A stretch of 64,000 bases of DNA from an uncultured archaeon. Lineage in GTDB: Archaea; Aenigmatarchaeota; Aenigmatarchaeia; QMZP01; JACQNV01. The number at the start of each line of letters is the position of its first letter. Position 1 is the first letter of the stretch. The notes beneath the pieces are model-generated. The model saw nothing but the letters and a program-made list of their open reading frames with translations, made no database searches and had not been told where the DNA came from. Made by a program: the position numbers and the translations under genes. The stretch is taken from positions 68,781 to 132,780 of the forward strand of contig CAYPFW010000001.1 in NCBI GenBank assembly GCA_964410585.1, in the 5' to 3' direction. Positions 1-64,000 of this stretch are shown piece after piece.

Positions 1-229
1 TCACTTCTATCTGAAAATTTATTCCTCTCCCTAGAGGATATTCAAGTTTATCTGTTTTCCATTTTGTGCCTTCATCAATCATAATCTGCGATTTTCCCAA
101 AGATAGAAATGCAAAACCTTCCTCTATTCTGGAATATTCAACTTTAAATCCAAGAATTTTTGTGTAAAAATTTAGACTTTTTTCCAGCTTAGAAACAGTT
201 AATTCAGGAATTAGTTTATTGAATTTCAT
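1..229 (-). CDS. VOC/glyoxalase-family protein, N-terminal fragment (gene runs off window start)
   Basis: Unlisted reverse-strand ORF from ATG near 229; translation MKFNKLIPELTVSKLEKSLNFYTKILGFKVEY... resembles glyoxalase/bleomycin-resistance fold N-terminus; no stop before window edge. Confidence 0.45.
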   Translation of the reverse strand, partial: MKFNKLIPELTVSKLEKSLNFYTKILGFKVEYSRIEEGFAFLSLGKSQIMIDEGTKWKTDKLEYPLGRGINFQIEV

Positions 230-231
230 AG

Positions 232-753
232 CTAGCCAATATAAGAAACTGCCTTCTTTATCTCTGTTTGATGCTGCTCTACAAGCTCTTCGGACAAATA
301 ATAGGCAAGCATAAGGCCTGTTTCTATGGCCAATCGAGATAAATCCAGACAATAGAAAACAATTTCAGAGACCCCAAGTTTTGCCTTTGGTAAATTTTCC
401 AAAATTGGAGCGTATTCAAACTGGTCAGCTATTATATCTACCAATTCAGGCCCATCCTCTCCTGGCATATAAAATGTTCCTATGTCATATCCATGTTTTA
501 AGTGTAAGCCAATAAATTCTCTTATTCCTTTTTCAACCTCTTTATCATGCTTCTTCGATTCTTTTAATGAGTTTATAAGACCGTTTGTTTGAGAAAACAG
601 AACCTCAATTGCTTCTAAAACTTTGTCTTTTGAGTCCTCATCTAGACAATATCCAAATATGTTAATCAAAATATTTTTTGTATTTTCGTCTACGTAATCA
701 GGAATTTTGATGTTGAAAGAGCATGTTTTTCCCTTAATGTTATACTTAGACAT
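232..753 (-). CDS. hypothetical protein (173 aa)
   Basis: ORF track; protein-like composition, no recognised motif. Confidence 0.5.
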   Translation of the reverse strand: MSKYNIKGKTCSFNIKIPDYVDENTKNILINIFGYCLDEDSKDKVLEAIEVLFSQTNGLINSLKESKKHDKEVEKGIREFIGLHLKHGYDIGTFYMPGEDGPELVDIIADQFEYAPILENLPKAKLGVSEIVFYCLDLSRLAIETGLMLAYYLSEELVEQHQTEIKKAVSYIG

Positions 754-759
754 AAAAAA

Positions 760-888
760 TTATCCCGCTGATTTCTTTAACACACCATCGCAATCTGGAC
801 ACATTCCAGGATCCTTAAACATGCCTTTGCAGACCATGCATGCATATAGTGCTTTTTGTTTATCTACTTGTGGTTTTGACTGTTTCAT
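760..888 (-). CDS. small zinc-ribbon-like protein (47 aa)
   Basis: Unlisted short ORF MKQSKPQVDKQKALYACMVCKGMFKDPGMCPDCDGVLKKSAG with two CxxC pairs; hand-counted coordinates. Confidence 0.3.
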   Translation of the reverse strand: MKQSKPQVDKQKALYACMVCKGMFKDPGMCPDCDGVLKKSAG

Positions 889-924
889 ACATTAAATGGT
901 CTTTGACAATTATATATTTTTATA

Positions 925-2022
925 ATGGTTGGGCCAATAATTAAGATGAAATTTGCACTTTTGGTTTTCTTGGTTGCCATACTCCCATTTGTTTCGGCAC
1001 ATGAAGGTGGCGATGAACCCCTAGATGATCTTTCCCTTTCATTCAAAACAATACCCAAACCATATGTCAATTCAGAGGCCTTTCTCGAATTGCATGTAGA
1101 CGAGGAAGGTTTAGCAGTTGAAAACCTGAATATAACATTCACCGTTGACAGGCACGATATAGGTGTGTCTGACAAAACAGCAACAGTGGAGAGGGAACCT
1201 GGAACATATTTTGCAAAGTATGTCTTCCCTAAAGCCGGCTTATGGGAAGTTCATGTTGAGTTCGAGTCTGATGGAAAGGAAATAAGGAAAACTTTTACCT
1301 TTGACGTAGAAGAGTCTTCAAACTATTTTTTTGGGGTTGATTCCAGAATGCTTATAATTGCAACTGTTGTTGTTTTACTTGCTTTCATATGGCTAACAGG
1401 TTTAAGAGGAAAGCAAAAACATTTTAGAAGGTCTTCTATAGCCACAATTGTTGTTTTGGCTTTGGTTGGCTTAGGTTATTCGCTTTCAATTTACTTTTCA
1501 ACTGGTGCTGCATCTGAAGGCGTGGTGACATGCCCAGATTCTTCAAAACCAAATGAGTGTTTTTGGCAAGCTCATTGGCATGCGTTCATTGTCCCTGAAT
1601 TGTGTGGCGAGGAGCAGAGGCTTGAGGTAGAAAAAGGAGCGCTCACAGGACCCCATACACACGAAGAGAAAAATCTAATCCATTGGCACGATAGGATACC
1701 AATAGACAAATCAACAGGAGCCCTGAAAGATGCAACACCTCTTTCTTTGGGAGCATTTTTTGATGCAATTAAAATAGACTTCACATCTGAAAATTTCTTG
1801 GGAAAGAAAAATGGCGATCTTTGTTCAGGAAAGCAAGGCACCTTCAAACTCTTCCACAAAAAGAAAGGCGAACAGTTCAAAAAATTCGAAGGTGATCCAA
1901 GAGAACTTGTTTGGAGAGATCGGAGTATTGTTGCAATTGTTTTTGACGAAAAAACAGAACAAGAAGCCTTGGAAGAATTGAACAGAAAGAGTATTGAATT
2001 TCCTGTGTTGGGGACTGGCTAG
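925..2022 (+). CDS. membrane protein with signal peptide, two central TM helices and Cys/His-rich C-terminal domain; function unknown
   Basis: N-terminal hydrophobic leader (likely start at MKFALL, +21 nt), TM pair around residues 140-190, CPDSSKPNECFWQAHWH and HTHEE/HWHD motifs suggest metal binding. Confidence 0.55.
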   Translation: MVGPIIKMKFALLVFLVAILPFVSAHEGGDEPLDDLSLSFKTIPKPYVNSEAFLELHVDEEGLAVENLNITFTVDRHDIGVSDKTATVEREPGTYFAKYVFPKAGLWEVHVEFESDGKEIRKTFTFDVEESSNYFFGVDSRMLIIATVVVLLAFIWLTGLRGKQKHFRRSSIATIVVLALVGLGYSLSIYFSTGAASEGVVTCPDSSKPNECFWQAHWHAFIVPELCGEEQRLEVEKGALTGPHTHEEKNLIHWHDRIPIDKSTGALKDATPLSLGAFFDAIKIDFTSENFLGKKNGDLCSGKQGTFKLFHKKKGEQFKKFEGDPRELVWRDRSIVAIVFDEKTEQEALEELNRKSIEFPVLGTG

Positions 2023-2040
2023 GCTTTTCAGGAAAACGGT

Positions 2041-2616
2041 TTACATGTATCGATAAAGTATATACTTCTTTGCAACTCCAGGCAATTTGTTTTTGACAAA
2101 AACAAACTCAATGACTTCTTTTATATCCCAAACAGGCACAGGTTTCTTGGATTTTCCAAATCTTTTGTCTAAAATTAAAATTACTTCCTTTGTCATTTTC
2201 TCTGCAAAATTTCCATCTTTTATATGGGATTGGTGCAAGCTTTTTTGGATTGATTTGAAAATTTTCTCTGAGTTGAAATCTTCTGTTGTTCCGTCCCTTT
2301 TTTCAACTTTTTTAATTTTTGATTTTTTTGAATGGAGCCAAACAAACATGTATGTGTCACAAACCCTGATCATATTGTTTTCTTTGAAAACAGAGCAAAC
2401 AGATGATCTCACATCTTCTACAGAGACCAAATCTTTCTTCTTTTTCTCCAGAGCCTTCAAAACATCGTCTGCCAAAACTTCTGGCGGGCAAAGTTTGAAA
2501 TTCGCTTGATGGCACGCCTTAGCTATGCTTTTGGTTAGTTTTTTCTTCTCAAATTTCTCAATTGTTCCGTCTCTTTTTCTTATCTTTTTTATCATACTAA
2601 TCACGATGATAGCCAA
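2041..2616 (-). CDS. tandem ATP-cone domain protein
   Basis: Two repeats of the ATP-cone signature (IKKIRKRDGTIEKFEKKKLTKSI... and IKKVEKRDGTTEDFNSEKIFKSI...) with no attached catalytic domain. Confidence 0.65.
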   Translation of the reverse strand: MAIIVISMIKKIRKRDGTIEKFEKKKLTKSIAKACHQANFKLCPPEVLADDVLKALEKKKKDLVSVEDVRSSVCSVFKENNMIRVCDTYMFVWLHSKKSKIKKVEKRDGTTEDFNSEKIFKSIQKSLHQSHIKDGNFAEKMTKEVILILDKRFGKSKKPVPVWDIKEVIEFVFVKNKLPGVAKKYILYRYM

Positions 2617-3409
2617 CCAAATACTTCAGTGTAGCCATTATAATTATTACTAGAGCTATTCCTCCTATTAAATGTAGAAGCAAATATGAAGCAACTGTTG
2701 AAATTATCCACACACCTAAGCCAGCCAAGAATAGGCCAACGAGCAACCTCATTAATCCTCTATTCTCCTTTCTCCACTTCTCCAAGTTTTTCAAACCAAC
2801 ACCAGAGTACGCCATGTAGATTATAGCTAACAAAGGTGCAATGAAAACCAGGTTATACAAAAGCAAAAGCGGCATAGCAGTTAAATATGACATACCGCTC
2901 TGTGACATGTAACTAAGGACAGCCAAGTATGGAGCGCCTGTGCAAGGAAGTTCAATTAGAGTGACAATAACTCCAAACATGAACGCAGAGATCAGGCTTC
3001 TGTGCGTTCCGCGCGCCCTTGTTTCAACAGTTGATACAAACCTTTTTGGCATTGCCAAAGAAAATCCGTGACCATACCAAAAGAAATCTTTAATTTCCAA
3101 AAAACCTGCAAGGATAACAAAACTTCCAATTACCATGTAGAACATTTGGCTCACCAAGGCAACTTCTCTCACAGCATTGAAAACTCCTAGAAGTGTGATT
3201 CCACCAAGCAAATAAGTGACATAGACACCGAGTGTATATACAAACCCATTAACCAAGATCCCCTTTCTATTTTTCGATTTAACCAAAACACTCAAAAGAA
3301 GAATCAAAACACCAATCACACACGGATTTATAGAATCAATGAGGGCGCCTCCGAGAACAACAGGGATTGTAGCCTCTGGAGCCGCAACTATAACTTGTTC
3401 CAGTACCAT
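2597..3409 (-). CDS. DsbD/CcdA-superfamily-like polytopic membrane protein
   Basis: Multiple TM helices with membrane-embedded Cys motifs (INPCVIG and ELPCTGAPYLAVLSYM). Confidence 0.45.
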   Translation of the reverse strand: MVLEQVIVAAPEATIPVVLGGALIDSINPCVIGVLILLLSVLVKSKNRKGILVNGFVYTLGVYVTYLLGGITLLGVFNAVREVALVSQMFYMVIGSFVILAGFLEIKDFFWYGHGFSLAMPKRFVSTVETRARGTHRSLISAFMFGVIVTLIELPCTGAPYLAVLSYMSQSGMSYLTAMPLLLLYNLVFIAPLLAIIYMAYSGVGLKNLEKWRKENRGLMRLLVGLFLAGLGVWIISTVASYLLLHLIGGIALVIIIMATLKYLVGYHRD

Positions 3410-3611
3410 ATTTGATATCTATTCTTGCATCTATATATGTTTTGAAAAAATAGAAAATTGGAAAAAATTAACAATATTCACAAACGTTTTTTGAGCTCTT
3501 TTTTGCTGGTTTTTTAGAGCTCTTCTTAGCTTTCTTTTTAGTTGCCATAAAATACGCCTCAAAGCGGCTTTATCCCCCTATATATTATTATTTCACCGAC
3601 TAATAAATCAT

Positions 3612-4802
3612 ATGGAATTGCAAAACGCATACGGATTTATTTTGGGGAAAAACCAGGAGCTTTCAATAGCTGAAATTGTCTCCTATCTTTCTTCAAGAAG
3701 GGTAAATTTCGAGATCCTCAATTTCACAAAAGATTTTCTGATTGTAAAGATAGATGATATTTCAAAAATCAAAATCCAGGACTTTGGCGGGACCTTGAAA
3801 ATAGCTTCTATATCCTATTTTGAACAATATGAAAATTTTGACAACCTAAATTTTTCCAAATTTTTCCCTAAAAAAGAAACAACACTGGACTTTGGTGTGA
3901 GCCTTTATGGGGATTCCTACAAGAAATTCAAGGCAATTTCCCTTGGAGTCAAAAAAGCTTTGAAGGAAATGGGAATAAAATCCAGTTATTTCCATTTAGA
4001 ACCTCCGAGAACATCAACAACACATGTTGAAGTCATAAACAAAAACCTTTTGCAAACAGCTGACTTGGTTTTCTGTAGGTTTGGGGACAAATACTATGTA
4101 GGAAAAACTTTGCAAATACACAATCCATTTGAATTCCAGAAAAGGGATGTTTTCAAAGCTTCGCAAAGGGCAATGTATTCAATTCCGCCAAGGCTTGCAA
4201 AAATAATGATAAATTTTTTGGGAATTGAAAAGGGAACAGTACTTGATCCGTTTTGTGGTTTTGGTGCAATCCTCCAAGAAGCTGTGCTTTCTGGTTTTGA
4301 TGTTCGCGGTTTGGATATAGAAAAAAATTGTGTCGATGCGTCTGTTGAAAATTTGCAGTGGATGGAAAAAGAATACAAAATCCAAATTCCAGGAATTTCG
4401 AGGAAGGTGATTCAGGGAAATGCAAAAAGGCTTTCAAATTATTTTGAAAAAGAATCAATAGATGGAATTGCAGCAGAACCATATTTGGGCCCAGCCCTGA
4501 AAGCAAAACCAGATGCCTATTTGTCCAAAAAAATTCTCCAAGAGTTGAGTCCGATGTACGAAGCTTTTTTCAGAGAGGCTTCTCAAATTTTGAAGCAGGG
4601 AGGAAGAATTTGCATTGTGTCCCCGCGCTTCCAAACACAAGTCGGGACATTCAAACTAGATATAGAAAGGCTTGGCGCAAAGTTTGGTTTGAGAACAGTA
4701 GATATTTTGAAACCATACAAAATCCAGCATACTGTGCCTATGTTAGACTTCGAAGAAAGACACAAGTTAATTAGGGAAATAAATGTGTTGGAGAAATTTT
4801 AG
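3612..4802 (+). CDS. class I SAM-dependent RNA methyltransferase (Trm11/Trm-G10-like, N2-guanine or N6-adenine type)
   Basis: Motif I LDPFCGFGAILQEA and motif IV-like IAAEPYLGP. Confidence 0.6.
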   Translation: MELQNAYGFILGKNQELSIAEIVSYLSSRRVNFEILNFTKDFLIVKIDDISKIKIQDFGGTLKIASISYFEQYENFDNLNFSKFFPKKETTLDFGVSLYGDSYKKFKAISLGVKKALKEMGIKSSYFHLEPPRTSTTHVEVINKNLLQTADLVFCRFGDKYYVGKTLQIHNPFEFQKRDVFKASQRAMYSIPPRLAKIMINFLGIEKGTVLDPFCGFGAILQEAVLSGFDVRGLDIEKNCVDASVENLQWMEKEYKIQIPGISRKVIQGNAKRLSNYFEKESIDGIAAEPYLGPALKAKPDAYLSKKILQELSPMYEAFFREASQILKQGGRICIVSPRFQTQVGTFKLDIERLGAKFGLRTVDILKPYKIQHTVPMLDFEERHKLIREINVLEKF

Positions 4803-5479
4803 TTAGTCTTAGTCGGCTCAAGTTTTGTCCAGCCAACTATTTTTAAATATTTAGTTTCTCTTTTTAATACTTGAATAACATTAGTACCCACTTCAAATGG
4901 TTGTTCTACCTCTCGTCTTCCAGCAACCTCGTTGATAAAATCAAATCTTGCAAGATCACCTTCACCCAAAAGGCTTGTGTGGGTTCCAACACCAAGTCTA
5001 TGTATAAAACCCTTTGGATCTCTCACATCATATAATGTCAGACTTTGACCTATACCATTGAATGTATGCTCAACTTCTACAATGACACCTTCAACTTGTT
5101 GTGTTTTTATTGGGGTTTTGCTCCCTTGATCTACAAAAACTTCATTGTAAACTTTTAGCAATCTTTTTTCTATAGGAGAAAAAACTTGATCCAAAATTGA
5201 GTCTGGAAGAATTATATCACTGTTTGCAAAATCGCCAACTATATCTTCTCTATATCCTGAATCTCTGGAGTTTCTTACTTCGCCGCGCATTATAATTGTT
5301 TCTGGGTATTCAGATCTTGATCTAACAAGTGGTTTTTTAGGATCGCCGCGATAAAGAGACAGACCAGTTAATCCACGAATGTCTGATCCCTCAAATCGTA
5401 TCGCTGTGACCCAGCCTACATATTTAGATCCGTCTTCAGCATATCTGTTTATTAGTCTTTGTGGAAGTAATTTACTCAT
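4799..5479 (-). CDS. hypothetical protein (226 aa)
   Basis: ORF track; 4-nt overlap with upstream gene; no recognised motif. Confidence 0.5.
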   Translation of the reverse strand: MSKLLPQRLINRYAEDGSKYVGWVTAIRFEGSDIRGLTGLSLYRGDPKKPLVRSRSEYPETIIMRGEVRNSRDSGYREDIVGDFANSDIILPDSILDQVFSPIEKRLLKVYNEVFVDQGSKTPIKTQQVEGVIVEVEHTFNGIGQSLTLYDVRDPKGFIHRLGVGTHTSLLGEGDLARFDFINEVAGRREVEQPFEVGTNVIQVLKRETKYLKIVGWTKLEPTKTN

Positions 5480-5507
5480 CTCAGAAATTGAATATAGGTT
5501 TTAAATG

Positions 5508-6935
5508 TTAAACTGACCCCAGTTTCTTCTCCAATCCCTTCCTTATTTCAACAGCATCAACTTGTCCTCTTGTTTCTCTCATTACTTGGCCGACCAAAAA
5601 CTCCAAGGATTTTTTCTCGCCGTTTTTGAAATCGGTGACAGCCTTCTTGTTTGCATCCAAAACTTTTTTCAAAACACTTTCCAAATCTATTTCAGTTTTC
5701 CCCAAATTGTATTTTTTGATTATCTCCTTTGCTGATTTTTTCTCCTCAACCATTTTTCTAATTGTCTGCTCAGCATTCCTGTCTGTGATCTTTCCTTTCT
5801 CAAATTCTTCTAGAAGTTCAAAAATCCACTCATCTTTCAAACCAGAATTTTTGTATTTTAAGTTGTTCCAATTCAATGTCTTTTTCAAATCGCCTGCCAA
5901 AAATCCTGCTGCTATATCTGGTTTTAGTTTTTTTGAAATTTTCTCAAAAAGGTCAGCAACGTCTTTTTCAGAAATCAAAGACTCTGCGAGCTTTTGGTGA
6001 ATTTTGTATTGTTTGACAAACCTGTCAAATTTCTCATCTGGAAGTTCTGGGATTTCTTTTTTTATTGAATCTAAAAATTGTTTTGTCAGTTCTATTTTTG
6101 TCAAATCTGGCTCGAAAATATATCCATACTCAGCTTCTTCTTCTTTTCCTCTCATCTCATGTGTTGTCCCAATATCGGGGTTCCATGTCCTTGTTTCCCT
6201 TTTTATCTGCGCGTCTTTTGTTAGCAAATTTTTTTGCCTGATGATTTCAAATTTCAAAGCATCCTCAACTTCCTTTGTCCCTGTGATATTTTTTATTTCA
6301 ACTCTTGTGCCTTCCATACCTTCTGGATTCAAAGAAATGTTTGCATCGGATTTTAGAACAGCTTGTGTAGTTGAATCATACATTCCCATATATTCGAGTA
6401 TCATTGTAAGCTTTGTCAAGTAAAGTCTTGCTTCTTCTGGGCTTTCAAAATCAGGCTCTGTAACTATTTCCACAAGTGGTGTGCCTGCTCTGTTGTAATC
6501 TACTAAAACATATTTTCCGCCAATTCCACCAACGTGTATGACCTGAGCAGGATCTTCCTCTATATGTATTCTTTTTATCCTGATTGTTTTCTTTTTCCCA
6601 TTCAAATCAAAACTAATTTTTCCTTCCAATCCAAGAGGGACTTCGTATTGTGTGATTTGATAGTCTTTTGACATGTCTGGATAAAAATAAGTTTTCCTTG
6701 AGAAGAACATTTCTTTAGGAATTTTGCATCCAAGAGCCAATGCAGCTTTTGTTGCCAACTCAACAACTCTTTTGTTTAATACTGGTTTTGATCCTGGAAA
6801 ACCCAAACAAATTTCGCAAGTTAAAGAGTTTGGTTCAGCATCTTCTTTCAAATTCACAGGATTTTTACAACTGCAAAAAAGTTTGCTCTTCGAGTTCAGT
6901 TGGACATGTGTTTCCAGACCAATTTTTATCTTCAT
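5508..6935 (-). CDS. gatB: aspartyl/glutamyl-tRNA amidotransferase subunit B
   Basis: KIGLETHVQLNSKSKLFCSC N-terminal GatB signature; start moved from ORF-track 6992 to the in-frame ATG at 6935, which is preceded by GGAGGT; the 19-codon extension overlaps GC-rich hairpins. Confidence 0.9.
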   Translation of the reverse strand: MKIKIGLETHVQLNSKSKLFCSCKNPVNLKEDAEPNSLTCEICLGFPGSKPVLNKRVVELATKAALALGCKIPKEMFFSRKTYFYPDMSKDYQITQYEVPLGLEGKISFDLNGKKKTIRIKRIHIEEDPAQVIHVGGIGGKYVLVDYNRAGTPLVEIVTEPDFESPEEARLYLTKLTMILEYMGMYDSTTQAVLKSDANISLNPEGMEGTRVEIKNITGTKEVEDALKFEIIRQKNLLTKDAQIKRETRTWNPDIGTTHEMRGKEEEAEYGYIFEPDLTKIELTKQFLDSIKKEIPELPDEKFDRFVKQYKIHQKLAESLISEKDVADLFEKISKKLKPDIAAGFLAGDLKKTLNWNNLKYKNSGLKDEWIFELLEEFEKGKITDRNAEQTIRKMVEEKKSAKEIIKKYNLGKTEIDLESVLKKVLDANKKAVTDFKNGEKKSLEFLVGQVMRETRGQVDAVEIRKGLEKKLGSV

Positions 6936-6954
6936 CTTAAAACCTCCAGCGGGT

Positions 6955-7011
6955 CGTGTCTCCTGTGAAGGAGACGCGAGACATCTCTGCATCCATTTTT
7001 AGAGATGCAGA
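6955..7011 (-). promoter_or_regulatory. twin GC-rich hairpins in the gatB 5' leader
   Basis: CGTGTCTCC-tgtgaa-GGAGACGCG (9 bp, one G-U) and TCTGCATC-cattttta ga-GATGCAGA (8 bp), immediately 5' of the GGAGGT and ATG at 6935. Confidence 0.5.
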
Positions 7012-7099
7012 TTTTAAGGAATCCAGCAATCACTGTATCTGATTTCATCTAATTAATTGAAAAATCTAAAATATATAAGCAGTTGAGCCAATTATCCAT

Positions 7100-8128
7100 A
7101 TGTACAAACTAATCCCTATTCTGCTTTTAGTCGCGATAGTTATTGTTTCTGGTTGTATTTCTGTTCCCCCTACAGTTCCTCCGACACCCCCAGAAAATTC
7201 ATGCAATTGGGATGCTGGACCATGTGATGCAATTATTGGCAAAGGATATTTTTTCAATTCTGAAACAGGCAACTGTGAGCCCTCTCCGAGAAGTGGATGC
7301 AGCGGTCCCCCATTCCAAGACTTATATGAGTGCCAATCGTCTTGTACAGGAAAAATAGATCCTAAAGACAAATGTTTACCCTTGACTCAATCTGAGTGTG
7401 AATCAACTGTAGGATGTGAACCATACTTTGAAAAAGTTTGCGGTTTTGCTGGAGATTGTAATGATCTATATTATAGCTGCGTGCCTGCAGAAGTAGATCC
7501 AGCAACACTCTGTGATGACGTCAAATGCCCTGAAGGACAAGCATGTTTTGAAGGTGGGTGTGTATCAACTACATCAGAAACAATTGTCTTGAATTTTGAT
7601 GGATATAGAGAGTCTTGTACAGATGAGCCAAAACTGCTTGTTGAAAAGAATGGAAAAAGAACAGAAGTCAAAAACTATCTCTGGGATACAGCTCCGATTT
7701 ATCTAAATGGAGAATATAGAGAATATCCTACAATGTGTGATTATGCTGTGTGTCAAAGTGTTTCAGAATATCCGATTGATGTTGAGCTTGTATCGTATGA
7801 ACAAATTGGCACAAAAGAAGGAGTACCAGAATACACTACATTGCCAATAAAACAGCCTGTTACAGTAGAATTGAATTATTACAAAACAGAAGATGATTGT
7901 AACAAAAAAATAAATACACAGAAATTTTCGCAAACTTATAATTCTAATGATGTCGAGTTATCAGAAGAAAAACTGTGCCAACAAGCAGGCGGCGAGTGGA
8001 AAACTTTCAACAATGGATGTGTAGATTCATGCCGCAGATATGAAATGTGTACACAGGCTCTTACAGATGGCTGCGACTGTGGGCCAGATAAATGCTGGGG
8101 TGGAGAAAGATGTTTAAATAATTCCTAA
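7100..8128 (+). CDS. Cys-rich secreted lipoprotein with Kunitz/BPTI-like domain
   Basis: Signal peptide plus lipobox-like VSGC; residues 35-82 give C-x6-C-x16-C-x7-C-x10-C-x3-C with GPC, YFFN, SGC landmarks of the Kunitz fold. Confidence 0.65.
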   Translation: MYKLIPILLLVAIVIVSGCISVPPTVPPTPPENSCNWDAGPCDAIIGKGYFFNSETGNCEPSPRSGCSGPPFQDLYECQSSCTGKIDPKDKCLPLTQSECESTVGCEPYFEKVCGFAGDCNDLYYSCVPAEVDPATLCDDVKCPEGQACFEGGCVSTTSETIVLNFDGYRESCTDEPKLLVEKNGKRTEVKNYLWDTAPIYLNGEYREYPTMCDYAVCQSVSEYPIDVELVSYEQIGTKEGVPEYTTLPIKQPVTVELNYYKTEDDCNKKINTQKFSQTYNSNDVELSEEKLCQQAGGEWKTFNNGCVDSCRRYEMCTQALTDGCDCGPDKCWGGERCLNNS

Positions 8129-8139
8129 AATTGTTGATT

Positions 8140-8427
8140 CTAAACCTTCCCTTTCTTCAAGAAAAATCCCCTAGAAACCATTTCTTTGTGAACTTCCAAA
8201 GCAGCATCAGTAAGCTCAGCTTCTATAGCCAAACCCTTTTCAGAAATTTTCACCAAACCCAAATTTTCTAAATTCCTCAGCGCCTTTATCTCAGAAGCAA
8301 TTGCTGTCTCATATTTTTTTTCGAATTTTAGTTTGTCTATCCAGTGAGAAATTCTGTCCATTGTTCTGTGAGCATCTGATGGTTGGAGCATCTCCTTCAA
8401 AACATTGTCTAGTTGTCTAAGATCCAT
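8140..8427 (-). CDS. small hypothetical protein, possibly winged-helix
   Basis: ORF track; weak wHTH-like segment IKALRNLENLGLVKI. Confidence 0.4.
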   Translation of the reverse strand: MDLRQLDNVLKEMLQPSDAHRTMDRISHWIDKLKFEKKYETAIASEIKALRNLENLGLVKISEKGLAIEAELTDAALEVHKEMVSRGFFLKKGKV

Positions 8428-8550
8428 ATCAACAAATATTGAAATTCTAAATATAAAACGTTTTCTGTTCTACATTTGTCAAAAAGTCAACTTATTATAG
8501 AATTAGGCCTCAAATAGATAAGGTTAAAAAGCTAACTCTTTGATTATTTT

Positions 8551-9228
8551 ATGGCAGTTGAATTTGTTACAGTAGATAGATTATCAGATGCAAATTTTGA
8601 GGAAGTTGTGAGAATACATGCTTTTTCTTGGCTTCCTATTCTTCAAAGGGAGCTACAAACAGAAGACCAGGACGCAATTTTATCAGCGGTTAGAAATCAA
8701 TACAATTCTAGAAGAGAAGTTTTTCCAGAAGGCCAAATAGCTGCTATTTCAGGTGTTTTGGTAGGTTCAATAAGCTCCCTTGTTGTTAGAACACAAACAG
8801 TTGCCGATCTCCCGCCAACATATTGTGAGATGACAGATAGAGGATATTTGAGAAATCATGTTCCAGATGGAAATACTTTAGTCTGTCCAACTGTCACAGT
8901 TGATAAAAATTTTAGAGGTTTTGGAATAGCGAAAGATTTGGTAAAGGCACAGGCTAGACTCGCTGCTCAAAGAGGCTCTGAATTTTTGTATGCTTATTCT
9001 AGACCAGCTGGTTTCAGAAAATTTATTGGAAAAAGCGGAGATATGCCAGTAGAGACGTATGTTGGTTTGAAAAGAAATGGTTCACTTCAAGATCCTGTTT
9101 TAGGTATGCACTATGATAACGGTGCCTGTGTAGCAAGAATAATTCCAGACGCAAGGCCAGCTGATGTGGATGCCCGTGGCCACATTGTTGTGATGCAATA
9201 TCCGAGGGAAGCTTGGAGAAGAGGCTGA
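8551..9228 (+). CDS. GNAT-fold acyltransferase-like protein
   Basis: RGFGIAKDLV motif A-like; Ala/Arg/Val-richer composition than neighbours. Confidence 0.5.
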   Translation: MAVEFVTVDRLSDANFEEVVRIHAFSWLPILQRELQTEDQDAILSAVRNQYNSRREVFPEGQIAAISGVLVGSISSLVVRTQTVADLPPTYCEMTDRGYLRNHVPDGNTLVCPTVTVDKNFRGFGIAKDLVKAQARLAAQRGSEFLYAYSRPAGFRKFIGKSGDMPVETYVGLKRNGSLQDPVLGMHYDNGACVARIIPDARPADVDARGHIVVMQYPREAWRRG

Positions 9229-9303
9229 TTTTACAAAATTGTCGAATCCCCAAACGTTGGTTTAAATATTCAACATTCGTATTAGTTAGATACTTTTATT
9301 TAT

Positions 9304-10494
9304 TTGGCTATGAAACTCTATGAGTTTGAAGGTAAAGAACTTTTTAAAAAGTCAGGGATAGCTGTGCCAAAATCTATACTTGTTGGAAGCCCTGAAAACT
9401 TACCAAAGAACCTTCTGGTTGTAAAATCCCAACTTCTGTCAGGAAAAAGAGGAAAGGCTGGTGTGATAAAAGTTTGCTCTTCGCAAGAGGACGTAGAAAA
9501 ATCTGTAAAAGAATTTTTGGGGAAAAAAGTCAACAATGAAGAAATTAAAAAAATTCTGCTCGAAGAAAAACTCGATGTCAAAAAAGAATATTACTTGTCA
9601 ATCACATATGACACGCGTGCGCGGTCACCTGTTTTCATTCTCTGTGCATCTGGTGGAATGGATATAGAAGAGTACAAAGAAAAAAATCCAGGAAAAGTTT
9701 TAATTGAGCCAGTTGATTTGACAGAGGAATTTGATCTGAAAAAAGCGCAGGCGCTTGCTAAAAAAGCGGGCTTCCCAGAAAAATCAGCTGAAATAATTTT
9801 GAACCTTTTCAATTGTTTCAAAAAATTCGATTGCAGGATTGCAGAAATAAACCCTTTAGTTGAAACATCGTCTGGTTTTTTCGCAGCTGACTCAAAAATT
9901 GTTTTAGATGATGATGCTTTGTTTAGGCACACTGATCTTGTTTTCCCACCAAGAACAGCAGGGGGAAGACAGCTCACAAAATTAGAAGAAGAAGCAAAAC
10001 AAGTTGATAAAGAAGATTATCGTGGTACAGCAGGCTCGTCTTTCATAGAATTGGATGGCGACATAGCAATTCTTGCTTCAGGTGGAGGGGCTTCAATAAC
10101 ATGTGTAGATGCTTTGATTGCATATGGCGGTCGCCCAGCAAACTATGTTGAATATTCTGGAAATCCGCCAAAAGCAAAGGTGAAAAGGCTCACAGAAGTC
10201 ACTTTGTCTAAACCAAATTTGAAAGGCTGTTGGATAGTTGGTGGCAGAGCCAATTTCACAGATATATATGAAACCCTGAAAGGTATTGTAGAGGCTTTGG
10301 AAGAACTAAATCCAAAATATCCTATAATTGTCAGAAGAGCAGGACCAAGAGACAAAGAAGCATTTGAAATGCTAAAAGAAAAAGCAAAAAAGCATGGATG
10401 GAATTTGCTTGCTTTCGGTGATGAAACACCAATGACAGAAACTGCGAAAATTTTGTTGGATGAAATTCGCAAAGTGAATGGGGGAAAGTACTAG
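9304..10494 (+). CDS. sucC: succinyl-CoA synthetase beta-subunit family (ATP-grasp); alternatively citryl-CoA synthetase large subunit
   Basis: MKLYEFEGKELFKKSGIAVP ATP-grasp N-terminus; ASGGGASITCVDALIAYGGRPANYVEYSG CoA-ligase motif. Confidence 0.85.
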   Translation: MAMKLYEFEGKELFKKSGIAVPKSILVGSPENLPKNLLVVKSQLLSGKRGKAGVIKVCSSQEDVEKSVKEFLGKKVNNEEIKKILLEEKLDVKKEYYLSITYDTRARSPVFILCASGGMDIEEYKEKNPGKVLIEPVDLTEEFDLKKAQALAKKAGFPEKSAEIILNLFNCFKKFDCRIAEINPLVETSSGFFAADSKIVLDDDALFRHTDLVFPPRTAGGRQLTKLEEEAKQVDKEDYRGTAGSSFIELDGDIAILASGGGASITCVDALIAYGGRPANYVEYSGNPPKAKVKRLTEVTLSKPNLKGCWIVGGRANFTDIYETLKGIVEALEELNPKYPIIVRRAGPRDKEAFEMLKEKAKKHGWNLLAFGDETPMTETAKILLDEIRKVNGGKY

Positions 10495-10495
10495 T

Positions 10496-11389
10496 ATGTC
10501 AATCCTAATCGACAAAAATACAAAAGTATTGGTTCAGGGAATCACAGGAAAAGAAGGTTCAAAATCAACAAAAGAAATGATAGAATACGGGACAAAAGTT
10601 GTTGCAGGTGTCACTCCAGGAAAAGGTGGCCAACAAGTTGAGGGGCTTCCTGTTTACAACACAGTAAAAGATGCTGTGCAAAAACATCCAGAAATAAATG
10701 CAACTGTTTTATATGTGCCACCTGCTGGTTTGAAAGCAGCGGCCATCGAGGCCATAGATGCTGGCATTCCTCTTTTGAACATAATTACAGAGCATGTACC
10801 TATCCAAGATTCAGCATACATCTATGCATATGCAAAAAAGAAAAAAGCAAGTATTGTTGGCCCGTCTTCTGTTGGAATAATTTCTCCTGGAAAATGTAGG
10901 CTTGGTTCAATTGGCGGAATAGATCCTTCAATTCAGTTTGTCCCAGGAAATATTGGAGTAATTTCAAAATCAGGTGGAATGTCTTCTGAAATTTCTTTGA
11001 TAATAAAAAAAGCAGGTTTGGGCCAATCTACTGTGGTTGGTATGGGTGGTGATGTTGTCGCAGGTTCAACATTCCACGAGTTCCTAGAACTTTTTGAAAA
11101 AGATTCAGAGACAAAAGGAGTTGTTGTTTTTGGCGAGCTTGGTGGAACATATGAAGAGCAGCTTGCAGAATTTATCAAAGCGAAAAAATTCACAAAACCT
11201 GTTGCTGCTTTCATTGGTGGTGAATTTGCAGTCAATTTGCCAGAAGGACAATCTTTAGGACATGCTGGTGCTTTGATAGAAGGAAAAACGGGCTTGCCTC
11301 AAAACAAGAAAAAGGCGCTCCAAGAAGCTGGTGTAAAAGTTGCAAAAGTTCCAGGCGAACTCGGGGAATTGATCAAAGGATTAATTTGA
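10496..11389 (+). CDS. sucD: succinyl-CoA synthetase alpha-subunit family; alternatively citryl-CoA synthetase small subunit
   Basis: [37 protein letters not shown], phosphohistidine loop [11 protein letters not shown]; start set to the ATG 18 nt into the ORF-track frame, abutting the sucC stop. Confidence 0.9.
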
Positions 11390-11422
11390 TACCTTTTTAT
11401 ATATCGGTCAACAATTAATTTT

Positions 11423-12031
11423 ATGCAGCTGAAAACTATTTTTGTGCTCATGCTTATTTCGATTGTTTTAATCTCTGGATGTACAGTGCCCCAAGATCAA
11501 CAAAAACTAAAAATTGAAAAAACAACAGACACTGATTTAACATCACAAGTGGAAAGTGATCAGCAGAAAACAGAAACCCCTTCTGAGCAAACTAAAACAG
11601 TTCCCTCTGACAAAGAAACAAAAAGCTCAGAAGATTTGTCAACAAGTGAGCCTCTAAAATTTTCAGGAAATGTTTTAGCTGGAACATCGTCTCCTTTTAT
11701 CGAATTCAATAGTCCAGACTTTCAGCTTGCTTTGGAATCAGACAAACTAATTATCCTTTCATTCTATGCAAATTGGTGTCCTATATGTAAAGCAGAAGAG
11801 CCTGAGCTTTTCGCAGGTTTTAATGAGTTAGAAACAGACAATGTTGTTGGCTTTAGGGTTAATTTCAATGACGATCAAACTGATTTTGAAGAACAGAAGC
11901 TAGCAGAGGATTATCAAGTTCCATACCAGCACACAAGAGTTTTTATAAAAAATAAAGAAATTGTTTTAAAAACCCCAGAGTCTTGGACAAAAGAGAGATT
12001 GTTGGAAGAAATAAACAAGTATTTAGAATAA
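11423..12031 (+). CDS. thioredoxin-fold lipoprotein (TlpA/ResA-like thiol-disulfide oxidoreductase)
   Basis: Signal peptide with LISGC lipobox; WCPIC active-site motif. Confidence 0.75.
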   Translation: MQLKTIFVLMLISIVLISGCTVPQDQQKLKIEKTTDTDLTSQVESDQQKTETPSEQTKTVPSDKETKSSEDLSTSEPLKFSGNVLAGTSSPFIEFNSPDFQLALESDKLIILSFYANWCPICKAEEPELFAGFNELETDNVVGFRVNFNDDQTDFEEQKLAEDYQVPYQHTRVFIKNKEIVLKTPESWTKERLLEEINKYLE

Positions 12032-12032
12032 T

Positions 12033-12752
12033 ATGAATAGGCAAACTGTAATTTTCCTGAACTCAGTTGCTTTTGTTCTAGGTTTTTCTTTTATTTTTTC
12101 TTTAGTTGGTGTTTTAGTGAACTCTATTCTTTCAAATGTTGCATACACAACTGTAAATCTGCTTCGATTGGTTGGTGGAACAGTGATCATACTTTTTGGG
12201 ATTTTTCTGATAGCTTCACTGAAATATAAAATCCCTTTCCTGCAATCAGAGCATAAGATAAAAATTAAAAAATTCAAAATAAGTTATATTTCTTCTTTTT
12301 TGTTTGGTGTTGCCTTTGCAGTTGGTTGGACTCCATGTGTCGGTGCTATCTTAGGTTCAATATACGCCCTAGCTGCTACCTCTCCTGGTTCTAGCTTCCT
12401 TCTTTTGTTCACATATTCATTGGGAATTGGTATACCGTTTTTGATTGCAGGCGCATTCACATCAAAAGTCTCAAAGTTTGTTGAAAAATCCCAAAAAGTT
12501 TTAAAGTATTTCAATATAATTGGTGGCCTGCTTTTGATTTTAATTGGACTCTTTGTTTTATTCAATTATTTAGGAATTGTGGCTGCATTTTTTGTTGGAG
12601 GGGAAGGTATTGTAGTTTCAGGGCAATTGAATTTTTTAATTGCGTTTTTAGCAGGCGTTGTAACTTTTATTTCTCCATGTATTCTTCCTCTGCTTCCTGC
12701 TTTCTTCTCCTATATGGCTGGAACAGCTGCAACCACTTTAAAAGAAAATTAG
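12033..12752 (+). CDS. CcdA/DsbD-family membrane thiol-disulfide transporter, apparently circularly permuted
   Basis: GWTPCVGAILGS near residue 100 and FISPCILPLLPAFFSYMAG at the extreme C-terminus, i.e. the two canonical CcdA Cys helices in reversed order. Confidence 0.7.
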   Translation: MNRQTVIFLNSVAFVLGFSFIFSLVGVLVNSILSNVAYTTVNLLRLVGGTVIILFGIFLIASLKYKIPFLQSEHKIKIKKFKISYISSFLFGVAFAVGWTPCVGAILGSIYALAATSPGSSFLLLFTYSLGIGIPFLIAGAFTSKVSKFVEKSQKVLKYFNIIGGLLLILIGLFVLFNYLGIVAAFFVGGEGIVVSGQLNFLIAFLAGVVTFISPCILPLLPAFFSYMAGTAATTLKEN

Positions 12753-12810
12753 CGATTGCCGTATATTCTGAGAATATGCTTTTAAAACCGTCAGATCTAA
12801 TTAGTGTGAT

Positions 12811-13557
12811 ATGACAGACAAGAAATGGAAGACTAGGATTGCAGATTCGTCTGATGAAAGGACAGTTGTAAGAGGATACAATTTGATGGATTTGATTGGT
12901 CGCCTTTCATTTTCAGAAATGATTTTTTTAGAATTGAGAGGAAAACTTCCAAATGAAAAAGAGAGGAAAATGATGGACGCAATTCTTGTCTCAACTGTAG
13001 AGCATGGTATAGCGCCTCCATCTATCACAGCAGCTAGGACAGCCTTTTCTGGAGGAAATCCGATTTCAGCAGGCGTCGCAGCAGGTGTTTTGGCAATTGG
13101 TGAACATCATGGTGGAGCAATTGAACAAGCCGCAAAAGTTTACCAAGAGAACCTTTTGAAATCAGCAGATGAAGTTGTCAAAGATTATAGAACAAAGAGA
13201 ATGAGACTTCCTGGATATGGTCACAAAATTTACACAATTGATCCAAGAACAGTGAAAATGTTCCAAGTGGCTGAAGAGCTGGGAATTTTCGGCCACCACT
13301 GCAGGTTTGCACAAGAGGTCGAAAAATCTTTGGAAAAAGATTTGGGCAGAAAACTTTGTTTGAATGTTGACGGTGCCATTGCTGCAATTATGTCTGACAT
13401 GGGTTTTGATTGGAGATTGGGGAAAGGATTTTTCATCATTGGGAGAACAGTTGGGATAATTGCACACTTGCACGAAGAATGGACAACAGAACCTCCTTTC
13501 AGAAGATTGGACAGGTCAGAATATGACTATCTGGGCGAAGAAGGGAAGAAGTTGTAG
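12811..13557 (+). CDS. short citrate-synthase-family protein (citryl-CoA lyase-like, 248 aa)
   Basis: RGYNL, HGGAIE, LPGYGHKIYTIDPR and NVDGAIAAI motifs in citrate-synthase order but lacking the large central segment. Confidence 0.7.
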   Translation: MTDKKWKTRIADSSDERTVVRGYNLMDLIGRLSFSEMIFLELRGKLPNEKERKMMDAILVSTVEHGIAPPSITAARTAFSGGNPISAGVAAGVLAIGEHHGGAIEQAAKVYQENLLKSADEVVKDYRTKRMRLPGYGHKIYTIDPRTVKMFQVAEELGIFGHHCRFAQEVEKSLEKDLGRKLCLNVDGAIAAIMSDMGFDWRLGKGFFIIGRTVGIIAHLHEEWTTEPPFRRLDRSEYDYLGEEGKKL

Positions 13558-13580
13558 GCGGTTTTGGATACGGTAGCCTT

Positions 13581-13889
13581 TTGCAAAAGGCGGGAGCCTT
13601 TAAAAGGCTAGCAGGGGAAGAAGTTGTAATGTTTAATTTCCTGAAAAAGAAAAAAGAAGAAAAGTGTGCCAAGTGTGATAAGGCAGTCCACAAAATAGAA
13701 GGCTGGTATGGAGATACAGACCTCCAGAATGAAAAGCCTTTGAAATCTAATTTTTGCATAGATCATTTGGTTCAAGAAAGTCCTAAAGATTTCAATAAAC
13801 ACATAATCAACTACGCAAAAAATGTCAATGAATACGACGAAAAGATGAGAAAGAAATACGAAAAGAGCAAAACTGAAACACACAACTAG
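13581..13889 (+). CDS. small hypothetical protein with CxxC motif
   Basis: ORF track; CAKCDK and CIDH motifs; start may be the internal MFNF. Confidence 0.35.
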   Translation: MQKAGAFKRLAGEEVVMFNFLKKKKEEKCAKCDKAVHKIEGWYGDTDLQNEKPLKSNFCIDHLVQESPKDFNKHIINYAKNVNEYDEKMRKKYEKSKTETHN

Positions 13890-13918
13890 TTTTTAATTGG
13901 ATCCAAACAAATATAATA

Positions 13919-14461
13919 ATGGAAATAGTAACAAAAGATTTTAAGGAGATTTTTTCTGCAGAAATTATTTCAATAACAGGCGGCCTGTTAGCTGGTTTAC
14001 TTTTGGCTTTTTATGTTGACAAAATATATCTTGTTCCAGGAATTTTCATCCTCCTCCCAGGATTTTTGGAAATGAGAGGAAACATAAGTGGAACAATTTC
14101 AGCAAGGCTGAGTTCAGGACTTTTCCTCAATGTGGTTAAGCCTTCTATAAAAAATAACAGAGTACTAAAAGGCAATGTCCTTGCTTCAATTGTTTTGGTT
14201 GTTCTTGTCTCTCTTCTACTTGGGGCAGTAAGCTACCTTGTTACTTATTTTATTTTTGGCTTAAATTTCCCTCAAATAATTTTGATTTCCTTTATTGCAG
14301 CTGTTTTATCAAGTGTTATTCAGATACCGCTTTCAATTGCTACAACTTTTTGGATTTTCAAAAAAGGGCATGATCCAAACAATATAATGGGACCTTACAT
14401 AACAACAACAGGCGACATAATTAGTATAGCTTCCCTTTTGGTAGCAATATTTTTGGTATGA
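13919..14461 (+). CDS. MgtE-like divalent-cation transporter membrane domain protein
   Basis: Polytopic; GNISGTISARLSSGLFL resembles the MgtE TM-domain signature. Confidence 0.55.
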   Translation: MEIVTKDFKEIFSAEIISITGGLLAGLLLAFYVDKIYLVPGIFILLPGFLEMRGNISGTISARLSSGLFLNVVKPSIKNNRVLKGNVLASIVLVVLVSLLLGAVSYLVTYFIFGLNFPQIILISFIAAVLSSVIQIPLSIATTFWIFKKGHDPNNIMGPYITTTGDIISIASLLVAIFLV

Positions 14462-15165
14462 AAAAATTCCCTAAAATTTCAGATAAAATAAGGAAGAAAA
14501 TTGTAGGTTTGGAAAGAAAAAAGCACCACCCACTGACACACCATGTTCATAGAAAGCACGGGATCTCCCATAAAACACTTTTGTACATGAAAGAGTACGG
14601 GCCAAAATCACATGTCTACCATGTAATTGTTAAAGAAAGCCTGAGAGTGCTTATCTTGGCATCCTTGATATCATCTATAGGCGGATTTTCCCTTCAATTA
14701 ATTGGATCAAAAATTGTTTCAATTATTCCTCTCCTAATCTTGCTACCAGCCCTAAACAACATGATAGGAAGCTACGGTACAATAATTTCTTCAAAATTTA
14801 CTATAGGTCTCTATACAGGAAAAGTAGGGACAAATTGGTGGAGGTCTGAATACACGCATAAACTTTTTGTTTCAATTTTTTTAATTTCTATATTTTCCAC
14901 AATTTACATAAGCCTACTGTCATCTGGAATTGCATATATTAAAGGATTTGGATTGACATTTGATTTGGTTTTCAATATCCTGAAAATATCTTTTGTAGCA
15001 ACCATGCTATTGGTTGGAATTATTTTTTTGGTTTCTGTTGCTTTGGGTTGGCATTTCTACAAAAAACAAGAAGACCCAAATAACTTTTTGATCCCAATAA
15101 CCACATCTATAGCAGATTTTGGAAGCATGATTGTTTTCATGCTCATGGTAAGCTTTTTATTCTAG
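14458..15165 (+). CDS. MgtE-like divalent-cation transporter membrane domain protein (paralogue of upstream gene)
   Basis: ATGA start/stop overlap with upstream ORF; NNMIGSYGTIISSKFTIGLY motif. Confidence 0.55.
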   Translation: MKKFPKISDKIRKKIVGLERKKHHPLTHHVHRKHGISHKTLLYMKEYGPKSHVYHVIVKESLRVLILASLISSIGGFSLQLIGSKIVSIIPLLILLPALNNMIGSYGTIISSKFTIGLYTGKVGTNWWRSEYTHKLFVSIFLISIFSTIYISLLSSGIAYIKGFGLTFDLVFNILKISFVATMLLVGIIFLVSVALGWHFYKKQEDPNNFLIPITTSIADFGSMIVFMLMVSFLF

Positions 15166-15235
15166 AAACAAAATTTATAGCGTCAAAGGCTAACGAATGC
15201 ACCTTGCAAAAGGAACTGCAAGGCTGTTTGTTGGC

Positions 15236-15796
15236 CTAAGACATTTCTTTGTAAACCAAAATCTCATCCAAATATAGATCACCAAACTTTCCTCCATTTG
15301 GTATTTTGCCGCAATTTTTAAAGCCAAGTTTTTCATGTAATTTAGCAGAAGCTAGGTTATCTGAAAAATAAGATGAGCGGATAATTTTTGCGTCCATTTC
15401 TTTTGCCAAACCAAAAAGGGTTTCTGCCATTTGCGTTCCCAATCCAAGTTCCCTGTACTCTTTTTTCAAAATTATTCCAAATGTGACAACATGGTCTATT
15501 GGGCTCGGTGGCTCTAAATTTTTAGCAACTGAACAATTTCCAACAACCTTTCCATCAATTTCAACAAACAAATTTATCTCCAATCCTTGTTTCATTCTTT
15601 TCAAAGTTGTTTTGAGCCATTTTATTTCTTGTTTGTGGTCTGCTTTTTTGACAGAGCTCACCCTCGCGCCTTCATCAACAAGAGAATTTATCAGAACTTG
15701 AAGGTCTTTTAGATCTTCCATTTTCGGATATCTAAATTTGACCTTCTTTCCTTCTACCTGAAACTCTCGAATGACTTCTCCTTGTTTAAATTTCAT
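15236..15796 (-). CDS. GNAT family N-acetyltransferase
   Basis: RELGLGTQMAETL motif A and C-terminal GNAT core. Confidence 0.75.
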   Translation of the reverse strand: MKFKQGEVIREFQVEGKKVKFRYPKMEDLKDLQVLINSLVDEGARVSSVKKADHKQEIKWLKTTLKRMKQGLEINLFVEIDGKVVGNCSVAKNLEPPSPIDHVVTFGIILKKEYRELGLGTQMAETLFGLAKEMDAKIIRSSYFSDNLASAKLHEKLGFKNCGKIPNGGKFGDLYLDEILVYKEMS

Positions 15797-17187
15797 TTTA
15801 ATTTCTCACTTGCACTCCCCAACGCAACCAGTTTCCTCTCTTGCAAATGATCTCCTAAAATATGCATGCCGACAGGCATCCCATCAACTTTTCCGCAAGG
15901 AACAGAGAGCATTGGTATGCCTGCTAAATTTGGCGCAACAGTAAGTATGTCCATCATGTAATTTTCCAATGGAGAAAGCTTTTCAATTTCAGAAAATTTT
16001 GGCGCAATGTTTGGCATTGTTGGTGAAATCAAAACATCAAATTTTTTGAAAGCTTTTTTGAAATCTTCGATGATTAAAGTCCTCAACTTCATTGCTTTCA
16101 AATAGTATTGGTCTCTATAGCCAGCCATTCTTGCAAATGTGCCTAAAAGTATCCTTCTCTTAGCTTCTTCGCCAAAATATTTTGTCCTGACTTTTGAAAA
16201 ATATTCATTCATATTCCCTTGCACATCAGCAGAAGCACCATACCTCATTCCACAATATTTTGCTAAGTTTGTAGAAGCCTCTGATGTTGCGATTATGTAG
16301 TATGCAGAAAGAGCATATTTTGTGTGTGGGAGTGATATTTCCTCGTATTTGCATCCTAAACTTTCTAATTTTTTTATCCTTTCCCAAATTTGTTTCTCAA
16401 CTTTCTTGTTCACACCTTCTGAAAAATACTCTTTAGGTATTCCGATTTTGTATTTAGAAATATCCTCACCTAAGTATTTTGTGTAAATTTCCTGTTTGCG
16501 ATTGATGCTTGTTGAATCTTTTGGATCGTGTGAAGCAATTGTTGAAAGTGAAAGCGCGATGTCATACATTGATTTTCCAATTGGTCCAATTTTGTCCAAA
16601 CTGTTTGCATAATCTATCAGACCATATCTGGAGACCAGACCATATGTTGGTGTTAGGCCATACACACCACAGTAAGCAGCTGGACATGAAATACTTCCTC
16701 CAGTTGATTCTGCAATTGCTATATGAGGATATTCCAATGCCGCTGTCAAACCAGCAGCTCCGCCTGAAGAGCCCCCACAAGTTCTTGTTGGATCTAAAGG
16801 ATTTTTTGGAATTTGAAAACCAGAGTTTGTAGAAAATGTGCCAAAACCAAATTCGTCTTGGTTTGTTTTTCCGATAATGGCGCCACCATTTTTTTTAATC
16901 GAACCAATGCAAGTCGCATCAAAGGGGGGTTTGTATCCTTCCAAAATCTTTGAGCCTGCTGCTGACTGGATATCTTTTACACAGATGCAGTCTTTCACAG
17001 AAAATGGCAAGCCAAAAAAGCCTGTCTCTGGTTGCTTATTTTCGAGTGAGCAAATTGTGTTGAGGAAGCCAAATTTTTTGTTCAGTTTTTCAACTTCGTC
17101 TGAAAAATTTTTGCAAAAATCCGCGTAATCCAATTTTCGAGACTGCGACAATTCTAGATAATCTTTAACACTTATTTTATAATTCAT
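15793..17187 (-). CDS. gatA: glutamyl-tRNA(Gln) amidotransferase subunit A (amidase signature family)
   Basis: GGSSGGAAGLTAA amidase signature; length 464 aa. Confidence 0.9.
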   Translation of the reverse strand: MNYKISVKDYLELSQSRKLDYADFCKNFSDEVEKLNKKFGFLNTICSLENKQPETGFFGLPFSVKDCICVKDIQSAAGSKILEGYKPPFDATCIGSIKKNGGAIIGKTNQDEFGFGTFSTNSGFQIPKNPLDPTRTCGGSSGGAAGLTAALEYPHIAIAESTGGSISCPAAYCGVYGLTPTYGLVSRYGLIDYANSLDKIGPIGKSMYDIALSLSTIASHDPKDSTSINRKQEIYTKYLGEDISKYKIGIPKEYFSEGVNKKVEKQIWERIKKLESLGCKYEEISLPHTKYALSAYYIIATSEASTNLAKYCGMRYGASADVQGNMNEYFSKVRTKYFGEEAKRRILLGTFARMAGYRDQYYLKAMKLRTLIIEDFKKAFKKFDVLISPTMPNIAPKFSEIEKLSPLENYMMDILTVAPNLAGIPMLSVPCGKVDGMPVGMHILGDHLQERKLVALGSASEKLK

Positions 17188-17221
17188 AGAATATCTAAGT
17201 TATTAGAAATAAATAGTAGCT

Positions 17222-18091
17222 TTAATTGTCTTCCTTTGCTTCTTTCTTGTGTTTTGGTTTTCGGCCCTGTTGTTTTTTAATTTTTATTATTTTGTTTATT
17301 TCTGTATCCCATTTTTTCCCAAATTCACCATATGTGGGTATCCATTCATCTGAGAATTTTCTCTCAAGTAAATCAAGTTCAAACTTTAGACTTCTTATAA
17401 CACCATCATTGACCATTTTTGCTTTCTTGAATTTGTCCAAAAGTCTTTTGGCCTTTCTGTTAACTGGTTCTAAATTTTTCTTTATTGTTTTTTCAGCACT
17501 TAAAATCTGCACAACCTTATCTAAAGTTTCTTTTGGCGGGCTATGTAAATTGTCAACAACTTCATTGATGTATGTATGTGGATAGACAACACTTCTCAGT
17601 GTTTGGATTGTTTCTTTTAGAATTCCTGATTTGTCTTTTTTGCCCTTTGATTTTCGTGCAGCGGATTGTAAAATTTTTGTCACCTCGTCTTCTGCGCTTT
17701 TTTCAAGTGTGTTAAAATATTTTGACTGCATCTGTTCAACTAGTTCAGCCATCTCGTGTTCTGTTCTTTTTTCATCCCATGCAGTTTTTGCGAGCTTGAG
17801 CTTTCTCTGTAATTCCAAATATTTTGGAGGCAGCTTTCCTAGAACAATTCCCTCACTGCTGACAGAATAAACATTGCCAAGTCTCTTCCTTTTGGCAGCT
17901 GAAAGCAAAGTTTCTGGATAATAAATCTTTGTTGGCTTCAACATGAACTCGCAAATATCTTTCCACTTTTTAGCTTCCCGGTTTAGAGGTTCTAGGGCTA
18001 AAATTTGATTTATTTCATCCAAAGCTAATTGGTATTCGTATTGTTCAGCTAATCTTTCAATATTTTTGAGCTTTTCGCGAGTAGTTGGCAT
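17222..18091 (-). CDS. hypothetical lysine-rich coiled-coil protein
   Basis: ORF track; no recognised motif. Confidence 0.5.
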   Translation of the reverse strand: MPTTREKLKNIERLAEQYEYQLALDEINQILALEPLNREAKKWKDICEFMLKPTKIYYPETLLSAAKRKRLGNVYSVSSEGIVLGKLPPKYLELQRKLKLAKTAWDEKRTEHEMAELVEQMQSKYFNTLEKSAEDEVTKILQSAARKSKGKKDKSGILKETIQTLRSVVYPHTYINEVVDNLHSPPKETLDKVVQILSAEKTIKKNLEPVNRKAKRLLDKFKKAKMVNDGVIRSLKFELDLLERKFSDEWIPTYGEFGKKWDTEINKIIKIKKQQGRKPKHKKEAKEDN

Positions 18092-18272
18092 ATTGGATTC
18101 TTTTTAACAAAAAAAGTCTGTTTTTGCTTTTTTGAGTTTGCCTCCCTAAGTTTACTATATTATTGGATGTTTGTATTTAAACAGGTTATGTTCAAAAGTC
18201 ATATAACAGTGTTATATCTACTCACATTCTATTTATTCTTCATAAGATAATATACAATATTCAAGGAGCGCC

Positions 18273-21200
18273 ATGAGAAAAATACTTTTCCTTCCAGTAT
18301 TTTTGCTAATTATCAGTTTTATTGCTCTTCCTAGCCAATCGCAGACAACTTTTAGGATAATGAACGTTAGCTTTTTGTTTGGTGATCCCTATACCGGCGA
18401 CCCATCAACAGGTGTTGATCCAACAAATTTTATAGGTGAGTGTGGTGGTGATTTACCCAAAGTCTGTACAGATCTTGGTTTTACTCTTCCTGAAGGTCCT
18501 GGAAAACAATCTGGTCTAGGTGTCGACAGGACACTTTGTACAAAGTCAGATGGCACTCAAAGTTATCAATACAGTTGCGATATATCTGGAATCAACTCAG
18601 ATAAATTCATCGATAAGATAGATCCGATTAGCAGGGTTCTCACATACAAAAGTGACCAACTCAAAGGTCCGATCCAATACATTCTCCATGATATTCTAAG
18701 CACAGGTTTCCCAAACAATTTAGATCCTTTTGTTTTCACAAAATCTATTCCTCCATTATATTCAACTGTTCAAGTGTTGGCAGAGCCAAATGGTTTAGTA
18801 GTGATAAAACCAGAAGAGGCAGTCAGAAAATACGACAATACAATTGCTTGGAATGATTCTTGCGTTGGCGATCTCAGCGAGCAATTTACAAATGATTTTT
18901 ACAGAATGGACAAGCAGACAGCAGCAAAAAATGGTTTTGAAATAGTTGAAAATTCCTGCACAGGTTTAGTTGGACAAAAACTAAAATATCATGTGCAAGT
19001 TCACCAACGCGGTTTTAACTACGAGAAGCAAAACGTAGAATGCAAACAAGGTGGCTCGCACTACAATCAGTTTTATGCATCAACTGGTCCAGAGCCAATT
19101 CCTTTTCCATACATTGCTATGTGTGAACCAGATTCGGGATACAGACCCTTGCTTTCAAGAGATTATGAACAAACAGGCCAATGGGGTTGGCCAACTTATT
19201 TCCCTCAAAGGCCTCGGCCAGGATCAACATACAGCGCCACAAACCAGTATTCCTTCTGCGAGGCCTTTGACATGGAGTATGAAGATGTCCATGATTCGGC
19301 CGGAAACTTAGTGAGCTACATATTTGGCGCAAGCGATTCTCCAAGATGTTTCCTTTGGCCAGGACCAGGAGACTCTGTAAGCATAAAACAACTTTCAAAA
19401 ATCCTTGTTTGGAATTTCCCATATATTTTCAATCCAGGTAGCTGCGGGGTTTTCGATTCTCTGAGACAGCGACAACAAGGTGGTGGTAAAGCAGGCTTCA
19501 ATGATCCTGCTTCATACAGAAGAGATGCAGCAGACATCATGTGCAAGAAGCCAATTTTGTTCAATAACCCAGATTATGAAGATGCTGAAAGGAGTGGTTC
19601 ATATATTTTCGAGCCAAGCAAAACAAAAACAGATCCCGGTGTCCAATTTTTGAACAATACAGTCAGGCCTTTTTTCGAACAAACAGATCGGTTGAACCAG
19701 GAATATTTTTCTGGCCCAAGCAAATATAGGAAAATTCAGTTCCATCTACCTGTTTTAACTTCAATTGAAGTCACAGATCTTCAAGGAAACATCTTAGCTC
19801 CAAAGCAACAACAGCTCCAAAACACAACAGTGACTTTGTATGGTGTTGAGGTTGGCCAAAAAATAAAAATAAAAGCTAAAGTAAAAGAATTAGACAGTCA
19901 CAATACATCTATCTTTGTTTTCCAGTCAACAAACTTTGGATGGGGAATGTTTGGACCAACGCAAGGCGGACAAGTCCCTATTTTTGGATGCGATTTCATT
20001 GACTCTTCAACATGTTTGCAAGGTGATGTGAATTTCAACAATGTAACCTTGACAGGCCCTCTCCACCAAAACCTAGGAGGCGTAACACAAGAAAAAGAAA
20101 TAGAATTTGTCTATGAAATTCCTTTAACATATCGTGCACCTCTTGTTGGAACAACATCTCTAAATCCAGGTGATCCATATCCTCTGTTTATTGGTTTTGC
20201 AGATGAGTTTAGCAATTTCGATTCTGTAAAAATCCTTTTCGAAATAGTTCCACCAATTTGTGCAAACCAAAAACACGATGCATCTTCAGGTGAAACAGAT
20301 TTGGACTGTGGTGGCCAAACTTGCCCTACTTGCTTAGATGGCCAAAGATGCAACCTAGATTCAGACTGCCAATCTGGCTGGTGCTACTCAGGATCAAATC
20401 TTCCGCCAAAACCACAACCAACATACGGCGACGGCATTTGCCGCACACCAACATGTTCTGATGGAATTCAGAATCAGGGTGAAACAGCTGTAGATTGTGG
20501 CGGTACAAACTGTGCACCTTGTGGTGGTTGTCAAGAAAATTGGATAACCTCGCCTTGGTCTGCATGCAAAGGCGGACAGCAAACACGAATTGTCAGAGAT
20601 ACAAATAGCTGCAATAACCCAACACCTGTGAACCCGCGTCCAGCAACACAAAGGTCTTGTGTTAACTTAGCTGCATGTGTGCCAACACCAAACCAGTGCG
20701 GTGGTTCAAATGGTTGTCAAATCCTTCCTTATTTGAACGGAGTATCTTGTGGATCAAACCAGGCAGGTGTCTGTTTTGCTGGAAGCTGCTATTTGCCAAC
20801 AACTAAAAAACAACCGCCTGTGGGCCAGTGTTTGCAAACAGACTGGTCACCATGCGAAAAACACAGTATCAATAATAAAGTAGGTTTCTACCAAATCAGA
20901 AATGTAGTTAAAGGAAATCTCAATGTTGCATGCACCCAGCTTCCACCAGATCAAAGGCCAGGCGCTGTAAGATCATGTTCGCCTCAGGCAGGTCCTGGTC
21001 CAAGAGATTTGTGTCAACAGTCTTTGATAGCCTCAGGTTTTGACACACGTTTATCAACTGATTTCACATCTCTAGCAAACTTAAACAGTGTTGAAGGATT
21101 CAAAATAGGGAACCAATTCGGTCAAATTGAGTTTTTAGGAAAATCTGACTTGTCTTCAATAGATTGTTCAAAACTAAATAATGTATTCAAAATAGAAAGA

Positions 21201-21578
21201 AACAAAGTTTTCGTTGATACAAAAACCTATCCAACATTTAACCAACAGGCTGTAGTTAGCTTGTTCACAAAAGACATCAAAGACCCAATTGTAAAAACAT
21301 GGGACAACCAGTGCATACAAGTCCAGGTTATACGATGGAATCCAGACACAGGTCTTCTAACTTTCAAGGCGCCGAAGTTTAGTGGTTATCAAGCAGTTGA
21401 AAAAGCAACAAGCGGTTGCACACCGCAAACGCCGCTAGCTTTATTACTGATGCTGATCTTAATACCAATAGGTGCAGTTGGTTTTTTGTTGTTTTACATG
21501 TACTACAGAAACAAAAAACTGCTGGGGCATGAGTTCCTATGGGAGAAGTACGTACAAAGCAAAGGAGACGCTAAATGA
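18273..21578 (+). CDS. large Cys-rich cell-surface protein (1101 aa) with signal peptide and C-terminal TM anchor
   Basis: N-terminal hydrophobic leader; repeated DCGG-x2-C-x2-C modules (DLDCGGQTCPTC, VDCGGTNCAPCGG); C-terminal LALLLMLILIPIGAVGFLLFYMYY followed by basic tail. Confidence 0.8.
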   Translation: MRKILFLPVFLLIISFIALPSQSQTTFRIMNVSFLFGDPYTGDPSTGVDPTNFIGECGGDLPKVCTDLGFTLPEGPGKQSGLGVDRTLCTKSDGTQSYQYSCDISGINSDKFIDKIDPISRVLTYKSDQLKGPIQYILHDILSTGFPNNLDPFVFTKSIPPLYSTVQVLAEPNGLVVIKPEEAVRKYDNTIAWNDSCVGDLSEQFTNDFYRMDKQTAAKNGFEIVENSCTGLVGQKLKYHVQVHQRGFNYEKQNVECKQGGSHYNQFYASTGPEPIPFPYIAMCEPDSGYRPLLSRDYEQTGQWGWPTYFPQRPRPGSTYSATNQYSFCEAFDMEYEDVHDSAGNLVSYIFGASDSPRCFLWPGPGDSVSIKQLSKILVWNFPYIFNPGSCGVFDSLRQRQQGGGKAGFNDPASYRRDAADIMCKKPILFNNPDYEDAERSGSYIFEPSKTKTDPGVQFLNNTVRPFFEQTDRLNQEYFSGPSKYRKIQFHLPVLTSIEVTDLQGNILAPKQQQLQNTTVTLYGVEVGQKIKIKAKVKELDSHNTSIFVFQSTNFGWGMFGPTQGGQVPIFGCDFIDSSTCLQGDVNFNNVTLTGPLHQNLGGVTQEKEIEFVYEIPLTYRAPLVGTTSLNPGDPYPLFIGFADEFSNFDSVKILFEIVPPICANQKHDASSGETDLDCGGQTCPTCLDGQRCNLDSDCQSGWCYSGSNLPPKPQPTYGDGICRTPTCSDGIQNQGETAVDCGGTNCAPCGGCQENWITSPWSACKGGQQTRIVRDTNSCNNPTPVNPRPATQRSCVNLAACVPTPNQCGGSNGCQILPYLNGVSCGSNQAGVCFAGSCYLPTTKKQPPVGQCLQTDWSPCEKHSINNKVGFYQIRNVVKGNLNVACTQLPPDQRPGAVRSCSPQAGPGPRDLCQQSLIASGFDTRLSTDFTSLANLNSVEGFKIGNQFGQIEFLGKSDLSSIDCSKLNNVFKIERNKVFVDTKTYPTFNQQAVVSLFTKDIKDPIVKTWDNQCIQVQVIRWNPDTGLLTFKAPKFSGYQAVEKATSGCTPQTPLALLLMLILIPIGAVGFLLFYMYYRNKKLLGHEFLWEKYVQSKGDAK

Positions 21579-22474
21579 AAAAAATATTTTTAATTTCAAT
21601 AATTGCAGTTTTGTTCCTTGTCCAAATTTCAGTAGCTCAAGAGACAGCCCTTTGTTCAGATTCAGATGGTGCAGATATTTATTCCAAGGGTAGAACAGCT
21701 GGACAGGAGGCCTATATTTTCGAAGATGTGTGTCTTTCTAATTTTTTAGCCGAATCTGTTTGTGCAAACAACAAACAAACCTACCTTCTTTTTGAATGTC
21801 AAAATGGCTGTTCAGATGGGGCTTGTAAATTTTCTCCCCAAACCCAAACATGTAAACAGCAAGGCCCTCAAGTCTCCGTAGATGGAAAAATATATACAAG
21901 TAAATGTATTAAGTCAGAAAAAGATTCCACGTTCCCAGACTCAGCTTTGAAATATTCATGTGAACAAAATTCAGCTGGTTCTAAAATAGAATCGTGTGGC
22001 GACAAAATTTGTTCTGATGCATCTGGCGAGCCTCAATGTATTTCTCCGGGGGCTGGTGAGTTTGCTTCAGTAGGATTGGATGAATCTATTTTTGATGATA
22101 ATCTATTTTGCCAAAAGGTTGGTTCAGTAACCTTGTTTAACAAAAATTTATACACAGACACATGTGAAAACTTTAATCCAGAACTTGGATATTTAACGTC
22201 AGCTCTTCAGTATGGATGCACAGAGGATAATCAATTAGCAACAATGACCCTCGACTGCAAACAAACAAATGAGAAATGTTTGGCAGGAAAATGTGTCCAA
22301 CTAAACAATGAGAATGAAAAAACAAACTTCCCTTTAGGCGAGGATATGCCTTTAGCTCTTTTAGCATTTTTAGGTTTAGTTGGTTTGGTTGTTTTGTGTG
22401 TAGTGATTTTTGTAGTACACCATATGCATTCCAAATTAAAAGAAGATCTGAAAAAGATGACAAAAAAGAAATAA
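21575..22474 (+). CDS. Cys-rich secreted protein with C-terminal TM anchor
   Basis: Start overlaps upstream stop; signal peptide; C-terminal TM helix and KK-rich tail. Confidence 0.7.
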   Translation: MKKIFLISIIAVLFLVQISVAQETALCSDSDGADIYSKGRTAGQEAYIFEDVCLSNFLAESVCANNKQTYLLFECQNGCSDGACKFSPQTQTCKQQGPQVSVDGKIYTSKCIKSEKDSTFPDSALKYSCEQNSAGSKIESCGDKICSDASGEPQCISPGAGEFASVGLDESIFDDNLFCQKVGSVTLFNKNLYTDTCENFNPELGYLTSALQYGCTEDNQLATMTLDCKQTNEKCLAGKCVQLNNENEKTNFPLGEDMPLALLAFLGLVGLVVLCVVIFVVHHMHSKLKEDLKKMTKKK

Positions 22475-22510
22475 CATCCAAAATTTGATGCTAAAAACCA
22501 ATTTAACAAA

Positions 22511-22792
22511 CTAAACAACCTTGGGGCCCTTGAAGTGTTTTCCTTCTTTGTTTTTTGTTTGGCTCAAAGCTTTTTCTGAAGAAAAGCTTTCCCCAGTTTG
22601 GTCTTCCCGTATAACATTTTTTACTTCAACTGGCTGGAAAGTTGGCTCAATATTTTTCGTATCAACTTTTTTCAAATCCTCAAAGGCACCTAAAATATTT
22701 GTTAAGTCTTTTGAAAACTTATCAACTTCTTTTTCTTCCAAATTTAGCCTTGCAATATCTGCAACTTTTTTCACAGTTTCTTTATTTATCAT
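22511..22792 (-). CDS. gatC: glutamyl-tRNA(Gln) amidotransferase subunit C
   Basis: 93 aa; ETVKKVADIARLNLEEKEV start and C-terminal FKGPKVV typical of GatC. Confidence 0.75.
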   Translation of the reverse strand: MINKETVKKVADIARLNLEEKEVDKFSKDLTNILGAFEDLKKVDTKNIEPTFQPVEVKNVIREDQTGESFSSEKALSQTKNKEGKHFKGPKVV

Positions 22793-22881
22793 ATTACAAC
22801 TATAGTTCTTTTGGGTACTGTAGACTTTTCTCAGATTTCGGCCTTATAACATAAGGTCCTTTCATTTTAAGAAAAGGCTAG

Positions 22882-24042
22882 CTACTCCTCAAATATTTCT
22901 ACAACCTTATCTTGTTTTTTGTTTATTAAAAGCTCGAAAACGTTCTCATATTTTTGCACATCTAGGCCTTCTTTCTCCAAGTTTTCCCTAAGAAGTTTTT
23001 TTCCAAGTTCTTGGACAGATAATTCTTGTTCCTGTATACTAACTCCACTTAGCTTTTCATCTTGTTTTTCAAAACCGAAATAAAGGAGGCCCTTGTCTCC
23101 ATATTTTATTTTCAACTCATCTGCAAACTTTCCGTCCCTAAGTTTTATTTTCACAAGCGGCGGCTTCAAAAAATTCTCTGAAAAAATTTCTTTTAACTTG
23201 CTTTCAATTTCCTCCTGAGAAGAGTTTTCAAAATTCAAATAAAAAACCTTTCTCTGAGTTTTGAGTTCCTCGAATTTTATTTCATTTGATAAAATACCTT
23301 CAATGCTTCTCTGTATATCGATTTTGTAAACTCTAATAGGTTTTGTTTGACTTGTGATTTGTGTGACAACTAGAGAGCCAGGATGTATGAATGGTTTGTT
23401 GTCGTACATACTTTCTTTCGGTTCATGTATATGACCATTTATGTACAAATCAAAGCCTTTTGGTATTGATTCCTGAGGAAGCAAATGCTCAGCGAAAACA
23501 AAGCCTGAAATTGATTGATGCAACATCAAAATATTATATGTTCCGTCTATTGTTTTTGGATTCCACTGTTTCAAAATATTTTCTGCAAATTGGTCTGGTA
23601 CACCACCCATTCCTTGGACAGCAATTTTCTCCCCATTTTTTTCCAGCACAATTCCGTTACAGTGAAGTTGGACCAAAAAGCCAGCGCGCTCCAAAGCCTC
23701 TACTGGATTTAACAGGCCTTTACTTCTCCTTTCGTGGTTTCCAAAAATTGAAATCACAGGAATCCCATATCCAAATTTTAGATTTTTTGATAAGTCCTTG
23801 TTTATCCCCTCAACAATTTTTGTCTCAGATTTTTTCCCAAAAGCAGACAACAGGTTCTCCATTGTTTTTGTAAAAATTTCTGTGTTTGGTGTCTTGTAAT
23901 CAAAAATATCACCAGCAATCAAAATCAGATCACAGTCTTTGCAAATCTCCATTGCTTCTTCTAAGTTTTCAAAAGCATCTTTTTCCCTTTCTGTACCCTG
24001 ACCAAAACCCAAGTGTATATCTGAGAACAAGCCGATTTTCAT
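22882..24042 (-). CDS. mre11: Mre11/SbcD-family metallophosphoesterase nuclease
   Basis: Phosphoesterase motifs DIHLG, GDIFD, GNHE, LHQ, GHIH in canonical order. Confidence 0.8.
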   Translation of the reverse strand: MKIGLFSDIHLGFGQGTEREKDAFENLEEAMEICKDCDLILIAGDIFDYKTPNTEIFTKTMENLLSAFGKKSETKIVEGINKDLSKNLKFGYGIPVISIFGNHERRSKGLLNPVEALERAGFLVQLHCNGIVLEKNGEKIAVQGMGGVPDQFAENILKQWNPKTIDGTYNILMLHQSISGFVFAEHLLPQESIPKGFDLYINGHIHEPKESMYDNKPFIHPGSLVVTQITSQTKPIRVYKIDIQRSIEGILSNEIKFEELKTQRKVFYLNFENSSQEEIESKLKEIFSENFLKPPLVKIKLRDGKFADELKIKYGDKGLLYFGFEKQDEKLSGVSIQEQELSVQELGKKLLRENLEKEGLDVQKYENVFELLINKKQDKVVEIFEE

Positions 24043-24095
24043 ATGAATCTAAATTCAATCTAAACTTTATATATTCTGTAAATATAATATCCTAT

Positions 24096-24632
24096 ATGAT
24101 ATCAAAATCAGCCAAACTTGTTTTTGTTCTTCTATTAGTTTCAGTTGTTTTAATTTCTGGCTGCACAGAACAGTCTGTGGCAAATGGCTCAAGTCCATCT
24201 GATTCAGTCAATTCAAATCAGCTAACAGAATGCCCTCAAGGACAGGTAAAAACAGATTCAGGCTGTATGCCTGAAAACAAAGAAGAAACGCCTAATACAA
24301 TTCCAGATGAATCTTCAAAACCAGCAAATAACGAGCCTACCGAGCAATCACAAACTATCAAAGAATTTTCAATGACAGCCAAGCAATGGTCTTTTGACCC
24401 TGAAACAATTACAGTCAAGAAAGGAGATCATGTCAAACTAACAATAAAAAGCATAGATGTAACACACGGATTTGCTATCCCTGATTTTGGAGTGAGCGAA
24501 AACTTGGAGCCGAATAAAGAAATAGTTGTAGAATTTGATGCAGATAAGACAGGCACATTCACATTTTTCTGTTCTGTGTTCTGTGGTTCTGGTCATGCAT
24601 CGATGAAAGGCACACTTGTTGTTGAAGAATAG
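24096..24632 (+). CDS. CuA-type cupredoxin lipoprotein (cytochrome oxidase subunit II-like domain)
   Basis: Start set to the internal ATG (ORF-track frame +210) to avoid overlap with mre11; lipobox LISGC; DVTHGFAIPDFG and FFCSVFCGSGHASM (H...C-x3-C-x3-H-x2-M) CuA ligand pattern. Confidence 0.7.
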   Translation: MISKSAKLVFVLLLVSVVLISGCTEQSVANGSSPSDSVNSNQLTECPQGQVKTDSGCMPENKEETPNTIPDESSKPANNEPTEQSQTIKEFSMTAKQWSFDPETITVKKGDHVKLTIKSIDVTHGFAIPDFGVSENLEPNKEIVVEFDADKTGTFTFFCSVFCGSGHASMKGTLVVEE

Positions 24633-24745
24633 TTCAAATGCTAAACTGTTATTTCTGCATACAAAACTCTTTTAAACTACTTATGTATATAATATACATT
24701 CAAATTTCAATATCCAGTATAGAAATTGTAGTTTAATCTAAAAAT

Positions 24746-25456
24746 ATGAGCGACGAAAAACCAAACTCTGAATCTGGGGAGCAGAAAGCTCAGTCATCTG
24801 AAGATGAAAAGCTGACAAAGCACGAGCTCAGAGAATTGAGAAGGAAAGAGTCTAAGGAAGAAAGAGAAAAGCAGAATTCTGAGTCGCAAAAATTCTCAAT
24901 TGGTAAATACAGCAAATATCTAAAATATGTTGCAGTGTTTATTGTTGTTTTTGCCATAGTTTATGTTTGGTCTACTTCTTCTCCACAAGGACCAATGCCT
25001 TCAATAGGTCCTGTTGGATCAACACATATACATGCTGATTTAGGCCTGTTTTTAGATGGAAAAGAAATCACACCACTTCCAGAAAAATATTTTGTCAGAA
25101 TTAGCGAAGTTCACATGGAAGGGGGTCCTGGAGTAGGTACAGTAATGCACATGCACTCAACTGGTGTGCCTTTGAAAATGTTTTTCAATAGTTTAGGAAT
25201 GAGTTTTGATTCAAAGTGTTTCCAATTTGAGGGCCAAAGATACTGTTCAGATGAAACAAAGAACCTAAAAATGCTTGTTAAACATGAGGGTGGCCAGTGG
25301 GAACAAAACACAGATTTCGAGAGCTATGTTTTCAAAGACTTAGACAAAATTTTGATCACATATGGAAATGAAACACCAGAACAAATAGCCGAACAACAGA
25401 AACAAGTCACAGATGCTTCAAGGCTAAACTCAGAAAGAAAAATGACGGGATTTTAG
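24746..25456 (+). CDS. membrane-anchored protein with His-rich motifs (possible metal binding)
   Basis: Acidic/Ser-rich N-terminus, single TM, THIHADL and HMEGG...VMHMH motifs. Confidence 0.5.
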   Translation: MSDEKPNSESGEQKAQSSEDEKLTKHELRELRRKESKEEREKQNSESQKFSIGKYSKYLKYVAVFIVVFAIVYVWSTSSPQGPMPSIGPVGSTHIHADLGLFLDGKEITPLPEKYFVRISEVHMEGGPGVGTVMHMHSTGVPLKMFFNSLGMSFDSKCFQFEGQRYCSDETKNLKMLVKHEGGQWEQNTDFESYVFKDLDKILITYGNETPEQIAEQQKQVTDASRLNSERKMTGF

Positions 25457-25555
25457 TTCTTGTTTTTCGCGTGTAGTGTATTAGGTCACTTGAAAAGTAT
25501 ATAACTTATTCTGTGCTAATTCTAAGTATAATCTGTATTTTAGAGTGAGGCATAA

Positions 25556-26332
25556 ATGAAAGATCCATTTAAAAAATATCCAGTGAAAACATACGTCCTT
25601 ATAGCAGTTCTAATAATGTCAATCCCGGGGATCCTACAGTTTGGATACCAAAACACAGTTCCCCAAATGGTTTTGGCAGTCCTTGTGGCTGCTGGTTTAG
25701 ATCTCCTAGTTAACAAACTGAAAAAAGGCCCGACATATTTTGTCCCAACTTCCGGAATAATTTCAGGTTTAATTGTCTCAACAATACTTGCTCCTGGCTC
25801 TGTTTGGTATGTCCCTGTGGCTGGTGCAGCAATTGCAATCTTGTCCAAACATGTTTTCAAAGTTAAGCTAAACAATTTCTGGAACCATGTTTTTAACCCA
25901 GCAAACTTCGCGCTGCTTGTATTGGTTGGTTTTGGAATAGGAAAAGATGCTTGGTGGATTGGTACAAATTCTATTCTTGTTGCTATCCTCGGTTTGTTCA
26001 TCTTATGGAGGCTTAGGAAAATTTCAATAGTTGTCCCATTCTTTTTGTTTTTCCTCCTTTCAACTTCAATTACATCAGTCTTCATCCAAAGGCAACTGAC
26101 AACTGACATACTTTTAGCAGAAGCAACAGGAGGCTCCACACTATTCTTCATGTTCATCATGCTCCAAGAACCAATGACAACACCAAGGAAAAAATATGGT
26201 AGGATAGTTTTTGGTTCAGTTGTTGGTGTTTTGGTTCCACTTCTTTTGGCTTTCCCTGCTACTGGTTTTATCAGCATATATTTTGCCTTGGCTATAGGAA
26301 ACATTCTCGTGCCAATTTTAAATAGAGTATGA
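25556..26332 (+). CDS. NqrB/RnfD-family-like integral membrane protein (258 aa)
   Basis: Polytopic; SKHVFKVKLNNFWNHVFNPANFALLVL resembles the RnfD/NqrB conserved FNPA segment. Confidence 0.55.
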   Translation: MKDPFKKYPVKTYVLIAVLIMSIPGILQFGYQNTVPQMVLAVLVAAGLDLLVNKLKKGPTYFVPTSGIISGLIVSTILAPGSVWYVPVAGAAIAILSKHVFKVKLNNFWNHVFNPANFALLVLVGFGIGKDAWWIGTNSILVAILGLFILWRLRKISIVVPFFLFFLLSTSITSVFIQRQLTTDILLAEATGGSTLFFMFIMLQEPMTTPRKKYGRIVFGSVVGVLVPLLLAFPATGFISIYFALAIGNILVPILNRV

Positions 26333-26473
26333 ACCAAACAACTTTAATCGGTCTGATAGCCCTTATCGGCTTTTTAGTTATCCTAGGTTTAGTCATCTAC
26401 AAAACAGACCAAAAAATGAAGGAGTATTTGTTGCAGCATCCCGAGAAGGCAGGTTCAAATATAAATACTTCAC

Positions 26474-29400
26474 TTGATAAATAATGTTATGCTTCAATGT
26501 TTTCTGCAGAAGAAAATAGTTTTTTCATTCTTATTTACAATTATTGTAGTTTCTTCAGTTCTTATTGTTAGAGCTGATGCACAGGGAACGTATACATATT
26601 ATGGCATAACTTTCCAAGAACCGTTGGGCTGGGAAAAGACATTTCCTTTTATAGGAACATTTATTGGTGGGGAAATTTCGCATTCTCAAGAGGTTATGTA
26701 TGAGAAGGATGGTGCTATTATATTTGTTACAAATGGTGGAAATGTACTGCTTTTAGATAAAAGCCCTAGAACATTATCTATAGGCAAAATTGAAGGTTTA
26801 AAGTTTGTATATAGTGATCCAGAGGAAAAAATTGAAGCGGAAGGTTTTGTATTTGATTATAAAGAAAAAGAATATTTTATAACAATTATAAGTAGTACAG
26901 GTATAAAAGAAGCCGATAGAACTGTTTGGAAATCTCTAATAGAAAGCATTAATTTTGGGGATGTTGGTTTATCGCTGCTTTTAGCAGAAGATAGTATAGA
27001 AACCAAAAATGCTATACAATTTTCTCCAGAGATCGACACAGACACAAATAATGAATTTATTCAAAATCTTCAAAAAGACATAAAAACTGTGACAATTGGC
27101 GGTGCCAAAGGAAAATCAAATTTTGATGCTAATTTAGAAAGAACACTTAATCTTGAGAAACTAAATGCCCGTGTATTTGAGAACGGTAAACCCATAGAAT
27201 TTGATGAAAAGGGTGAGCGCAAGGATGTACCTGGTTTGGAAAGAAGCAAAAATGCCAAAGGCCTGGCTCTTGATGTGGTAAAATCAATATATAATAGCCC
27301 TAATTCGGCCCTTAGTTATATTTCCTGGGCCTTTACTAGTTCTGATATTTACAAGATTGGTGAAAAAAATGAAAGAGTTACAAAATTCCTTCAAGAATTA
27401 GACGCAATTGAAGCAGATACACAATTAGAAACAATAAAACAGGTTCATAATCTTGTGGGTAAATATGTTCCTGGATATCTCCCACAGGAAGATAAAGAAG
27501 ATATAGCTACAAATAGTATAGGCGCCGCTATTAAGGATGGAAAAGGAATTTGTCGTGAACAAGCAGCCTTGCTCAAATGGGCATTGGATAAAAAATTAGG
27601 AGGAAAAGCTAATTATAATGCAGAGGTAGTAGGTCAGGACACTACTCATGTTTGGGTTCGTGTAACATTTGATGGTGGACAATTTGATTTAGATACAACC
27701 TGGTTCAAAACTTTTTTCCCACTTGTCCCAAGAGACACTGATAATTGGATGAAATTGTTTTTTTATACAGATGGTTATCTATTTCCATCACGTAACAATG
27801 AAGCAAAATCAATAGATTCAGTCACAGTCAAAGAAGGAGAAATTGAAGAGCAAACAGTCGATCAAGAGACAACAATAGACCAACAAGAAACAAAAAGCGA
27901 CTTTGTACGTACACAATCTCCAATTGACTCATTTTTCAAATTTATTAGTGGTTTATTCACCAGTTTGCTTGGTGGATCACCAACTACACAAACCCAAACA
28001 TCTGAGCCAACAATGAAAGAACCTGGTGATAGTACAGGAATATTTTCTTTCCTTACAGATTGGTTTAAATCAAGACCTCCACAAACAGCTCCTCATGATG
28101 AACAAGGTGATAAGAAAGCGGATTTGGAGAATAAAGATGATAAGAAATCATCAGATAAAGTGATTAAATCTTATTTCACATCAACTTGCCCTAATCCGAC
28201 AACAGATCAAGTAGCCAATGAAGCAGACTACGCAGAAGGTTTCTCTACACCTAAAATACTTGATTTACTTAGAATTTCTGATGATGCCAAAATAGCTTCT
28301 GACTCTACACTTGAAATAGATACATCTTCTTCAACAACTACATTTAGCCTTGCTTCTGGAAGTAGTCTTGTGAATATAAAGAAAATAGATGTGACTGTAG
28401 ATGGAATTAATGTAGATTTGGCTGATATAAGACTTACAGACAAAAGCGGAAAGCTTTTAGGTTCATCAAAACTAGATTCTAGTGGTAAAACAACAATTTC
28501 AACTGACTTCACAATTGGCTCTGATTCTACTAGTAGCAAAATTGATGTGATAGTGGACACAGTTGAGGACTCTACAAGTACGCCTACTGTAACTCTGACA
28601 GGGAAAACATCCACAGATTCCACAATAAAGGGTACGGCAGTCGAAAGCCTTGTACAATACAAAATTAAAGCCGATAATGAAGATGTTTCAGTAAAAGATA
28701 TAACTGTATCCACAGATTCTTCTACTACTCTTGACATTTCCAATATAATACTTATAGATAAGGATGGAAATAGTATAGGATCCTCGGTACCAGATTCTTC
28801 TGATCAAACACCAATTTCAACAACCCTCAACATACCATCTGGTACAGAAGAATTAATAAAAGTAAAGGTTGTTTACAAACAATCAGAATCATCTTCGGCA
28901 CCAGTAGAACCAATGCAAGTCCAGGGTACGTGGAATATTTATAATCTTCCTAATTGGGATGTTATATCAACCACGACACAAAATAGTCAACAGTCAGCTT
29001 CCCTAAGTTCATCCGCAGAAGGCAATCACTTCCACATAAGCTTTGGAAATAACAAATACCCACCGGGCTACTTTGTATTCTATAAGGATGGTGGTGAGAT
29101 TCTAGTTTACGATGCAAATGATCCAACATTGTTTTGCAAACAACAAACTAGAAGCGGGGATAATTGTGGTGATACATCAACTGATACAAATGGTGTCTCG
29201 GGGGATGGATGGTTATATTGGGCTTCTAAAGACGGAAAGCAGGTTAGTAATTCATTAAAGGTTGGAACCCCTGGAAAAAGCCCTCCTTCTCTGATTACAA
29301 TTTCAGCCCAAATAGGCCTGATAACTGCAAAACAAATTTTCAAATTTAAACAATCTCAATCTGGCAGCGAATATACATATCAACTAGAAAGTTTATCTAA

Positions 29401-30895
29401 TTTACCTCTTGTGACTCAGGCACCAAACCCATCAACCGGCTTATCAACAATGTATCTTAATCCTGTAAGAGCAGTATCTCAAGGCGAACAAAGTCCAACT
29501 CTCGCTCCGCTAAGTCTTGGTATATTGAATCTTGATGGAAGCCAGTTTTTCACAGCAACATATGATGATTCATCTAAATCTTTTGTTTTAACAAACAAAC
29601 TAACAGGCCAAACAACAAGCTCTACTAGTCTTAGTGCTTCTGGAAATTGGAGAGTTGGAACAATACAAGTAGGTGGTGCCAGCTATTCTGTAATGGTTTA
29701 TCCATCATCGAGTGCATTCACAATTTTGACACAAAATCCCCAAAACAATATTAATTTGGCTGATGGTTATGTATTGTCTTTTGCCAACACATTTGTAACA
29801 GATCCAGCTACACCAATCACAGCAGAATTGAAAAATAGTGGTGGTACAGTTGTCGCAACAGTGAAATTCTTCATGGGATCAACACCAAGAGTAACAATTA
29901 CACCAACTCCTGGATATTCTTCATCAAATCCATATACTGGGGCAGTTAGTGTATCTTCTGTAACATTGGGTACACCCCAATCAACAACTACAACAACTGG
30001 TCCAACTACATCTGCTGGATTTTCTTTATCCATTGATACTGGGGAACAGCCAACAGAAGCAGAAGAAAATTTAGTTGACAATCTTGCAGATCTTTCCAAA
30101 GCAGCAGAAATGGGCAGGCTTTTGAAAATTTCCTCAAAATCTGATTTAGCTGAAAAATTGAGAACAGTTTGTGGAGATCCTCCTATTGGTGGTTTAACAG
30201 CAGCTATAGTTGGTTCAAATGAAAACAAATGGGCAGGCTGGGCTGTATATGATCCAGAAAAAATGTCTCAGTTTATATTGAACTCTAAAAAAGAATCTTC
30301 TGGTTTGGTTGGTAACTTGATTTCAAAAACACCAATTTCAGGATTTTTGACTGGGATGCAGATAGATTGGTCAACAAATCAAAAACCAAAAGACGATGTT
30401 GGATATTATAGTTGCGGGCATCCTAACAAAGCCACTCAAGACTCAACAAAGCCATGCACTATGGTGCGCAGAGGAGCGTTTTTATCTAATGCATACTCTG
30501 GTGATTCTTGCTCACCCCCTGAAAATGGTGTATGTGTAGGGAACGGTGAACCTATTGAAGCAGACGAAAGACCTCAAGGAAAATTTAAATACTATCAAAG
30601 CTGCAGTTGTGTACCAAAAGATCAGGCTCAGTGCCCTCTAGTACCTTTTATTGATTTAGAAGAAGGTAATTTGAATATAAATAGGGATTCGGATAACGAT
30701 GGCTTAAAGGATTTTGAAGAACGTATTTTCAATACTAACCCAAATGATCCAACTGATCCTATAGAAAACCCAAACAGAAATTTGGCCTTTATAATTTTGG
30801 TTGACGACGAAAACTTCGATGAAGTAAAAGAGTGTTTGATGGCATCCCTAGCACCTGGCGGAACAGTAGGTAGTGGTGGAACTGCCGTTGGTTAA
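26474..30895 (+). CDS. giant Ser/Thr-rich surface protein (1473 aa) with transglutaminase-like core and conserved C-terminal tail
   Basis: Signal peptide; GKGICREQAALLKW ... DTTHVWVRV ... DLDTTW gives a Cys-His-Asp arrangement; long S/T-rich repeats; DSDNDGLKD acidic motif; ends APGGTVGSGGTAVG. Confidence 0.8.
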   Translation: MINNVMLQCFLQKKIVFSFLFTIIVVSSVLIVRADAQGTYTYYGITFQEPLGWEKTFPFIGTFIGGEISHSQEVMYEKDGAIIFVTNGGNVLLLDKSPRTLSIGKIEGLKFVYSDPEEKIEAEGFVFDYKEKEYFITIISSTGIKEADRTVWKSLIESINFGDVGLSLLLAEDSIETKNAIQFSPEIDTDTNNEFIQNLQKDIKTVTIGGAKGKSNFDANLERTLNLEKLNARVFENGKPIEFDEKGERKDVPGLERSKNAKGLALDVVKSIYNSPNSALSYISWAFTSSDIYKIGEKNERVTKFLQELDAIEADTQLETIKQVHNLVGKYVPGYLPQEDKEDIATNSIGAAIKDGKGICREQAALLKWALDKKLGGKANYNAEVVGQDTTHVWVRVTFDGGQFDLDTTWFKTFFPLVPRDTDNWMKLFFYTDGYLFPSRNNEAKSIDSVTVKEGEIEEQTVDQETTIDQQETKSDFVRTQSPIDSFFKFISGLFTSLLGGSPTTQTQTSEPTMKEPGDSTGIFSFLTDWFKSRPPQTAPHDEQGDKKADLENKDDKKSSDKVIKSYFTSTCPNPTTDQVANEADYAEGFSTPKILDLLRISDDAKIASDSTLEIDTSSSTTTFSLASGSSLVNIKKIDVTVDGINVDLADIRLTDKSGKLLGSSKLDSSGKTTISTDFTIGSDSTSSKIDVIVDTVEDSTSTPTVTLTGKTSTDSTIKGTAVESLVQYKIKADNEDVSVKDITVSTDSSTTLDISNIILIDKDGNSIGSSVPDSSDQTPISTTLNIPSGTEELIKVKVVYKQSESSSAPVEPMQVQGTWNIYNLPNWDVISTTTQNSQQSASLSSSAEGNHFHISFGNNKYPPGYFVFYKDGGEILVYDANDPTLFCKQQTRSGDNCGDTSTDTNGVSGDGWLYWASKDGKQVSNSLKVGTPGKSPPSLITISAQIGLITAKQIFKFKQSQSGSEYTYQLESLSNLPLVTQAPNPSTGLSTMYLNPVRAVSQGEQSPTLAPLSLGILNLDGSQFFTATYDDSSKSFVLTNKLTGQTTSSTSLSASGNWRVGTIQVGGASYSVMVYPSSSAFTILTQNPQNNINLADGYVLSFANTFVTDPATPITAELKNSGGTVVATVKFFMGSTPRVTITPTPGYSSSNPYTGAVSVSSVTLGTPQSTTTTTGPTTSAGFSLSIDTGEQPTEAEENLVDNLADLSKAAEMGRLLKISSKSDLAEKLRTVCGDPPIGGLTAAIVGSNENKWAGWAVYDPEKMSQFILNSKKESSGLVGNLISKTPISGFLTGMQIDWSTNQKPKDDVGYYSCGHPNKATQDSTKPCTMVRRGAFLSNAYSGDSCSPPENGVCVGNGEPIEADERPQGKFKYYQSCSCVPKDQAQCPLVPFIDLEEGNLNINRDSDNDGLKDFEERIFNTNPNDPTDPIENPNRNLAFIILVDDENFDEVKECLMASLAPGGTVGSGGTAVG

Positions 30896-30924
30896 TATAT
30901 ATTCTAGTTTAAACAAATTATAGT

Positions 30925-31575
30925 ATGATCACCAAAAAATATCTCCCAATAATAATTCTTGTCATGGGAATAGTTTTAGTCTCAGGTTGCTCTCAACCCC
31001 CAACTAATCAAACAACAGATCAACCACAAAACACAGCTGAACCTCTAACACAACCTTCTGATGAATCGAATCCAGTAGATGAGAATCCTCCTGAAATAAC
31101 TCAACCAGAAATCAAAGAAGAACCAAAGGTTGAGCCGAAAAAAGTTGTTCCAAAGGGACATTTTGATTTTGTCAATGGAGATACATGGGAGCCAACTGCT
31201 TTTGCTTTTGGAGTCAAACTTCATCTAATAGTTGCAGGCGATGGGAAAAATTTCAATGTCCCTAAATTTTTGCCTATAAATGTCAGAATACTTCTTAGAA
31301 ATGCGATTGTCTGGTCTTATTTAATTCAAGGATCTGCTGAACAAACGTGCAGGGATGAAACAGGATGCAGCCCAGAAAACGGTGAAACTTTTGAGGCAAC
31401 AGATGATTGGAAAGTAGGTTCTTTGAAATTTATAGCAACAGACGAAGAGGGTAATCTTTTAGCATACGAAGAATATCAAGACGGAGAGTTTGTAACCAAT
31501 GGAGAAGAGGGTGTTGAGGTTGCTTCAACTGCACCGGGTGGAACTATTGGGGGAAGTGGAACAGGAGTAGGGTAG
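30925..31575 (+). CDS. Pro-rich lipoprotein sharing the C-terminal domain of the upstream giant protein
   Basis: Lipobox LVSGC; CSPENG motif; ends APGGTIGGSGTGVG. Confidence 0.65.
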   Translation: MITKKYLPIIILVMGIVLVSGCSQPPTNQTTDQPQNTAEPLTQPSDESNPVDENPPEITQPEIKEEPKVEPKKVVPKGHFDFVNGDTWEPTAFAFGVKLHLIVAGDGKNFNVPKFLPINVRILLRNAIVWSYLIQGSAEQTCRDETGCSPENGETFEATDDWKVGSLKFIATDEEGNLLAYEEYQDGEFVTNGEEGVEVASTAPGGTIGGSGTGVG

Positions 31576-31585
31576 TAGTTTATTA

Positions 31586-34228
31586 CTAAGTTAGGACTTT
31601 TGGTTTTCCTATCTGTTCTTCTATATATCTTCCTCCGGATGTTTGTTTTAATGATGGTCTTCTAAAGGCCAGCTGATGTCCTTCATCTAGATACGTTCTA
31701 GCTAAATCTATTTCTCCTCTTTCTAGATGCACGTATGCTATGTTAGCAAGAGCTGCTATCTGAACTTCTTCTGTTCCAGACTCTCTAGAAAACCGAAGAG
31801 CGTCTTGGGAATGTTCTAATAAACCGTTCAAGTTACCCCTTTGAGATTCTAAAAATGCCCAGTCGTTTTTGATAATTGCCATGACTACTCTCTTTTCTAA
31901 ACGTTCTGCTATAGAAAATGCTAGTTGATAATGTTTCTCTGCTTGTTCATAATTAGTCTCATTACTATATGTCAATGCTGTTCTATGTTGAGCATTGGCA
32001 AGATGAACAGAATCGATTGCTGGAACTCTGTTGATAATATTATTATAAAAACTTCTAGCCTTTTCATATTCTGATTTATTTAAATAACACGTTCCTAATC
32101 CGACTAGCGCATGCAAAACAAAATCCTCGTCTCCAACTTGTTCTGCTAATAGCTTACCCTTTTCAAACATTTGAATGGCTTCATCTGGATTTGTTCTCAT
32201 TACTGCTGCACCAAATCCAATCAAAGCCTGATACTCGTTTATTTGGGTCAATTCCCTCAAATCAGCGACAATTCCCAATCTTTCCTCTTGCGAACTTCGC
32301 CTCTCCTCGTGTAAGCCCATATCCCTGTATGTGTTTCCAAGTTCTCTGAGAACTTCGAGTCTTTGTCCTTTTGTGTTTAGATCATCCTTTCCGATTTTTA
32401 ATATCTCCAACGCCGTCCTCAAATGTTCTTCGCTCGTCTCAGTCTTTCCATCCTCTCTTTCCATCTTTCCAAGCTCAACCAAATAAGCGACAGCCCTTTC
32501 AGGTGAATCTGAAAGCACATACTGGTTTGCTGTGTTCAAAAGCAAGGCCTTTGTTTTTCTTTCCTTCCACTTCCTTTCAAACAGTTCTCCAAGCTCTCTG
32601 TGTATTTTTTTCTTCTCATCTGGTGGAGTTGTTTCATACAAAATGTCAAAAATCTTTTCATCAACTGCTTGTATTGTTTCCTCTTTTCCCTTTTCTTTTG
32701 GTGGTTTGGTTATCAGTCCGGCCTTACTCATTTTTTCAATTGTTTCTGGGTCCAAACTCTCGCCTGAAACTTCCTCTATATCACTCAAATAGACCCACTG
32801 TCTTCTCACATGCGAACCGACCCTCAAAAACCTGAAAGCAGAAGGCCCATATTCCTGTATTCTTCCAACTATAAGCGAGCCGAGCTCATTTGGTATTTCA
32901 GTCAATGCTGCCCTATAATCTGCTCCTGTTTCAATCTTCTGCCTTAAAGCAATTCCAATTTGTTTTGTATAAAATGGGTTTCCTTTTGTCCTTTCAACAA
33001 TCTCGCAAACTGTTTCCCCATCTAGTTTTGAAAAATGGTCTCCAAGAATTTCTTTCAAAATGCTTTCAAGGTCTTTTCTCTCAAGTGGACCAATTTCTAT
33101 TTTTTCAACTGGAAAATCAGGCTCAAATTCAGGCCTTGCTGTCAAAACATTGACTATACCAGTTGGTGAAGACCGCACAAGGTCAAGCCAGAAAGGTGGA
33201 GCCCATTGAACATCGTCTGAAAGGACAGTATTGATAATTCCTCTAACCTTGTAATAAGCTTCCATTGTTTTCATTCTTCTTACATCGGGATCAGTAGGTA
33301 TATCATATCCAGAAACACTTATCCCAAGCGGCAAAGCGATAAATGGATATTCTTCTTTCAGTCCAAGCCTTGTAAGCTTTTCTACAGTTAGGTCGTCTCC
33401 GAAAACTGTCCTATAGAAATTCCTCAAACCAGAATTTGGATCTGTCCTGTCCGGTGGACTAAATTTCAAAAGAGTATGTGGTCCAAGTGCCTTTTTCGCA
33501 GTTGCTGTTTTTCCAATTCCAGGCTCTCCAATTAGAACAACAGGCAGATCTTTGCTTGTTTTCAAATATTGTCTTATCCTGCTTATTGTTTCTGCTCTTC
33601 CAAAAAAACTATCCTTTAAAGACTGGACATCAAAAGCTGTGTGTATTTCCCTTACTGGTCTGTAAACATGAATAGGATGTGTTAATCCTTTTACTGGAAC
33701 CTCACCAAGATCCTCCCACTCAAAAAGCCTGTCTGCAAGTTCCCTTGTTCTTTGATCGACTCTAACTGTCCCCAATTCAGCCGAGCTTTCCAATCTTGTG
33801 GCAACAGACATAGGGAAGCCGTTTATGTCTGGAAGAAACCTATCTCCTTCATAGTATCCACCAAATTCTACGCGTCCTGTTGATATACCTATCCTAGCTC
33901 TCAATGTATCGCCCCCTAATCCTAGTTCCTTTCTCTTTTCCTCTATTTTTTCCTGCATCTTCAGGCTTGATCGTGTAGCAGCAACTGCTCCTTCTTTCAG
34001 ATCTTTGAGAGGCTGTTCGACATTAAATGACACAGTTGTTGCATCCCCGTCCCTTTTCAATGCAACTCCGCCATGTCTCATAGCAACTGCATTTGCTGCC
34101 CCTAAAATTTGATAAGGAACTTCCCTCATTTGATGCGTTTCTGCACCTTCAGAAAAAGTGGAGAATCCACTCATGTCTAACTTTAGTACTGTTCCTTCCT
34201 TTTGATAAATATCTAGCCTGGAGTCCAT
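31586..34228 (-). CDS. class III nucleotidyl cyclase domain - P-loop NTPase - TPR repeat signalling protein (880 aa)
   Basis: N-terminal cyclase-homology features (LDMSGFSTFSE ... ARIGISTGRVEFGG), Walker A VLIGEPGIGKT, C-terminal TPR-like repeats. Confidence 0.8.
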   Translation of the reverse strand: MDSRLDIYQKEGTVLKLDMSGFSTFSEGAETHQMREVPYQILGAANAVAMRHGGVALKRDGDATTVSFNVEQPLKDLKEGAVAATRSSLKMQEKIEEKRKELGLGGDTLRARIGISTGRVEFGGYYEGDRFLPDINGFPMSVATRLESSAELGTVRVDQRTRELADRLFEWEDLGEVPVKGLTHPIHVYRPVREIHTAFDVQSLKDSFFGRAETISRIRQYLKTSKDLPVVLIGEPGIGKTATAKKALGPHTLLKFSPPDRTDPNSGLRNFYRTVFGDDLTVEKLTRLGLKEEYPFIALPLGISVSGYDIPTDPDVRRMKTMEAYYKVRGIINTVLSDDVQWAPPFWLDLVRSSPTGIVNVLTARPEFEPDFPVEKIEIGPLERKDLESILKEILGDHFSKLDGETVCEIVERTKGNPFYTKQIGIALRQKIETGADYRAALTEIPNELGSLIVGRIQEYGPSAFRFLRVGSHVRRQWVYLSDIEEVSGESLDPETIEKMSKAGLITKPPKEKGKEETIQAVDEKIFDILYETTPPDEKKKIHRELGELFERKWKERKTKALLLNTANQYVLSDSPERAVAYLVELGKMEREDGKTETSEEHLRTALEILKIGKDDLNTKGQRLEVLRELGNTYRDMGLHEERRSSQEERLGIVADLRELTQINEYQALIGFGAAVMRTNPDEAIQMFEKGKLLAEQVGDEDFVLHALVGLGTCYLNKSEYEKARSFYNNIINRVPAIDSVHLANAQHRTALTYSNETNYEQAEKHYQLAFSIAERLEKRVVMAIIKNDWAFLESQRGNLNGLLEHSQDALRFSRESGTEEVQIAALANIAYVHLERGEIDLARTYLDEGHQLAFRRPSLKQTSGGRYIEEQIGKPKVLT

Positions 34229-34335
34229 AGCTTCCTCTAAATGTATATACTAAAAGGTAGTGTACGAAAGCTTAAATGTTTTGAAAGGAACCTAAAGTGT
34301 AAACATTTATATAGAAGTGTGTACAATAATGAAAT

Positions 34336-34647
34336 ATGAAGACAAAATTGCTTACAACCAGGATGTCAGAAGAAATGGAAAAGGATATAGATAGGCTAGC
34401 CAAGGAAGAAAATGTCCAGAAAACAGTTTTGATGAGGGAGCTTTTGACAAGAGGTTTGCAGGATTTGAAAGAAGAACACGCACTTAAACTTTATTCGCAG
34501 GGAAGGGTAACTTTGTGGAAAGCCGCAGGATTGGCTGGTCTGTCTCTCTGGGAAATTTTGGAAAAAGTGAAAGAAAAGAAAATCCCTCTTATTTATGATA
34601 TAGAAGATGCCAAACACGATATTAAAATCGTTCTGGACAATTTATGA
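34336..34647 (+). CDS. UPF0175-family antitoxin-like protein
   Basis: Small protein, 4-nt overlap with downstream DUF3368-like gene; real start may be the internal MSEEME. Confidence 0.55.
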   Translation: MKTKLLTTRMSEEMEKDIDRLAKEENVQKTVLMRELLTRGLQDLKEEHALKLYSQGRVTLWKAAGLAGLSLWEILEKVKEKKIPLIYDIEDAKHDIKIVLDNL

Positions 34648-35141
34648 ATGCTGTTAGCAATTCAACTCCCCTGATATATTTGTCAAAGTTGAACAAACTA
34701 GAAGAATTGCAAAAATTTTTTGAGAAAATTTATATTCCAGAAGCAGTGTATAGGGAAGTTGTCATAAAAGGAAAGGAGTTGAACAAACTAGAAGTTATTG
34801 TGATTGAAAAATTAATGAGCGAAAAATTTATAATTGTTGAAAAAACAAATCCAAAACTCGAAATAAAAACTTTGCATATTGGAGAATTGGAAGCTATAAG
34901 TTTGGCACAAGAGAAAAAAATACAAAACATACTTATTGACGACAAAGAAGGTGTTGAAGTCTCAAAAATTGTTGGGCTGAATCCATGGAGAACAACTGCA
35001 ATTTTATTGGGTTTATTAAAACTAAAAGTCATCAAACCAGATGAGTTCAAATCCTTGTTAATTGATCTCAGTAAATCAGGATATTTCATTTCGGCTGAGA
35101 TATTTGATTATTTAATAAGGGAATCCAAAAAGCTATTATGA
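34644..35141 (+). CDS. DUF3368 / PIN-like toxin-like protein
   Basis: N-terminal NSTPLIYLSKLNKLEEL motif typical of the DUF3368 partner of UPF0175. Confidence 0.55.
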   Translation: MNAVSNSTPLIYLSKLNKLEELQKFFEKIYIPEAVYREVVIKGKELNKLEVIVIEKLMSEKFIIVEKTNPKLEIKTLHIGELEAISLAQEKKIQNILIDDKEGVEVSKIVGLNPWRTTAILLGLLKLKVIKPDEFKSLLIDLSKSGYFISAEIFDYLIRESKKLL

Positions 35142-36571
35142 AAAATAAAAAAACAAACTTCTCTGAATGGTTTACTGAAATTTTGCAAGATGGGGAACTG
35201 TCAGACATCAGATACAATGTAAAAGGTTTTATTGTCTATAGGCCTTGGGCTACAATAGCAATCAAAAAAATGTATGCTTTGTATGAAAAAGAATTGGAGA
35301 AAAAAGGACATAAACCAGTGATCTTCCCTTCTGTTATTCCTGAAGAGAACTTCCATTTAGAGGCTTCGCATGTTGCTGGTTTCACGCCAGAGGTTTTGTG
35401 GATCACACATGGAGGCGACTCTCCACTAGAGGAAAAAATCGCATTGAGACCAACATCAGAAACAGCAATGTACAAAATGTATTCTTTGTGGATTCGTTCT
35501 TGGAAAGACCTTCCTTTGAAACTTTACCAATCTTGTCAAGTTTGGCGACATGAAACAAAGGCAACTAGACCATTTATCCGAGGCAGGGAATTCCATTGGA
35601 TAGAAACACATGATGTTTTTGCAACAAAAGAAGAAGCTGAAAACCAAGTGAAGGAGGACATGGAAACAACAGAATCTGTAATGCACAAAATATTTGGCAT
35701 CCCTTTCCTGTTTATGAAGCGCCCAGAGTGGGACAAATTTCCAGGAGCTGTCCATACATTTGCAGCAGACACAATTATGCCAGACGGGAAAATTTTGCAG
35801 CAGCCTTCCACACATTTGTTGGGCCAAAATTTCTCAAAACCATTTGGAATAAAATTCAAAACTCAAAAAGAAGAAGACGAGTTTGGATGGCAAACATGCT
35901 ACGGTCCTGCGATTTCCAGGATTTTTGCATCTGTTGTAGCTTTACATGGGGATGACAAAGGTTTGGTTTTTCCATTTGACATTGCCCCTGTGCAAATAAT
36001 TGTTGTGCCAATTTCAAGAGAAGGTGATGAAAAAGTTTTGAAAACAGCCAAAGAACTCGCTTGCAATCTTGCTGAAAAGTATAGAACAGAAATTGACCTT
36101 TCAGAAAATACTCCAGGATGGAAATTCAATCAATGGGAAATGAAAGGTGTTCCAATAAGGATAGAATTGGGGTCAAAAGAAGTAGACGCGGGCACACTAA
36201 CTCTAGCTTTCAGACATTCTGGAAAAAAGGTCCAAGTAAAAGAATCAGAAATTTTTGGCGAAATAGAAAAATTTGGAAAAGAAATCACGAAAGAGCTTGT
36301 TGAAAAGGCAGACAAATTTTTCAAGGAAAATTTGAGGGATGCCTATGAAATGGAGGACCTGGAAAAAGAGCTTGCAAAGGGTGGTCTTGTACGAGTGCCT
36401 TTTTGTTCAACTCAAAAATCAGGCCAAAAATGTGGAGAAGCAATTAAGGAAAAGCTCCACGCAGATATCAGAGGAGAGTGGATAGTTGAAAAGGCAAGGC
36501 CAGAAGCGAATAAATGTGTGGTCTGTGGCTCAAAAGCAGCGCATATGGTCTATATAGGAAAAGCATATTAA
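35138..36571 (+). CDS. proS: prolyl-tRNA synthetase, archaeal/eukaryotic type
   Basis: NFSEWFTEILQDGEL N-terminus, class II core, C-terminal zinc-binding CVVCGSKAAHMVYIGKAY. Confidence 0.9.
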   Translation: MKNKKTNFSEWFTEILQDGELSDIRYNVKGFIVYRPWATIAIKKMYALYEKELEKKGHKPVIFPSVIPEENFHLEASHVAGFTPEVLWITHGGDSPLEEKIALRPTSETAMYKMYSLWIRSWKDLPLKLYQSCQVWRHETKATRPFIRGREFHWIETHDVFATKEEAENQVKEDMETTESVMHKIFGIPFLFMKRPEWDKFPGAVHTFAADTIMPDGKILQQPSTHLLGQNFSKPFGIKFKTQKEEDEFGWQTCYGPAISRIFASVVALHGDDKGLVFPFDIAPVQIIVVPISREGDEKVLKTAKELACNLAEKYRTEIDLSENTPGWKFNQWEMKGVPIRIELGSKEVDAGTLTLAFRHSGKKVQVKESEIFGEIEKFGKEITKELVEKADKFFKENLRDAYEMEDLEKELAKGGLVRVPFCSTQKSGQKCGEAIKEKLHADIRGEWIVEKARPEANKCVVCGSKAAHMVYIGKAY

Positions 36572-36631
36572 TAGGAAGCTTATATATTAGCAATTAAACA
36601 TATTCTATAATGTTTCTAATGGAGGTTTTTA

Positions 36632-37234
36632 ATGTATAAGGTTCTAGACGTTGAGGATAAAATCCGTGTTCCTCCTGCTAAGTTTAATTTGGAATTAAAA
36701 GAAGCTATACGAGCAGCTCTTGAGGAAAAGTTAGAAGGAACAGTAAATAAGAGAATGGGAATTGTTTTATCTGTTATCTCAGTTGAAGATGTTGGCGAGG
36801 GAAAAATTTTCCCAGAGGATGGAGCAATCCACTATCCAGCCAAATTTAAAGTTGTTGTTTACCAGCCAGAAATGCATGAGCTTGTACAAGGTGAAATAAT
36901 TGAGGTCACTGAGTTTGGTGCGTTTTTGAGATTTGGACCAGTTGATGGTATGGTTCATGTGAGCCAACTAATGAACGATTTCGTGAGCTTTGACAACAAA
37001 AGCAATGTTTTCCTTGGAAGGGATTCTAAAAGAAAAGTCAAAGAAGGCGACAAGTTCAAGGCAAGGGTCATTTCAGTTTCAATGGAAGGCGACCAATATA
37101 AAATTGGTTTGACAGCAAGGCAGCCTGGTTTAGGAAACTTAGAATGGGCTGGCGAAGACAAGAAGAAAGGCGATGTAAAAGAAAAGAAAGAGGCTCCTAA
37201 GAAGGAAGAGAAAAAAGAAGCCAAGAAAAAGTAG
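36632..37234 (+). CDS. rpo7: DNA-directed RNA polymerase subunit Rpo7 (E')
   Basis: N-terminal Rpo7 fold followed by S1 domain and Lys-rich tail; GGAGGT 8 nt upstream of ATG. Confidence 0.85.
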   Translation: MYKVLDVEDKIRVPPAKFNLELKEAIRAALEEKLEGTVNKRMGIVLSVISVEDVGEGKIFPEDGAIHYPAKFKVVVYQPEMHELVQGEIIEVTEFGAFLRFGPVDGMVHVSQLMNDFVSFDNKSNVFLGRDSKRKVKEGDKFKARVISVSMEGDQYKIGLTARQPGLGNLEWAGEDKKKGDVKEKKEAPKKEEKKEAKKK

Positions 37235-37244
37235 GGTTAATCGT

Positions 37245-37323
37245 GGAAGCCGTAATTTTTTCGAGCTTGCAGGCGAAGAAAAAATAGGCTCCGTTTTTGA
37301 TTAACCTTTTGGACTAAAAGGTT
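37245..37323 (+). promoter_or_regulatory. conserved leader element, copy A (upstream of spt4)
   Basis: GGAAGCCGTAATTTTTTCGAGC...GCGAAGAAAAAATAGGCTCCGTTTTTGATTAACCTTTTGGACTAAAAGGTT then ATG; carries compensatory changes relative to copies B-E. Confidence 0.6.
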
Positions 37324-37509
37324 ATGAAAAGCGAAAAGGTTTGTAAAATTTGCAAAAGGTTTGTACAGGGCGATGAGTGCCCAATTTGCAGAGACAAAGC
37401 TTTCTCAAGATCATGGAAAGGCGTCGTCATAGTCAATGATATAAACTCAGAAATTGGCCAAACAGTTGGAGCCAAATCACCTGGGAAATATTGCATCTGG
37501 GTAAGATGA
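37324..37509 (+). CDS. spt4: transcription elongation factor Spt4 / RNAP subunit E''
   Basis: 61 aa zinc ribbon CKICK...CPICR, C-terminal GKYCIWVR. Confidence 0.7.
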   Translation: MKSEKVCKICKRFVQGDECPICRDKAFSRSWKGVVIVNDINSEIGQTVGAKSPGKYCIWVR

Positions 37510-37510
37510 G

Positions 37511-37550
37511 CCCCTTTTCTTAGAAAGAAAAGGCCCTCGGGTTCAAAAGA
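37511..37550 (+). terminator. conserved 3' hairpin element, copy 1 (after spt4)
   Basis: CCTTTTCTT-aga-AAGAAAAGG stem then CCCTCGGGTTCAAAAGAAC. Confidence 0.4.
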
Positions 37551-37591
37551 ACTACTTTACAAACATATAAACTATCAAAACATGATATTGT

Positions 37592-37673
37592 GGAAGGCGT
37601 TTAAAATTTTTTCGAACAGCAGTGAGAAAAAATTTAGCCTCCTGTTTTGGTTAAGCTTTTAGGATAAAAGGTT
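37592..37673 (+). promoter_or_regulatory. conserved leader element, copy B (upstream of rps24e)
   Basis: GGAAGGCGTTTAAAATTTTTTCGAAC...AGAAAAAATTTAGCCTCCTGTTTTGGTTAAGCTTTTAGGATAAAAGGTT then ATG. Confidence 0.6.
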
Positions 37674-37994
37674 ATGAATATAGAAATTGTACACACAAAG
37701 GAAAACCCTTTGCTAGAAAGGCAGGAAGTTGAAGTTTTAGTTAAACATGACTCTGCTTCTACTCCTAAGAGAGCAGATCTTCTAGTCGAATTAGCAAGCA
37801 AACTAAAAACAGAACAAGAACTTCTGATTTTGGAAACAATAAAAACCAACAAAGGTCAGGCTCAAACAATAGGCAGAGTTTTGGTATACCAGAAAAAAGA
37901 ATCTGTTCCAAAAGACAAGCTCGAAAAAATGCAAAACAGGATTTCTGGCAAAAAGAAAGAAGCAGCTGCACCTGCACCAAAGAAAAAAGAATAA
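37674..37994 (+). CDS. rps24e: ribosomal protein S24e
   Basis: MNIEIVHTKENPLLERQEVEVLVKH... S24e N-terminus. Confidence 0.8.
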   Translation: MNIEIVHTKENPLLERQEVEVLVKHDSASTPKRADLLVELASKLKTEQELLILETIKTNKGQAQTIGRVLVYQKKESVPKDKLEKMQNRISGKKKEAAAPAPKKKE

Positions 37995-37995
37995 A

Positions 37996-38124
37996 ATGAC
38001 TAATTCTATAGAATGTATCCAATGCGGAAAGAAAATGATTCACTACCAATGCAAAGATGTCTGCCCATATTGTGGAGCAAAACTAGATTGTTCTGATTTT
38101 GATCAGCCAGGACAAACTAAATAG
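37996..38124 (+). CDS. small zinc-ribbon protein, possibly ribosomal protein S27ae
   Basis: Unlisted 42-aa ORF MTNSIECIQCGKKMIHYQCKDVCPYCGAKLDCSDFDQPGQTK directly after rps24e (conserved archaeal synteny). Confidence 0.45.
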   Translation: MTNSIECIQCGKKMIHYQCKDVCPYCGAKLDCSDFDQPGQTK

Positions 38125-38301
38125 ATTTTCCTAAACAATTAGAGCAAACTTTCCCAGAAAAATGTTTCTGACAAACTAAAGACCCACAGAGAGAGCAGGA
38201 TAAATTTGCCCTCTTTCCACAGACCGAACACAGTCCTGATATCATACATTATTTTTTGTTCTTTTTCTTCCTATATCTTTTGATGTTTCTGTCGCTTGTT
38301 C

Positions 38302-38496
38302 TCATAAAACAGTTCCACCTCTCTTATCGTATTGTTTACCTAAACAGTTTTTGCAAAGTCTCAATGTATGGTGAAAGCAGCTCACGCAAACATTTGCATC
38401 GCACACATTGCACGAATTAAACTTCTCAGTTACCCTATTGCAAGCTGCGCAAAGTTTTGCTTTTTGTGAGCCAAATAACTCTTTGCCTTGGGCCAT
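38302..38496 (-). CDS. small Cys-rich zinc-finger-like protein
   Basis: 64 aa with 8 Cys in C-x2-C spacing. Confidence 0.4.
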   Translation of the reverse strand: MAQGKELFGSQKAKLCAACNRVTEKFNSCNVCDANVCVSCFHHTLRLCKNCLGKQYDKRGGTVL

Positions 38497-38600
38497 ATTA
38501 TTATTAATGTTTTGATATTAATAACTTAGATAAGCTGAGATGGCGGAGTACTTAATTGAGTTTCAGTTTTGTACGTATTGGTAACGCGCACGCCTGGAAA

Positions 38601-38650
38601 GCTAGCCTTTTCTTTTCAAAAAGAAAGGTCTACCGTATCCAAAAGAAAAC
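38601..38650 (+). terminator. conserved 3' hairpin element, copy 2 (inside tRNA locus)
   Basis: GCTAGCC-TTTTCTTTTC-AAAAAGAAAGG-TCTACCGTATCCAAAAGAAAAC. Confidence 0.4.
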
Positions 38651-38663
38651 GATTTACAAACAT

Positions 38664-38745
38664 GGAAGGCGTAAAAATTTTCGAGTTGAGACGAAGAAAA
38701 TTTTAGCCTCCTTTTTGGATTAACCCTTTTCTCAAAAAGGGTTAT
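38664..38745 (+). promoter_or_regulatory. conserved leader element, copy C (upstream of the tRNA 3' segment)
   Basis: GGAAGGCGTAAAAATTTTCGAG...GAAGAAAATTTTAGCCTCCTTTTTGGATTAACCCTTTTCTCAAAAAGGGTTAT. Confidence 0.55.
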
Positions 38746-38800
38746 AGAAAGCGTGTGCCCTTGTGGCTCCAGAGTTCGAATCTCTGTCTCAGCGTGCTAC

Positions 38801-38840
38801 TCTTTCTTTAGAAAAGAAAGAGCACCGTCCAGAAAGAAAC
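38801..38840 (+). terminator. conserved 3' hairpin element, copy 3 (after tRNA 3' end)
   Basis: CTCTTTCTTT-aga-AAAGAAAGAG then CACCGTCCAGAAAGAAAC. Confidence 0.4.
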
Positions 38841-38949
38841 TACAATACAAACACACATCAAACAAAATTGTAATATACCAAAGAGAAACAATATACAATA
38901 AACCAAAGAAGGCTAGAGTACCCAAAAAACTAATTTACAAAAACAATCT

Positions 38950-41010
38950 CTATGATTTTCTGCCTTCCCTTTCCTGCTTTTTTATTGACTCTCCGATCCT
39001 CTTTCTATCTCCTTCATATCCAAGATTTCTTAAAGATGAATGCAAGCCCAAGTCGTAAAGAATTCTAGCTATCTGATATCCTGTTAATCTGTCTTCTGGC
39101 ATCCTAGACAAAACATATTTGCTATCCCCATTGACTAATCTTAGTTTGCTAATCTGGTCCCTTGTGTAAGTATCAGATGCAGAAAATGGAACATATCCAT
39201 TTGTGCTTGGTCTTGTTGCCAGATATCTTCCCAATTCTATTTTTGCTTTCTCAGGATCTGTTGGCAGACCAAGTCCAGATAAAATAGCATCCCTGATTTT
39301 GGGGTTTTGACTTCCAAGCGCAAACTGTGCAAGATCTGTTTTTCTAGCTCTGCCATTATTGATAAGAGGTTTTATTCCGGCCATAGCAGGCAGTGACCTG
39401 TAAAGCCTGTTCATACCATTATGATCTAAGGTTCCACCCAAATCAACAATCTTCGGTTCTGCCGCTTGTTTTACAGCTTCTTCGTGTGCATAGTGAAGTC
39501 CTAAAACATAATCTGAATCATATCCAAAATGGCCCAAAACTTTCTCAGCTCTGTTTAAGTCCATCTTTTCAATAACTCTTTGTTCAAGTAGATCCTTTGG
39601 TACACCGTTTTCGCCTAATGTAATGCCAATTGCAGCTAATTCTTTTCTAAGTGCTCCATCATCTTCCACACCAAAAGCTTGTCTGAGTCTGTCATTTCCA
39701 TATCTGCTTGAATCAACTACTTGAGCCTGCGGAACAGCAACTTTGACAGCCGGAGGAGCAGGCGTTTGTACTACAGGTTTTCCGTCCTTGACTTCTGCTG
39801 GTTTTTGTTCTACAGCCAAAACTTTTGGATCAACTCCTTTTTTCCTAGCAAATTCAATTAGCCATGTATCTGCTTTATCTTGAATATACAACCCTCTGCC
39901 AGTTCTAGGTGTTTTAGAGCCCCTAAATATGGAGTATGCATCATGATATGATAAGTCTGGATCAATTCTTTTCATTCCTTCGTATATATCTGAGAACCTT
40001 ACTGTCTTAGAATCTGAGTCAGAAACCGATTTTGCCGGAGTCTTTGGTTTTGCATATTTATCAATCTCTGCTAAAAATTTCCTTCTCTTTGCATCTGATA
40101 TACCTCTCATTGATGTAACATAATTTTTTGCATGTTCTACAGTCAGATTGCCTGCTTTTACTCCTCTTTTACTTAGAACTTGATATATGCATCCATATTC
40201 TCTTCCTGTTATTTCAGACAAAGCTGTAATTGTTATTCTTTGTGGTTCAATTTTTGGTTCTTCCACTATGGCGCTAGCTACAGCGCTTTTTGGTGATCTA
40301 GGTGTGTATTGATTAAGTCTACCCAATATAGCCTCTCTTTGAGTGGGAGAAACTCTCCTCATGTCATTTAAAACATAATCTCTTGCATCACCTACTGTTA
40401 TTTCCGACGACTCTATTCCTTTGTTTTCAAAAACACCTAAAATCGTATTAATGTTCCTTCCTGTAATTTCAGCTAAATCTCTTGCAGTTATTCTCTGTTT
40501 AGGATCAGTTTTAGGATGCTCTTTTGTTGCCACATGTGCTGTGTCTGCTGGTTTTCTTGGTTCTACAGCTCCAACACTTTCTTCATACAAAAAGTCAACC
40601 AATCCTTCAGAAGAAGAGATTCCTCTGACTCTTTCTGGAGACAAACTAAAAACAACTCTCAAATCTTTTCCCTTAATGACTTTTTCTATTTCCTTCTGTC
40701 CAGAAAAACTTGCAGGCTCATCTGAATATCTTCCATCAACAACTTTGGCTAACAGTGGTTTTTTCGAGTTGAAATCCAAAATCAGATGAGTTGGTCTGTA
40801 TTCAATTCCAACAACTTCACCTTTTTCATTTCCAAATCTCACAGGATATTCAGATACAGAAATTCTAAGAGGTTCTCCACCAACAACAGATGCCCCACTT
40901 GAAAAATTATTTCCAACAGGTTCTCCTGTAATTATGCTATTGCTCAAGCTATCCATGAATGTCGGCGGTGTGCCTTCGGGCTTCGCTTTTACTTCTACTT
41001 TTAGTACCAT
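38950..41010 (-). CDS. hypothetical 686-aa protein with internal ~65-aa repeats
   Basis: Paired segments QRITARDLAEITGRNINTILGVFENKG... and QRITITALSEITGREYGCIYQVLSKRG...; Ala/Arg/Gly-richer than neighbours. Confidence 0.6.
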   Translation of the reverse strand: MVLKVEVKAKPEGTPPTFMDSLSNSIITGEPVGNNFSSGASVVGGEPLRISVSEYPVRFGNEKGEVVGIEYRPTHLILDFNSKKPLLAKVVDGRYSDEPASFSGQKEIEKVIKGKDLRVVFSLSPERVRGISSSEGLVDFLYEESVGAVEPRKPADTAHVATKEHPKTDPKQRITARDLAEITGRNINTILGVFENKGIESSEITVGDARDYVLNDMRRVSPTQREAILGRLNQYTPRSPKSAVASAIVEEPKIEPQRITITALSEITGREYGCIYQVLSKRGVKAGNLTVEHAKNYVTSMRGISDAKRRKFLAEIDKYAKPKTPAKSVSDSDSKTVRFSDIYEGMKRIDPDLSYHDAYSIFRGSKTPRTGRGLYIQDKADTWLIEFARKKGVDPKVLAVEQKPAEVKDGKPVVQTPAPPAVKVAVPQAQVVDSSRYGNDRLRQAFGVEDDGALRKELAAIGITLGENGVPKDLLEQRVIEKMDLNRAEKVLGHFGYDSDYVLGLHYAHEEAVKQAAEPKIVDLGGTLDHNGMNRLYRSLPAMAGIKPLINNGRARKTDLAQFALGSQNPKIRDAILSGLGLPTDPEKAKIELGRYLATRPSTNGYVPFSASDTYTRDQISKLRLVNGDSKYVLSRMPEDRLTGYQIARILYDLGLHSSLRNLGYEGDRKRIGESIKKQEREGRKS

Positions 41011-41041
41011 ACAATAGGAAATCTATACAAATAGTACAGCC

Positions 41042-41725
41042 ATGGTTTATAAATCTTTCTCCTCCCACTATTGTATGGAAATTAGGATAAAATCCTGCAA
41101 ACCAGAAGAAGCAGAAGGTTTGACAGTCCTTATAGATGTGATACATTCCAGTTCAACAATTGTCCAATTGCTTGATTCGGGGATAGAAAAGCTTATACCC
41201 CTCGCAGAAAACCAAGATATACAACCCTTCAAAGAACAAGGCTACTTGGTTTTTGGTGAAAGGTTTTCCACAGCTTTCAAAAAATCAGAATACCTAAACT
41301 CGCCTCTTGTCGCAGAAACTTTGGATTTGAAAGGCAAAAAAGCTGTGATAAAAACAGATAATGGGACAAAAGCAGTTTTGGCAGCAAAGAATGCGTCTGA
41401 AATTTTGATAGGTTGTTTTCTAAATGCAAGAGCGCTTTTGGAATATGTAAAATCCAAAAATCCAAAATCAGTTGACCTGATTCCAGTTGGCAGACACAGA
41501 AAACAGGCAATAGAGGACGAGCTTTTTGCAGAATATTTCAAAAACTTTTTGGAAGGAAAAGAAATGGATTTCGATGGTTGCAAAAATAAAATATTCAAAA
41601 ATTGGAGAAACATAATTCGACTAATTTTCTTAGGGCAACACACAAATTCTTGTTTCAAGCTAAACACATGCACCACGGTTCCTTTGTTCAAAGGTGGCGA
41701 ATTGGTTCCAATAAAAACAAGATGA
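41042..41725 (+). CDS. 2-phosphosulfolactate phosphatase (ComB)-family-like protein
   Basis: LTVLIDVIHSSSTIV resembles the ComB VIDVLRATTT motif. Confidence 0.45.
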   Translation: MVYKSFSSHYCMEIRIKSCKPEEAEGLTVLIDVIHSSSTIVQLLDSGIEKLIPLAENQDIQPFKEQGYLVFGERFSTAFKKSEYLNSPLVAETLDLKGKKAVIKTDNGTKAVLAAKNASEILIGCFLNARALLEYVKSKNPKSVDLIPVGRHRKQAIEDELFAEYFKNFLEGKEMDFDGCKNKIFKNWRNIIRLIFLGQHTNSCFKLNTCTTVPLFKGGELVPIKTR

Positions 41726-41834
41726 GCCGGCTCAAAAGGTTTATATACTCTAATGCACACTTATTTAGATAATTATGGTTACCCAACCGAGAACTGGGAT
41801 TAGTTTTTATTCTAGTTCTCTGTTGTTTATCTTT

Positions 41835-42623
41835 ATGTCAAAGGCTCAAGTTTTAGATCTTAGCGGAAAGCCAAAGGGAGAAACAAACCTAGGCACAGCT
41901 TTCAAAACCGCTGTAAGGAAAGACATAATTCAAAGAGTTTTTGTTTCTGAGCAAGCTGCCAAAAGACAACCATATGGCACAGATCCGCTTGCTGGAGATC
42001 GTTCATCTGCACACTACCATGGAAGCAGACATGTCAAATGGACAATGATGAACAGGGAAATGGCAAGGATGAAAAGAATCCACAACCAAGGTTATTTGAA
42101 TTATACAGCAAGGGTTGTCCCTTATGCAGCAAAAGGAAGGACAGCTCATCCACCAAAAATCGAGAGAGTTTGGACGCAAAAGGTGAATAAGAAAGAAAGA
42201 GTTTTGGCTTTGAAATCAGCGCTTTCAGCTTCTGTTTTGAAAGATTTGGTACTTCTTAGAGGACACAAAGTTGAAAACATCCATGTACCTTTGATTCTTG
42301 AAAATAAATTTGAGGAATTAAAATCAACAAAAACAGTTGTTGAGGCTTTGATTGCTATTGGTTTAGGACACGAGCTTGACAGAACATCTGAAGTTAAAAT
42401 AAGGGCAGGGAGAGGAAAAATGAGAGGAAGGAGATACAAAGTAAAAAAAGGCCCGCTTTTAGTTGTCACAAAGCCTGCCTTGAAACAAGCTGCAAAAAAC
42501 ATTTTAGGCGTTGATGTTGCAACAACAAAAGAACTCACAATGACTTTGCTTGCTCCAGGTGGACAAGCTGGAAGATTAACAATATTTTCAGAAGCTGCGA
42601 TAGAAGAGTTGAACAAGTTGTGA
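41835..42623 (+). CDS. rpl4: ribosomal protein L4 (uL4)
   Basis: Start set to MSKAQVLDLSGK (ORF-track frame +60); archaeal L4 length; followed by L23-L2. Confidence 0.85.
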   Translation: MSKAQVLDLSGKPKGETNLGTAFKTAVRKDIIQRVFVSEQAAKRQPYGTDPLAGDRSSAHYHGSRHVKWTMMNREMARMKRIHNQGYLNYTARVVPYAAKGRTAHPPKIERVWTQKVNKKERVLALKSALSASVLKDLVLLRGHKVENIHVPLILENKFEELKSTKTVVEALIAIGLGHELDRTSEVKIRAGRGKMRGRRYKVKKGPLLVVTKPALKQAAKNILGVDVATTKELTMTLLAPGGQAGRLTIFSEAAIEELNKL

Positions 42624-42636
42624 TTGGAGGATAAAT

Positions 42637-43008
42637 ATGGTTGAAAAAAAACCTAAAAAAGAAACAAAAAAACCAAAGGCTGAAAAACCAGCAAAAAAAG
42701 AAAAGCCTAAATTAGAAAAGAAAACCAATAAACAGAAGGCCCAGAATTTTGATCCTTTCAAAGTTTTATTGTATCCTCATCTTGCAGAAAAATCAGCAGC
42801 TCTTGTTGACACACAAAACAAAATTGTGTTTGTCGTAAATCCAAATTCAACAAAAGAAGATGTCAAGAAAGCAGTTGAATCAGCATTCGGCGTAAAAGTC
42901 GTCGATGTAAACATAGAAAACACAACATACGGCGAGAAAAAAGCATACATCAGACTTCATTCATCAACACCAGCAACAGAAGTTGCAACAAAATTAGGTA
43001 CATTGTAG
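42637..43008 (+). CDS. rpl23: ribosomal protein L23 (uL23)
   Basis: Lys-rich N-terminus then conserved L23 core; synteny. Confidence 0.85.
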   Translation: MVEKKPKKETKKPKAEKPAKKEKPKLEKKTNKQKAQNFDPFKVLLYPHLAEKSAALVDTQNKIVFVVNPNSTKEDVKKAVESAFGVKVVDVNIENTTYGEKKAYIRLHSSTPATEVATKLGTL

Positions 43009-43026
43009 AAACCATGAGTTTAGGTT

Positions 43027-43695
43027 ATGGGTAAGAATTTGATCCAACAAAGAAGGGGAAGAGGTTCATTCACATACTTAGTCCCAAGAAGCGGGAAAAG
43101 ATACAACCCTCTATATAGCGGTAAGAAAGGAGTTGTTAAAGATATTTTACATGATAGAGGAAGAGATGCTCCAATAATTGAAATCCAAAACGAGGATGGA
43201 ACTGTAAATTATATGATAGCTCCAAAGGGAATAAAAGTAGGCGATATTGCTGAAAATTTAGGCGTTCCGCTTTCATCTGTCCAAGAAGGATCACAGATTT
43301 TCGGTTTGGAAACCTATCCAAATTCAGGCCCAAAGCTTTGCATGTCTCCAGGATCATTTGCAACAGTTGTCTCAAAAACAGCAAACGCATGTTTAGTGAA
43401 AATGCCTTCAAGAAAAGAAAAAACATTTAGTTTATCTTGTAGGGCTAGTTTAGGTGTCCCTGCAGGCGATGGTAGAAAAGACCAGCCATTTACAAAAGCA
43501 GGTGTCAAACATTATTTCATGAGAGCAAGAGGAAAACTATATCCTCGTACATCTCCAGTGAAGATGAATGCTATAGACCATCCTTTTGGTGGTGCAACAT
43601 CTGTTGGTACACCAATGACAATCAGCAGGCATGCTCCTCCTGGTGCAAAAGTTGGATCTGTTGCAGCTAGAAGGACGGGTAGGAAGAATAAGTAA
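43027..43695 (+). CDS. rpl2: ribosomal protein L2 (uL2)
   Basis: LIQQRRGRGS N-terminus and HPFGGATSVGTPMT C-terminal motif. Confidence 0.9.
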   Translation: MGKNLIQQRRGRGSFTYLVPRSGKRYNPLYSGKKGVVKDILHDRGRDAPIIEIQNEDGTVNYMIAPKGIKVGDIAENLGVPLSSVQEGSQIFGLETYPNSGPKLCMSPGSFATVVSKTANACLVKMPSRKEKTFSLSCRASLGVPAGDGRKDQPFTKAGVKHYFMRARGKLYPRTSPVKMNAIDHPFGGATSVGTPMTISRHAPPGAKVGSVAARRTGRKNK

Positions 43696-43721
43696 ATAAA
43701 GGAGAAAGTTAAGATATCGCT

Positions 43722-44102
43722 ATGAATGAAATAAAATTTCGTGGACTGGAATTTGAGCAAGTAAAAAAGCTTTCATTAGAAGAATTTAGCAACCTTCTTC
43801 CATCAAGGGACAGAAGAGCTCTTAGAAGAGGTTTCACAGACGCTGAGAAAAAACTTCTAAAAAGCGTCAGAAAAAACCCTAAAAAATTCCACAAAACACA
43901 AGCAAGGGAAATGATAATCATACCAGAATTTGTAGGACAAAGAATAGGAATCCACAACGGCAAAGAATTTGTTGCTGTGGATATAAGACCAGAAATGATT
44001 GGACACAGGCTCGGCGAGTTTGCCCTAACAAGAAAATCAGTCAAGCACTCAGCTCCTGGTTTCGGTGCTACAAAATCATCAAAGTTCGTGCCATTGAAAT
44101 AG
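43722..44102 (+). CDS. rps19: ribosomal protein S19 (uS19)
   Basis: MIGHRLGEFALTRK motif; synteny. Confidence 0.85.
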   Translation: MNEIKFRGLEFEQVKKLSLEEFSNLLPSRDRRALRRGFTDAEKKLLKSVRKNPKKFHKTQAREMIIIPEFVGQRIGIHNGKEFVAVDIRPEMIGHRLGEFALTRKSVKHSAPGFGATKSSKFVPLK

Positions 44103-44149
44103 CTAGCCTTTCTTTTCAGAAAAGAAAGTCTACCGTACCCAAAGAAAAC
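44101..44149 (+). terminator. conserved 3' hairpin element, copy 4 (after rps19)
   Basis: AGCTAGCC-TTTCTTTT-caga-AAAGAAAG-TCTACCGTACCCAAAGAAAAC; overlaps the rps19 stop codon. Confidence 0.45.
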
Positions 44150-44168
44150 GGTATACAGGTTGATAAAT

Positions 44169-44552
44169 ATGTTAAAGTATTCCTTGAATCTAAAGCCAGA
44201 GAAGTCGGCAAAAGTTTACGGTTCAGGCTTGAGAATCTCAACAAAAAATTCAGCAATTGTTTGCAGATCAATAAACGGCATGCAACTTCAAAAAGCAAAA
44301 AAATTTTTGTTGAGAGTTTTGGAAGAAAAAAGTGAAATAAACGGCCGATACTACACAAAAACAACATCAACTGTCCTGGATATGATCTTGTCAGCAGAAA
44401 AAAACGCAGAATTCAAGGGTTTGGACACAGACAGACTTTTTGTCCACGCAGCTGCACAAGCAGGTTACAGGTTTTACAGACCTAGGAGAATGAAAATGCG
44501 AGGACAGCAAAGAAAGGTCTCAAATTTACAAATAGTATTGGAGCAGAGGTAA
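44169..44552 (+). CDS. rpl22: ribosomal protein L22 (uL22)
   Basis: Start set to the ATG 9 nt into the ORF-track frame; synteny between S19 and S3. Confidence 0.8.
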   Translation: MLKYSLNLKPEKSAKVYGSGLRISTKNSAIVCRSINGMQLQKAKKFLLRVLEEKSEINGRYYTKTTSTVLDMILSAEKNAEFKGLDTDRLFVHAAAQAGYRFYRPRRMKMRGQQRKVSNLQIVLEQR

Positions 44553-44553
44553 A

Positions 44554-45363
44554 ATGCTAAACGATTACTTTGTTAAACAATCAATAAGGGAAGTAGAACT
44601 TGAAGATTACATTAAAACAAACTTTCCTTCAGGCGATTATTCAGATATACTCATCCAAAGGACACCGCTTGGTTTGAAAATAATCATCTACACAAACAAA
44701 CCAGGAAGGATAATTGGAAAAAGTGGGAAAAACATAGAAAAAATCGGTGAGTCTTTGAAAGAAAAATTCGGCCTTGAAAACCCGCAAATAGACATTAAGT
44801 CTGTTAGGCACCCGGACCTTGATCCAAAAATTGTCGCAAAACAAATTGCCTCTGCTCTTGAAAGAGGATACAATTACAAAAAAATTGGTAATGTTTTCTT
44901 GAAAAGAATAATAGACGCAGGCGCAATTGGATGTGAAATAATAATCAAAGGAAGCTTGGGCGGAAACATGGCAAGAATGGGTAAATTTATCTCAGGATAT
45001 TTCAAACATTGTGGACAGCCAGCAAAAGAACTTGTTCACACAGCACGATTCCAGGCCCAAACAAAAAGAGGAATAATAGGAATTACAGTTAAAATCCTAG
45101 AAGAATTTCAGGATATCACAGGTGTCAGAAAAACAAAAGCCCAACTTCAGGAAGAAAAGGAAAAGCTCAAGGAAATGCTCCAAAGAAGGTTTATAGAATC
45201 TGAAGCAACAAAAGAATCTATTGAAAACGAAGAGAGAATGGGGAAGACAGAAATTCCACCCGCAACAGAAAAAATAAAGCCTGTAAAAGAAAAAAAACCA
45301 AGAAAACCGAGGGTTCCTAAAAAGAAAGATGAGGTCCTAAAAGAGGAAAAACCTAAGGAATAG
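44554..45363 (+). CDS. rps3: ribosomal protein S3 (uS3)
   Basis: KH domain IGKSGKNIEKIGESLKEKFG; Lys/Glu-rich C-terminal extension. Confidence 0.85.
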   Translation: MLNDYFVKQSIREVELEDYIKTNFPSGDYSDILIQRTPLGLKIIIYTNKPGRIIGKSGKNIEKIGESLKEKFGLENPQIDIKSVRHPDLDPKIVAKQIASALERGYNYKKIGNVFLKRIIDAGAIGCEIIIKGSLGGNMARMGKFISGYFKHCGQPAKELVHTARFQAQTKRGIIGITVKILEEFQDITGVRKTKAQLQEEKEKLKEMLQRRFIESEATKESIENEERMGKTEIPPATEKIKPVKEKKPRKPRVPKKKDEVLKEEKPKE

Positions 45364-45365
45364 AT

Positions 45366-45623
45366 ATGGCAATTTTAAGATTGGATGAAATGAGAAAAAT
45401 GGAAGAAAAAGACCTAAATTCAAAAATAACAGAGTTGAGAATTGAGCTTGCTAAGGAAAAAGCCAATATAAGAATAGGCGCTTCTGTGTCTTCTCCTGGA
45501 AGACTAAAACAGATAAAGAAGACAATAGCAAGAGTTGAGACACTCAAAAAGGAAAAGCTATTAAAGGCTAAGAATCAAGAAATAAGTAAGTCAGCTCCAA
45601 AGGCTGATAAAGAGGGGAAATAA
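45366..45623 (+). CDS. rpl29: ribosomal protein L29 (uL29)
   Basis: MAILRLDEMRKMEEKDLNSKITELRIELAKEKA helical L29 pattern; synteny. Confidence 0.75.
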   Translation: MAILRLDEMRKMEEKDLNSKITELRIELAKEKANIRIGASVSSPGRLKQIKKTIARVETLKKEKLLKAKNQEISKSAPKADKEGK

Positions 45624-45627
45624 GTAA

Positions 45628-45930
45628 ATGGCAGTTTGTCCTAATTGTGGCTTACCAAAAGAAATTTGTGCATGTGAAAGCATAGCACGCGAAGAGGAAA
45701 AGATAAAAGTTTTTTCTGAAAAAAGAAGATACTCACGTCCTATCACAATAATCCATGGTTTGAGCAAGAGTGCTGATAGCAAAGGTATTTTGAAAGAGTT
45801 AAAAACCCGCTTGGCTTGTGGTGGAACAATAAAAAACAATGAAATCGAGCTGCAAGGCGAGCATGTTGAAAAAGTCAAACAACTTTTGCTCAAACTCGGT
45901 TTCCAAAAGGAACAGATAGAAGACTTTTAG
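45628..45930 (+). CDS. sui1: translation initiation factor aSUI1 (eIF1 homologue)
   Basis: N-terminal CPNCG...CAC zinc ribbon and SUI1 core RPITIIHGL ... LACGGTIKNNEIELQG. Confidence 0.8.
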   Translation: MAVCPNCGLPKEICACESIAREEEKIKVFSEKRRYSRPITIIHGLSKSADSKGILKELKTRLACGGTIKNNEIELQGEHVEKVKQLLLKLGFQKEQIEDF

Positions 45931-45966
45931 CACTTTTCTTTTTCTGCTCAGTTTTGAAAAAAGAAA

Positions 45967-46088
45967 TCGTGTCTCTTTGGTTATATTGTGACACGAGATT
46001 GAGTGAGCTTGTCTCACTCAAGATGTGCTCACTGCTCATGTGCTGTTGCACATGACATCTCAGCATCTATTTCACAGTGAGATGCTGA
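45967..46088. other. cluster of four consecutive stem-loops between convergent sui1 and the ArsR-like gene
   Basis: TCGTGTC/GACACGA; TTGAGTGAG/CTCACTCAA; CATGTGC/GCACATG; TCAGCATCT/AGATGCTGA, GC-richer than surroundings. Confidence 0.5.
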
Positions 46089-46145
46089 CCTGCACTAAAG
46101 AAAACAAGCGATTGACTTCAAAAAAATATACAACTAGATACTCTA

Positions 46146-46757
46146 TTAATTTATTTCCATCCTATACTTCTTCGGCAAACCAAATGACGCCACCATCATG
46201 ACTGCACCGATCACAAGAAAAACTATTGTATACAAGCTGAATTCAGGTTCTTGTTCAGTTTCAACTGTTTGTATAATAGAAGTATCTTCTCTTTCTTTAT
46301 TTTCAGTCTCATTAAAGGAACTAGCTGCTTTGAGAGCTCCTGTGACTTTTTCTTGACTGATAACTGAAGGACTTGTTAAAGCAGCATCTGCCAAACTATT
46401 TATTTCATATTGACTAGAAAACTGAGATGAATAAGGCTGAAAAAATGTTGCAAAGGCTCCCAAAAATATCAATCCACCTAAAACCAAAATAACAACAAAT
46501 TGCGGTGTGTATTGCGGTTTCACTAAAGTATTTCCTTTTTCAGTTAGTTCATAGTAAATCCATTTATGTCCAGTTTCCTTTCTTTGAATTAGTCTAGAGT
46601 CTTCTAAATTTTTCAAGTGTTCAGAAATTGTGGAGGCTGCCATTCCAAATTCTTTGGCTAACTCAGTCGGCATTTTCCTTCTCCTGGCTAAACTTTTCAG
46701 TATATCTATTCTTGTCTCTGATGAGAGCGATTTTATCGTAGTCCTATCAAGCTCCAT
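46146..46757 (-). CDS. ArsR-family winged-helix regulator fused to transmembrane segments
   Basis: HTH region MPTELAKEFGMAASTISEHLKNLEDSRLIQRK followed by two predicted TM helices. Confidence 0.65.
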   Translation of the reverse strand: MELDRTTIKSLSSETRIDILKSLARRRKMPTELAKEFGMAASTISEHLKNLEDSRLIQRKETGHKWIYYELTEKGNTLVKPQYTPQFVVILVLGGLIFLGAFATFFQPYSSQFSSQYEINSLADAALTSPSVISQEKVTGALKAASSFNETENKEREDTSIIQTVETEQEPEFSLYTIVFLVIGAVMMVASFGLPKKYRMEIN

Positions 46758-46798
46758 ATTTAGTGTTTATTTTGTCTTGTTTAAATATGACCTGATAT

Positions 46799-46818
46799 TA
46801 TTCGGTTTCTGCCGAATA
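46799..46818. promoter_or_regulatory. perfect palindrome upstream of the ArsR-like gene (candidate operator)
   Basis: TATTCGG-tttctg-CCGAATA about 40-60 nt upstream of the start codon at 46757. Confidence 0.4.
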
Positions 46819-46929
46819 GTTTGCATAGTCATTTGTTCTTACAAAAAAAGATAAAATATGAATAGATATGTGATAATAATTTCGTTTCTAACAGGTTTTT
46901 CGATAGTGGTTTCTACAATTTTTTTATAG

Positions 46930-47250
46930 TTAAGGGAAAATAATGTGTCTTGATTTGTCAACCCTTGTCCAATCACCCTCACTTGTTTCATATGCCACTA
47001 ATCTTCTATTGAAAAAAGTTAGCTTTTTCGGATCGTGTTCTAATGGAATAGGTCCACCATACTCTATCCTATGTGGACCAAACTTTTCCTCAACCCAAGC
47101 ACCTATGCCGTTTATTGTAAATCTCCATAGGGTGTATTCATAATTTCCAAAAAATCTTCTACACCTTTTTTGTTCAGTTGGTTCTCTGATATGAAAACCA
47201 AGTGCTCTCATCTGCTGTACGAATCCGGGTATCATATATAGGTCTGTCAT
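46930..47250 (-). CDS. hypothetical protein (106 aa)
   Basis: ORF track only. Confidence 0.4.
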   Translation of the reverse strand: MTDLYMIPGFVQQMRALGFHIREPTEQKRCRRFFGNYEYTLWRFTINGIGAWVEEKFGPHRIEYGGPIPLEHDPKKLTFFNRRLVAYETSEGDWTRVDKSRHIIFP

Positions 47251-47279
47251 TCAAAAAGTATATAAGATAGTTTTAAATT

Positions 47280-47558
47280 ATGATCACTCCTGAAAATTTA
47301 GTCAGACACGAACTAATAGGCCTGAAAGTCCTAGTTGAAAAATCAACAAACAAGTTGCAGCAAGGCCTGTCTGGAACAATAGTTGACGAAACAAGGCAAA
47401 CGCTTACCCTCAGAGATTCTGCCGGAGAAAAACAGGTTTTGAAGGATCAGTGTGTTTTTGTTTTTTCTCTTCCTTCTGAAAAAAAAGTCCGGGTTGATGG
47501 AAAAGTACTTGTTTCTAGACCAGAAGATAGGATAAAGAAAAAACTGAGAGTGTGGTAG
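47280..47558 (+). CDS. rnp1: RNase P protein component 1 (Rpp29/Pop4 family)
   Basis: LIGLKVLVEKSTNKLQQGLSGTIVDETRQTLTL matches the p29 barrel motif. Confidence 0.7.
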   Translation: MITPENLVRHELIGLKVLVEKSTNKLQQGLSGTIVDETRQTLTLRDSAGEKQVLKDQCVFVFSLPSEKKVRVDGKVLVSRPEDRIKKKLRVW

Positions 47559-47559
47559 T

Positions 47560-47784
47560 ATGGAAGTGAAAAAGGGAAAATACTTGCATTACAAGGGAAA
47601 AGAATACAAAGTCCTTGGAGTAGCAAAACACAGCGAGACAATGGAAGATCTAGTTGTCTATCAAGCGCTTTATGATTCAAAAGAGTTTGGCAAAAATGCG
47701 CTTTGGGTAAGGCCAAAGAAAATGTTTCTGGAAAATGTTGTTGTGGATGGAAAAGAAGTGCCTAGGTTCAAGATGATCACGTGA
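47560..47784 (+). CDS. DUF1653-like small protein
   Basis: GKYLHYKGKEYKVLGVAKHSETMEDLVVYQALY pattern. Confidence 0.5.
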   Translation: MEVKKGKYLHYKGKEYKVLGVAKHSETMEDLVVYQALYDSKEFGKNALWVRPKKMFLENVVVDGKEVPRFKMIT

Positions 47785-48104
47785 AGAGATTTAAATCTAA
47801 TCATGCTATTCTGCTTATGGGTTACATAGATCAAATTTTTAGACGTCCAGAGGACGATGTATTTGTCGTAGCAGAACCAAGACATGGAATAGCTGGTCTA
47901 CAATATATTGGATCAGTGCCCTATAGACTCGATTTCCCGAATAGAGCTGTAGATAGTGCTCACTATGTTTCTAGAGCTGAATTAAGAAGAGCTCTTGCAG
48001 ATAAACAAATAGAGCTTGAAAGAAGTTTAGCTATAACAGGTGATATACTTGAAAGCCTTGATCCGAGGAAGATGAAAAAGCAAACTGATAGAGCAGAATC
48101 CTAA
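47781..48104 (+). CDS. hypothetical protein (107 aa)
   Basis: ORF track; start overlaps upstream stop. Confidence 0.4.
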   Translation: MKRFKSNHAILLMGYIDQIFRRPEDDVFVVAEPRHGIAGLQYIGSVPYRLDFPNRAVDSAHYVSRAELRRALADKQIELERSLAITGDILESLDPRKMKKQTDRAES

Positions 48105-48150
48105 TTATATTTGAATTATTTATATACTCGGGAGTACCAATTTAGGTATT

Positions 48151-48363
48151 ATGGCAGAACATTCAAAAGGTTGTAGGGCTGCTTTGGCTGTATTTGGCCT
48201 GCTATTTTTGTTAGTGGGTTTGTATGCAGTCATGGGTGACCTTGGATCAGCAACAAAAATGGTTGACAAATGGTCTTTGGTCATCGTCCTTGGAGGCTTA
48301 ATGCTTCTCCTTAAAGGAGCATTTGGCGGAAAATGTGCAGCATGTGGTGGTCAATCAAAATAA
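48151..48363 (+). CDS. small membrane protein (70 aa)
   Basis: Two hydrophobic helices; C-terminal CAACGG. Confidence 0.4.
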   Translation: MAEHSKGCRAALAVFGLLFLLVGLYAVMGDLGSATKMVDKWSLVIVLGGLMLLLKGAFGGKCAACGGQSK

Positions 48364-48391
48364 TTTTGGGCCACTTAATTTTTTCTATTTC

Positions 48392-48844
48392 TTATTTTTC
48401 TTTGTTTAGAATATTCAGAAGATCGACTAAATATCTTATTGTGTATGTTGGTTCCTCCTCCTTTGTTTGAGGAAGAATTTTAGAGTATTTCCCAAATTTG
48501 AACCAAACAGTTTTCATGCCAGCCTTATTTCCAGCTTTTATTTCAGCCTGAATTTTGTCACCAACAACCAACACCTCTTCTGGTTTCAATCCCATTTCAG
48601 CTGCACATTCCAAAAAATGTTTTTTATCCTTGTGCTCGCCTTCAACAACGATTATTTTTGTGAATTTTTTATCCAACCCCTTTTCTTCCAAACTTTCCAA
48701 TCTATGCCCCTCGCCTGTTGTGATTAGGCAAAGTTTGTATTTCTTAGAAAGTTCCTCTAAAAGTCCTGGAACTTCGTCTATTAAGTCCCATTTTTCTGGG
48801 TCAAACAGAGTCCTATTATAATCAAAAATTATTCCTTTAATCAT
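48392..48844 (-). CDS. HAD-superfamily hydrolase
   Basis: N-terminal IIFDYNRTL (DxD-type motif I) and downstream HAD motifs. Confidence 0.7.
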   Translation of the reverse strand: MIKGIIFDYNRTLFDPEKWDLIDEVPGLLEELSKKYKLCLITTGEGHRLESLEEKGLDKKFTKIIVVEGEHKDKKHFLECAAEMGLKPEEVLVVGDKIQAEIKAGNKAGMKTVWFKFGKYSKILPQTKEEEPTYTIRYLVDLLNILNKEK

Positions 48845-48892
48845 GTTCTATGATTGAAACTGCACATTTAAAAACAAAATCCAATTAGAACC

Positions 48893-49183
48893 ATGCCAAC
48901 AAAAGAAGAAGTGATAGAGGTCCTGAAGAAAATAGAAGATCCTGAAATTCATATTGATATCTGGACACTGGAATTGGTGAGGGATATTGTAATTGAAAAT
49001 GAAAGGGTAAAAATTAAAATGACCCTGACAACACCTGCTTGTCCATATGGGCCTGCTTTAATACAAGAAGTTGAAAGCACACTCAAAACCCTTCCAGGTA
49101 TAAATTCAGTTGAAATAGAACTTGTTTTCTCTCCCCCTTGGCAGCCTTCAGATGAAGTAAAGGAAATGTTGGGGCTCACTTAA
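48893..49183 (+). CDS. DUF59/MIP18-family Fe-S cluster assembly protein
   Basis: EEVIEVLKKIEDPEIHIDIWTLELV and TTPACPYG motifs. Confidence 0.65.
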   Translation: MPTKEEVIEVLKKIEDPEIHIDIWTLELVRDIVIENERVKIKMTLTTPACPYGPALIQEVESTLKTLPGINSVEIELVFSPPWQPSDEVKEMLGLT

Positions 49184-49196
49184 GCCTTTATAAACA

Positions 49197-49244
49197 CCAG
49201 CTAGCCTTCTTTTAGAAAAAGAAGGCTACCGTACCCAAGAAAAC
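49197..49244 (+). terminator. conserved 3' hairpin element, copy 5 (after DUF59 gene)
   Basis: AGCTAGCCTTCTTTT-aga-AAAAGAAGGCTA-CCGTACCCAAGAAAAC; followed by TTTATAAATA TATA-like box before rps17. Confidence 0.45.
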
Positions 49245-49290
49245 TATAATTCACATTTATAAATACCTCATTTCTATATACTAAGATAAT

Positions 49291-49611
49291 ATGAAAACAA
49301 ACATAGGCGTTGAAGCCAACCCACCAAAAGAAAAGTGCGAAGATAAGAAATGCCCATGGCATGGCCAGCTTTCTGTTAGAGGCAGGGTCTTCGATGTAGT
49401 GATAAAAAGCACAAAACCAAACAAAACAGCAATTGTCGGCTGGGATTACAATCTATATTTGCAAAAATACGAAAGGTTTGAAAGAAGAAAAAGCAGGTTA
49501 TCTGCATACAATCCTTCTTGTTTGAGGGCAAAGGAAGGCGACAAAGTAAGGATAGCAGAGTGCAAGCCTCTTTCAAAAACAAAAAGCTTCGTAGTTGTTG
49601 GAAAGCTTTGA
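49291..49611 (+). CDS. rps17: ribosomal protein S17 (uS17), archaeal type
   Basis: CEDKKCPWHGQLSVRGRVF N-terminal extension and ECKPLSKTKSFVV core. Confidence 0.85.
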   Translation: MKTNIGVEANPPKEKCEDKKCPWHGQLSVRGRVFDVVIKSTKPNKTAIVGWDYNLYLQKYERFERRKSRLSAYNPSCLRAKEGDKVRIAECKPLSKTKSFVVVGKL

Positions 49612-49716
49612 TAGGAAACTTTTTGCCTTCCTATCAACAAGTTCGTCTGATGTGGAGATGACGAACATTTATAAGATCGGTGATCAATATACCTATTCAA
49701 AAGGTTTAAGCGTCGC

Positions 49717-49798
49717 GGAAGGCGTAAAATTTTTCCGAGCAACAGCGAAGAAAAATTTAGCCTCCTGTTTTGCTTAAGCTTTTGGGACAAAAGCTTAT
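49717..49798 (+). promoter_or_regulatory. conserved leader element, copy D (upstream of rpl14)
   Basis: GGAAGGCGTAAAATTTTTCCGAGC...GCGAAGAAAAATTTAGCCTCCTGTTTTGCTTAAGCTTTTGGGACAAAAGCTTAT then ATG. Confidence 0.6.
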
Positions 49799-50197
49799 AT
49801 GAAGGGACTTTCAGCTAACATCACAAAAGGACTTGGAACAAAATCCATACTCACATGTATAGACAATACAGGTGCAAAAGAATTGGAAATAATATCTGTC
49901 CGAGGATTCAAGGGTAAAAGAAGGACAAAACCAAGAGCAGGCGTCGGTGACCAAGTCACATGCAGAGTGAAAAGGGGAGTTGAAAAAGTCAGGCACGAAA
50001 TGTTCAAAGTTGTGATTGTTAGGCAAACAAAAGAATACAGAAGGTTTGATGGAACAAGAATAAGCTTTGAAGACAATGCAGGTGTAATAATCAATGAAAT
50101 GGGTGAGCCAACAGGAACCCTTTTGAAAGGCCCAATTGCAAAAGAAGCTGTGGAAAGATTCCCAACAGTTGGAAAGTTGGCATCAATAATAATTTGA
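49799..50197 (+). CDS. rpl14: ribosomal protein L14 (uL14)
   Basis: CIDNTGAKELEIISV ... AGVGDQVTCRVK ... GPIAKE motifs. Confidence 0.9.
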   Translation: MKGLSANITKGLGTKSILTCIDNTGAKELEIISVRGFKGKRRTKPRAGVGDQVTCRVKRGVEKVRHEMFKVVIVRQTKEYRRFDGTRISFEDNAGVIINEMGEPTGTLLKGPIAKEAVERFPTVGKLASIII

Positions 50198-50198
50198 T

Positions 50199-50411
50199 AT
50201 GGTCAACGTAACAAGAATAGGTGGATACACAGTAAGAGAAGATAGTGAAGAGATTCATGTTGTGATGCCTTCGGGAAGAGTTGCAGAGATTGATGGTGAT
50301 GATTATCACGCTTTCCGTAACCAAGTATATGCGGCCATGCGATCAGGTGCAACTGTTGCAGTTGATGTGCTTAGTAATTTTTTGAAGGATAGAGGAATTA
50401 GAAATTTATGA
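50199..50411 (+). CDS. small hypothetical protein inserted between rpl14 and rpl24
   Basis: 70-aa ORF, compositionally unlike flanking ribosomal proteins. Confidence 0.4.
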   Translation: MVNVTRIGGYTVREDSEEIHVVMPSGRVAEIDGDDYHAFRNQVYAAMRSGATVAVDVLSNFLKDRGIRNL

Positions 50412-50809
50412 AAACACAGTGGTCAACAAGCTGGATAAGCAGCAAGCAGCCAAGGAAGCAAAGAAAATATAGATACAATGCTCCTCTTCATGTCAGAAGA
50501 AAATTTGTTTCAGCACACTTATCAAAAGTTCTTAGAAAAAGATTCAACAGAAGGGCAGTCCCTTTGAGAAAAGGTGATGAAGTCGAGGTCATGAGAGGAA
50601 ATTTCAGTGGCCAAAAAGGCAAGGTTGAAAGAGTAGATCTTAAACACTCCAAAGTTTATGTTGAAAACATAAAAGTAAAAAAAGTCAACGGCACAGAAGT
50701 TTTAAAACCTTTAGAGCCTTCAAATCTCCTAATAACAAACCTGGTCCTCGAAGACAAAATGAGGAAAAAAGTCTTGGAAAAGAAAATGATCAAAGAGGAG
50801 GCTAAATAA
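50408..50809 (+). CDS. rpl24: ribosomal protein L24 (uL24)
   Basis: KOW motif LRKGDEVEVMRGNFSGQKGKV. Confidence 0.8.
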   Translation: MKTQWSTSWISSKQPRKQRKYRYNAPLHVRRKFVSAHLSKVLRKRFNRRAVPLRKGDEVEVMRGNFSGQKGKVERVDLKHSKVYVENIKVKKVNGTEVLKPLEPSNLLITNLVLEDKMRKKVLEKKMIKEEAK

Positions 50810-51525
50810 TGTACCTAAAAAGATATTCAGCTCCAGAGCAATGGAAGATTGGAAAAAAAGCATACACATGGGTAGTTAAACCATCTCCTGGACCTCATCC
50901 GCTGAAAAAATCTATTCCCCTTCAAATTCTTGTTAGGGACGTTTTCAAATTCGCAGACACGGCAGCAGAAGCAAAAAAAATAATCCATTCTGGAAAAATT
51001 TTAGTTGACAAAAAAGAAAGGAAAGATCCAAAATATCCTGTCGGTTTAATGGATTTGATAGATATACCATCTATCCAAAAATCATATAGAGTTTTCCCAT
51101 CCAAAAAAGGACTTGAGGTTCTCGAAGCTAGCCAAAGTGAAAACGCAAAACTTTGCAGAATAAACGACAAAAGAACATTGAAGAAAAATGTTTTCCAATT
51201 AAATCTTCATGACGGAAGAAATCTTATCACAAGTGAAAACACATACAAGCCAGGCGATTCTATTCTGATTAGTTTACCAGGACAGGAAATTGTAAAACAT
51301 TATTCACTAAAACAGGGCGAACATGCTTATGTTATTTCAGGAAAAAATATTGGATTCAAAGGCTCAATAAAAGAAATAAAACAAAGAAAGTATATGAGAG
51401 AAAGTAGTAAAGTTGTTTTGGAAAAAGACAAAGACAGGATAGAAACTCTGAAAGATTACATTTTGGTTGGTGAGTTAACAGGCGAACAAAAAGTTGAAAA
51501 GAAAAAGAAAAAAGAAAGTGAATAG
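50809..51525 (+). CDS. rps4e: ribosomal protein S4e
   Basis: MYLKRYSAPEQWKIGKKAYTWVVKPSPGPH N-terminus. Confidence 0.85.
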   Translation: MYLKRYSAPEQWKIGKKAYTWVVKPSPGPHPLKKSIPLQILVRDVFKFADTAAEAKKIIHSGKILVDKKERKDPKYPVGLMDLIDIPSIQKSYRVFPSKKGLEVLEASQSENAKLCRINDKRTLKKNVFQLNLHDGRNLITSENTYKPGDSILISLPGQEIVKHYSLKQGEHAYVISGKNIGFKGSIKEIKQRKYMRESSKVVLEKDKDRIETLKDYILVGELTGEQKVEKKKKKESE

Positions 51526-51527
51526 AT

Positions 51528-52043
51528 ATGTTGAGCATGCGAGATGTTAAATTGGAAAAGGTTACGATTAATGTAGGCACAGGAGAACCTGGACCTAAAT
51601 TAGAAAAAGCAAGAAAAATAGTTGAAAAAATAAGTCAAAGAAAGGCAGTTATTACAAAGGCTAAAAAGAGAACAACTTTCGGAACAGTCAAAGGAAAGCA
51701 AATAGGTGTTAAAGTCACATTGAGAGGAAAGCCTGCAGCAGAATTTTTAAAAAGTGCTTTCAAGTCTGTTGGAAACAAGCTAAAGGCTTCACAGTTTGAT
51801 GCTTCAGGAAACTTTTCATTTGGAATAGAGGAATACATAAACATCCCCGGTATAAAATATGATCCGGAAGTTGGTATGATGGGAATGGATGTATGTGTTA
51901 CACTCCAAAGACCTGGATATAGGGTTAAGAAAAGGATGATAAGGCCGGCAAAAATAGGTAAAAATCATTTGCTAAAAAAAGAAGATTCAATTGAATTTGT
52001 AAAAAAACAATTTGGAATACAAATATCTGAGGATCAAAAATAA
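51528..52043 (+). CDS. rpl5: ribosomal protein L5 (uL5)
   Basis: LEKVTINVGTGEPG and conserved L5 core; synteny. Confidence 0.85.
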   Translation: MLSMRDVKLEKVTINVGTGEPGPKLEKARKIVEKISQRKAVITKAKKRTTFGTVKGKQIGVKVTLRGKPAAEFLKSAFKSVGNKLKASQFDASGNFSFGIEEYINIPGIKYDPEVGMMGMDVCVTLQRPGYRVKKRMIRPAKIGKNHLLKKEDSIEFVKKQFGIQISEDQK

Positions 52044-52083
52044 AATCATGGAGGGTCTAGAAATATAAAAAAAGTTTAAGCGT

Positions 52084-52161
52084 GGAAGGCGTAATTTTTT
52101 GCAAGCAACAGCGAAGCAAAAAATAGCCTCCGTTTTTGCTTAAGCTTTTGACTAAAAGCTT
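52084..52161 (+). promoter_or_regulatory. conserved leader element, copy E (upstream of rps14)
   Basis: GGAAGGCGTAATTTTTTGCAAGC...GCGAAGCAAAAAATAGCCTCCGTTTTTGCTTAAGCTTTTGACTAAAAGCTT then ATG. Confidence 0.6.
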
Positions 52162-52383
52162 ATGAGCTTTGAAAATTCATTGAAACAGGTGAAGAATAAA
52201 CCAGAAAAAATGAAAAGGGTACTTAAATTTAGTTCACCCAAAAAAAGAAAATTTGGAAAAAATTCTCATCCCTGCAGAAGATGTGGTAGGACAAGGGGAG
52301 TAATAATGAAGTATGGCTTGCAATATTGCAGGCAATGTTTCAGAGAGCAAGCACAGAGGCTTGGTTTCAACAAATTTTCCTGA
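52162..52383 (+). CDS. rps14: ribosomal protein S14 (uS14, zinc-binding type)
   Basis: CRRCGRTRGVIMKYGLQYCRQCFRE zinc motif. Confidence 0.8.
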   Translation: MSFENSLKQVKNKPEKMKRVLKFSSPKKRKFGKNSHPCRRCGRTRGVIMKYGLQYCRQCFREQAQRLGFNKFS

Positions 52384-52387
52384 TCCT

Positions 52388-52458
52388 AACCTTTTAGGAA
52401 AAGGTTAAGGTTCACCCAAAGAAACTACAGCTGAGTTCAACAAAGCTACCGTACCCAA
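52388..52458 (+). terminator. conserved 3' hairpin element, copy 6 (after rps14), bipartite
   Basis: AACCTTTT-agg-AAAAGGTT then AAGGTTCACCCAAAGAAAC ... AGCTACCGTACCCAAAAATC. Confidence 0.4.
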
Positions 52459-52524
52459 AAATCAAAAATATACAAATTTGGGAACCCAGAGAAACAGTAT
52501 ACAAAATCAATTGACGAGGAAAAT

Positions 52525-52911
52525 ATGCGACATGACCTAATATCAGACGTCTTCACAATATTGAAGAACGCAGAGAATGTTGGAAAGAAAGAATGTGTAG
52601 TCAAAGCTTCAAACTTGACAAAGGACATATTAAAAACAGCACAAAAACACAAATATATAGGTGATTTCGAGTTCATAGATGATGGTAAGGGCGGCCAGTT
52701 CAAAATCCAACTTTTAGGTAGAATAAACAACTGCAATTCGGTTAAGCCAAGATTTTCTGTGAAAAAAGATGAATTCATAAAATATGAGAAAAGATATTTG
52801 CCTGCAGATAAAGTTGGGTTACTTTTTGTAACAACTTCAAAAGGAGTTTTTGATCATCACACAGCTAAAAAAGAAAAAGTTGGCGGCAAACTTTTAGGGT
52901 TTATCTATTAA
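52525..52911 (+). CDS. rps8: ribosomal protein S8 (uS8)
   Basis: MRHDLISDVFTILKNAENVGKKECVV N-terminus. Confidence 0.85.
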   Translation: MRHDLISDVFTILKNAENVGKKECVVKASNLTKDILKTAQKHKYIGDFEFIDDGKGGQFKIQLLGRINNCNSVKPRFSVKKDEFIKYEKRYLPADKVGLLFVTTSKGVFDHHTAKKEKVGGKLLGFIY

Positions 52912-52912
52912 T

Positions 52913-53179
52913 ATGGTATCAGCAAAAAAAGACATAGAAAAAGCGAAGAAGGAGAATAAATTACTTTTAGGAACAAACATAGTTCTGAAAAAACTAAAAG
53001 GCGGCGAGCTGAAAACAGTGATTTACAGTTCAAACTGCCCTGGAGAAACAAAAAAAGATTTAGAGTATTATCACAAATTAAGCAACATAGAGATCCAAGA
53101 ATTTGAGGGGACATCAAAACAACTTGGCGAGGTTTGTGGTAAACCGTTCAATACACTAGTTATTGGCATAAAGAAATAG
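52913..53179 (+). CDS. rpl30e: ribosomal protein L30e
   Basis: LLGTNIVLKKLKGGELKTVIYSSNCPGETKKDLEYY pattern of the L30e/L7Ae fold. Confidence 0.75.
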   Translation: MVSAKKDIEKAKKENKLLLGTNIVLKKLKGGELKTVIYSSNCPGETKKDLEYYHKLSNIEIQEFEGTSKQLGEVCGKPFNTLVIGIKK

Positions 53180-53222
53180 GTATTAATCTCTAAACAGAAA
53201 CCTATATACAGAGAAACAAATT

Positions 53223-53627
53223 ATGACTATTAAGATTTCAACAGAGGACTTTAGAGTTATAAGCACATTTGAAAGAATAACCAAAGTCTATCCAAAAGAC
53301 TGCTTGATAACAGATGATGTGATCTATTTTTTGGTTGAAGGCAAAAAAATAAGCCTAGCTATTGGAAAAGGTGGTTCCACAATAAAGGATGTCAGCAAAC
53401 ATTTGGGCAAGCCTGTGAAACTTTTTGAATATTCTGAAGATCCACAAACATTTATCAAAAATATGATCCCTTCTGCAGAAGAAGTGAAAATAGACAACGG
53501 CAATGTTGACATTTCTGTGCCTTCAAAAGAAAGGTCTGCTGTGATTGGAAGAGAAGGAAAAAACATCAAGGCAATAAAAGAATTTGCAATCCGGCATTTG
53601 GGTGTTTCTAATTTGAGGTTGAAGTAA
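53223..53627 (+). CDS. nusA: archaeal NusA-like KH-domain protein
   Basis: Two KH GXXG motifs (IGKGGSTIKD, IGREGKNIKA); position after rpl30e. Confidence 0.7.
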   Translation: MTIKISTEDFRVISTFERITKVYPKDCLITDDVIYFLVEGKKISLAIGKGGSTIKDVSKHLGKPVKLFEYSEDPQTFIKNMIPSAEEVKIDNGNVDISVPSKERSAVIGREGKNIKAIKEFAIRHLGVSNLRLK

Positions 53628-53664
53628 AAATTCAGTAATATAAGCTCCTTTTTCTAACTATAAT

Positions 53665-56172
53665 ATGGTATTTATAGGTTCTGATAGAGATGTTGACCTA
53701 TACATGCGAGAGGCAAGATCAATACCTCTTCTAACAAAAGAACAGGAGTACAATTTAGCTTGTGTATATAGAGGCGTTGGACCTCTTATAGGATCTAGCA
53801 TTTACCAAAACAAAAATCATCCATTCAGTACCTATAGAAATGGAAAAGCTTATTCTGAAATGTCACCTACAGAAGCAGCTGATTTGATGAGTAGGGGAAA
53901 TAGAAGACTTGTTATTAGTATAGCAAAAAGATATAGAAACCGAGGTTTGGATTTCCTCGATCTTCTTGCAGAAGGTGAAGTTGGCCTTGTTAAAGCTGTG
54001 CAAAAATACGAGCCTCAAAAAGGATTCAAGTTTTCAACATATGCAACTTGGTGGATAAAACAATCGGTAAAAAGAGCACTTGAAAAAACGCGGCAAATTC
54101 ATATACCGATTCATATTTTTGAAATTCTTCCACGTTTTAATGAAGTATATAGAACTCTCCAAAGCGAGTTACAGAGGCCTCCTAGCACAGAAGAGATTGC
54201 ACAAAAAATGGGCTTGAAACCCTCCCAGGTTATTTTGATACAGGATGCAAAGGTAACCAAATCTAGAAAACTTTTAAGTCTAGATAGAATGAAGGGCGAT
54301 GATGAAGATGAAAGCATGTATAAAAGTATAGAGGACAGAACAGCAGATAGACCAGATGATCAAATGAGTCAATTAGACTCGGCAGTTCTGCTCAATACAC
54401 TAATGGACCGCCTAACAGTAAGAGAAAGATATGTTATAGAAAGCCGAAAAGGATTGAACGGAAAAAGTCAAAAAACACTTGAGGAACTTGGATTGGAATT
54501 AGATGTGACAAGGGAAAGAGTAAGACAAATAGAAATCAAGTCAATGGAGAAGCTTAAACAGGCAGCTAAAAGTATTCGTGCTACTAGTGTCATCAAAAGT
54601 AATATTGAAAGCGATAAACAGGTAGCTCAACAAAGCAAAAGACTGAATCGCCCAAATTATCCAGCAGAGAGAACAGAAGTATCTGATTCAAGCTCCTATT
54701 CTGTCTCAGAAATACATGGAATGTGGGGATTTGGATCACATAGTGCAACATCAAGACACATAAGATTAAGCGCTGCAAGAAAGGTGGGTTGGGGAAGATA
54801 CTCAAAAGAAGACATAGATAAGTACACTGCAAGCTTTGGTCTTTTTGGTGAAGAACCGGTTATTAAACAGCAATCTATTTTAGATGAAACAATACCAGTT
54901 GAAGAAAGGGATTGGCTTACATTTGCTGAAATAAAAGAACTGTTTGGCTATCCAAACGCAGAGTCAAACTACAGACACATAAGATTGAGTGGCTCAAGAA
55001 AAGTAGATCACGACAAATACACAAAAGCAGAAATCCTTGCGTACATAGATTGGCACATGAAAGACCTTCTAAATATGCCATTGAAACACGCTGAAACAAT
55101 GACAGATGTGAGACAAGGAATAACTATAGATGAAGTACTTTCTGACCCTCAAATAGCTGATCTTTCTTTTAAAGATATTAGGAAAATTTCAGGGAAATCT
55201 GAAGCAGCTGTATACAATGCAATTAAAGCCAATAATATCCAAAATACAGCAAGAGGCAGATATCCAAAAGAAATTCTTGCAACAATAAGAGAGAGAGATG
55301 AAAGAAGAGTGAAAACCCACACACTACATGACGGCACAAATCACAAAGCAAGAATAGTTTTCGAAAACACAGAAACAGATGACACAACTCCACATGAAAG
55401 AGCAAAAGTGAATAGAAGATCTTATTCTGCGTCAGACGTTTCTAATCTTTTAGATATATCAGTACATGAAGTTCGCCCATTTTCTGTCGCTGTAGGCATA
55501 TCAATATCTGGGCACAGCAAATATTCTAAAAAAGATGTAGATGAATACCTAGCCAAAAGGGAAGAAATACTTGCAATCCCAATGAGAGAAAGAGATGTTT
55601 TGGATATATCTGAAATTTGTGATATGTTTGGTTTTGATACATGGCGATCCACACAAAACCACCTTTATGCAAGCAGGTCTCAGAGGCTCGGAGTTGGCTT
55701 GTTTTCCAAAAGAGAAATTTTAGAATATATAGACATGCACATGCAAGACCTTTTGAACATGCCATTTGTAAAAGCAATGTCACCGGAGACAAAAACTCCT
55801 GAAACGGTTCAACAAATAGAAAGGAAACCTTACAAAAGCCCAGGAATAGAATTAGAATTTAATCCAGGAGAAAATGTACTTCTTCCTAGTTCTGTTAGAG
55901 AATTAACTGGGAGAGATCCTAGCCAACTTCTTAAATATTTGAGATCCCGTGGATTAAGATCAAGAGAATTTAGAATAGGTTGTGTTGCTGAATATTTGGA
56001 TTATATGAGAAAGAAAAAAGAAGTAAAGGAAGAAGCCAAAGACAAATTTTATGGCGGACTTAAAGAGCTTGTCCAAAGGGAAGGCAGAAGACCAGAAAGG
56101 AAGCTTGTAATAAATGTGCAAATAAAAGTTCAGGACATTCACCAAAATTCTGTTGTCGAAGAAGCAGTCTAA
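53665..56172 (+). CDS. sigma-70-family sigma factor domain fused to six tandem HTH-like repeats (835 aa)
   Basis: Region 1.2 [18 protein letters not shown]; region 2 [53 protein letters not shown]; region 4.2 [28 protein letters not shown]; then repeats such as [43 protein letters not shown]. Confidence 0.8.
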
Positions 56173-56588
56173 ATATCCAAAATAACCCTAGCAAACCATC
56201 CTGTTTTTGTTTTTTTCACTTCAAATCGATGCAGAGTGACAGCTTTTACATCAACTTTAAGTTCGTGTTTTTTTGGATCTATTTTTTCCCCTTCCAAAAC
56301 AGCTTTTAGTCTGTTTGGCTTTCCTTCAGAAATAGAAACTTTGATTTTTGAAAACAGAAGTAATTCAGCGTCTTTCAAAAAAATCAACTCTTGGAGAAAA
56401 TCAAAAAACAGCATTTCTATATTGTCTTTTTCCAAAACAATTTCCTTTTTCACTTTTGTTTTTATCCCCTTCAAATCAACTTGCGTCTCTTCTGTAGCCA
56501 GTCCTGCTGCTTCAAAAAGTTCATCTAAACTTTTCCCCTTTGCTTCAAACAAAACATCTGCTGTGTGGTCGAAAAACTTATAACCCAT
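56169..56588 (-). CDS. archease
   Basis: [29 protein letters not shown] archease N-terminal signature. Confidence 0.8.
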
Positions 56589-56619
56589 CTTATTAATTGA
56601 CAGAGTAGAATATATCTCT

Positions 56620-57423
56620 ATGAGAAGAGGAATACGGCTTAGGGCCTATTTGATGCTGACAGGAGAATTCAAAAAATCTTTTGATGTGATTAGGCTAGTA
56701 GAGTCTGGAAAAATTTTGGTTAATGGAAAGATTGTCACAAACCCAGAATTCCACATAAACAAAAAAGATTTAATCGAGATGAAAGACGGTCAAGGTTTGA
56801 AAACATTTAAAACAAAATCTTTTGTTTACCTTATTTTGAACAAGCCTACAGGATATGTATCCCAAAAACTACCCCTTTCTTTAGAAAAGAAAGGTGTAAG
56901 GTATCCCAAAGAAACTAATATAGAAAATAATAATGAAAAGTCTGTGTACGAATTGATCTACAAAATACCTGAGCTAGATATTGAGACAAAAAAAACTTTA
57001 TTTGCTGTTGGTCGTTTAGACAAAGACACAGAAGGCCTGCTAATTTTCACAAATGATGGAAAATTATCCAATGAATTGATGAGGCCAGAAAAACACATAC
57101 AAAAAACTTATTTTGTTGAAACCCAAAAATCAATTTCTGAATTAGATTTGAAAAAATTGGAGTCTGGAGTAAAAATAAGAACAGAAGAAGGAGAAGCTTT
57201 TGTCAAGGCAGTCAAAACACAAAAATTTTCAGATAGAACAGCTGAATTGATTATAGACGAGGGAAAGAAAAGACAAGTGAAGCTCATGTTTTTGTCGATT
57301 GGAAACAATGTTGTTCGTTTGAAAAGAGTTGGTATTGGAAAACTAAGAATAGAAAACCTAGATTTCAAAGGAAAAAATTATTTGATAACCAACAAACAGG
57401 AGTTGGAAAAATTACTATTCTAG
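56620..57423 (+). CDS. RsuA/RluB-family pseudouridine synthase with S4 domain
   Basis: Catalytic motif GRLDKDTEGLLIFTNDG; S4-like N-terminus. Confidence 0.8.
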   Translation: MRRGIRLRAYLMLTGEFKKSFDVIRLVESGKILVNGKIVTNPEFHINKKDLIEMKDGQGLKTFKTKSFVYLILNKPTGYVSQKLPLSLEKKGVRYPKETNIENNNEKSVYELIYKIPELDIETKKTLFAVGRLDKDTEGLLIFTNDGKLSNELMRPEKHIQKTYFVETQKSISELDLKKLESGVKIRTEEGEAFVKAVKTQKFSDRTAELIIDEGKKRQVKLMFLSIGNNVVRLKRVGIGKLRIENLDFKGKNYLITNKQELEKLLF

Positions 57424-58275
57424 CTTTATTTTGTTTTTTATTCTATCTATTCCTTCCCCAATAAAAACCAATTTTTTATCTCCTTGCTTTTCTTCTAGAT
57501 CCCATCTACCAGCAACAAAATTTATCAGTGTGGATTTCCCATCTAAATTTACAAACCCTTTCAATCTGTACACTTCTTTTGGGATGTTTTTGAGGAAGCT
57601 TTCCAATTCGATTTTGGTAAACCTCTTTTTTGATTCTAAAACAAAACTTTCCATTTTGGTGTGTTCTGATTTTTTGTGCAATTTCCTTTCTCTATGTTCA
57701 ACTTCTAAAGAAAACAACAAGTCAACATCAACCTCACAGTGTTTTGTTTTGAAAACATGTGCACGCGGGTTTAGGTTTTTTATTTTGTTTTCAATATTTT
57801 TTATCTGATCCGCTTTTACCAAATCAATCTTGTTCAGTAAAACAACATCTGCAACTTCTATCTGTGCTTCACCAACTTTCCCTATGTTAGGGAACCGAAC
57901 AAAAGAATCTGCATCTACGACGATTACCACAGTATCCAGCTTTACCTCCTTCAAATTTTCTTCGACATCAAAAACAATTGCATCTGGTTCAGCCACTCCA
58001 GTTGTTTCAACAATAATTATTTCAGGTGAATATTTTTGTATGATCTCTTTTATTGCAAATTCAAATTCTCCTGTAAGAGAACAGCATACACAACCGCCGG
58101 AAAGTTCTTGTATATCCACATTTTTTCCTTTGATGATTTGTGTATCTATAGAAACTTCCCCAAACTCGTTCATCAAAATAGCAAATTTTCTGTCTAAATT
58201 TTCAATTACTCTTTTGAGTAGAGTTGTCTTCCCTGCTCCCAAATATCCAGAAATTATTGTTATTGGAGTTTTCAT
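57415..58275 (-). CDS. COG0523 (CobW/ZigA-like) metallochaperone GTPase
   Basis: Walker A GYLGAGKTTLL, GGCVCCS metal motif, NKIDL; start set to MKTPIT (ORF-track frame -27). Confidence 0.8.
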   Translation of the reverse strand: MKTPITIISGYLGAGKTTLLKRVIENLDRKFAILMNEFGEVSIDTQIIKGKNVDIQELSGGCVCCSLTGEFEFAIKEIIQKYSPEIIIVETTGVAEPDAIVFDVEENLKEVKLDTVVIVVDADSFVRFPNIGKVGEAQIEVADVVLLNKIDLVKADQIKNIENKIKNLNPRAHVFKTKHCEVDVDLLFSLEVEHRERKLHKKSEHTKMESFVLESKKRFTKIELESFLKNIPKEVYRLKGFVNLDGKSTLINFVAGRWDLEEKQGDKKLVFIGEGIDRIKNKIKLE

Positions 58276-58341
58276 ATTAGTATATATGACAAATAGAAAC
58301 ATAAGGAAATAGTCTCTTCTTCTTGTGATCTATTAAAAGTT

Positions 58342-59271
58342 TCATACTTTCCTCCCAACAATCAGATGATGTGGAGCATATGGGCCCTCGTCGCCATCTG
58401 TATATCTCCAAAGTTCTGTTTTAAATCCTCTTTCCTCTAAAAACAAACATCTATCCAAACAAATCAATTGTTTAGCAACAATAGAAACAATCATATTGTG
58501 TTCATCTCGGTGTGTTTCTGGAACAAATCTGTCTCCTTCTTTCCTTCTTGTGTGTGGAGCATTTATCAATTTATGTAAAAGTTGAGTGTCAATACCAAAC
58601 TTTTTGGCATAGTCAGATAGTGGAAATTTGTATGGGTATCTTCTTCCATTTTTTCCGGCTTCTAAATCTTTTCCACTTCTATCCACTAATTCTGGAAGGT
58701 TTATTGGTGTGCTCAAAACAATATCAACACCTGTCGCAGCTGCCTGTTGAACCAAATCTGCTCCAACAATGCCAGGAGATCTAAATCCAGTTAGAATCCG
58801 TTGTCCACCATTGTAGTGTGCACTAAGCGGATATCTTGGTTCAAATCTTGCTTCCTCTAATCTTAGATTTCCAACTGCTGCGTGGAGATCTTTCAAATAT
58901 CTTAGAACTTCTTCCCTTGTTCTGAATGTTCTGTATCCCAAATTTGCATCATTGTTAAAATTTTCAGGGGAAAAGGAAACATCTATACCAACAACTGCTA
59001 TTTTTGGTTTTTCTCTTGCAAAATCCGCTGTGAATCTTATGCCTGAATGGCAACCAACATCGACAAGTACTGTGCTTGGCTCGTCTCTTATTTCAGGTGA
59101 AAACCTATCAACAACATATTCTCTGTCTAAGACCCCTTCTGGTTCTAAACCATCTGTTCTAGGAAGACTTCTTTCTTGATATCCAAAATCTTCTCTATAG
59201 CTTCCTGTTCTGAGACCTCCAAACCTGTCTAAAAAGTGTACAGTATAAAAAAACCTTTCTCTAGTGTTCAT
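58342..59271 (-). CDS. hypothetical protein, possibly methyltransferase-fold
   Basis: VLVDVGCHSGIRF weakly resembles SAM-binding motif I; Arg/Gly-richer composition. Confidence 0.45.
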   Translation of the reverse strand: MNTRERFFYTVHFLDRFGGLRTGSYREDFGYQERSLPRTDGLEPEGVLDREYVVDRFSPEIRDEPSTVLVDVGCHSGIRFTADFAREKPKIAVVGIDVSFSPENFNNDANLGYRTFRTREEVLRYLKDLHAAVGNLRLEEARFEPRYPLSAHYNGGQRILTGFRSPGIVGADLVQQAAATGVDIVLSTPINLPELVDRSGKDLEAGKNGRRYPYKFPLSDYAKKFGIDTQLLHKLINAPHTRRKEGDRFVPETHRDEHNMIVSIVAKQLICLDRCLFLEERGFKTELWRYTDGDEGPYAPHHLIVGRKV

Positions 59272-59364
59272 TGGAGAAGTAGGCTAGAATGATTTATATA
59301 TTTTAAAAAGATGTTTTGGATCAAAGAGGTTAACATAAGTTTATGTATTAGCTGTGGTATATAA

Positions 59365-60339
59365 TTAACCCTTAACATTCCCAACGGGAACCAACTTGAC
59401 AACTTTTTGAGAAATATCTTCATCAAGTCTATTTTTCTTTGATTCTATATATTTATCGAGAGCTACCTTTTTGATAAACCAGTTCCTTCCTATCTTGTGT
59501 GCTTCTATTTTTCCCTTTCTTGCAAGCAGGCTAAGATATTCTTGTGAATATGGTGTGCCTTTTGATGCTTGCTCCAGGCTTATAAATTCCGGTCCCTTTT
59601 TGAAAGCATCCAAATAAAAGTCTAGGCTTCTTTCCACATTGCGAGCAATAAAATTTGCAAATGGTTTAATGTCTCCTGAATCTGCTTTTCTAAGTTTGTC
59701 ATAGTATTTATTCCTATCAACTTTTAGTACCATCGTTATTGGATATCCATGTTTCATCAAAAAGAGGTTCATGATCAATCTTGATGTTCTCCCATTACCA
59801 TCTGTGAATGGGTGTATTTCAACTAGTTTATAGTGTATAATTGCCGCGAGTTCTATAACATTCAAATTTTCTGGGTTGTTAGAGACATATTCTATAAACT
59901 CTTTCATTTTGTCAGGGACTTTTTCAAACCTTGGCGGACTTTTTACAGCTCCCAAAATTCTTACATTTACATCTCTGTATCTGCCTGCATATTCATCATC
60001 AATACCTGTCAAAATTATCTTGTGAACTCCCTTTATTGTATCCTCTGTTATTTGAGATGTTTTGTTTACAATGTCTTCCAAAAATTCAAAAGCTTTTTGG
60101 TGGTTTATAGCCTCAAAGTGTTCCCTTAAAGGTTTTCCTTTTATTGTAATGCCTTCCTCTATAACAAGTTTTGTTTCTCTTAATGTAAGCGTGTTGCCCT
60201 CTATAGCATTTGAATTGTATGCCAATTCTATTGCAAACTGTTTTCTCAAATTCTCCAATGCAGATTTCGGCAATGGTCTTAGCGCGTCCAATTCCTTCTT
60301 CTTTTTAACTATTCTTTGGTATAATTCTTGATCTATCAT
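59365..60339 (-). CDS. fic: Fic/DOC-family protein with C-terminal winged-helix domain
   Basis: Fic motif HPFTDGNGRTSR; last 16 codons copy the rtcB C-terminus. Confidence 0.8.
   Translation of the reverse strand: MIDQELYQRIVKKKKELDALRPLPKSALENLRKQFAIELAYNSNAIEGNTLTLRETKLVIEEGITIKGKPLREHFEAINHQKAFEFLEDIVNKTSQITEDTIKGVHKIILTGIDDEYAGRYRDVNVRILGAVKSPPRFEKVPDKMKEFIEYVSNNPENLNVIELAAIIHYKLVEIHPFTDGNGRTSRLIMNLFLMKHGYPITMVLKVDRNKYYDKLRKADSGDIKPFANFIARNVERSLDFYLDAFKKGPEFISLEQASKGTPYSQEYLSLLARKGKIEAHKIGRNWFIKKVALDKYIESKKNRLDEDISQKVVKLVPVGNVKG
59368..59415. repeat. 48-bp direct repeat, copy 1 (3' end of fic)
   Basis: ACCCTTAACATTCCCAACGGGAACCAACTTGACAACTTTTTGAGAAAT; 45/48 identical to copy 2. Confidence 0.85.
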
Positions 60340-60443
60340 ATCTATATATTGTATCGGATATCTTATAAATCTATCTATCCGATATATTAGAATACAGTAT
60401 CGGATGCAACTGATTTTAATCTATCCGATATTGGAAGAAACAG

Positions 60444-61928
60444 CTAACCCTTAACATTCCCAATTGGAACCAACTTGACAACTTTCTGAGAAATGCCAGC
60501 GTTGTGTGCTGATTCGATGACTTCGTCAATATCCTTGTACGCGCCACCAGCTTCTTCAGCTAAACCAGAGAACGAAACCGTTTTAACTAGAATTCCTCTC
60601 TTCTCCATATCTTTTTGTAGTTGCTCGCCTCTCCACTGCCTTTTCGCTGCGTTTCTTGACATTGTCCTTCCAGAACCGTGGCATGTTGATCCAAAAGTCT
60701 CTTCTTCTGCTTTTTTTGTGCCGACCAAGAGATATGAGCCAGTTTCCATTGAGCCACCGATGATCACAGGTTGTCCATCATCCCTGTAAATTTTAGGAAC
60801 CTCCTCCCTTCCAGGACCAAGGCTTCTGGTTGCGCCTTTTCTATGTACGATGACTTTTTTCTTTTTTCCATCAACTACATATTCTTCAATTTTAGCGGTA
60901 TTGTGCGCCACATCATACACTTGTTTCATTCCTAAACTTTCCGGTGACTGTTTGAAAACATCTGAGAATACCTCTCTGATTCTGTGCAAAATAACTTGCC
61001 TATTTGCAAAGCTCATGTTTATTCCAGTTTGCATTGCTTTGAAATAATCTTGTCCTTCAGGTGATTGGAAAGGAGCACAAGCAAGCTCCCTGTCCAAAAT
61101 TTTTATTTTGTATTTAGATTCCATCACAGACAAAAATTTGGTCAAATAATCTGTTGCAACTTGGTGGCCATATCCTCTTGAACCACAATGGAACATCAAA
61201 ACAATTTGATCTGGGAAAATCCCCCATTTTTTTGCAAGTTCTTTGTTGATTATGTTTTCTGGCAGAACTCTTTGGATTTCTAAATAGTGGTTTCCAGAAC
61301 CTAAAGTTCCTATCTGATCTTTACCTCTTTGGATAGCTTTGTCAGAAACTTTGGAAACATCTGCTGCTTTCATCCTTCCATTTTCTTCTGTCCTTTCCAA
61401 ATCCTCTTCCCAACCATATCCTTGCTTCACACACCACTCTGCACCAAGTTCAACAACTTCTTTGAATTGTTGTGCATTTAGTTTCACAAAACCAGAAGAT
61501 CCAACACCTGCAGGAACTCTATCGTATAGTTTATTTACTAAGTTTCTTAGTTGAGGTTGGACATCTTTGAAAGTGAGATTTGTCAACACAAGACGCATGC
61601 CGCAGTTAATATCAAACCCTATTCCACCTGGAGAAATCACACCTTCTTCTAAATCAAACGCAGCGACACCGCCAATCGGAAAACCGTATCCCCAGTGTCC
61701 ATCTGGCATACAGTATGCAAATTTCTGAATTCCGGGCAAGTTTGCGACATTGGTTATTTGGTCGTAGACTCCTGGGTCCATTTCGTTGACCAATTTCTTT
61801 GACGCGACAATTCTTGCCGGCACATTCATGCCAGTTTTGTGGGTTTTAGGGATTTCCCAGATGTATGGTGTGATCTGCTTGATTTCTTTTGGCTTCTCTA
61901 TTCTGATCTGAGATCCTTCTTCGTTCAT
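60444..61928 (-). CDS. rtcB: tRNA-splicing ligase RtcB
   Basis: GGSMETGSYLLVGT and GSTCHGSGR motifs, 494 aa, C-terminus KLVPIGNVKG. Confidence 0.9.
   Translation of the reverse strand: MNEEGSQIRIEKPKEIKQITPYIWEIPKTHKTGMNVPARIVASKKLVNEMDPGVYDQITNVANLPGIQKFAYCMPDGHWGYGFPIGGVAAFDLEEGVISPGGIGFDINCGMRLVLTNLTFKDVQPQLRNLVNKLYDRVPAGVGSSGFVKLNAQQFKEVVELGAEWCVKQGYGWEEDLERTEENGRMKAADVSKVSDKAIQRGKDQIGTLGSGNHYLEIQRVLPENIINKELAKKWGIFPDQIVLMFHCGSRGYGHQVATDYLTKFLSVMESKYKIKILDRELACAPFQSPEGQDYFKAMQTGINMSFANRQVILHRIREVFSDVFKQSPESLGMKQVYDVAHNTAKIEEYVVDGKKKKVIVHRKGATRSLGPGREEVPKIYRDDGQPVIIGGSMETGSYLLVGTKKAEEETFGSTCHGSGRTMSRNAAKRQWRGEQLQKDMEKRGILVKTVSFSGLAEEAGGAYKDIDEVIESAHNAGISQKVVKLVPIGNVKG
60447..60494. repeat. 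48-bp direct repeat, copy 2 (3' end of rtcB)
   Basis: ACCCTTAACATTCCCAATTGGAACCAACTTGACAACTTTCTGAGAAAT. Confidence 0.85.
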
Positions 61929-61965
61929 AGGCTATAATAGAAATAGATCAATATAAATATCTAAA

Positions 61966-63048
61966 TCATCTTTTCCCTCTAACAGCTTCCTCTACTTCGT
62001 GAATATCATTAGAAATTTCATCAAAACTACTAAGGGCTTTCACACGCTCTTCTTCTGTCATGTACATACCGTTATAAACTAGATATGTTGGTACTCCAGT
62101 TTCGCCTCCTCTGCCTTTAGATATAAAACCACCTTTGAGAACAACCCAGGGAGCCAGTGGATGGCCAGAAAAGCTAAACCTCGACGCTCTGATCGAAGAT
62201 TCTATTGCAGCTCTAGGATCTTCTACACCTGTTTTTTGGTAGAAGAAGTCTCTAATTGTTTCGTTTTCATCTAACCACATCAAACCAGAATTTCTAGATG
62301 GGTTTTCTTGATCTAAATACCAATCCATGAAATTATCAAAAAATCTTCCAGCGTCTTGTATAGCTGCACCAAAGTCGCGTTGACCTCTAACAGTTCTCTT
62401 GAACACATAAGCATCTATAGAAAATCCTCCAACTTCTACACCAACAACACTATCAAATCCTAAGGTTCCTCTTTTAACATCTCTCAGTATTCCTTCTGCT
62501 CCTTGTTTTAATTCTTTCTCGAATTTTGGATTGAAAGAACCGACCATATGTATTTCAACTTGATAAACTGGTTTATCTTGGTTTTCAAACAAAGCATAAC
62601 CTTTCAAAGCTCTGTGCACTGCCAAAGGATTCTTAAAAATAGGATCGTGAACTGGAATAACTATTCTTGTTGGATCTCTGTCAAAATGAGTAAAGTCTGT
62701 ACCAACTGTCCTCTGCAATCTTTCTATATCGCCCATAGCTGTTTGCAGAAAAGTTGGAGATTCAATATAGCCTTTCTCTCTTTTACCTGAATAAAATCTA
62801 TAAAATACTTGTGCTTCTAAACATCCACCAGTATCTAAACTTGGTTTTATATCTCTGTGTGACCAAACAGAACCGTGCCTACCCTCGAATGTATATTCGG
62901 GTGTTTTCGGTCTCCCGTCTACCTTCTCCATTGTTCTAAAAAAGGGTTCTAAGACACCACGATTTTTAAAAAGCCAGTTTGCATCTGACTCATAATCTTC
63001 TCCCCTTGTAGGATATGTTCTCGCTGATACCGCTTTTACTTTTATCAT
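61966..63048 (-). CDS. hypothetical protein (360 aa)
   Basis: ORF track; Arg/Gly/Asp-richer than typical for the window; no recognised motif. Confidence 0.5.
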   Translation of the reverse strand: MIKVKAVSARTYPTRGEDYESDANWLFKNRGVLEPFFRTMEKVDGRPKTPEYTFEGRHGSVWSHRDIKPSLDTGGCLEAQVFYRFYSGKREKGYIESPTFLQTAMGDIERLQRTVGTDFTHFDRDPTRIVIPVHDPIFKNPLAVHRALKGYALFENQDKPVYQVEIHMVGSFNPKFEKELKQGAEGILRDVKRGTLGFDSVVGVEVGGFSIDAYVFKRTVRGQRDFGAAIQDAGRFFDNFMDWYLDQENPSRNSGLMWLDENETIRDFFYQKTGVEDPRAAIESSIRASRFSFSGHPLAPWVVLKGGFISKGRGGETGVPTYLVYNGMYMTEEERVKALSSFDEISNDIHEVEEAVRGKR

Positions 63049-63257
63049 GCTATTACTTGAGGTAGTAAGCTTTAAATTACTACTGGAGAGTTAAACGCTT
63101 AAAAAGCTTTGCCTATAGAAATTCGCCCTAATTTAGATCCATTAAACAACATGCCACAAAAATTATCCAAATTTAAAACTTTCTGCCAACTTATAGAATT
63201 GGATACATCTGATTGAACAGTGTTCAAAGGCCAAAAAGATGTATTGGGCATTATATT

Positions 63258-64000
63258 ATGGAAGCAGAAGCACAAAATGTCATTGCAATAATGAGTGATT
63301 TTGATAGGACACTTTCACCTAGTTGCTTGACTCCACTTTTCAAGGAAAGAGGAATCACAGAAGACGAGTTCTTGAAACTAGCAAATGATAGATATAATTT
63401 AGAAAGAGCGGATTTTCTAAGAAGAGTTGAATTAGAAGAAGCACAGCTTCCAGAACACCTTAGGATCAATCCCAGAATGCAGGAGAGGTCGCACCCTTCA
63501 CCTGAAGTTGCTTATTTCAATGTTCTTCTGGATTTGGTGAGAGAGAATGAAAAGTTTAGAGGTTTATCAAGAGCCGAGCTTAGAGAATTGGGAAGAGAGG
63601 TTAAGTTCTATGATGGTGCCCCAGATTTTGTAAGAGAAATGAAAGAAGAGGTACAGAGAGATCAAAATTGGTCAAAGCACAAAATCACTTTAGAATTTCA
63701 CATTGTAAGTTCAGGTCCTGCAGAAATAATTAGAGGAACAAGTATATCCAGTTTTTGCAACGGGATTTTTGGATTGGAAACATATGCAGTAGACCCAACA
63801 TCAATGACAGATCCTATCCATGAAGTTGTTTCTCCAATGACATTCACAGACAAAACAGGCGTTGTTCACAAAGTGCACAAAGGTCCTGATGTTCATGTGA
63901 ATGATTATGTTCCACCACACTTGAGAAGAGTAAGCGGTTCTTGTCTAATCTACATGGGCGATGGATCAACAGATGTGCCTCCAATGTCTGCAACAAGAAC
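63258..64000 (+). CDS. HAD-like hydrolase, partial (runs off window end)
   Basis: Unlisted ORF MEAEAQNVIAIMSDFDRTL... with DxDxT-like motif I and IYMGDGSTD near the end; no stop before edge. Confidence 0.45.
   Translation, partial: MEAEAQNVIAIMSDFDRTLSPSCLTPLFKERGITEDEFLKLANDRYNLERADFLRRVELEEAQLPEHLRINPRMQERSHPSPEVAYFNVLLDLVRENEKFRGLSRAELRELGREVKFYDGAPDFVREMKEEVQRDQNWSKHKITLEFHIVSSGPAEIIRGTSISSFCNGIFGLETYAVDPTSMTDPIHEVVSPMTFTDKTGVVHKVHKGPDVHVNDYVPPHLRRVSGSCLIYMGDGSTDVPPMSATR

Follow-up and report, generated by a model that had tools for sequence, protein, structure and literature searches.

Sequences shared between the introns of archaeal tRNA genes have been read as the outcome of 'intron transposition', for which neither a mechanism nor a mobile intermediate is known (PMC4090602). 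In the Thermoproteales, as this source reports from Fujishima et al. 2010, near-identical introns are found across different tRNA genes, and their transposition, described there as being of unknown mechanism, is presumed to take place at the DNA level. In Caldiarchaeum subterraneum, an integrating mobile element of 1.8 kb that encodes a recombinase disrupted a tRNA gene (PMC3293823). Here we describe a family of hairpin-plus-flank repeats from Aenigmatarchaeota (DPANN), identified in the window, i.e., the whole stretch of 64,000 nt that was analysed (positions 68,781-132,780 of CAYPFW010000001.1, assembly GCA_964410585.1). It resembles the Thermoproteales introns, to the extent that PMC4090602 characterizes them, in its tRNA positions (37/38 and the T-loop) and bulge-helix-bulge borders. 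It differs in being present also in operon spacers, at gene ends and within an ORF, in the target duplications that accompany some of its copies and in its lineage (DPANN/Aenigmatarchaeota as against the TACK group). As in the Caldiarchaeum case, insertion of mobile DNA is linked to tRNA intron gain and tRNA gene fragmentation, but the present unit measures 56 nt and encodes nothing (PMC3293823).

Comparable small repeats are also known outside tRNA genes. Classical MITEs and Correia-type elements are, like this unit, non-coding, multicopy and insertion-polymorphic, with direct repeats at some copies, and they can hold promoter-like and hairpin or terminator-like parts; the 56-58-nt unit is likewise small and dispersed, but it has an internal palindrome in place of terminal inverted repeats, a duplication of 0-27 nt in place of a fixed one and no parent IS that we could find. 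REP/BIME and other palindrome-associated elements (IS200/IS605-type enzymes) share with it the hairpin core and the lack of terminal inverted repeats, and they insert without target duplication beside a fixed short target; the present unit, in contrast, has no conserved upstream tetranucleotide and shows long duplications at some copies. Rickettsia palindromic elements (RPEs) occur in RNA genes as well as in protein genes. Together with intragenic MITEs (reviewed in PMC10969869), they offer the comparison for in-frame palindromic insertions, but RPEs are bacterial, ~100-150 bp long and unrelated in sequence, whereas the unit described here is archaeal, 56-58 nt long and doubles as a tRNA-intron module.

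A repeat family with defined boundaries and a covarying hairpin

A profile search recovered ~11 copies or fragments of the unit in the 64 kb, five with nhmmer E-values of 1e-10 to 1e-15 and the best with 1e-16, and copies are also present on more than 10 related metagenome contigs. The 13-nt core CTACCGTAYCCAA has 6 matches in the window at ≤1 mismatch, against 0.01 expected. All six sites named in the preliminary description (after spt4, in and after the tRNA locus, after rps19 with an overlap of its TAG, and after the DUF59 gene and rps14) are present, and three copies fall outside the range 37511-52458 that it covered. The features of the window are as follows:

13557-13614, minus strand: two-hairpin variant, 58 nt, between two genes and antisense to these flanking plus-strand genes
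22799-22881, minus strand: unit with ~30 nt of extra internal sequence, abutting the TAG of a metallophosphoesterase gene, upstream of gatC
37510-37564, plus strand: diverged unit after spt4, abutting its stop codon TGA (37507-37509), with the flank CCCTCGGGTTCAAAAGAAC
38534-38794, plus strand: tRNA-Ser(GGA) gene, with an insert of ~27 nt in the D-loop and, at 37/38, an intron of 150 nt
38600-38660, plus strand: hairpin-plus-flank unit with which the tRNA-Ser(GGA) intron begins
38663-38745, plus strand: D1, a second repeat family, as the 3' part of the same intron (GGAAGSCG-hairpin-AGSCUCC-UUUUG-hairpin)
38797-38851, plus strand: diverged unit, GCTACTC... GAGCACCGTCCAGAAAGAAAC, 1-2 nt past the tRNA-Ser discriminator base (38794)
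38900-38940, plus strand: half copy with the 3' arm and flank only, AAGAAGGCTAGAGTACCCAAAAAAC
44103-44158, plus strand: unit of 56 nt directly 3' of the TAG that ends rps19 (44100-44102), with the start codon of rpl22 at 44169
49199-49255, plus strand: unit of 57 nt at the junction of the DUF59/FeS-assembly gene with rps17, with an imperfect direct repeat of 12 nt on either side
52384-52476, plus strand: composite after the rps14 stop codon, with a variant hairpin (CCTAACCTTTT/AAAAGGTTAAGG), the flank TTCACCCAAAGAAAC, a separate hairpin-less box (AGCTACCGTACCCAAAAATC) and then TATACAAA
56869-56925, plus strand: unit of 57 nt inside an RsuA-type pseudouridine synthase gene (56620-57423), in frame and encoding LPLSLEKKGVRYPKETNIE

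The unit is 56-58 nt long and consists of (A)GCTAGCC, a T-rich/A-rich hairpin, GGCTA-CCGTAYCCAAAGAAAC and a TATA-like tail. Its boundaries are well delimited at the rps19 (56 nt), DUF59 (57 nt) and 13.6-kb (58 nt) copies and at a copy on the related contig L181 (58 nt), and at the pseudouridine synthase gene the 57 nt that homologues lack are exactly the extent of the profile match. A hairpin of 10-14 bp is found in 17/17 distinct copies and is preserved through compensatory changes, with T-A/C-G swaps on both arms. This internal hairpin is the inverted repeat of the unit; its 5' (A)GCTAGCC is not complementary to the 3' ..AAAC-NN-ATACA(G), leaving it without terminal inverted repeats, and nothing in the window matches Rfam, either at the gathering score or at E≤1. 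The flank is less uniform than its earlier characterization as 'invariant' implied: the 17-mer CCGTACCCAAAGAAAAC occurs exactly once, with one further site within 3 mismatches, the spt4 and post-tRNA copies are diverged, and at rps14 the CTACCGTACCC box is separated from the hairpin by 45 nt. The flank is, nevertheless, better conserved between contigs than the adjoining proteins, with one stretch of 47 nt at 100% identity in three contexts, a pattern that could reflect functional constraint and not recent spread. Orientation is sense-biased by ~10:1 within the window, and most sense copies start 0-15 nt past a stop codon or tRNA 3' end. An intrinsic terminator of the hairpin plus U-tract type was rejected, given that the flank is A/C-rich, no T-run follows the hairpins and the sense-strand hairpins were left unflagged by a terminator scan.

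Insertion polymorphism, target duplications and an in-frame copy

Across ~40 relatives, the S19>L22, S17>L14 and S14>S8 spacers of the ribosomal-protein operon are ~5-14 nt long and empty; those of the window measure 66, 187 and 141 nt, respectively. The contig L188, whose S3 protein is 87% identical, has no hairpin at its S19/L22 junction and carries a copy at the L22/S3 junction, at which the spacer in the window measures 1 nt; the flank of this copy is identical to that of the window rps19 copy at 30/31 positions. L181 (citryl-CoA lyase 90% identical) displays two copies absent from the window, 47 nt of the DUF59 copy are 100% identical to copies in other contexts in L066 and L089, and the two-hairpin subfamily of the 13557-13614 copy recurs in L067. 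Relatives additionally have copies at gene 5' ends, and the neighbours of the unit include citrate-lyase, gatC, arsR-like and pseudouridine synthase genes. The empty junctions of the ~40 relatives, along with the copies that the 87-90% identical relatives have at other junctions, favour the small mobile palindromic element that the preliminary description had listed as one option, and we infer transposition, not repeated recombination, as the origin of the copies.

Four copies are surrounded by direct repeats, of 14 (perfect), 12, 15 and 27 nt. The 14-nt repeat GGGAAGAAGTTGTA (plus strand; 13543-13556 and 13615-13628) at the 13557-13614 copy duplicates a native gene end, which reads GGGAAGAAGTTGTAA in L186, and the DUF59 copy lies between TTTATAAACACC (49187-49198) and TTTATAAATACC (49256-49267), which differ by 1 mismatch. 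The 15-nt repeat (1 mismatch) is at a gene start in L065, and that of 27 nt, in L181, is a second copy of the start of a gene (24/27 identical). No target duplication flanks two cleanly delimited insertions, the one at rps19 and the one in the pseudouridine synthase gene. Because the duplication length varies (0, 12-15, 27 nt), a fixed-stagger DDE transposase is disfavoured, and the variation suggests a nick/flap-repair or target-primed process. A Pfam search of the ~64 ORFs of the window, several of which have no match, found no transposase, integrase or reverse transcriptase; likewise, the 64-kb window yielded neither a Y1 transposase nor TnpB, and no autonomous partner or parent IS was identified there.

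The pseudouridine synthase copy accounts for 19 extra residues that are missing in 11/11 aligned homologues. It contains no stop codon and forms a loop in the structure model, the sole stretch of the protein with pLDDT <50; the insert is apparently translated and located in a surface loop. We know of no archaeal counterpart of the Rickettsia in-frame palindromic insertions, and a literature search found none.

The unit in tRNA introns

Standard tools find no tRNA in the 64-kb window, which the presence of the element in the tRNA gene explains. The tRNA locus noted earlier is real but is missed by both ARAGORN and Rfam in the unspliced sequence; ARAGORN calls tRNA-Ser(GGA) once two introns are removed in silico. 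Its 150-nt anticodon-loop intron (38600-38749) is made up of the hairpin-plus-flank unit and D1, the latter with compensatory changes at 9/27 pairs. In the predicted fold, the UCCA of the flank pairs with U33-G34-G35-A36, adjoining the hairpin, and the window tRNA-Ser(GGA) displays the 5' half of the bulge-helix-bulge only (UGGA/UCCA helix, bulge, hairpin). Further copies of D1 are found at 37243-37326, 37590-37676, 49715-49798 and 52082-52164, each of them ending at a start codon.

On related contigs, canonical bulge-helix-bulge introns in the T-loops of tRNAs begin with the unit, and the L089 T-loop-intron copy is similar to the window copy at 38797-38851. In L065 and L089, too, in-silico splicing allows ARAGORN to call a tRNA, which in L065 is tRNA-Leu(TAA). 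The T-loop introns of L089 and L066 pass a strict bulge-helix-bulge scan (two 3-nt bulges, 4-bp helix), with the 3' splice partner located outside the unit. Hairpin units are found within at least four tRNA genes, at positions 37/38 and in the T-loop, and the 5' splice junction is the exact start of the unit; these introns are probably spliced. The same scan finds no motif at eight non-tRNA copies and one AT-rich match, probably spurious, at the spt4 copy; having no convincing bulge-helix-bulge motif, the non-tRNA copies are not classed as introns.

Origin of the unit and its significance

We posit, with a probability of about 0.68, that the hairpin-plus-flank unit is a lineage-specific non-autonomous mobile element of an Aenigmatarchaeota subclade and at the same time a module of tRNA introns, and it is best read as something other than a dedicated terminator or processing signal. 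Insertion at the DNA level would bring new copies to gene junctions that were tight in the ancestor, to the first or last codons of genes, to a protein surface loop, and to sites after and inside tRNA genes. In the last of these, the unit would act as a 5' intron module, its first bases GCU and the hairpin forming the inner helix beside the 5' splice bulge, with the flank UCCA predicted to pair with the anticodon loop in tRNA-Ser(GGA), and the splicing endonuclease would excise it together with the intron. Elsewhere, the unit has no bulge-helix-bulge motif and is probably kept in the transcript as a passenger, where incidental effects of the hairpin on termination, or of the BRE/TATA-like tail on initiation, are possible. 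The failure to find an autonomous partner in the window, the lack of terminal inverted repeats and the inconsistent duplications count against a mobile element. The sense-strand bias (~10:1) is not obviously expected of a purely selfish DNA element.

The preliminary description framed the unit as a 3'-end element, which is difficult to reconcile with copies that are in frame in an ORF, antisense, at gene 5' ends in relatives and in tRNA introns, or with hairpins that have no T-run and through which tRNA genes must be transcribed. It took a lack of bias to gene ends as the observation that would speak against that framing, and in part this is what the copies show. The start of most sense copies 0-15 nt after a stop codon or tRNA 3' end and the sense-biased orientation would suit a gene-boundary cassette, whose T-rich-arm hairpin ends the upstream transcript and whose flank plus TATA-like tail (CCCAAAGAAAC-TA-ATATACAA) restarts transcription as a BRE/TATA promoter, splitting the ribosomal-protein operon. 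The genuine promoters of the organism are TATA boxes ~24-33 nt before the start codon, which implies that its mRNAs are leaderless; this spacing is matched by hairpin-less flank-like units (CCAAAGAGAAACAGTATACAA), which occupy -29..-22 ahead of rps8 and are about as far ahead of an L089 gene. However, the TATA-like part is merely 8-11 nt from the start codon in the rps19/rpl22 and gatC copies, and the 24-33-nt spacing is also mismatched at the pseudouridine synthase and tRNA-intron copies. Moreover, the ORF copy and the copies in at least four tRNA genes need read-through for gene function, the hairpin has no T-run, one copy is antisense and the positions are unconserved among relatives with 87-90% identical proteins, all of which make such a cassette unlikely.

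We regard as quite improbable an RNA processing signal, by which the tRNA splicing endonuclease or another RNase excises the unit (as mRNA 'introns') or separates cistrons. In tRNA introns, the start of the unit does coincide with the 5' splice junction, removal of the 57-nt insert from the mRNA of the pseudouridine synthase would bring back the ancestral protein length, and endonucleases of relaxed specificity have been described in DPANN (PMC5829648). Yet the strict scan is positive in tRNA T-loop introns only, the spt4 match being probably spurious, these introns have their 3' splice partner outside the unit, and the pseudouridine synthase copy is in frame, stop-free and a loop in the model, as expected if translated. 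The clustering of copies among ribosomal-protein and transcription genes and the strongly conserved flank could instead point to a binding site for a regulatory protein, e.g., a ribosomal protein or transcription factor coordinating translation-related genes; with copies also near citrate-lyase, gatC, arsR-like and pseudouridine synthase genes and in tRNA introns, positions not conserved among relatives and no palindromic operator-like symmetry visible by eye in the flank, we consider this very improbable.

Returning to the mobile element, it is possible, if on balance doubtful, that it is the 56-58-nt units themselves that bring introns into the tRNA genes of this lineage, inserting anywhere, at times with target duplications of 12-27 nt, and being rescued as spliceable introns in tRNA loops. 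The flank or a partner segment would then supply the central helix of the bulge-helix-bulge, and GCU and the hairpin its inner helix; in proteins and operons, insertions would persist only where harmless. If true, this would be evidence, at the level of sequence, on the mechanism by which tRNA introns 'transpose' in archaea. The family takes two forms, canonical bulge-helix-bulge introns in several tRNA genes and ordinary insertions, some with target duplications, at operon junctions and within protein genes. This links the gain of introns to a mobile element at the DNA level and renders the idea testable in a defined lineage. Wider spacers in the tight archaeal ribosomal-protein operon can thus be passenger DNA, not regulation, and such elements could make tRNA genes go undetected in DPANN genomes.

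Extent, boundaries and fold of the repeat family

Repeat detection in the window clusters the hairpin-plus-flank sites as families D3 and D5. The preliminary description held the flank of its six 3′ hairpins to be invariant, which is not borne out: the 17-mer CCGTACCCAAAGAAAAC has a single exact copy in the window, at 44133, and only one further site at up to three mismatches. After this search we adopted a degenerate core and profile HMMs. The 13-nt core CTACCGTAYCCAA at up to one mismatch yields 6 matches against 0.01 expected from shuffles, and a profile HMM built from five copies recovers those five at E = 1e-10 to 1e-15, along with the extra copies marked HMM below, beyond the range first described. 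A degenerate hairpin-plus-flank family is thus unmistakable in the window, though its flank is not invariant; Rfam gives no match in the window at the gathering score or at E ≤ 1.

Positions of the unit copies in the window
spt4, rps19, rps14 and metallophosphoesterase gene (upstream of gatC): immediately 3′ of the stop codon
DUF59 gene: 15 nt past the stop codon
tRNA gene: at the 5′ end of its 150-nt intron
tRNA gene: 1–2 nt past the tRNA 3′ end
13557–13614 (−), HMM: antisense copy between citryl-CoA lyase and a small ORF
22799–22881 (−), HMM: the metallophosphoesterase copy listed above
56869–56925 (+), HMM: in-frame copy inside the pseudouridine synthase gene

The unit consists of (A)GCTAGCC, a T-rich arm, a loop of 3–4 nt, an A-rich arm, GGCTA, CCGTAYCCAAAGAAAC and ~10 nt ending in ATACA, and has no terminal inverted repeats. 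Its boundaries were set by homologue comparison of the RsuA-type pseudouridine synthase gene (56620–57423), which encodes 19 extra residues, LPLSLEKKGVRYPKETNIE, that are missing in 11 of 11 aligned Aenigmatarchaeota homologues and lie inside an insertion relative to solved RsuA structures; the 57 extra nt are exactly the HMM match. An AlphaFold2 model of this protein (mean pLDDT 84.9) has its low-confidence exception at residues 86–104, the insert, which points to a predicted surface loop. The rps19 copy, between the TAG and the spacer, measures 56 nt, and the copies bounded by direct repeats measure 57 nt (DUF59), 58 nt (13.6 kb) and 58 nt (the related contig L181). Folding gives hairpins of 10–14 bp in 17/17 distinct copies collected. 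At stem positions 3, 4, 5, 8, 9 and 10, T-A and C-G are swapped on both arms in concert, and the outer stem varies as TAGCC/GGCTA, TATCC/GGATA and TACCCC/GGTGTA; these paired changes indicate that the hairpin is selected as a structure. A similar hairpin, GCCTTTCTTTAGAAAAGAAAGC, lies in the C-terminal extension of ribosomal protein S17 in another relative (L028 13529–13655; translation ..SLSLEKK..) and may be a second case of recruitment into coding sequence.

Many of these copies lie in the 36–54 kb region, which has the following gene order.

Gene order of the 36–54 kb region
rpoE′-spt4-rps24e, followed by a zinc-ribbon ORF of 42 aa
tRNA gene
rpl4-rpl23-rpl2-rps19-rpl22-rps3-rpl29-sui1
after an intervening stretch, rps17-rpl14, an unassigned 70-aa ORF, rpl24-rps4e-rpl5-rps14 and rps8 (our own reading of its start)

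The window belongs to an Aenigmatarchaeota member of the DPANN archaea. Contigs identical to the window occur in four Logan assemblies, and the closest species representatives are only ~61–67% identical in ribosomal protein S3. Directly 3′ of the ribosomal-protein cluster is an 835-residue ORF (53665–56172, +) in which Pfam recognises bacterial sigma-70 regions 2, 3 and 4 (E = 6e-18, 9e-11 and 7e-10), ahead of a long repetitive C-terminal part; such a homologue is unexpected in an archaeon. A 686-residue ORF without a Pfam match (38950–41010, −) adjoins the cluster of copies around the tRNA gene. This DPANN genome also carries ATP-citrate-lyase-like genes (9310–13557) for an ATP-grasp/citrate-binding subunit, a CoA-ligase subunit and citryl-CoA lyase, with thioredoxin and DsbD-like genes interspersed.

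Units in tRNA introns and the D1 repeat

ARAGORN and Rfam report no tRNA in the window; once a D-loop insert of ~27 nt and a 150-nt anticodon-loop intron (38600–38749) are removed in silico, ARAGORN calls a tRNA-Ser(GGA) at 38534–38794 (+). That this gene goes undetected suggests that tRNA genes of this lineage are systematically missed. In its predicted fold, the flank UCCA pairs with U33-G34-G35-A36 beside the hairpin, a pairing that in this model forms the central helix within one half, the 5′ one, of a bulge-helix-bulge motif; the flank of this copy has a T variant that fits the GGA anticodon.

A metagenome pattern scan, in which ~90% of the matches listed were due to chance and were removed by the HMM filter, returned at least about a dozen genuine relatives with the unit. 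In several of them the unit starts directly after the tRNA T-loop (...GGTTCAAAT|GCTAGCC, ...GGTTCGATT|GCTAC), and the 3′ strand of the T-stem and the acceptor strand follow 30–45 nt past the flank. Splicing these T-loop introns in silico lets ARAGORN call a tRNA-Leu(TAA) in L065 and a tRNA in L089, and they fold as a three-way junction closed by GCU/AGC, with the flank paired to a downstream complement. A strict bulge-helix-bulge scan finds canonical motifs in L089 (CAGG|TTCG|ATT|GCT ... AGC|CGAG|ATT|CCTG) and L066. The tRNA genes of L005, L066 and L160 contain several introns each and were parsed in part only. The spt4 flank, GGGTTCAAAAG, is suggestive of a possible derivation from the tRNA T-arm. 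On the minus strand of L089 (440–1000), four hairpin-plus-flank units occupy 360 nt, and interspersed among them are one complete tRNA and short pieces that resemble tRNA, one of these being a degenerate 3′ fragment of tRNA-Ser with the end ..CCTCAGCG. The arrangement may represent a tRNA array, either multi-intron or split, or else a set of pseudo-fragments.

The 3′ part of the tRNA-Ser intron belongs to a second repeat family, D1, of ~85 nt (GGAAGSCG, hairpin, AGSCUCC, UUUUG, hairpin TTAAGCTTTT..AAAAGCTTA), with compensatory changes in 9 of 27 predicted pairs and no Rfam match.

Copies of D1
Window (+): 37243–37326, 37590–37676, 38663–38745, 49715–49798, 52082–52164
Relatives: L005 2147–2219; L011 16618–16700; L066 959–1039 (antisense)

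Every window copy runs up to a start codon, that of spt4, rps24e, rpl14 or rps14, or up to the tRNA-Ser 3′ exon, and the L005 copy lies upstream of rpl2; D1 may be a 5′-leader. It also occurs antisense within tRNA D-loop introns (L066, L045, L051), and GC-richer relatives have its final hairpin alone, beside TATA promoters. Most probably, D1 is a further module that is either mobile or associated with introns. The expanded rps17>rpl14 spacer has two more hairpins (49612–49714), GATAGGAA..TTCCTATC and GTTCGTCTGATGTGGAGATGACGAAC, the latter with CTGA and GATGA boxes resembling a K-turn or C/D motif, and a good TATA box, CATTTATAAG, upstream of D1.

Insertion sites, candidate functions and precedents

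The S19>L22, S17>L14 and S14>S8 spacers are ~5–14 nt in ~40 Aenigmatarchaeota versus 66, 187 and 141 nt in the window. In L188 (S3 protein 87% identical) the S19|L22 spacer is 35 nt, without the hairpin, and a unit copy lies instead at the L22|S3 junction, where the window has a spacer of 1 nt; the flank of this copy, AGCTACCGTACCCAAAGAAAACGGTATACAG, is 30/31 identical to that of the window rps19 copy. L181–L184 (citryl-CoA lyase 90% identical) have a copy after codon 6 of the lyase gene, set between 27-nt direct repeats (24/27 identical) through which the start of the gene and its ribosome-binding site are present twice. In L181 a second copy stands where the ATP-grasp subunit would have its C-terminus; the window has neither of the two L181 insertions. 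The window's antisense copy is bounded by a perfect 14-nt repeat, a duplicate of the native lyase gene end GGGAAGAAGTTGTAA as found in L186, and deleting the element with one repeat in silico restores a TAATG stop/start overlap. A copy in L065 is flanked by ATGGAA[A/G]TTGATAAA, the downstream repeat being the start of an ArsR-like gene. The duplications around individual copies are thus of variable length (0, 12, 14, 15 and 27 nt). The expanded spacers, the shifting copy positions and these duplications speak for mobility of the unit. Copies in three different contexts share a 47-nt stretch at 100% identity. Relatives also have their own ribosomal-protein operon expansions: a structured insert of another kind, GGRAGGGCTGGGAAC..hairpin..AGGTTTCC, in the S19>L22 spacers of L005 (3307–3368) and L011 (9029–9117), where the L011 insert lies between duplicated 12-nt copies of the end of the S19 gene (CCACTGAAATAG); a GCTTACCAGAGTGCAAGGTTAAGGTGA-containing repeat in two neighbouring spacers of L009 (11759–12401); and a small ORF of 260–385 nt between rps19 and rpl22 in four genomes (L007, L028, L030, L039).

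The units had been read as a processing site, a protein-binding site or a mobile palindrome, and the first two options now look unlikely. The sense-strand hairpins are not followed by a T-run, by which we reject a bacterial-type terminator; transcription has to pass through the copies inside the ORF and in tRNA genes; the start codons of rpl22 and gatC are 8–11 nt away from the TATA-like tail; and unit positions differ between close relatives. Together, these observations argue against a dedicated terminator, processing site or operator. The flank does resemble the BRE/TATA region of this organism, but its inconsistent distance to start codons makes a promoter reading unlikely; the promoters of other window genes have TATA boxes ~24–33 nt 5′ of the start codon, a spacing by which most mRNAs are probably leaderless. 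Given this likeness, and hairpin-less flank-like units at promoter distance before rps8 and one L089 gene, incidental promoter activity is possible. An mRNA intron is likewise disfavoured, as the strict bulge-helix-bulge scan gave nothing convincing at the non-tRNA copies, its one match there, at spt4, being probably spurious.

As to the means of spread, Pfam finds no transposase, integrase or reverse transcriptase among the ~64 window ORFs, several of which have no match at all. Two scans of IMG/VR gave chance matches only, on which we reject a viral or plasmid origin. Casposase-like integration generates 14–15 bp duplications and was suggested by the 14-nt repeat; with duplications of 0–27 nt and no terminal inverted repeats, we do not uphold it as a firm claim. 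The lack of such repeats and of a fixed duplication length likewise sets the unit apart from a classical MITE. The closest precedents are the Thermoproteales tRNA introns termed ‘transposing’, for whose movement no mechanism is known (PMC4090602), the Rickettsia palindromic elements, which are intragenic palindromic MITEs (PMC10969869), and the model by which a mobile element disrupts tRNA genes in Caldiarchaeum (PMC3293823). The hairpin-plus-flank family unites features of all three, and its sense-strand bias (~10:1) and strong flank conservation leave room for a function.

Follow-up and report, generated by a model that had tools for sequence, protein, structure and literature searches.

Introduction

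The routes by which introns enter archaeal tRNA genes, and by which tRNA genes become split, have been under debate for two decades, with end states as the main evidence. The Thermoproteales are well known for multi-intron tRNAs whose BHB introns are non-canonical, and disrupted tRNA genes have been reported to be frequent in DPANN (PMC5829648). The tRNA introns covered by the 2011 and 2014 surveys are 11-129 nt long, with a median of ∼15 nt (PMC3218864, PMC4090602). The split tRNA-Asp of Aeropyrum pernix has a high-scoring BRE/TATA and a 20-25-nt leader, its halves are documented by northern evidence, and its canonical hBHBh′ is followed by a 14-bp G/C-rich stem (PMC3218864). The tRNA-Thr(GGU) of Caldiarchaeum subterraneum is heterogeneous in the population, which has been attributed to a 1.8-kb element that encodes a recombinase (Sugahara 2012, PMC3293823). 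Intron sequences common to different tRNA genes of the Thermoproteales have been described as "intron transposition". Bacterial REP/BIME and MITE-type repeats are short, palindromic, and highly repeated; they lie within operons, and their presence varies between close relatives.

We analyzed a 64-kb stretch of DNA, called the window throughout, whose ProRS is 59-64% identical at the amino acid level to that of the nearest species representatives, which places the window in the Aenigmatarchaeota (DPANN). At 38534-38794, on the + strand, lies a tRNA-Ser(GGA) gene with three exons and two introns of 30 and 150 nt. It shares introns at 37/38 and in the D-loop with the multi-intron tRNA genes of Thermoproteales, DPANN, and Asgard archaea (Sugahara 2007/2008, Kaneta 2018), and like them it is missed by standard finders; its BHB motifs are compatible with the relaxed form known from those genes. 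The second intron is longer than any in the surveys and is made of repeat families that are also present in intergenic spacers. As in A. pernix, two tRNA parts on the same strand are more than 100 nt apart at 37/38, promoter-like sequence is found in the spacer, and no C/D box sRNA accounts for its length; unlike the A. pernix gene, tRNA-Ser(GGA) is missing the G/C-rich clamp, and its BHB motif at 37/38 and any promoter in the spacer are putative. Whereas the Thermoproteales share intron sequences among tRNA genes, the common sequence here is a ∼90-nt covarying two-hairpin element that is also found outside tRNA genes, before start codons, and that can take either orientation; moreover, orthologues that have the intron and orthologues that lack it are both available. 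The situation resembles that of Caldiarchaeum tRNA-Thr(GGU) in that the intron or split state of one tRNA gene varies among close genomes, but the inserts are 30-150 nt long and non-coding. The repeats can be likened to REP/BIME/MITE elements, on general knowledge rather than through a library comparison, as short palindromes of variable presence between operon genes; they differ in that no terminal inverted repeats are seen over the whole element, in their constant distance of 0-2 nt from the start codon, and in being found inside tRNA introns as well. In the literature that we searched, we found no short covarying non-coding repeat that is both the content of tRNA introns, in either orientation, and a constant element before start codons.

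Results

A first-pass annotation of this locus had pointed out a T-arm and an acceptor stem with a long intervening sequence, had left the identity and even the authenticity of the tRNA open, and had proposed ARAGORN and an alignment with the orthologous locus as checks. The T-arm CAGAG-TTCGAAT-CTCTG (38770-38786), the acceptor 3′ strand TCTCAGC (38787-38793), and its exact partner GCTGAGA (38534-38540) are all present where they had been placed, and a T-arm scan of the 64 kb returns this site as the only credible match. Default ARAGORN, Rfam at the gathering threshold, and Rfam at E ≤ 1 all fail to find a tRNA in the entire window, a miss that is expected for a gene with two introns. The one-intron mode of ARAGORN, run on the genomic sequence, misses the gene as well, and a lowered ARAGORN threshold returns only Phe and Arg calls that we judged to be spurious. 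The outcome is different for sequences spliced in silico. When 38550-38579 and 38600-38749 are deleted, ARAGORN calls an 81-nt tRNA-Ser(gga), and when only the first intron is deleted, ARAGORN -i returns this tRNA too and gives it an intron of 150 nt. The spliced product folds perfectly as a type-II cloverleaf: the acceptor stem has 7 bp, the D, anticodon, and T arms are all present, and the variable arm is long. The product carries the conserved residues U8, A14, G18 G19, U33, the T-loop TTCGAAT, and G73. Together with the orthologue described below, this cloverleaf answers the question of identity: the tRNA is an authentic serine tRNA with anticodon GGA. As judged from these comparisons, the locus is authentic far beyond chance.

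The exons, all on the + strand, can be assigned as follows. Exon 1 (38534-38548) supplies the acceptor 5′ strand GCTGAGA, U8 G9, the D-stem 5′ strand GCG(G), and A14 G15. Exon 2 starts at 38579 with U16 G18 G19 U A A, the D-stem 3′ strand CGC, and G26, and it ends at 38599 with the anticodon stem 5′ strand CACGC, C32 U33, the anticodon GGA, and A37. Exon 3 (38750-38794) provides A38, the anticodon stem 3′ strand GCGTG, the long variable arm, the T-arm, and the acceptor 3′ strand TCTCAGC; the discriminator G73 is 38794, and CCA is absent from the gene. After splicing, the anticodon loop reads CUGGAAA. Upstream, an AT-rich candidate promoter region (38497-38524, + strand) has TATA-like strings centered at about -31 and -15 from the tRNA start, and TATA-like boxes are found ∼25-40 nt upstream of the tRNA genes of relatives. 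A weight matrix built from the regions upstream of tRNA genes in 10 relatives was positionally inconsistent and gave no score either in intron 2 or upstream of tRNA-Ser(GGA). Promoter prediction is unreliable in this AT-rich lineage of Aenigmatarchaeota. The locus is no assembly artefact, since an independent Logan assembly contig (L001, sample ERR4904391) matches the window base for base over 37283-38824; two shorter contigs (ERR4904390, ERR4904392) agree with the window upstream of the tRNA.

Intron 1 (38549-38578, + strand; equivalently 38550-38579) is 30 nt long and lies in the D-loop at position 15/16. Because of this insertion, the D arm had not been resolved in the first-pass annotation. 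The boundary between exon 1 and intron 1 is ambiguous by 1 nt, as a U stands on either side, and the BHB register favors 38548|38549. The central helix GCGG:ACGU consists of G10:U, C11:G, and G12:C plus G13.A, that is, three standard pairs out of four, and it is flanked by two bulges of 3 nt, AG|U and AU|U. The inner helix begins with AC/GU (2 bp) and continues with AAUUGA/UCAGUU (6 bp); the outer helix is weak. The only direct repeat at the insertion is 1 nt long, and no similar sequence was found elsewhere among the sequences compared. Its position and its 5′ bulge AG|U are common to the D-loop introns of relatives.

Intron 2 (38600-38749, + strand) measures 150 nt and interrupts the anticodon loop at the canonical position 37/38. 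The long insertion that had been seen between the tRNA parts is thus real, but its length had been put at ∼160 nt; and while the description as a very long intron stands, its position is the canonical one, the non-canonical intron being the 30-nt D-loop intron that had gone unseen. An 8-bp helix with one G-U, which had been said to bracket the intervening region, is present between GCGCACGC (38586-38593) and GCGTGTGC (38751-38758), with 157 nt between its strands. Its inner 5 bp are the anticodon stem CACGC/GCGUG (27-31/39-43), to which three extra pairs are added. In the BHB register, the central helix CUGG:AUAG has C32:G, U33:A, and G34:U plus G35.A, again three of four standard pairs, and both bulges are 3 nt long and read AA|A. 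The outer helix is the anticodon helix of 5-8 bp; the adjacent inner helix is missing, and a hairpin (hairpin 2, below) abuts the central helix directly. With the motif defined as in PMC4090602, both BHB motifs of the window are compatible with a relaxed form that has 3/4 pairs plus a G.A, and by our own calculation the chance of at least 3/4 pairs in both central helices is ∼0.02, leaving position aside. Intron 2 lies between the two copies of a 6-nt direct repeat, GAAAGC (38597-38602 and 38747-38752), which by sequence alone leaves the register ambiguous over seven positions. This repeat looks like a target duplication or microhomology. We also considered intron 2 as the host of a C/D box sRNA, of the tRNA-Trp type, and ruled this out, as the boxes are missing (no TGATGA or CTGA in 38600-38749); Rfam at E ≤ 1 matched no sRNA family.

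Analysis of the repeat families shows that intron 2 is made up of two repeats in single copy, a hairpin element followed by a leader element, as the first-pass annotation had proposed; each belongs to a family that is dispersed in this Aenigmatarchaeota lineage. The gene-end hairpin element occupies 38600-38662 on the + strand (families D2/D3) and consists of AGCTAGCC, a hairpin at 38603-38632, CTACCGTATCCAAAAGAAAAC, and the TATA-like GATTTACAAACA. Its parts in order are AGCTAGCC, a hairpin that is U-rich/A-rich, CTACCGTAYCCAAAGAAAAC, and a string resembling TATA. The motif of this element has 7 matches where 0.38 are expected. The first 44 nt of intron 2 are 91% identical to the S19-L22 spacer (44101-44143), and other copies lie behind stop codons, among them those after S19 and S14 and the one before S17. 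One more copy (38800-38845, + strand, family D2) lies in the 3′ flank of the tRNA, with a hairpin at 38800-38822 followed by CACCGTCCAGAAAGAAAC and a TATA-like string, and the orthologues have a similar CCTTTT...AAAAGG hairpin behind the tRNA.

The two-hairpin "leader" element (family D1) extends from 38661 to 38750 on the + strand, sense to the tRNA, with hairpin 1 at 38664-38711, a T5 run at 38712-38716, and hairpin 2 at 38721-38744. The copy in intron 2 scores 90.6 bits with covariance model R1, and the other four copies in the window end 0-2 nt before the ATG of spt4, rps24e, rpl14, and rps14. A pattern scan of metagenome contigs yielded 25 further loci, and the covariance model gave 45 hits, made up of the 5 window copies and 40 in the loci of relatives; among more distant Aenigmatarchaeota genomes, the same model found the element in L007 only. 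In an alignment of 28 sequences, 97.2% of cells are paired, against 83.7% for shuffles and at most 58% for slid partners. Compensatory changes are present at 9 of the 22 pairs, and one pair of the closing stem is never broken, being G:C in 19 of the copies and C:G in the other 9. No Rfam family matched at the gathering threshold or at E ≤ 1. On this covariation, the two-hairpin element is a candidate new structured element. Several more specific assignments were tried and rejected: a viral origin (0 matches in IMG/VR); a K-turn in hairpin 1, whose conserved tandem GA is without the 3-nt bulge; and a conserved TATA box in the AT-rich descending arm of hairpin 1, of which the GC-rich copies in L007 and L092 keep only the pairing. 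Neither does intron 2 appear to have been copied recently from the neighboring Spt4-S24e spacer. Although that spacer is colinear with the intron, its leader is not among the twelve closest family members, so the spacer was not the direct donor; the nearest family member of the intron 2 copy, in L107, is 77% identical.

Syntenic contigs were found through homologues of the neighboring S24e protein (76-84% identity). L111 has the gene order ProRS, RpoE′, Spt4, S24e, a 140-aa ORF, a small zinc-ribbon ORF, a Zn-finger ORF on the opposite strand, and the tRNA. In this contig, default ARAGORN finds an uninterrupted tRNA-Ser(gga) at 5394-5474, in the same syntenic position as the window gene. The spliced window product and the L111 gene are identical at 79 of 81 positions, and both differences fall on the acceptor pair 7:66, where they compensate each other (A:U in the window, G:C in L111). 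The alignment that had been proposed as a check thus bears out the gene and its exon boundaries, and it shows both predicted introns of the window to be insertions relative to the uninterrupted orthologue. In L114-L116, the tRNA-Ser(GGA) gene is interrupted once, by a 99-nt intron within the 3′ side of the D-loop; positions 15/16 and 37/38 carry no intron, so that both window introns are missing in the L114 orthologue as well as in that of L111. The relatives have one tRNA-Ser(GGA) at the syntenic site. With three intron states of one orthologous gene, the window introns are lineage-specific gains; by this comparison, they are recent and independent of the intron in L114-L116. The Zn-finger ORF that flanks the tRNA is conserved in L111. 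In the search for more orthologues, one homologue of this ORF was found, and none of the 686-aa ORF downstream of the tRNA.

The repeat elements themselves come and go between these contigs. L114 has spacers of 6 nt (RpoE′/Spt4) and 37 nt (Spt4/S24e) that are free of elements, and the window has a two-hairpin element in both. In L111, a hairpin element is flanked by a 24-nt duplication of the start of spt4, and two tandem two-hairpin elements precede S24e. Three orthologous sites in all differ in element content between the window, L111, and L114. No inverted repeats that span the two-hairpin element were seen by eye. From distribution only, we infer that the repeat families are insertion-prone in the manner of REP/MITE elements.

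The same element recurs in the tRNA introns of relatives. Six of these introns, 96-140 nt in length, contain a two-hairpin element, always antisense to the tRNA: tRNA-Gly(CCC) at 37/38 in L086 and L090, a D-loop intron at 15/16 in L094, two genes in L110, and the tRNA-Ser of L114. The window gene is the only sense-oriented case among the seven element-bearing introns. On these counts, tRNA introns appear to be a favored home of the element. The canonical BHB register, with 3-nt bulges and a 4/4 central helix, is found in seven listed introns of relatives, although tRNA-Asp of L089 reaches 4/4 only after its boundaries are re-set by hand at 37/38 (1/4 otherwise). Three of the relatives' D-loop introns draw the central helix from the D-stem 5′ strand and have the 5′ bulge AG|U. 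The relatives evidently cis-splice long introns that bear the element. An antisense element is in no position to serve a 3′ half as promoter or leader in these relatives. The terminator-like and leader-like pieces recognized in the first-pass annotation are real members of repeat families. A separate observation comes from L088, where an apparent tRNA-like 3′ end has its T-loop interrupted by two inverted hairpin elements; its 5′ part was not found, and this locus was left out of the evidence.

Discussion

We think that the locus is probably a functional tRNA-Ser(GGA) gene with two recently gained introns, processed by ordinary cis-splicing as one precursor. A promoter upstream of 38534 would give rise to a single transcript of ∼261 nt, in which the splicing endonuclease would cleave two relaxed BHB motifs. 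For the cut at 15/16 in the D-loop, the central helix would be formed by the D-stem 5′ strand and the 3′ end of intron 1, and for the cut at 37/38 by nucleotides 32-35 and the last nucleotides of intron 2. RtcB, with archease, would then join the three exons. Both genes had been noted in the window, and Pfam confirms them on the - strand: the RtcB tRNA-splicing ligase gene at 60444-61928 (PF01139, E = 8.4e-174) and the gene for archease, the RtcB ligase cofactor, at 56169-56588 (PF01951, E = 1.5e-42). A Pfam scan of 30 ORFs of the window did not turn up a splicing endonuclease gene. The repeat elements would be passengers, as they are also found in intergenic spacers, and would be tolerated in a tRNA gene because they are spliced out. 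Several features of the predicted precursor count against cis-splicing. Both central helices have 3/4 pairs, intron 2 is without an adjacent inner helix, and its two-hairpin element, unlike those in the six introns of relatives, is in sense orientation behind a gene-end hairpin element, in the manner of an entire intergenic spacer. A fold constrained to both BHB motifs lies 6.6 kcal/mol above the MFE, the MFE fold has intron 2 as three independent hairpins, and the T5 run and several T4 runs in intron 2 could terminate the archaeal polymerase.

The first-pass annotation had also raised the possibility of an adjacent split tRNA. Such a gene, or a dual-mode intermediate, would be expressed as two transcripts and trans-spliced, as in A. 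pernix tRNA-Asp, where a 121-nt "intron" has turned out to separate two adjacent transcripts (PMC3218864). The gene-end hairpin would stop an RNA made of exons 1 and 2, and a promoter in the inserted cassette would start a second RNA with part of the leader and exon 3; the two would pair through their acceptor and anticodon stems as well as a trailer/leader helix, and the endonuclease and RtcB would splice them in trans. We regard this as unlikely, though it has definite points in its favor. In its layout, intron 2 is colinear with a complete spacer between genes, the gene-end element coming first, the gene-start element second, and both running sense to the tRNA; the gene-end hairpin element is also placed behind the tRNA's own 3′ end; and among the seven element-bearing tRNA introns, this is the one in sense orientation. 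On the other hand, the same elements lie between cistrons of conserved operons (RpoE′-Spt4, S19-L22), where strong termination would be harmful, and in relatives long introns with the element are evidently cis-spliced. BRE/TATA-like strings do follow the hairpin in intron 2, but the promoter weight matrix was uninformative and gave no promoter score, the TATA-like string stands ∼10 nt before the closing stem rather than ∼20-45 nt as at the S24e and L14 copies, and the stem is no conserved TATA box, since GC-rich family members retain the pairing and not the AT-rich sequence. The joining step meets a similar difficulty. A start of the 3′ transcript within hairpin 2 would allow a 9-bp trailer/leader helix, UAGCCUUUU:AAAAGGGUUA, to form by the splice sites. 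This is the best intermolecular helix, however; it is AU/GU-rich, sits 3 nt off the bulge, and is a generic result of two hairpins being alike, whereas a long G/C-rich clamp of 12-14 bp beside a canonical BHB is missing. The split tRNA idea is weakened by the antisense copies in relatives, by the uninformative promoter score, and by this lack of a clamp, and it retains the sense orientation of both elements in its favor. A related proposal is that the 150-nt insert is a mobile "gene-boundary cassette" that has come to lie in the anticodon loop. It would comprise a promoter and a structured leader behind a terminator-like hairpin and would now permit separate transcription and trans-splicing; we consider this improbable.

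Cis-splicing of a functional gene must also be weighed against decay. If two insertions of repeat or foreign DNA had inactivated this copy, another copy in the genome would do the work, and the present one would be a pseudogene on its way out. The imperfect central helices of both BHB motifs, the failure of default ARAGORN and Rfam to recognize the gene, and the free insertion of repeat families in this lineage would all fit such a history. The exons are intact, however, at 79/81 identity with the orthologue, and the double change in the acceptor stem is compensatory and preserves pairing. The insertions sit at exactly the positions and registers of the BHB introns of relatives, and the chance pairing of ∼0.02 given above applies even before position is counted. 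The relatives, moreover, have one tRNA-Ser(GGA), at the syntenic site, and duplicate tRNA genes are seldom kept in small DPANN genomes. Taken together, a decaying pseudogene is very improbable.

What sets the locus apart is that one orthologous gene is seen among close relatives in three states, with no intron, with one, and with two at other sites. Since the inserts consist of DNA from repeat families that can be identified and that are also found outside tRNA genes, the donor, target, and product of intron gain can be named and the process becomes testable. The locus also offers a concrete reason why the tRNA complements of DPANN archaea seem incomplete, as standard finders report none in a 64-kb window that contains this gene. 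Should the cassette and split reading prove true, the locus and its orthologues would be an intermediate caught in the act, in which dispersed repeats first make archaeal tRNA introns and then split tRNA genes. The tRNA-Ser(GGA) gene has a parallel among the relatives: tRNA-Asp is likewise intron-less in L106 and interrupted in L089.

Hairpin Elements at Gene Starts and Gene Ends

The two-hairpin element is about 90 nt long, shows strong covariation, and has no match in Rfam. Its copies in the window all lie on the plus strand (37242-37330, 37589-37680, 38661-38750, 49714-49803, and 52081-52168), and it also occurs in the loci of relatives L086-L111, L114, and L007. Hairpin 1 comes first, then a U-run, and hairpin 2 adjoins the ATG; the element ends 0-2 nt upstream of the start codons of spt4, rps24e, rpl14, and rps14. 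In relatives, it stands 5' of many further genes, including L37ae-like, RpoA'-like, and EF-1beta-like genes, as judged from their N-termini. The element may act as a regulatory leader or represent a mobile cassette of the 5'-UTR/promoter type.

Some copies are preceded by the box TTAAKCGT (window 37245, 49717, and 52084; also the relatives' loci L087, L093, and L104), to which the GMTTAA directly 3' of hairpin 1 is complementary. By eye, the K and M positions agree in all six cases, AAGC occurring with GCTT and AATC with GATT. Pairing of TTAAKCGT with GMTTAA would be in competition with hairpin 2, hinting that this subset might act as a switch.

The gene-end hairpin element has the layout AGCTAGCC, a U/A-rich hairpin, CTACCGTAYCCAAAGAAAAC, and a TATA-like string. 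It is found on the plus strand at 37510-37565, 38600-38662, 38800-38845, 44103-44160, 49197-49250, and 52380-52470 and on the minus strand at 22806-22890 and 13562-13620. Many genes carry it at their 3' side, even within conserved ribosomal operons (S19-L22). The center of its A-rich box is about 28 nt 5' of the ATG for L22 and for spt4 of L111, the relative's locus with the uninterrupted tRNA-Ser(GGA) orthologue.

Direct Repeats and Interrupted tRNA Genes

The 150-nt intron of tRNA-Ser(GGA) is surrounded by a 6-nt direct repeat, GAAAGC (38597-38602 and 38747-38752), which makes its two splice-site bulges identical; in the uninterrupted orthologue, GAAAGC occurs there just once. The repeat may be a target-site duplication or microhomology. 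At L111 3385-3500, a hairpin element is inserted shortly past the start of spt4, with 24 nt of that gene's 5' end duplicated on either side of it (ATGAAAGCTGAAAAAGTTTGTCGC ... ATGAAAGCTGAAAAGGTTTG). The gene downstream of the insertion is intact, and a fragment of it remains upstream.

Another relative (L110, ∼6150-8000, minus strand) has a cluster of four tRNA genes, all with long introns of ∼60-140 nt; the two-hairpin element sits in the D-loop of two of them, and one tRNA-Leu(UAG) starts 3 nt past the preceding tRNA. The 1468-nt L088 contains two two-hairpin elements back to back in inverted orientation, together with a tRNA-like 3' end, ACAGG-TTCAAAT ... CCTGT-CCTCGGCG-CCA, for which no 5' part was found in L088. 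Its T-loop is apparently split by ∼190 nt consisting of two inverted gene-end hairpin elements.

Neighboring ORFs

Directly downstream of tRNA-Ser(GGA) lies a 686-aa ORF (38950-41010, minus strand) that matched only itself among 5.8 billion proteins and has no Pfam domain on record in precomputed annotation; relatives have other sequence at this site. The last 16 codons of the tRNA-splicing ligase gene rtcB (ISQKVVKLVPIGNVKG, then stop) recur where the neighboring Fic/DOC + HTH_17 ORF (59365-60339) ends, the repeats (59366-59415 and 60445-60494, minus strand) being 94% identical in DNA. The region of this ORF looks like an element whose integration at the rtcB 3' end duplicated the target.

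Follow-up and report, generated by a model that had tools for sequence, protein, structure and literature searches.

In a small, A/T-rich archaeon of the DPANN type, the spacer between the translation factor gene SUI1/aIF1 and a convergent ArsR-family regulator gene carries four consecutive perfect hairpins. The explanation we favour, with roughly even confidence, is that this array is a recent, lineage-specific insertion of palindromic DNA, ~122 nt long, that originated at the DNA level between the U-tract terminators of the two genes. The insertion would span positions ~45967/45969 to ~46088/46090 of the DNA analysed here, a 64-kb stretch (the window) of a genome of ~600 kb, and would occupy the short untranscribed gap between the two terminators. 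SUI1 is the final plus-strand gene of an L23-L2-S19-L22-S3-L29-SUI1 ribosomal protein block, and the ArsR-like gene faces it on the minus strand. A first-pass annotation of the same DNA had described this convergent pair and its 215-nt spacer, and both were confirmed by the open reading frames and by Pfam matches to the two proteins. The coordinates of these and other features are collected in Table 1.

Table 1. Features of the SUI1/ArsR-like spacer and other elements of the window (positions are those of the window; stems are given as left arm/right arm; L010 is a syntenic relative described in the text)
Feature	Position	Strand	Description
SUI1/aIF1 gene	45628..45930	+	Pfam PF01253, E = 2e-18
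Putative SUI1 U-tract terminator	45934..45955	+	TTTT-C-TTTTT then TTTT, 3 nt past the stop, ahead of the array
Hairpin 0	45935-45966		A/T-rich inverted repeat TTTCTTTTT/AAAAAGAAA, 14-nt loop; abuts the array
H1 (hairpin 1)	45967-45996		TCGTGTC/GACACGA, 7-bp stem, 16-nt loop, -9.6 kcal/mol
H2 (hairpin 2)	45999-46021		TTGAGTGAG/CTCACTCAA, 9-bp stem, 5-nt loop, -10.7 kcal/mol
H2-H3 linker	46022-46035		GATGTGCTCACTGC
H3 (hairpin 3)	46036-46055		TCATGTGC/GCACATGA, 8-bp stem, 4-nt loop TGTT, -11.4 kcal/mol
H4 (hairpin 4)	46060-46088		TCAGCATCT/AGATGCTGA, 9-bp stem, 11-nt loop, -11.2 kcal/mol
Right flank	46090..46105	+	CTGCACTAAAGAAAAC; conserved; L010 counterpart TCTGCACTAGAAAA directly after hairpin 0
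Putative ArsR-gene U-tract terminator	46097..46124	-	T7 (46118-46124) plus TTTTCTTT (46097-46104), between stop and array
ArsR-family winged-helix (HTH) gene	46146..46757	-	PF01022, E = 8e-13; C-terminal membrane segment
Rearrangement hotspot after SUI1	45931-47279		
Poorly coding region	37994-38950		~950 nt
Cys-rich ORF	~38006-38125		CxxC...CxxC
Interrupted tRNA gene	38528-38797		insert of ~145-150 nt at ~38597-38750
Structured leader family	37250-37323, 37590-37673, 38660-38745, 49725-49798, 52090-52161		GTGGAAGGCG, A/T hairpin, AGCCTCC, hairpin ending at ATG
3' hairpin family	22795-22880 (minus), 37513-37560, 38598-38650, 38800-38850, 44105-44168, 49199-49260, 52386-52480		T/A-rich stem, often AGA loop, then (C)TACCGTACCCAAAGAAAAC, then TATA-like word
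Candidate operator array	60339-60444		about five copies of the palindromic word ATCCGATA/TATCGGAT, overlapping inverted repeats

An inverted-repeat search of the window found four non-overlapping perfect hairpins at 45967-46088, with stems of 7, 9, 8 and 9 bp, exactly where the first-pass annotation had placed four perfect stem-loops with stems of 7-9 bp. Their clustering exceeds chance. When the window was shuffled 100 times with its dinucleotides preserved, the largest group of hairpins that did not overlap (7 bp or more, 3 or more G/C, all inside 130 nt) numbered two or fewer in 99 shuffles and three in the remaining one, against four in the real array, which is the densest hairpin cluster of the 64 kb. 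Relative to shuffled sequences, the 122-nt array folds with z = -3.9 (plus strand) and z = -4.5 (minus strand). Every one of the 33 stem pairs is Watson-Crick, with no G-U pair among them, and the two strands fold about equally well. An origin at the DNA level would yield such symmetry, which genes for RNAs under long selection usually lack. The array had been called GC-rich, a description that holds relative to the spacer flanks (28-32% GC) but not in absolute terms, since the array itself has 44.3% GC against 36.9% for the window. The four hairpins had also been described as different in sequence; their stems do differ, but short words are shared across them in both orientations, with four occurrences each of AGTGAG (as AGTGAG/CTCACT) and AGATG and three of ATGTGC. 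This reuse of words lies above a hairpin-preserving null model (P ~0.02) and gives rise to competing pairings (I9-I12) among the hairpins. H2 is rivalled by a pairing of AGTGAGC (46002-46008) with GCTCACT (46027-46033), which replaces it in the plus-strand MFE structure of the whole block, and the loop of H1 holds a TATA-like GTTATATT.

Perfect palindromes of this kind, with AGTGAG/CTCACT recurring among them, might also serve as binding sites. The array could be a cluster of operators or decoys for the ArsR-like regulator or for another dimeric factor, acting through AGTGAG-N5-CTCACT, CATGTGC-N4-GCACATG and similar palindromes, and the window does hold a second spacer with a repeated palindromic word, at 60339-60444. 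However, the four palindromes of the array are mutually different, their place is at the 3' ends of both genes, where no promoter is available for regulation, and they are absent from relatives, while the region upstream of the ArsR-like gene itself bears another palindrome, TATTCGG/CCGAATA. We therefore consider a role as protein-binding sites very improbable. The spacer at 60339-60444, judged by its repeats, looks like a candidate operator array upstream of the minus-strand gene that starts at 60339.

The array was absent from all five relatives examined (L010, L014, L019, L016 and L004). In three of these the same convergent gene pair exists without it. The locus L010 (ENA ERZ4903072) is fully syntenic with the window; its SUI1 is 93% identical in amino acids and 84.5% in nucleotides, its ArsR-like protein, at 54% identity, represents the nearest relative of that protein, and its spacer measures 124 nt. 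We aligned every possible 122-nt deletion of the window's spacer to the L010 spacer. The best alignments came from deleted blocks starting at 45962-45970, with a top score of 45.5 at 45968/45969 compared with 27 when the array was kept; the best deletion thus removes window positions 45968/45969-46089/46090, although a MAFFT alignment of these short, A/T-rich spacers is ambiguous and places its gaps differently. Once the array has been deleted in silico, hairpin 0 meets CTGCACTA(A)AGAAAA, and the two are neighbours in L010 as well. The more distant loci L014 (SUI1 84% identical in amino acids, ArsR-like protein 52%) and L019 (ArsR-like protein 45%) are also syntenic and have no spacer at all, the two genes overlapping by 4 nt and 8 nt, respectively. 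This series of overlapping genes, a 124-nt spacer in L010 and a 215-nt spacer in the window favours gain as the polarity of the change, and the comparison of these sequences suggests that the array was acquired within the lineage of the window alone.

The remaining loci differ in what follows SUI1. L016 holds the closest relative of SUI1 (96% identical in amino acids, 87.5% in nucleotides), and there the similarity is gone just past the stop codon, where a different plus-strand ORF is found. In L004 (SUI1 69% identical), unrelated small membrane-protein genes follow SUI1, and in L005-L009 Rpp29 or S17 comes directly after it. The divergence of L016 and the arrangements in L004-L009 indicate that the junction after SUI1 is evolutionarily labile. 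A comparison of L004, L005, L007, L010, L014, L016 and L019 shows the site behind SUI1 to be a hotspot of rearrangement in this clade; in the window's lineage it is taken up by an inverted two-gene block, consisting of the ArsR-like gene and a gene for a 106-aa protein without a Pfam match.

The flanks of the array resemble elements found elsewhere in the window. Hairpin 0 is similar to the window's family of T/A-rich 3' hairpins; taken alone it folds no better than shuffled sequences (z = 0.03), and in L010 a shorter, 6-bp version of it can be read (TCTTTT/AAAAGA). The right flank includes CNAAAGAAAAC, a word of the window's hairpin-plus-promoter modules that has four matches in the window against 0.75 expected. 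Hairpin 0 together with CTAAAGAAAAC is like the modules at 44105-44150, 49199-49250 and 38600-38650. The hairpins of the array share no sequence with these modules, and the array appears to split a module that is intact in L010. A blastn-short comparison likewise found no sequence in common between the array and either the leader family or the 3' hairpin family of the window, in agreement with the first-pass annotation.

The array lies beyond the sites at which transcription of the two genes would normally end. Neither strand of the array contains a run of four or more T; all such runs in the spacer lie in the flanks, so that U4+ tracts of the archaeal terminator type are present on both sides of the array and not within it. 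For SUI1 and for the ArsR-like gene alike, at least two U4+ tracts precede the array, and from their sequence and position we assign both flanking regions as putative terminators. On the minus strand, the right arm of hairpin 0 reads TTTCTTTTTT (45957-45966), which sets a U-tract directly past the array (T6 at 45957-45962). H1, with its 16-nt loop, is consequently followed by a T-run on that strand, the only one of the eight hairpin/strand combinations for which this is so; the plus strand has no U-rich sequence after the array. A scan for bacterial-type terminators and sigma-70 promoters returned no site. In archaea, termination rests on U-tracts, at least two U4 tracts give high efficacy and a hairpin is not required (PMC8716108), while in Haloferax a hairpin alone terminated 59% of transcripts (PMC7237163). 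The locus is like the archaeal U-tract terminators described for Methanococcus (aCPSF1/U-tract) in having several U4+ tracts just past each stop, and its one minus-strand hairpin followed by a U-tract is like hairpin-assisted termination at the Haloferax motif. It is unlike archaeal terminators in that the hairpins of the array lack U-tracts and are placed beyond the primary terminators.

If the array is an insertion between these terminators, RNA polymerase would reach it only by reading through the primary U-tracts. Minus-strand read-through from the ArsR-like gene would pass H4', H3', H2' and H1' and then UUUCUUUUUU, leaving the RNA with a highly structured 3' tail and a single end of the hairpin-plus-U-tract type. 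Since the U-tracts lie outside the array and its structure would be reached by read-through, any function would be accessory and not required. At most, the array might act as a fail-safe stop or a 3'-end stabiliser, chiefly for minus-strand read-through from the ArsR side, and such a role would limit antisense read-through between the highly expressed ribosomal-protein operon and the regulator gene.

Four consecutive perfect stems might equally come from selection on structure. The array could be a selected element in its own right, a fail-safe terminator or insulator that works in both directions, or a stabiliser of 3' UTRs, and would stop or stabilise transcripts escaping the U-tracts, preventing antisense interference. 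It sits exactly between the two convergent genes, whose spacer exceeds every other clearly bounded convergent spacer of the window in length, all of its hairpins are stable (-9.6 to -11.4 kcal/mol), H1' on the minus strand runs at once into UUUCUUUUUU, and the Haloferax result (PMC7237163) indicates that a hairpin without further elements can stop transcripts. These points have to be weighed against the occurrence of the same gene pair without the hairpins in L010 and without any spacer in L014 and L019, against the U-tracts that both genes possess ahead of the array, the lack of a U-tract after it on the plus strand and the empty terminator scan, and against the independence of archaeal termination from hairpins (PMC8716108). 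Other convergent spacers in the window measure -9 to 70 nt, save for one 307-nt gap (37994-38302) with a doubtful 64-aa ORF, itself in a poorly coding region, as a boundary. Because these spacers are short, the 215-nt spacer is unusually long and does not answer a general need of convergent pairs. We regard a selected terminator or stabiliser as rather unlikely. The bidirectional terminator offered by the first-pass annotation as one possibility is weakened by the position of the U-tracts.

We found no sign of a known or conserved RNA in the array. Rfam, which the first-pass annotation had suggested as a check, gave no match in the whole window at gathering thresholds, and a search of 45700-46400 at E<=10 gave only chance-level miRNA and lncRNA matches, none of them meaningful over the array. 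ARAGORN reported no tRNA or tmRNA in the window, though it missed an intron-containing tRNA at ~38534-38797; the array sequence has neither an acceptor nor a T-arm signature. The C/D-box sRNA arrangement is absent from both strands, the sole C-box-like word (ATGCTGA, one mismatch) overlapping the sole nearby CUGA. With regard to CRISPR or tandem repeats, the array yielded one 15-nt direct repeat pair of 73% identity, and its stems differ from each other. As the array is absent from the relatives, a generic conserved structured RNA would have no homologue there in which covariation could be sought. Decayed coding sequence was ruled out: alignment of the ArsR-like proteins extends to their last C-terminal residues, and SUI1 is full length. 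Two 58-aa ORFs over the array have no Pfam match and are absent from the protein collection.

A more specific possibility is an independent minus-strand sRNA of ~140 nt, which would extend from a TATA-like TGTATATT (~46125-46132) to the T6 at 45957-45962. The minus strand does combine a TATA-like element upstream, strong structure (z = -4.5) and a U-tract immediately downstream, and TATA boxes ~25-35 nt upstream of leaderless starts are the promoter pattern of this genome. Nevertheless, TATA-like words are common in a genome of 37% GC, the T-rich stretch of the proposed sRNA also serves as the putative ArsR-gene terminator, there are no C/D boxes and no Rfam match, the stems contain no G-U pairs and fold about equally on both strands, and none of the relatives examined has the array. 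An independent sRNA therefore seems improbable to us. The structured ncRNA that the first-pass annotation had put forward gains no support from the Rfam search at E<=10 or from the five relatives; of the two observations it had named as speaking against an RNA, a lack of conservation in related genomes is what we found.

No second copy of the array was found by blastn-short in the 64-kb window or in the related loci that we fetched, and 87 kb of those loci contain no similar hairpin cluster, so that the search for comparable arrays elsewhere, another check suggested at first pass, came back empty over this range. Four pattern scans of IMG/VR returned one chance match inside a phage gene, two scans of JGI metagenomes (one of them tolerating loop changes) found no copy, and blastn against phages and plasmids found none either. 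The ends of the array, GTGTCTC... and ...GCTGACC, are not complementary and thus do not form terminal inverted repeats. No direct repeat marks a target-site duplication at the indel boundaries set against L010, and no donor sequence was found in the sequences searched. In view of the missing terminal repeats, target-site duplication and donor, the mode of insertion is put forward as a proposal: the array might have arisen by fold-back or template-switch copying, or a small palindromic element might have inserted. Palindromic repeats had been the third option of the first-pass annotation. A palindromic DNA element or insertion is indeed the best fit; in the searched data the array is single-copy rather than part of a repeat family.

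Assemblies of the same strain add a complication. Logan contigs match the window with zero mismatches across 17.6 kb, and independent runs break off at the same places inside the array. Two contigs stop at 46021, the final base of H2, one contig, present in three samples, starts at 46032, and the 10 nt of linker between them (46022-46031) are covered by no same-strain Logan contig. With k = 31, these breaks mean that forty 31-mers starting at 45992-46031 were unresolved in the assemblies. They could mean either population heterogeneity at 46022-46031 or the presence of the central 70 nt (45992-46061) in a second context, and the latter would revive the idea of a mobile element. Ends of Logan contigs (L017, L018, L002, L003) coincide with the final base of a perfect hairpin at 38822 and 49228 too, as they do at 46021, and the only break away from a hairpin is at 44405/44431. 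Fold-back chimeras were rejected as the cause of these ends, as they predict 46021 and 49228 but not 46032 or 38822.

The array might thus be a copy, or carry the core, of a small mobile MITE- or REP-like palindromic element with more copies in the genome or the community. The clean indel against L010 and the rearranged junction among relatives would fit such an element, and the Logan ends at 46021/46032 would match a 70-nt repeat (45992-46061) occurring in two contexts. On the other hand, the searches of the window, the 87 kb of related loci, IMG/VR, the JGI metagenomes, phages and plasmids brought no second copy to light, neither terminal inverted repeats nor a target-site duplication is visible, and micro-heterogeneity at 46022-46031 accounts equally well for the contig breaks. 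We think a mobile element of this kind quite unlikely. A related, similarly doubtful idea is that the array or its 70-nt core represents an undescribed palindromic element of DPANN archaea, either a mobile hairpin cassette found in more than one context in the source community or the ~140-nt minus-strand sRNA; were this true, the identical contig breaks would reflect real multi-copy status or programmed heterogeneity.

In broader terms, the array belongs with the extragenic palindromic stem-loops of 3' intergenic DNA, a familiar kind of feature. Bacterial REP/BIME elements are clusters of stable palindromic stem-loops that also lie 3' of genes in intergenic DNA, in many cases where two genes converge; they are credited with stabilising the 3' ends of mRNAs or attenuating read-through, and their presence varies between close relatives. 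REPs come in many copies with a common consensus and have links to RAYT (IS200/IS605-like) transposases. The array resembles them as a lineage-specific cluster of palindromic stem-loops between convergent genes; it is unlike them in being single-copy in the searched data, in having four different stems, in its archaeal host and in the lack of a transposase nearby. Archaeal MITEs, such as the SM elements of Sulfolobus, are small, highly structured, non-coding intergenic insertions that occur in many copies and are marked by terminal inverted repeats and target-site duplications. The array is like them as a small structured intergenic insertion, but none of the MITE hallmarks was found here. A third comparison is with quasipalindromes made by template switching, a single event of which usually makes one short inverted copy. 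A block of 122 nt with four hairpins would hence need several events, and the nearest relative is too diverged for an ancestral arm to be identified. Template switching has been documented to generate perfect hairpins (PMC8794818, PMC5453318), and mutations of this type are like the array in their perfect Watson-Crick stems, their words in both orientations and their recent, lineage-specific occurrence.

Several further structured elements of the window were noted alongside the array. An interrupted tRNA gene that ARAGORN missed has a 5' part with the acceptor strand GCTGAGA, the anticodon stem CACGC and the loop CTGGAAA, and a 3' part that reads GCGTG / long variable arm / CAGAG-TTCGAAT-CTCTG / TCTCAGC-G. 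Its insert, which is probably accompanied by a second short intron, carries a 3' hairpin, CTACCGTAYCCAAAAGAAAAC and the leader module known from the intergenic spacers of the window. With the insert deleted in silico, ARAGORN does recognise a tRNA that retains an intron of 20-36 nt; the choice of splice point decides whether it is read as Val-CAC or Ser-GGA. Members of the structured leader family precede small genes at 37324, 37674, 49799 and 52162, the second of which presumably encodes ribosomal protein S24e; the copy inside the tRNA insert has no ORF after it. The layout of the 3' hairpin family suggests intergenic modules in which a terminator and a promoter are combined. The interrupted tRNA and several family hairpins fall in a region with little coding signal (37994-38950), together with a short Cys-rich ORF directly after the gene at 37674-37994. 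This ORF, which was below the length limit of the ORF list used, is possibly an S27ae-type zinc-ribbon protein.

To our knowledge, mobile hairpin elements and sRNAs of DPANN archaea are little described. If the array is indeed a young insertion, it would be a small, datable case of a compact DPANN genome gaining structured intergenic DNA, in which the states would be overlapping genes, a 124-nt spacer and a 215-nt spacer with four perfect hairpins. The significance would be greater if the core proved to be multi-copy or expressed. As an insertion, the array would also indicate that structures can arise without conserved RNA genes, and it would thereby call for caution in ncRNA screens that use folding energy only.

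Follow-up and report, generated by a model that had tools for sequence, protein, structure and literature searches.

A bacterial-type sigma-70 module fused to an array of winged-HTH repeats in a DPANN archaeal genome

The locus and its archaeal setting

The window, that is, the whole 64-kb stretch of DNA analysed here, is archaeal throughout, with archaeal ribosomal proteins, NusA, Rpo7, RtcB and archease, and carries an open reading frame in which a sigma-70 module is followed by a linker, a C-terminal repeat array and a charged tail (Table 1). The ORF begins 37 nt after the stop codon of nusA and lies downstream of the genes for L30e (52913-53179) and archaeal NusA (53223-53627), both of which an earlier, sequence-only reading of this DNA had named. 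The TATA-like box TAATATAA that precedes it is a candidate archaeal promoter which would give rise to a leaderless transcript, and TTTATATA-like boxes stand before many other genes of the window, their centres 23-33 nt ahead of the ATG.

Table 1. Sigma-array gene, its parts and its neighbours (window positions)
Feature	Position	Strand	Evidence and remarks
Ribosomal protein L30e gene, upstream	52913..53179	+	Pfam Ribosomal_L7Ae 60.6 bits; NCBIfam L30e PRK01018 76.5 bits
Archaeal NusA-like KH-domain gene, directly upstream	53223..53627	+	NCBIfam TIGR01952 nusA_arch 110.9 bits, cut-off 74.35
TATA-like box TAATATAA	53636..53643	+	Centre ~25 nt before sigma-ORF ATG
Sigma-array ORF	53665..56172	+	835 aa, ATG start; sigma-70 module, linker, winged-HTH array, charged tail
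Sigma region 1.2 (aa 10-32)	53692..53760	+	Pfam PF00140 Sigma70_r1_2 23.7 bits, cut-off 22
Sigma region 2 (aa 78-143)	53896..54093	+	Pfam PF04542 64.8 bits, cut-off 24
Sigma region 3 (aa 156-233)	54130..54363	+	Pfam PF04539 42.1 bits, cut-off 25.3
Sigma region 4 (aa 246-299)	54400..54561	+	Pfam PF04545 38.8 bits, cut-off 24.1
Linker, ~42 aa, from region 4 to array	54562..54687	+	No profile match; low pLDDT in single-sequence model
Repeat R1 (aa 342-398)	54688..54858	+	Basic, pI 9.7; leave-one-out 48.7 bits, 0/300 shuffles
Repeat R2 (aa 414-472), modelled unit	54904..55080	+	Leave-one-out 53.5 bits
Repeat R3 (aa 497-551), divergent	55153..55317	+	pI 10.4; leave-one-out 3.3 bits, 4/300 shuffles
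(AG)n dinucleotide tract	55287..55298	+	Within R3
Repeat R4 (aa 583-639)	55411..55581	+	Acidic, pI 5.5; leave-one-out 16.4 bits, 0/300 shuffles
Repeat R5 (aa 642-700), R2 paralogue	55588..55764	+	Acidic, pI 5.4; leave-one-out 47.0 bits
Repeat R6 (aa 734-790), degenerate	55864..56034	+	pI 10.1; profile 1.4 bits, 11/300 shuffles
Charged C-terminal tail (aa 791-835)	56035..56169	+	No family match
Archease gene, convergent	56169..56588	-	Pfam Archease 145.6 bits; stop overlaps sigma-ORF stop

The flanking genes are of the housekeeping kind (nusA, archease, a pseudouridine synthase and RtcB), and a Fic-HTH_17 gene matching the SoFic defence model (E 7.7e-39) is found 3 kb from the sigma ORF. Rpo7, which is archaeal, is the sole evidence of a polymerase on the contig; neither a bacterial RNAP gene nor a secretion signal was seen within the 64-kb window, and the flanks examined contain no integrase, no tRNA and no att-like repeats. 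Scans for tandem repeats and for promoter consensus sequences yielded no candidate DNA target for the protein, and matches to bacterial-type promoters are locally depleted. In four distant DPANN relatives, whose loci were searched with a degenerate DNA pattern, nusA is followed by S12-S7 and the sigma gene is absent from that position. The description of the gene as embedded in a transcription/translation cluster is better replaced by that of an ORF placed at a synteny break, because the relatives have S12-S7 there.

GC, GC3 and codon usage show no break at the sigma ORF and take native values in a genome that is AT-rich (37% GC). The identical full ORF is present in the independent assembly L001, and two Logan assemblies, independent of each other and made from different runs, show both gene junctions. 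In a second (sister) sample, a 2-bp deletion in the (AG)n tract splits the ORF into 544 + 287 aa. An assembly chimera or a bacterial contamination might be suspected from the nearest database relatives of the sigma half, which are bacterial RpoDs (42-48% identity); it is hardly credible in view of the shared junctions, of the uniform composition and of the position of the gene inside a 600-kb contig, and since identity to any bacterial protein is at most 48%, the gene is not a contaminating bacterial one. The evidence therefore supports a resident gene, neither contaminant nor chimera, on the grounds of its native codon usage, its archaeal-style TATA box and the same junctions in two independent assemblies. 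The earlier view of it as resident rather than contaminant is borne out, as is the AT-rich composition that it was said to share with the window: the composition break that would have spoken against residence is absent.

The sigma-70 module and the repeat array

The N-terminal half belongs to the sigma-70 family: regions 1.2, 2, 3 and 4 follow one another in order, each above its Pfam gathering cut-off, and the TIGR02937 superfamily profile gives 93.5 bits against a cut-off of 42.9. The sequence-only reading had seen these landmarks in the same order and had staked its case on profile matches to regions 2 and 4; both were obtained (64.8 and 38.8 bits, above the respective cut-offs), and the motifs it quoted are present verbatim. 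NCBIfam RpoD profiles match the sigma half with E values of 1e-70 to 1e-73, and residues 372-604 of E. coli RpoD align with aa 68-303 (E 1e-53). The scores nevertheless stay below the equivalog cut-offs, at 247.6 versus 555 for PRK05658, 237.8 versus 354 for RpoD_Cterm TIGR02393, 206.6 versus 572 for PRK09210 and 216.9 versus 378.7 for RpoS. No Pfam match to Sigma70_r1_1 (region 1.1) occurs in the 835-aa protein, and there is no space for this region because the ORF starts only 9 aa before region 1.2.

Every known contact residue for the -10, extended -10 and -35 elements is kept by comparison with E. coli sigma-70. Residues identical to those of E. coli are Y430, W433, W434, Q437, R441, H455, E458, R584, E585, R586, R588 and Q589, among which H455 and E458 lie in region 3 and R584, E585, R586, R588 and Q589 are the -35 contacts of region 4; the DNA-melting residues F427, T429, Y430, W433 and W434 of region 2 are also retained. 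The sigma finger preserves its acidic motif GDDED and diverges at G520Y, D521K and F522S. Regions 2.1 and 2.2 carry the substitutions L384R, I405L, Q406A, N409E, M413V and D417Q (E. coli numbering), with D403 and E407 unchanged; L384, Q406, E407, N409 and M413 are residues that touch the β′ clamp helices in primary sigmas. Bacterial alternative sigmas vary there too, and as functional ones have Q406E (P0142) or N409I (P0140 and P0143), the changes at Q406 and N409 are no proof of an altered partner. Overall, 27 of the 98 positions invariant in primary sigmas are changed and 72% are retained, including all the DNA-contact residues.

The array spans residues 342-790, with units starting at aa 345, 417, 500, 586, 645 and 738. 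The significance of each repeat was taken from a leave-one-out profile score set against 300 shuffles, which places R1, R2 and R5 at 47-54 bits; neither these scores nor the 16.4 bits of R4 were attained by any of the shuffles. R3 is related to R1 and R2 with pairwise z values of 3.8-5.3 and R6 to R3 with a z of 3.5. The six repeats of ~50 aa proposed earlier are best read, as far as sequence comparison goes, as four clear units (R1, R2, R4 and R5) and two divergent ones, because the scores of R3 and R6 are marginal. R2 and R5 are related with a pairwise z of 16, and the block alignment likewise supports growth of the array by internal duplication, the R1-R2 block having given R4-R5. R1 and R2 share a near-identical recognition helix (RHIRLS).

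The AF2 model of R2 (pLDDT 87.9) adopts the order β-α-α-β-β-α and is a winged HTH with fold matches to excisionase, AlpA, BldC and MerR; the predicted unit has the short strand, HTH, two-stranded wing and C-terminal helix of the HTH_17 fold. For the C-terminal half as a whole, a single-sequence AF2 model reached a pLDDT of 36.6 and was not used. R4 is the sole repeat that matches Pfam HTH_17 (PF12728), at 16.9 bits versus a cut-off of 27 and over profile positions 2-50 of 51; the other repeats gave no match, and a strict majority consensus scored 13.4 bits, again below 27. A hand-edited consensus reached 30.9 bits and was disregarded as biased, since HTH-like residues had been chosen by hand. 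The likeness to excisionase/MerR-type HTH modules thus stands at the level of the fold, by the R2 model, but not at that of the sequence profiles, which stay sub-threshold. The classical MerR architecture, with an N-terminal winged HTH, a long dimerisation coiled-coil and an effector-binding domain, is not seen. Nor is the array a recent copy of the genuine HTH_17 domain of the neighbouring Fic protein, because the hhalign comparison with the repeat profile was not significant (E 0.07).

Relatives and origin

In searches with the full-length protein, bacterial RpoDs dominate the matches and nothing close is found except in the same strain. Campylobacterota RpoDs rank at the top, with the primary sigmas of E. 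coli, actinobacteria, cyanobacteria and Firmicutes within a few bits, and phages commonly encode similar RpoD-like sigmas (35-46% identity). These searches brought up no orthologue of the sigma half in archaea and no archaeal protein that outranked bacterial RpoD; the use of the divergent sigma segments as query returned four sigmas of ~330-360 aa whose composition or neighbourhoods look bacterial, and these were rejected as archaeal orthologues. For the array, no homologue exists among 1.84 billion representatives, and the R1-R5 profile has no match in a 5.8-billion-cluster database and nothing meaningful among PDB sequences. Two apparent array homologues, P0138 (E 2e-16) and P0139, proved to be proteins with Calx-beta and F5/8 type C repeats and were discarded as spurious because many weak repeat matches sum up.

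The gene is a singleton, its lineage is poorly sampled, and the sister sample carries the split allele. The closest relatives of its NusA neighbour come from Nanoarchaeota, Aenigmatarchaeota and DPANN MAGs and are at most 51% identical; the nearest sampled relatives are thus very distant, and the absence of orthologues says little. The claim that no family with a sigma-plus-HTH-array architecture is known agrees with the searches, which found none in the 5.8 billion clusters, the 1.84 billion representatives, the PDB sequences and phage records, and with the literature searched, where nothing was found on a sigma factor joined to an excisionase-type array (a mention of "RpoN" in a Nanoarchaeota provirus is irrelevant). 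The notion that archaea are not known to carry sigma factors has been overtaken, DPANN sigma-70 genes having been reported in 2021 (PMC8204110). The presence of sigma-70 in DPANN is therefore not new; its fusion with the array is.

Taken together, these observations make it almost certain that the gene encodes a horizontally acquired bacterial sigma-70 module of the group-1/2 type (regions 1.2-4, without 1.1), fused in a DPANN lineage to four to six winged HTHs of the excisionase/AlpA type. The same high confidence extends to a residence long enough for the acquisition of the host codon usage and of an archaeal-style promoter, and to a fusion within the lineage followed by the growth of the array by block duplication.

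Possible functions and comparison with known systems

As to its function, we tentatively favour, at somewhat below even chances, a multi-site DNA-binding protein acting as a transcription regulator or an architectural factor. The linked winged-HTH units would occupy tandem DNA sites of the same orientation, in the way that monomers of BldC, Xis or RdfS arrange themselves head to tail along DNA. R1-R3 and R6 are basic, and the acidic R4 and R5 may serve protein contacts instead. The tethered array would lend avidity to the sigma module, which could in turn contribute the recognition of promoter-like sequences, a possibility that arises because the -10, extended -10 and -35 contacts are kept and the auto-inhibitory region 1.1 is absent.

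Could the protein work with a polymerase? A role in initiation or co-initiation with the archaeon's own RNAP, in which region 2 would sit on the clamp coiled-coil of Rpo1 (A′), homologous to the bacterial β′ clamp helices, and the array would pick the promoters, seems to us unlikely. It would account for the conservation of the melting residues and of the GDDED of the finger, which matter mainly in a holoenzyme, and for the clustering of changes at the clamp-helix interface of regions 2.1/2.2, as expected if the partner surface had changed; it is also in keeping with the adjoining nusA, the archaeal-type promoter, the archaeal RNAP subunit on the same contig and the lack of anti-sigma factors in sigma-70-bearing DPANN genomes (Castelle et al. 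2021, PMC8204110). Such a factor would, however, be without precedent, the variation at positions 406 and 409 is shared with the functional bacterial alternative sigmas cited above, and the bacterial-type promoter matches are depleted around the gene. Moreover, archaeal RNAP has no counterpart of the β-flap tip that is known to bind sigma region 4, and promoter recognition in archaea is already the task of TBP/TFB. A service to a bacterial RNAP, either that of a bacterium serving this episymbiont-type archaeon as partner or host, which the protein would enter or act upon, in the manner of phages that reprogram the transcription of their host, or an unrecognised polymerase elsewhere in the genome, would fit the bacterial-consensus state of all the promoter-recognition determinants, the completeness of the module from region 1.2 through region 4 and the frequency of RpoD-like sigmas in phages. 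We nevertheless hold it to be distinctly improbable: the window contributes neither a bacterial RNAP gene nor a secretion signal, the known hosts of DPANN are archaea, all the RpoD/RpoS equivalog scores lie below cut-off, and residues of region 2.2 that are invariant in primary sigmas are altered.

On the other hand, the gene may have lost any function and be what is left of an old transfer, either selectively neutral or in decay. Its singleton status without an orthologue of either half in the databases searched, the lack of a counterpart at the syntenic locus of four DPANN relatives, the frameshifted allele of the sister sample and the strong divergence of R3, R4, R5 and R6 could all be understood in this way; this view is improbable in our eyes, since an unbroken 2.5-kb ORF is hard to keep by chance at 37% GC, a composition that readily gives rise to stop codons, and since 72% of the primary-sigma-invariant columns, with every DNA-contact residue, are kept, the codon usage is native, the array expanded after the fusion, and missing orthologues weigh little when the nearest sampled relatives are so distant. 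The regulator of a mobile element or of a defence island, resembling MzaA, itself sigma-like, and with excisionase-type domains of mobile-element origin, is a slightly weaker candidate still: mobile elements and phages typically carry winged HTHs of the excisionase/AlpA type, MzaA profiles recognise the sigma part (NCBIfam 219.5 bits, PADLOC 132.8 bits), the SoFic-like Fic-HTH_17 gene is close by and the gene stands at a synteny break. Yet the MzaA match covers the generic sigma part only and falls far under the cut-off of 800, neither MzaB-E nor an integrase, tRNA or att-like repeats occur nearby, the flanks are housekeeping and the composition is native.

Sigma factors on one side and TBP/TFB on the other are textbook markers of bacterial and of archaeal/eukaryotic initiation, respectively, and transfers of core information-processing genes from one domain to another are considered rare. 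To the presence of such a gene our analysis adds residue-level evidence, namely a promoter-recognition surface that is fully preserved and a polymerase-binding surface that is partly changed, as well as evidence of long residence in the form of native codon usage, an archaeal-style promoter and the expansion of the domain after the fusion. Furthermore, the nature of the fusion partner suggests that DNA targeting is the function under selection. There is a small chance that the bacterial sigma-70 module is wired into archaeal transcription, in which case the array would act as a targeting device, promoter-like DNA would be recognised and the archaeal RNAP would be engaged, for example at the Rpo1 clamp coiled-coil; it would then be the first initiation factor of bacterial type demonstrated to function in a cell whose polymerase depends on TBP/TFB, and its work with archaeal RNAP would bear on the modularity and interchangeability of initiation factors across domains. 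If the protein is solely a DNA-binding regulator, it would represent a sigma factor reused as an ordinary transcription factor.

Among the closest known systems are the DPANN sigma-70 genes reported, especially from Woesearchaeota, without a mechanism (fam00359; Castelle et al. 2021, Front Microbiol, PMC8204110). As in the present case, a bacterial-type sigma is carried on an otherwise archaeal DPANN contig, and mis-binning was excluded; the sigma-70 gene described here likewise shares its contig with taxonomically informative DPANN proteins. No anti-sigma factor was found and the role in a cell using TBP/TFB was left unexplained, but that report concerns presence alone and mentions no fused array, whereas the present protein of 835 aa bears one of ~500 aa. 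The sigma module resembles RpoD/SigA and RpoS in the order of regions 1.2, 2, 3 and 4 and in promoter contacts that are those of E. coli sigma-70, and a similarly short spacing between regions 1.2 and 2 occurs in the SigA proteins of actinobacteria and cyanobacteria, whose alignment starts at aa 10; it differs from RpoD/SigA and RpoS in lacking region 1.1, in its C-terminal extension of ~500 aa and in its archaeal host.

The single repeat, as modelled for R2, has the β-α-α-β-β-α fold of BldC, Xis/excisionases, AlpA, TorI and RdfS. Proteins of the BldC/Xis/RdfS type form head-to-tail multimers on DNA sites of the same orientation (PMC5859096, PMC11963761), which a covalent tandem array would mimic. 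BldC, Xis, AlpA, TorI and RdfS are, however, single-domain proteins of ~55-70 aa that assemble non-covalently, whereas four to six units are here joined in one sigma-fused chain; in addition, by comparison with the BldC/Xis/AlpA group, the repeats lie below the Pfam threshold, their profile is without relatives and a recombinase is missing from the vicinity. MzaA of the MZA anti-phage system, a sigma-70-family protein of ~700 aa, similarly combines a sigma module with a large non-sigma region, but this region is N-terminal in MzaA and C-terminal here; the NF041931 profile gives 219.5 bits against 800 and is covered only at positions 469-707 of 726, and no Mza neighbours are found.

ECF sigma factors belong to group 4, possess regions 2 and 4 only and have C-terminal extensions that are sensory or regulatory rather than DNA-binding arrays. 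The present protein, in contrast, combines a module of the group-1/2 type with winged-HTH repeats. The principle would nonetheless be the same as in the ECF41/42-type factors and in OrbS, where a fused C-terminal domain modulates the activity of the sigma factor; in OrbS this extension is described as an on-board sensor (PMC9023288).

Sigma-70 module and repeat array

The coding sequence lies exactly where the sequence-only reading had placed it, and its first 300 residues are, to judge by sequence, an unmistakable sigma-70 module. The sigma regions claimed in that reading, 1.2 to 4, were all recovered by Pfam, the RpoD models of NCBIfam match the protein with E values of 1e-70 to 1e-73, and residues 68-303 align with residues 372-604 of E. 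coli RpoD (E 1e-53). Region 1.1 is absent because the ORF opens 9 residues before region 1.2, 37 nt past the nusA stop. None of the NCBIfam equivalog cut-offs for RpoD, RpoS, RpoH and others is reached, the scores lying well below them; the protein is a group-1/2-like sigma and not a bona fide primary sigma.

When the module is aligned to 119 bacterial hits and E. coli, 71 of the 98 columns invariant in these 120 bacterial proteins are retained. All the residues that we take to contact promoter DNA, as in E. coli sigma-70, are identical (E. coli numbering): at the -10 element Y430, W433, W434, Q437 and R441; at the extended -10 H455 and E458; and at the -35 R584, E585, R586, R588 and Q589. Among the 27 altered columns are L384R, I405L, Q406A, N409E, M413V and D417Q, which fall in regions 2.1/2.2, where a sigma factor meets the beta-prime clamp helices; the region 3.2 finger is partly altered (G520Y) and keeps its acidic GDDED. 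The combination of kept DNA contacts and altered regions 2.1/2.2 is suggestive, not conclusive, as to the partner surface; positions 406 and 409 also vary in bacterial alternative sigmas from the databases (Q406E in P0142, N409I in P0140 and P0143).

Six helix-turn-helix (HTH) repeats of excisionase/MerR type had been claimed for the C-terminal half. Pairwise scores against shuffles and leave-one-out profile tests (300 shuffles) make four of them statistically solid: R4 at 16.4 bits, and R1, R2 and R5 at 47-54 bits, scores that no shuffle attained (0/300). Marginal are R3 (3.3 bits, 4/300) and R6 (1.4 bits, 11/300). Since R1-linker-R2-helix aligns as a collinear block to R4-linker-R5-helix (score 200, z 26.5), the array has grown by multi-repeat block duplication within the gene. 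R1-R3 and R6 are basic (pI 8.3-10.4) and R4 and R5 acidic (pI about 5.5), RHIRLS being the putative recognition-helix sequence common to R1 and R2.

At the sequence level the array stands alone. HMMER, run exhaustively with the C-terminal half over 1.84 billion representatives, returned the same protein only, besides two repeat proteins rejected as spurious, and a profile of R1-R5 found no match in a 5.8-billion-cluster database or among PDB sequences. The only Pfam match of the strict repeat consensus is HTH_17, at 13.4 bits, and R4 reaches 16.9 bits against the same family, both sub-threshold (cut-off 27). The whole C-terminal half, modelled from the single sequence, has a pLDDT of 36.6; R2, modelled from an alignment resting on five paralogous sequences (itself and four paralogues), reaches 87.9 and is predicted to form a strand, a helix-turn-helix, a two-stranded wing and a C-terminal helix. 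With this model, Foldseek gives BldC as the top PDB match (E 0.17). Of the 50 best matches in a viral library, almost all are phage proteins of the Excise, AlpA, PrtN or 'HTH DNA-binding' kinds, with probabilities of 0.9-1.0 and a highest TM of 0.73. These matches support the reading of the units as excisionase/MerR-type winged HTHs at the level of the predicted fold; the sequence profiles do not carry it.

Residence in the archaeal genome

Several independent lines establish that the gene is resident, as the sequence-only reading had held against contamination. It belongs to a 600-kb NCBI contig, and the window is archaeal throughout, with L4-L23-L2-S19-L22-S3, L14-L24-S4e-L5-S14-S8, L30e, archaeal NusA, Rpo7, archaeal-type ProRS, GatB, RtcB and archease. 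No GC step was seen at the gene; its GC3 of 0.255 compares with a mean of 0.297 +/- 0.045 across the window, and its synonymous-codon distance (0.038) ranks with the smallest in a set of 60 genes, which is true for both halves. The order S8-L30e-NusA-sigma-archease is reproduced in two independent Logan assemblies from different runs. Furthermore, TAATATAA is centred about 25 nt before the ATG. Many other window genes have TTTATATA-like boxes placed alike, 23-33 nt before the gene, and from this we infer that the promoter is archaeal and the mRNA leaderless.

The ORF is intact in the window and in run ERR4904391. In run ERR4904390 a 2-bp deletion in an (AG)n tract (locus L006, about 3167-3176) splits it into sigma plus R1-R3 (544 aa) and R4-R6 (287 aa), the aligned stretch around it being otherwise identical; possible causes are strain variation, slippage, decay and an assembly error.

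The source genome is not among the representatives of GTDB r220, and the nearest NusA proteins (42-51% identical) come from Nanoarchaeota, Aenigmatarchaeota and 'DPANN group' MAGs. A Nanoarchaeota MAG (L002) has the order S8-L30e-NusA-Rpo3-S12-S7, in two further relatives the ORFs after nusA have the lengths expected of S12 and S7 (assigned by size only), and the near-universal sigma motif TYATWW is absent from all four relatives' nusA loci; the sigma gene therefore sits at a synteny break. The ribosomal cluster is itself rearranged, S8 being followed directly by L30e and NusA and not by L6 and the usual order, an arrangement common to L002 (9304-12383, Pfam-checked) and probably to an Aenigmatarchaeota MAG (L003 295-2526, ORF size only). 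The NusA-S12-S7 linkage is interrupted only in the window, by the sigma gene.

Database searches turned up no archaeal orthologue for the sigma half, which is weak evidence because the lineage is very sparsely sampled. Its best non-self matches are bacterial RpoDs (42-48% identity), a query of the divergent sigma segments alone brought back four sigmas of bacterial appearance, and phage records match the sigma half only (35-46%).

Coordinates of the features described (aa, residues of the sigma-array protein unless stated)
Feature	Position	Strand	Remark
Sigma-array ORF	53665-56172	+	ATG start; 835 aa
Sigma region 1.2	aa 10-32	+	Pfam, above curated cut-off
Sigma region 2	aa 78-143	+	Pfam, above curated cut-off
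Sigma region 3	aa 156-233	+	Pfam, above curated cut-off
Sigma region 4	aa 246-299	+	Pfam, above curated cut-off
Starts of R1-R6	aa 345, 417, 500, 586, 645, 738	+	
(AG)n tract	55287-55298		deletion at about 55288
S8-L30e-NusA	52525-53627		
Pseudouridine synthase	56620-57423	+	PseudoU_synth_2 + S4
Fic-domain protein	59365-60339	-	C-terminal HTH_17, 30.6 bits; PADLOC SoFic, E 7.7e-39
85-nt element (approximate length)	37590-37680, 38659-38749, 49713-49803	+	
1101-aa protein	18273-21578	+	S59 at its aa 935-999
880-aa protein	31586-34228	-	adenylate/guanylate cyclase, AAA_16 ATPase, TPR repeats
309-aa ORF	58342-59271	-	no Pfam or PADLOC match
686-aa ORF	38950-41010	-	no Pfam match
360-aa ORF	61966-63048	-	no Pfam or PADLOC match
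ATP-citrate-lyase-like genes	9304-13557	+	ATP-grasp + citrate-binding, CoA-ligase, citrate-synthase C-terminal domain

Other features of the window deserve mention. On the far side of archease, just downstream from the sigma gene, the pseudouridine synthase has an architecture that we presume to be of the bacterial RluA/RsuA type and may be a further bacterial-type gene. The Fic-domain protein matches the SoFic defence model; its HTH_17 is genuine, and kinship of this domain with the sigma-array repeats is not detectable by hhalign (E 0.07). Of the three copies of the element of about 85 nt, two end at a gene ATG (a 107-aa ORF at 37674; L14 at 49799). Its 22-nt core, expected 0.01 times, is present 3 times; two hairpins are predicted by RNAalifold, compensatory changes affecting 6/27 pairs, and Rfam gives no match. 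A structured leader or small RNA, or else a miniature repeat, are possible identities. The only Pfam match of the 1101-aa protein, the Nup98-96 autopeptidase S59, is unusual for an archaeon and just over the cut-off (29.1 against 28.4 bits); the domain make-up of the 880-aa protein, found here in an archaeon with a small genome, is that of a bacterial-style STAND signalling protein. A pair consisting of a thioredoxin and a DsbD-type membrane protein interrupts the ATP-citrate-lyase-like genes, themselves a notable metabolic capacity for a DPANN-type genome.

Possible roles and known systems

We favour, tentatively and at somewhat less than even chances, a multi-site DNA-binding regulator or architectural factor, since a covalent winged-HTH chain would hold several sites in tandem at high avidity and its fusion would tether the sigma module to DNA, adding -35/-10-like recognition. 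The module would be suited to this role, the auto-inhibitory region 1.1 being absent and all promoter contacts retained. Against this reading, the window offers no suitable direct-repeat array and no target was found, and matches to a bacterial-type -35/-10 consensus are depleted in 44001-64000 (38 against 54.6 +/- 8.1 shuffled), although the genome is AT-rich and has a sigma-70 gene in residence. The kept melting residues and acidic finger also fit a holoenzyme better. A factor for the archaeal RNA polymerase, a reading on which both the changes in regions 2.1/2.2 and the variability of positions 406 and 409 in bacteria bear, is unlikely, and just as unlikely is a relic of an old transfer. 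A regulator tied to a mobile element or defence island is slightly less probable again. A sigma for a bacterial polymerase is improbable; an assembly or contamination artefact deserves almost no credence.

In conclusion, the observation of a sigma module joined to a repeat array is confirmed and its initial interpretation supported, with the repeat count tempered and the novelty corrected. In 2021 Castelle et al. (PMC8204110) reported that DPANN genomes contain sigma-70 genes, which are 'particularly prevalent in Woesearchaeota'; there mis-binning was excluded, anti-sigma factors were not found and the mechanism was called unclear; an archaeal sigma-70 is thus a published oddity and not the discovery first implied. 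The absence of any established family stands, as neither a description in the literature nor a database protein was found that combines a sigma factor with an excisionase-type array. The weight of the case is limited by its being a singleton with a model-based array fold; its value is that it opens the unexplained occurrence of sigma factors in DPANN archaea to experiment. For the multi-site regulator that we favour, known examples of such binding are BldC, a small MerR-like winged-HTH protein which forms head-to-tail multimers on DNA sites of the same orientation and distorts the DNA (PMC5859096), and the filaments of RdfS, in which excisionase-type winged HTHs are likewise arranged head-to-tail on same-orientation sites of distorted DNA (PMC11963761).
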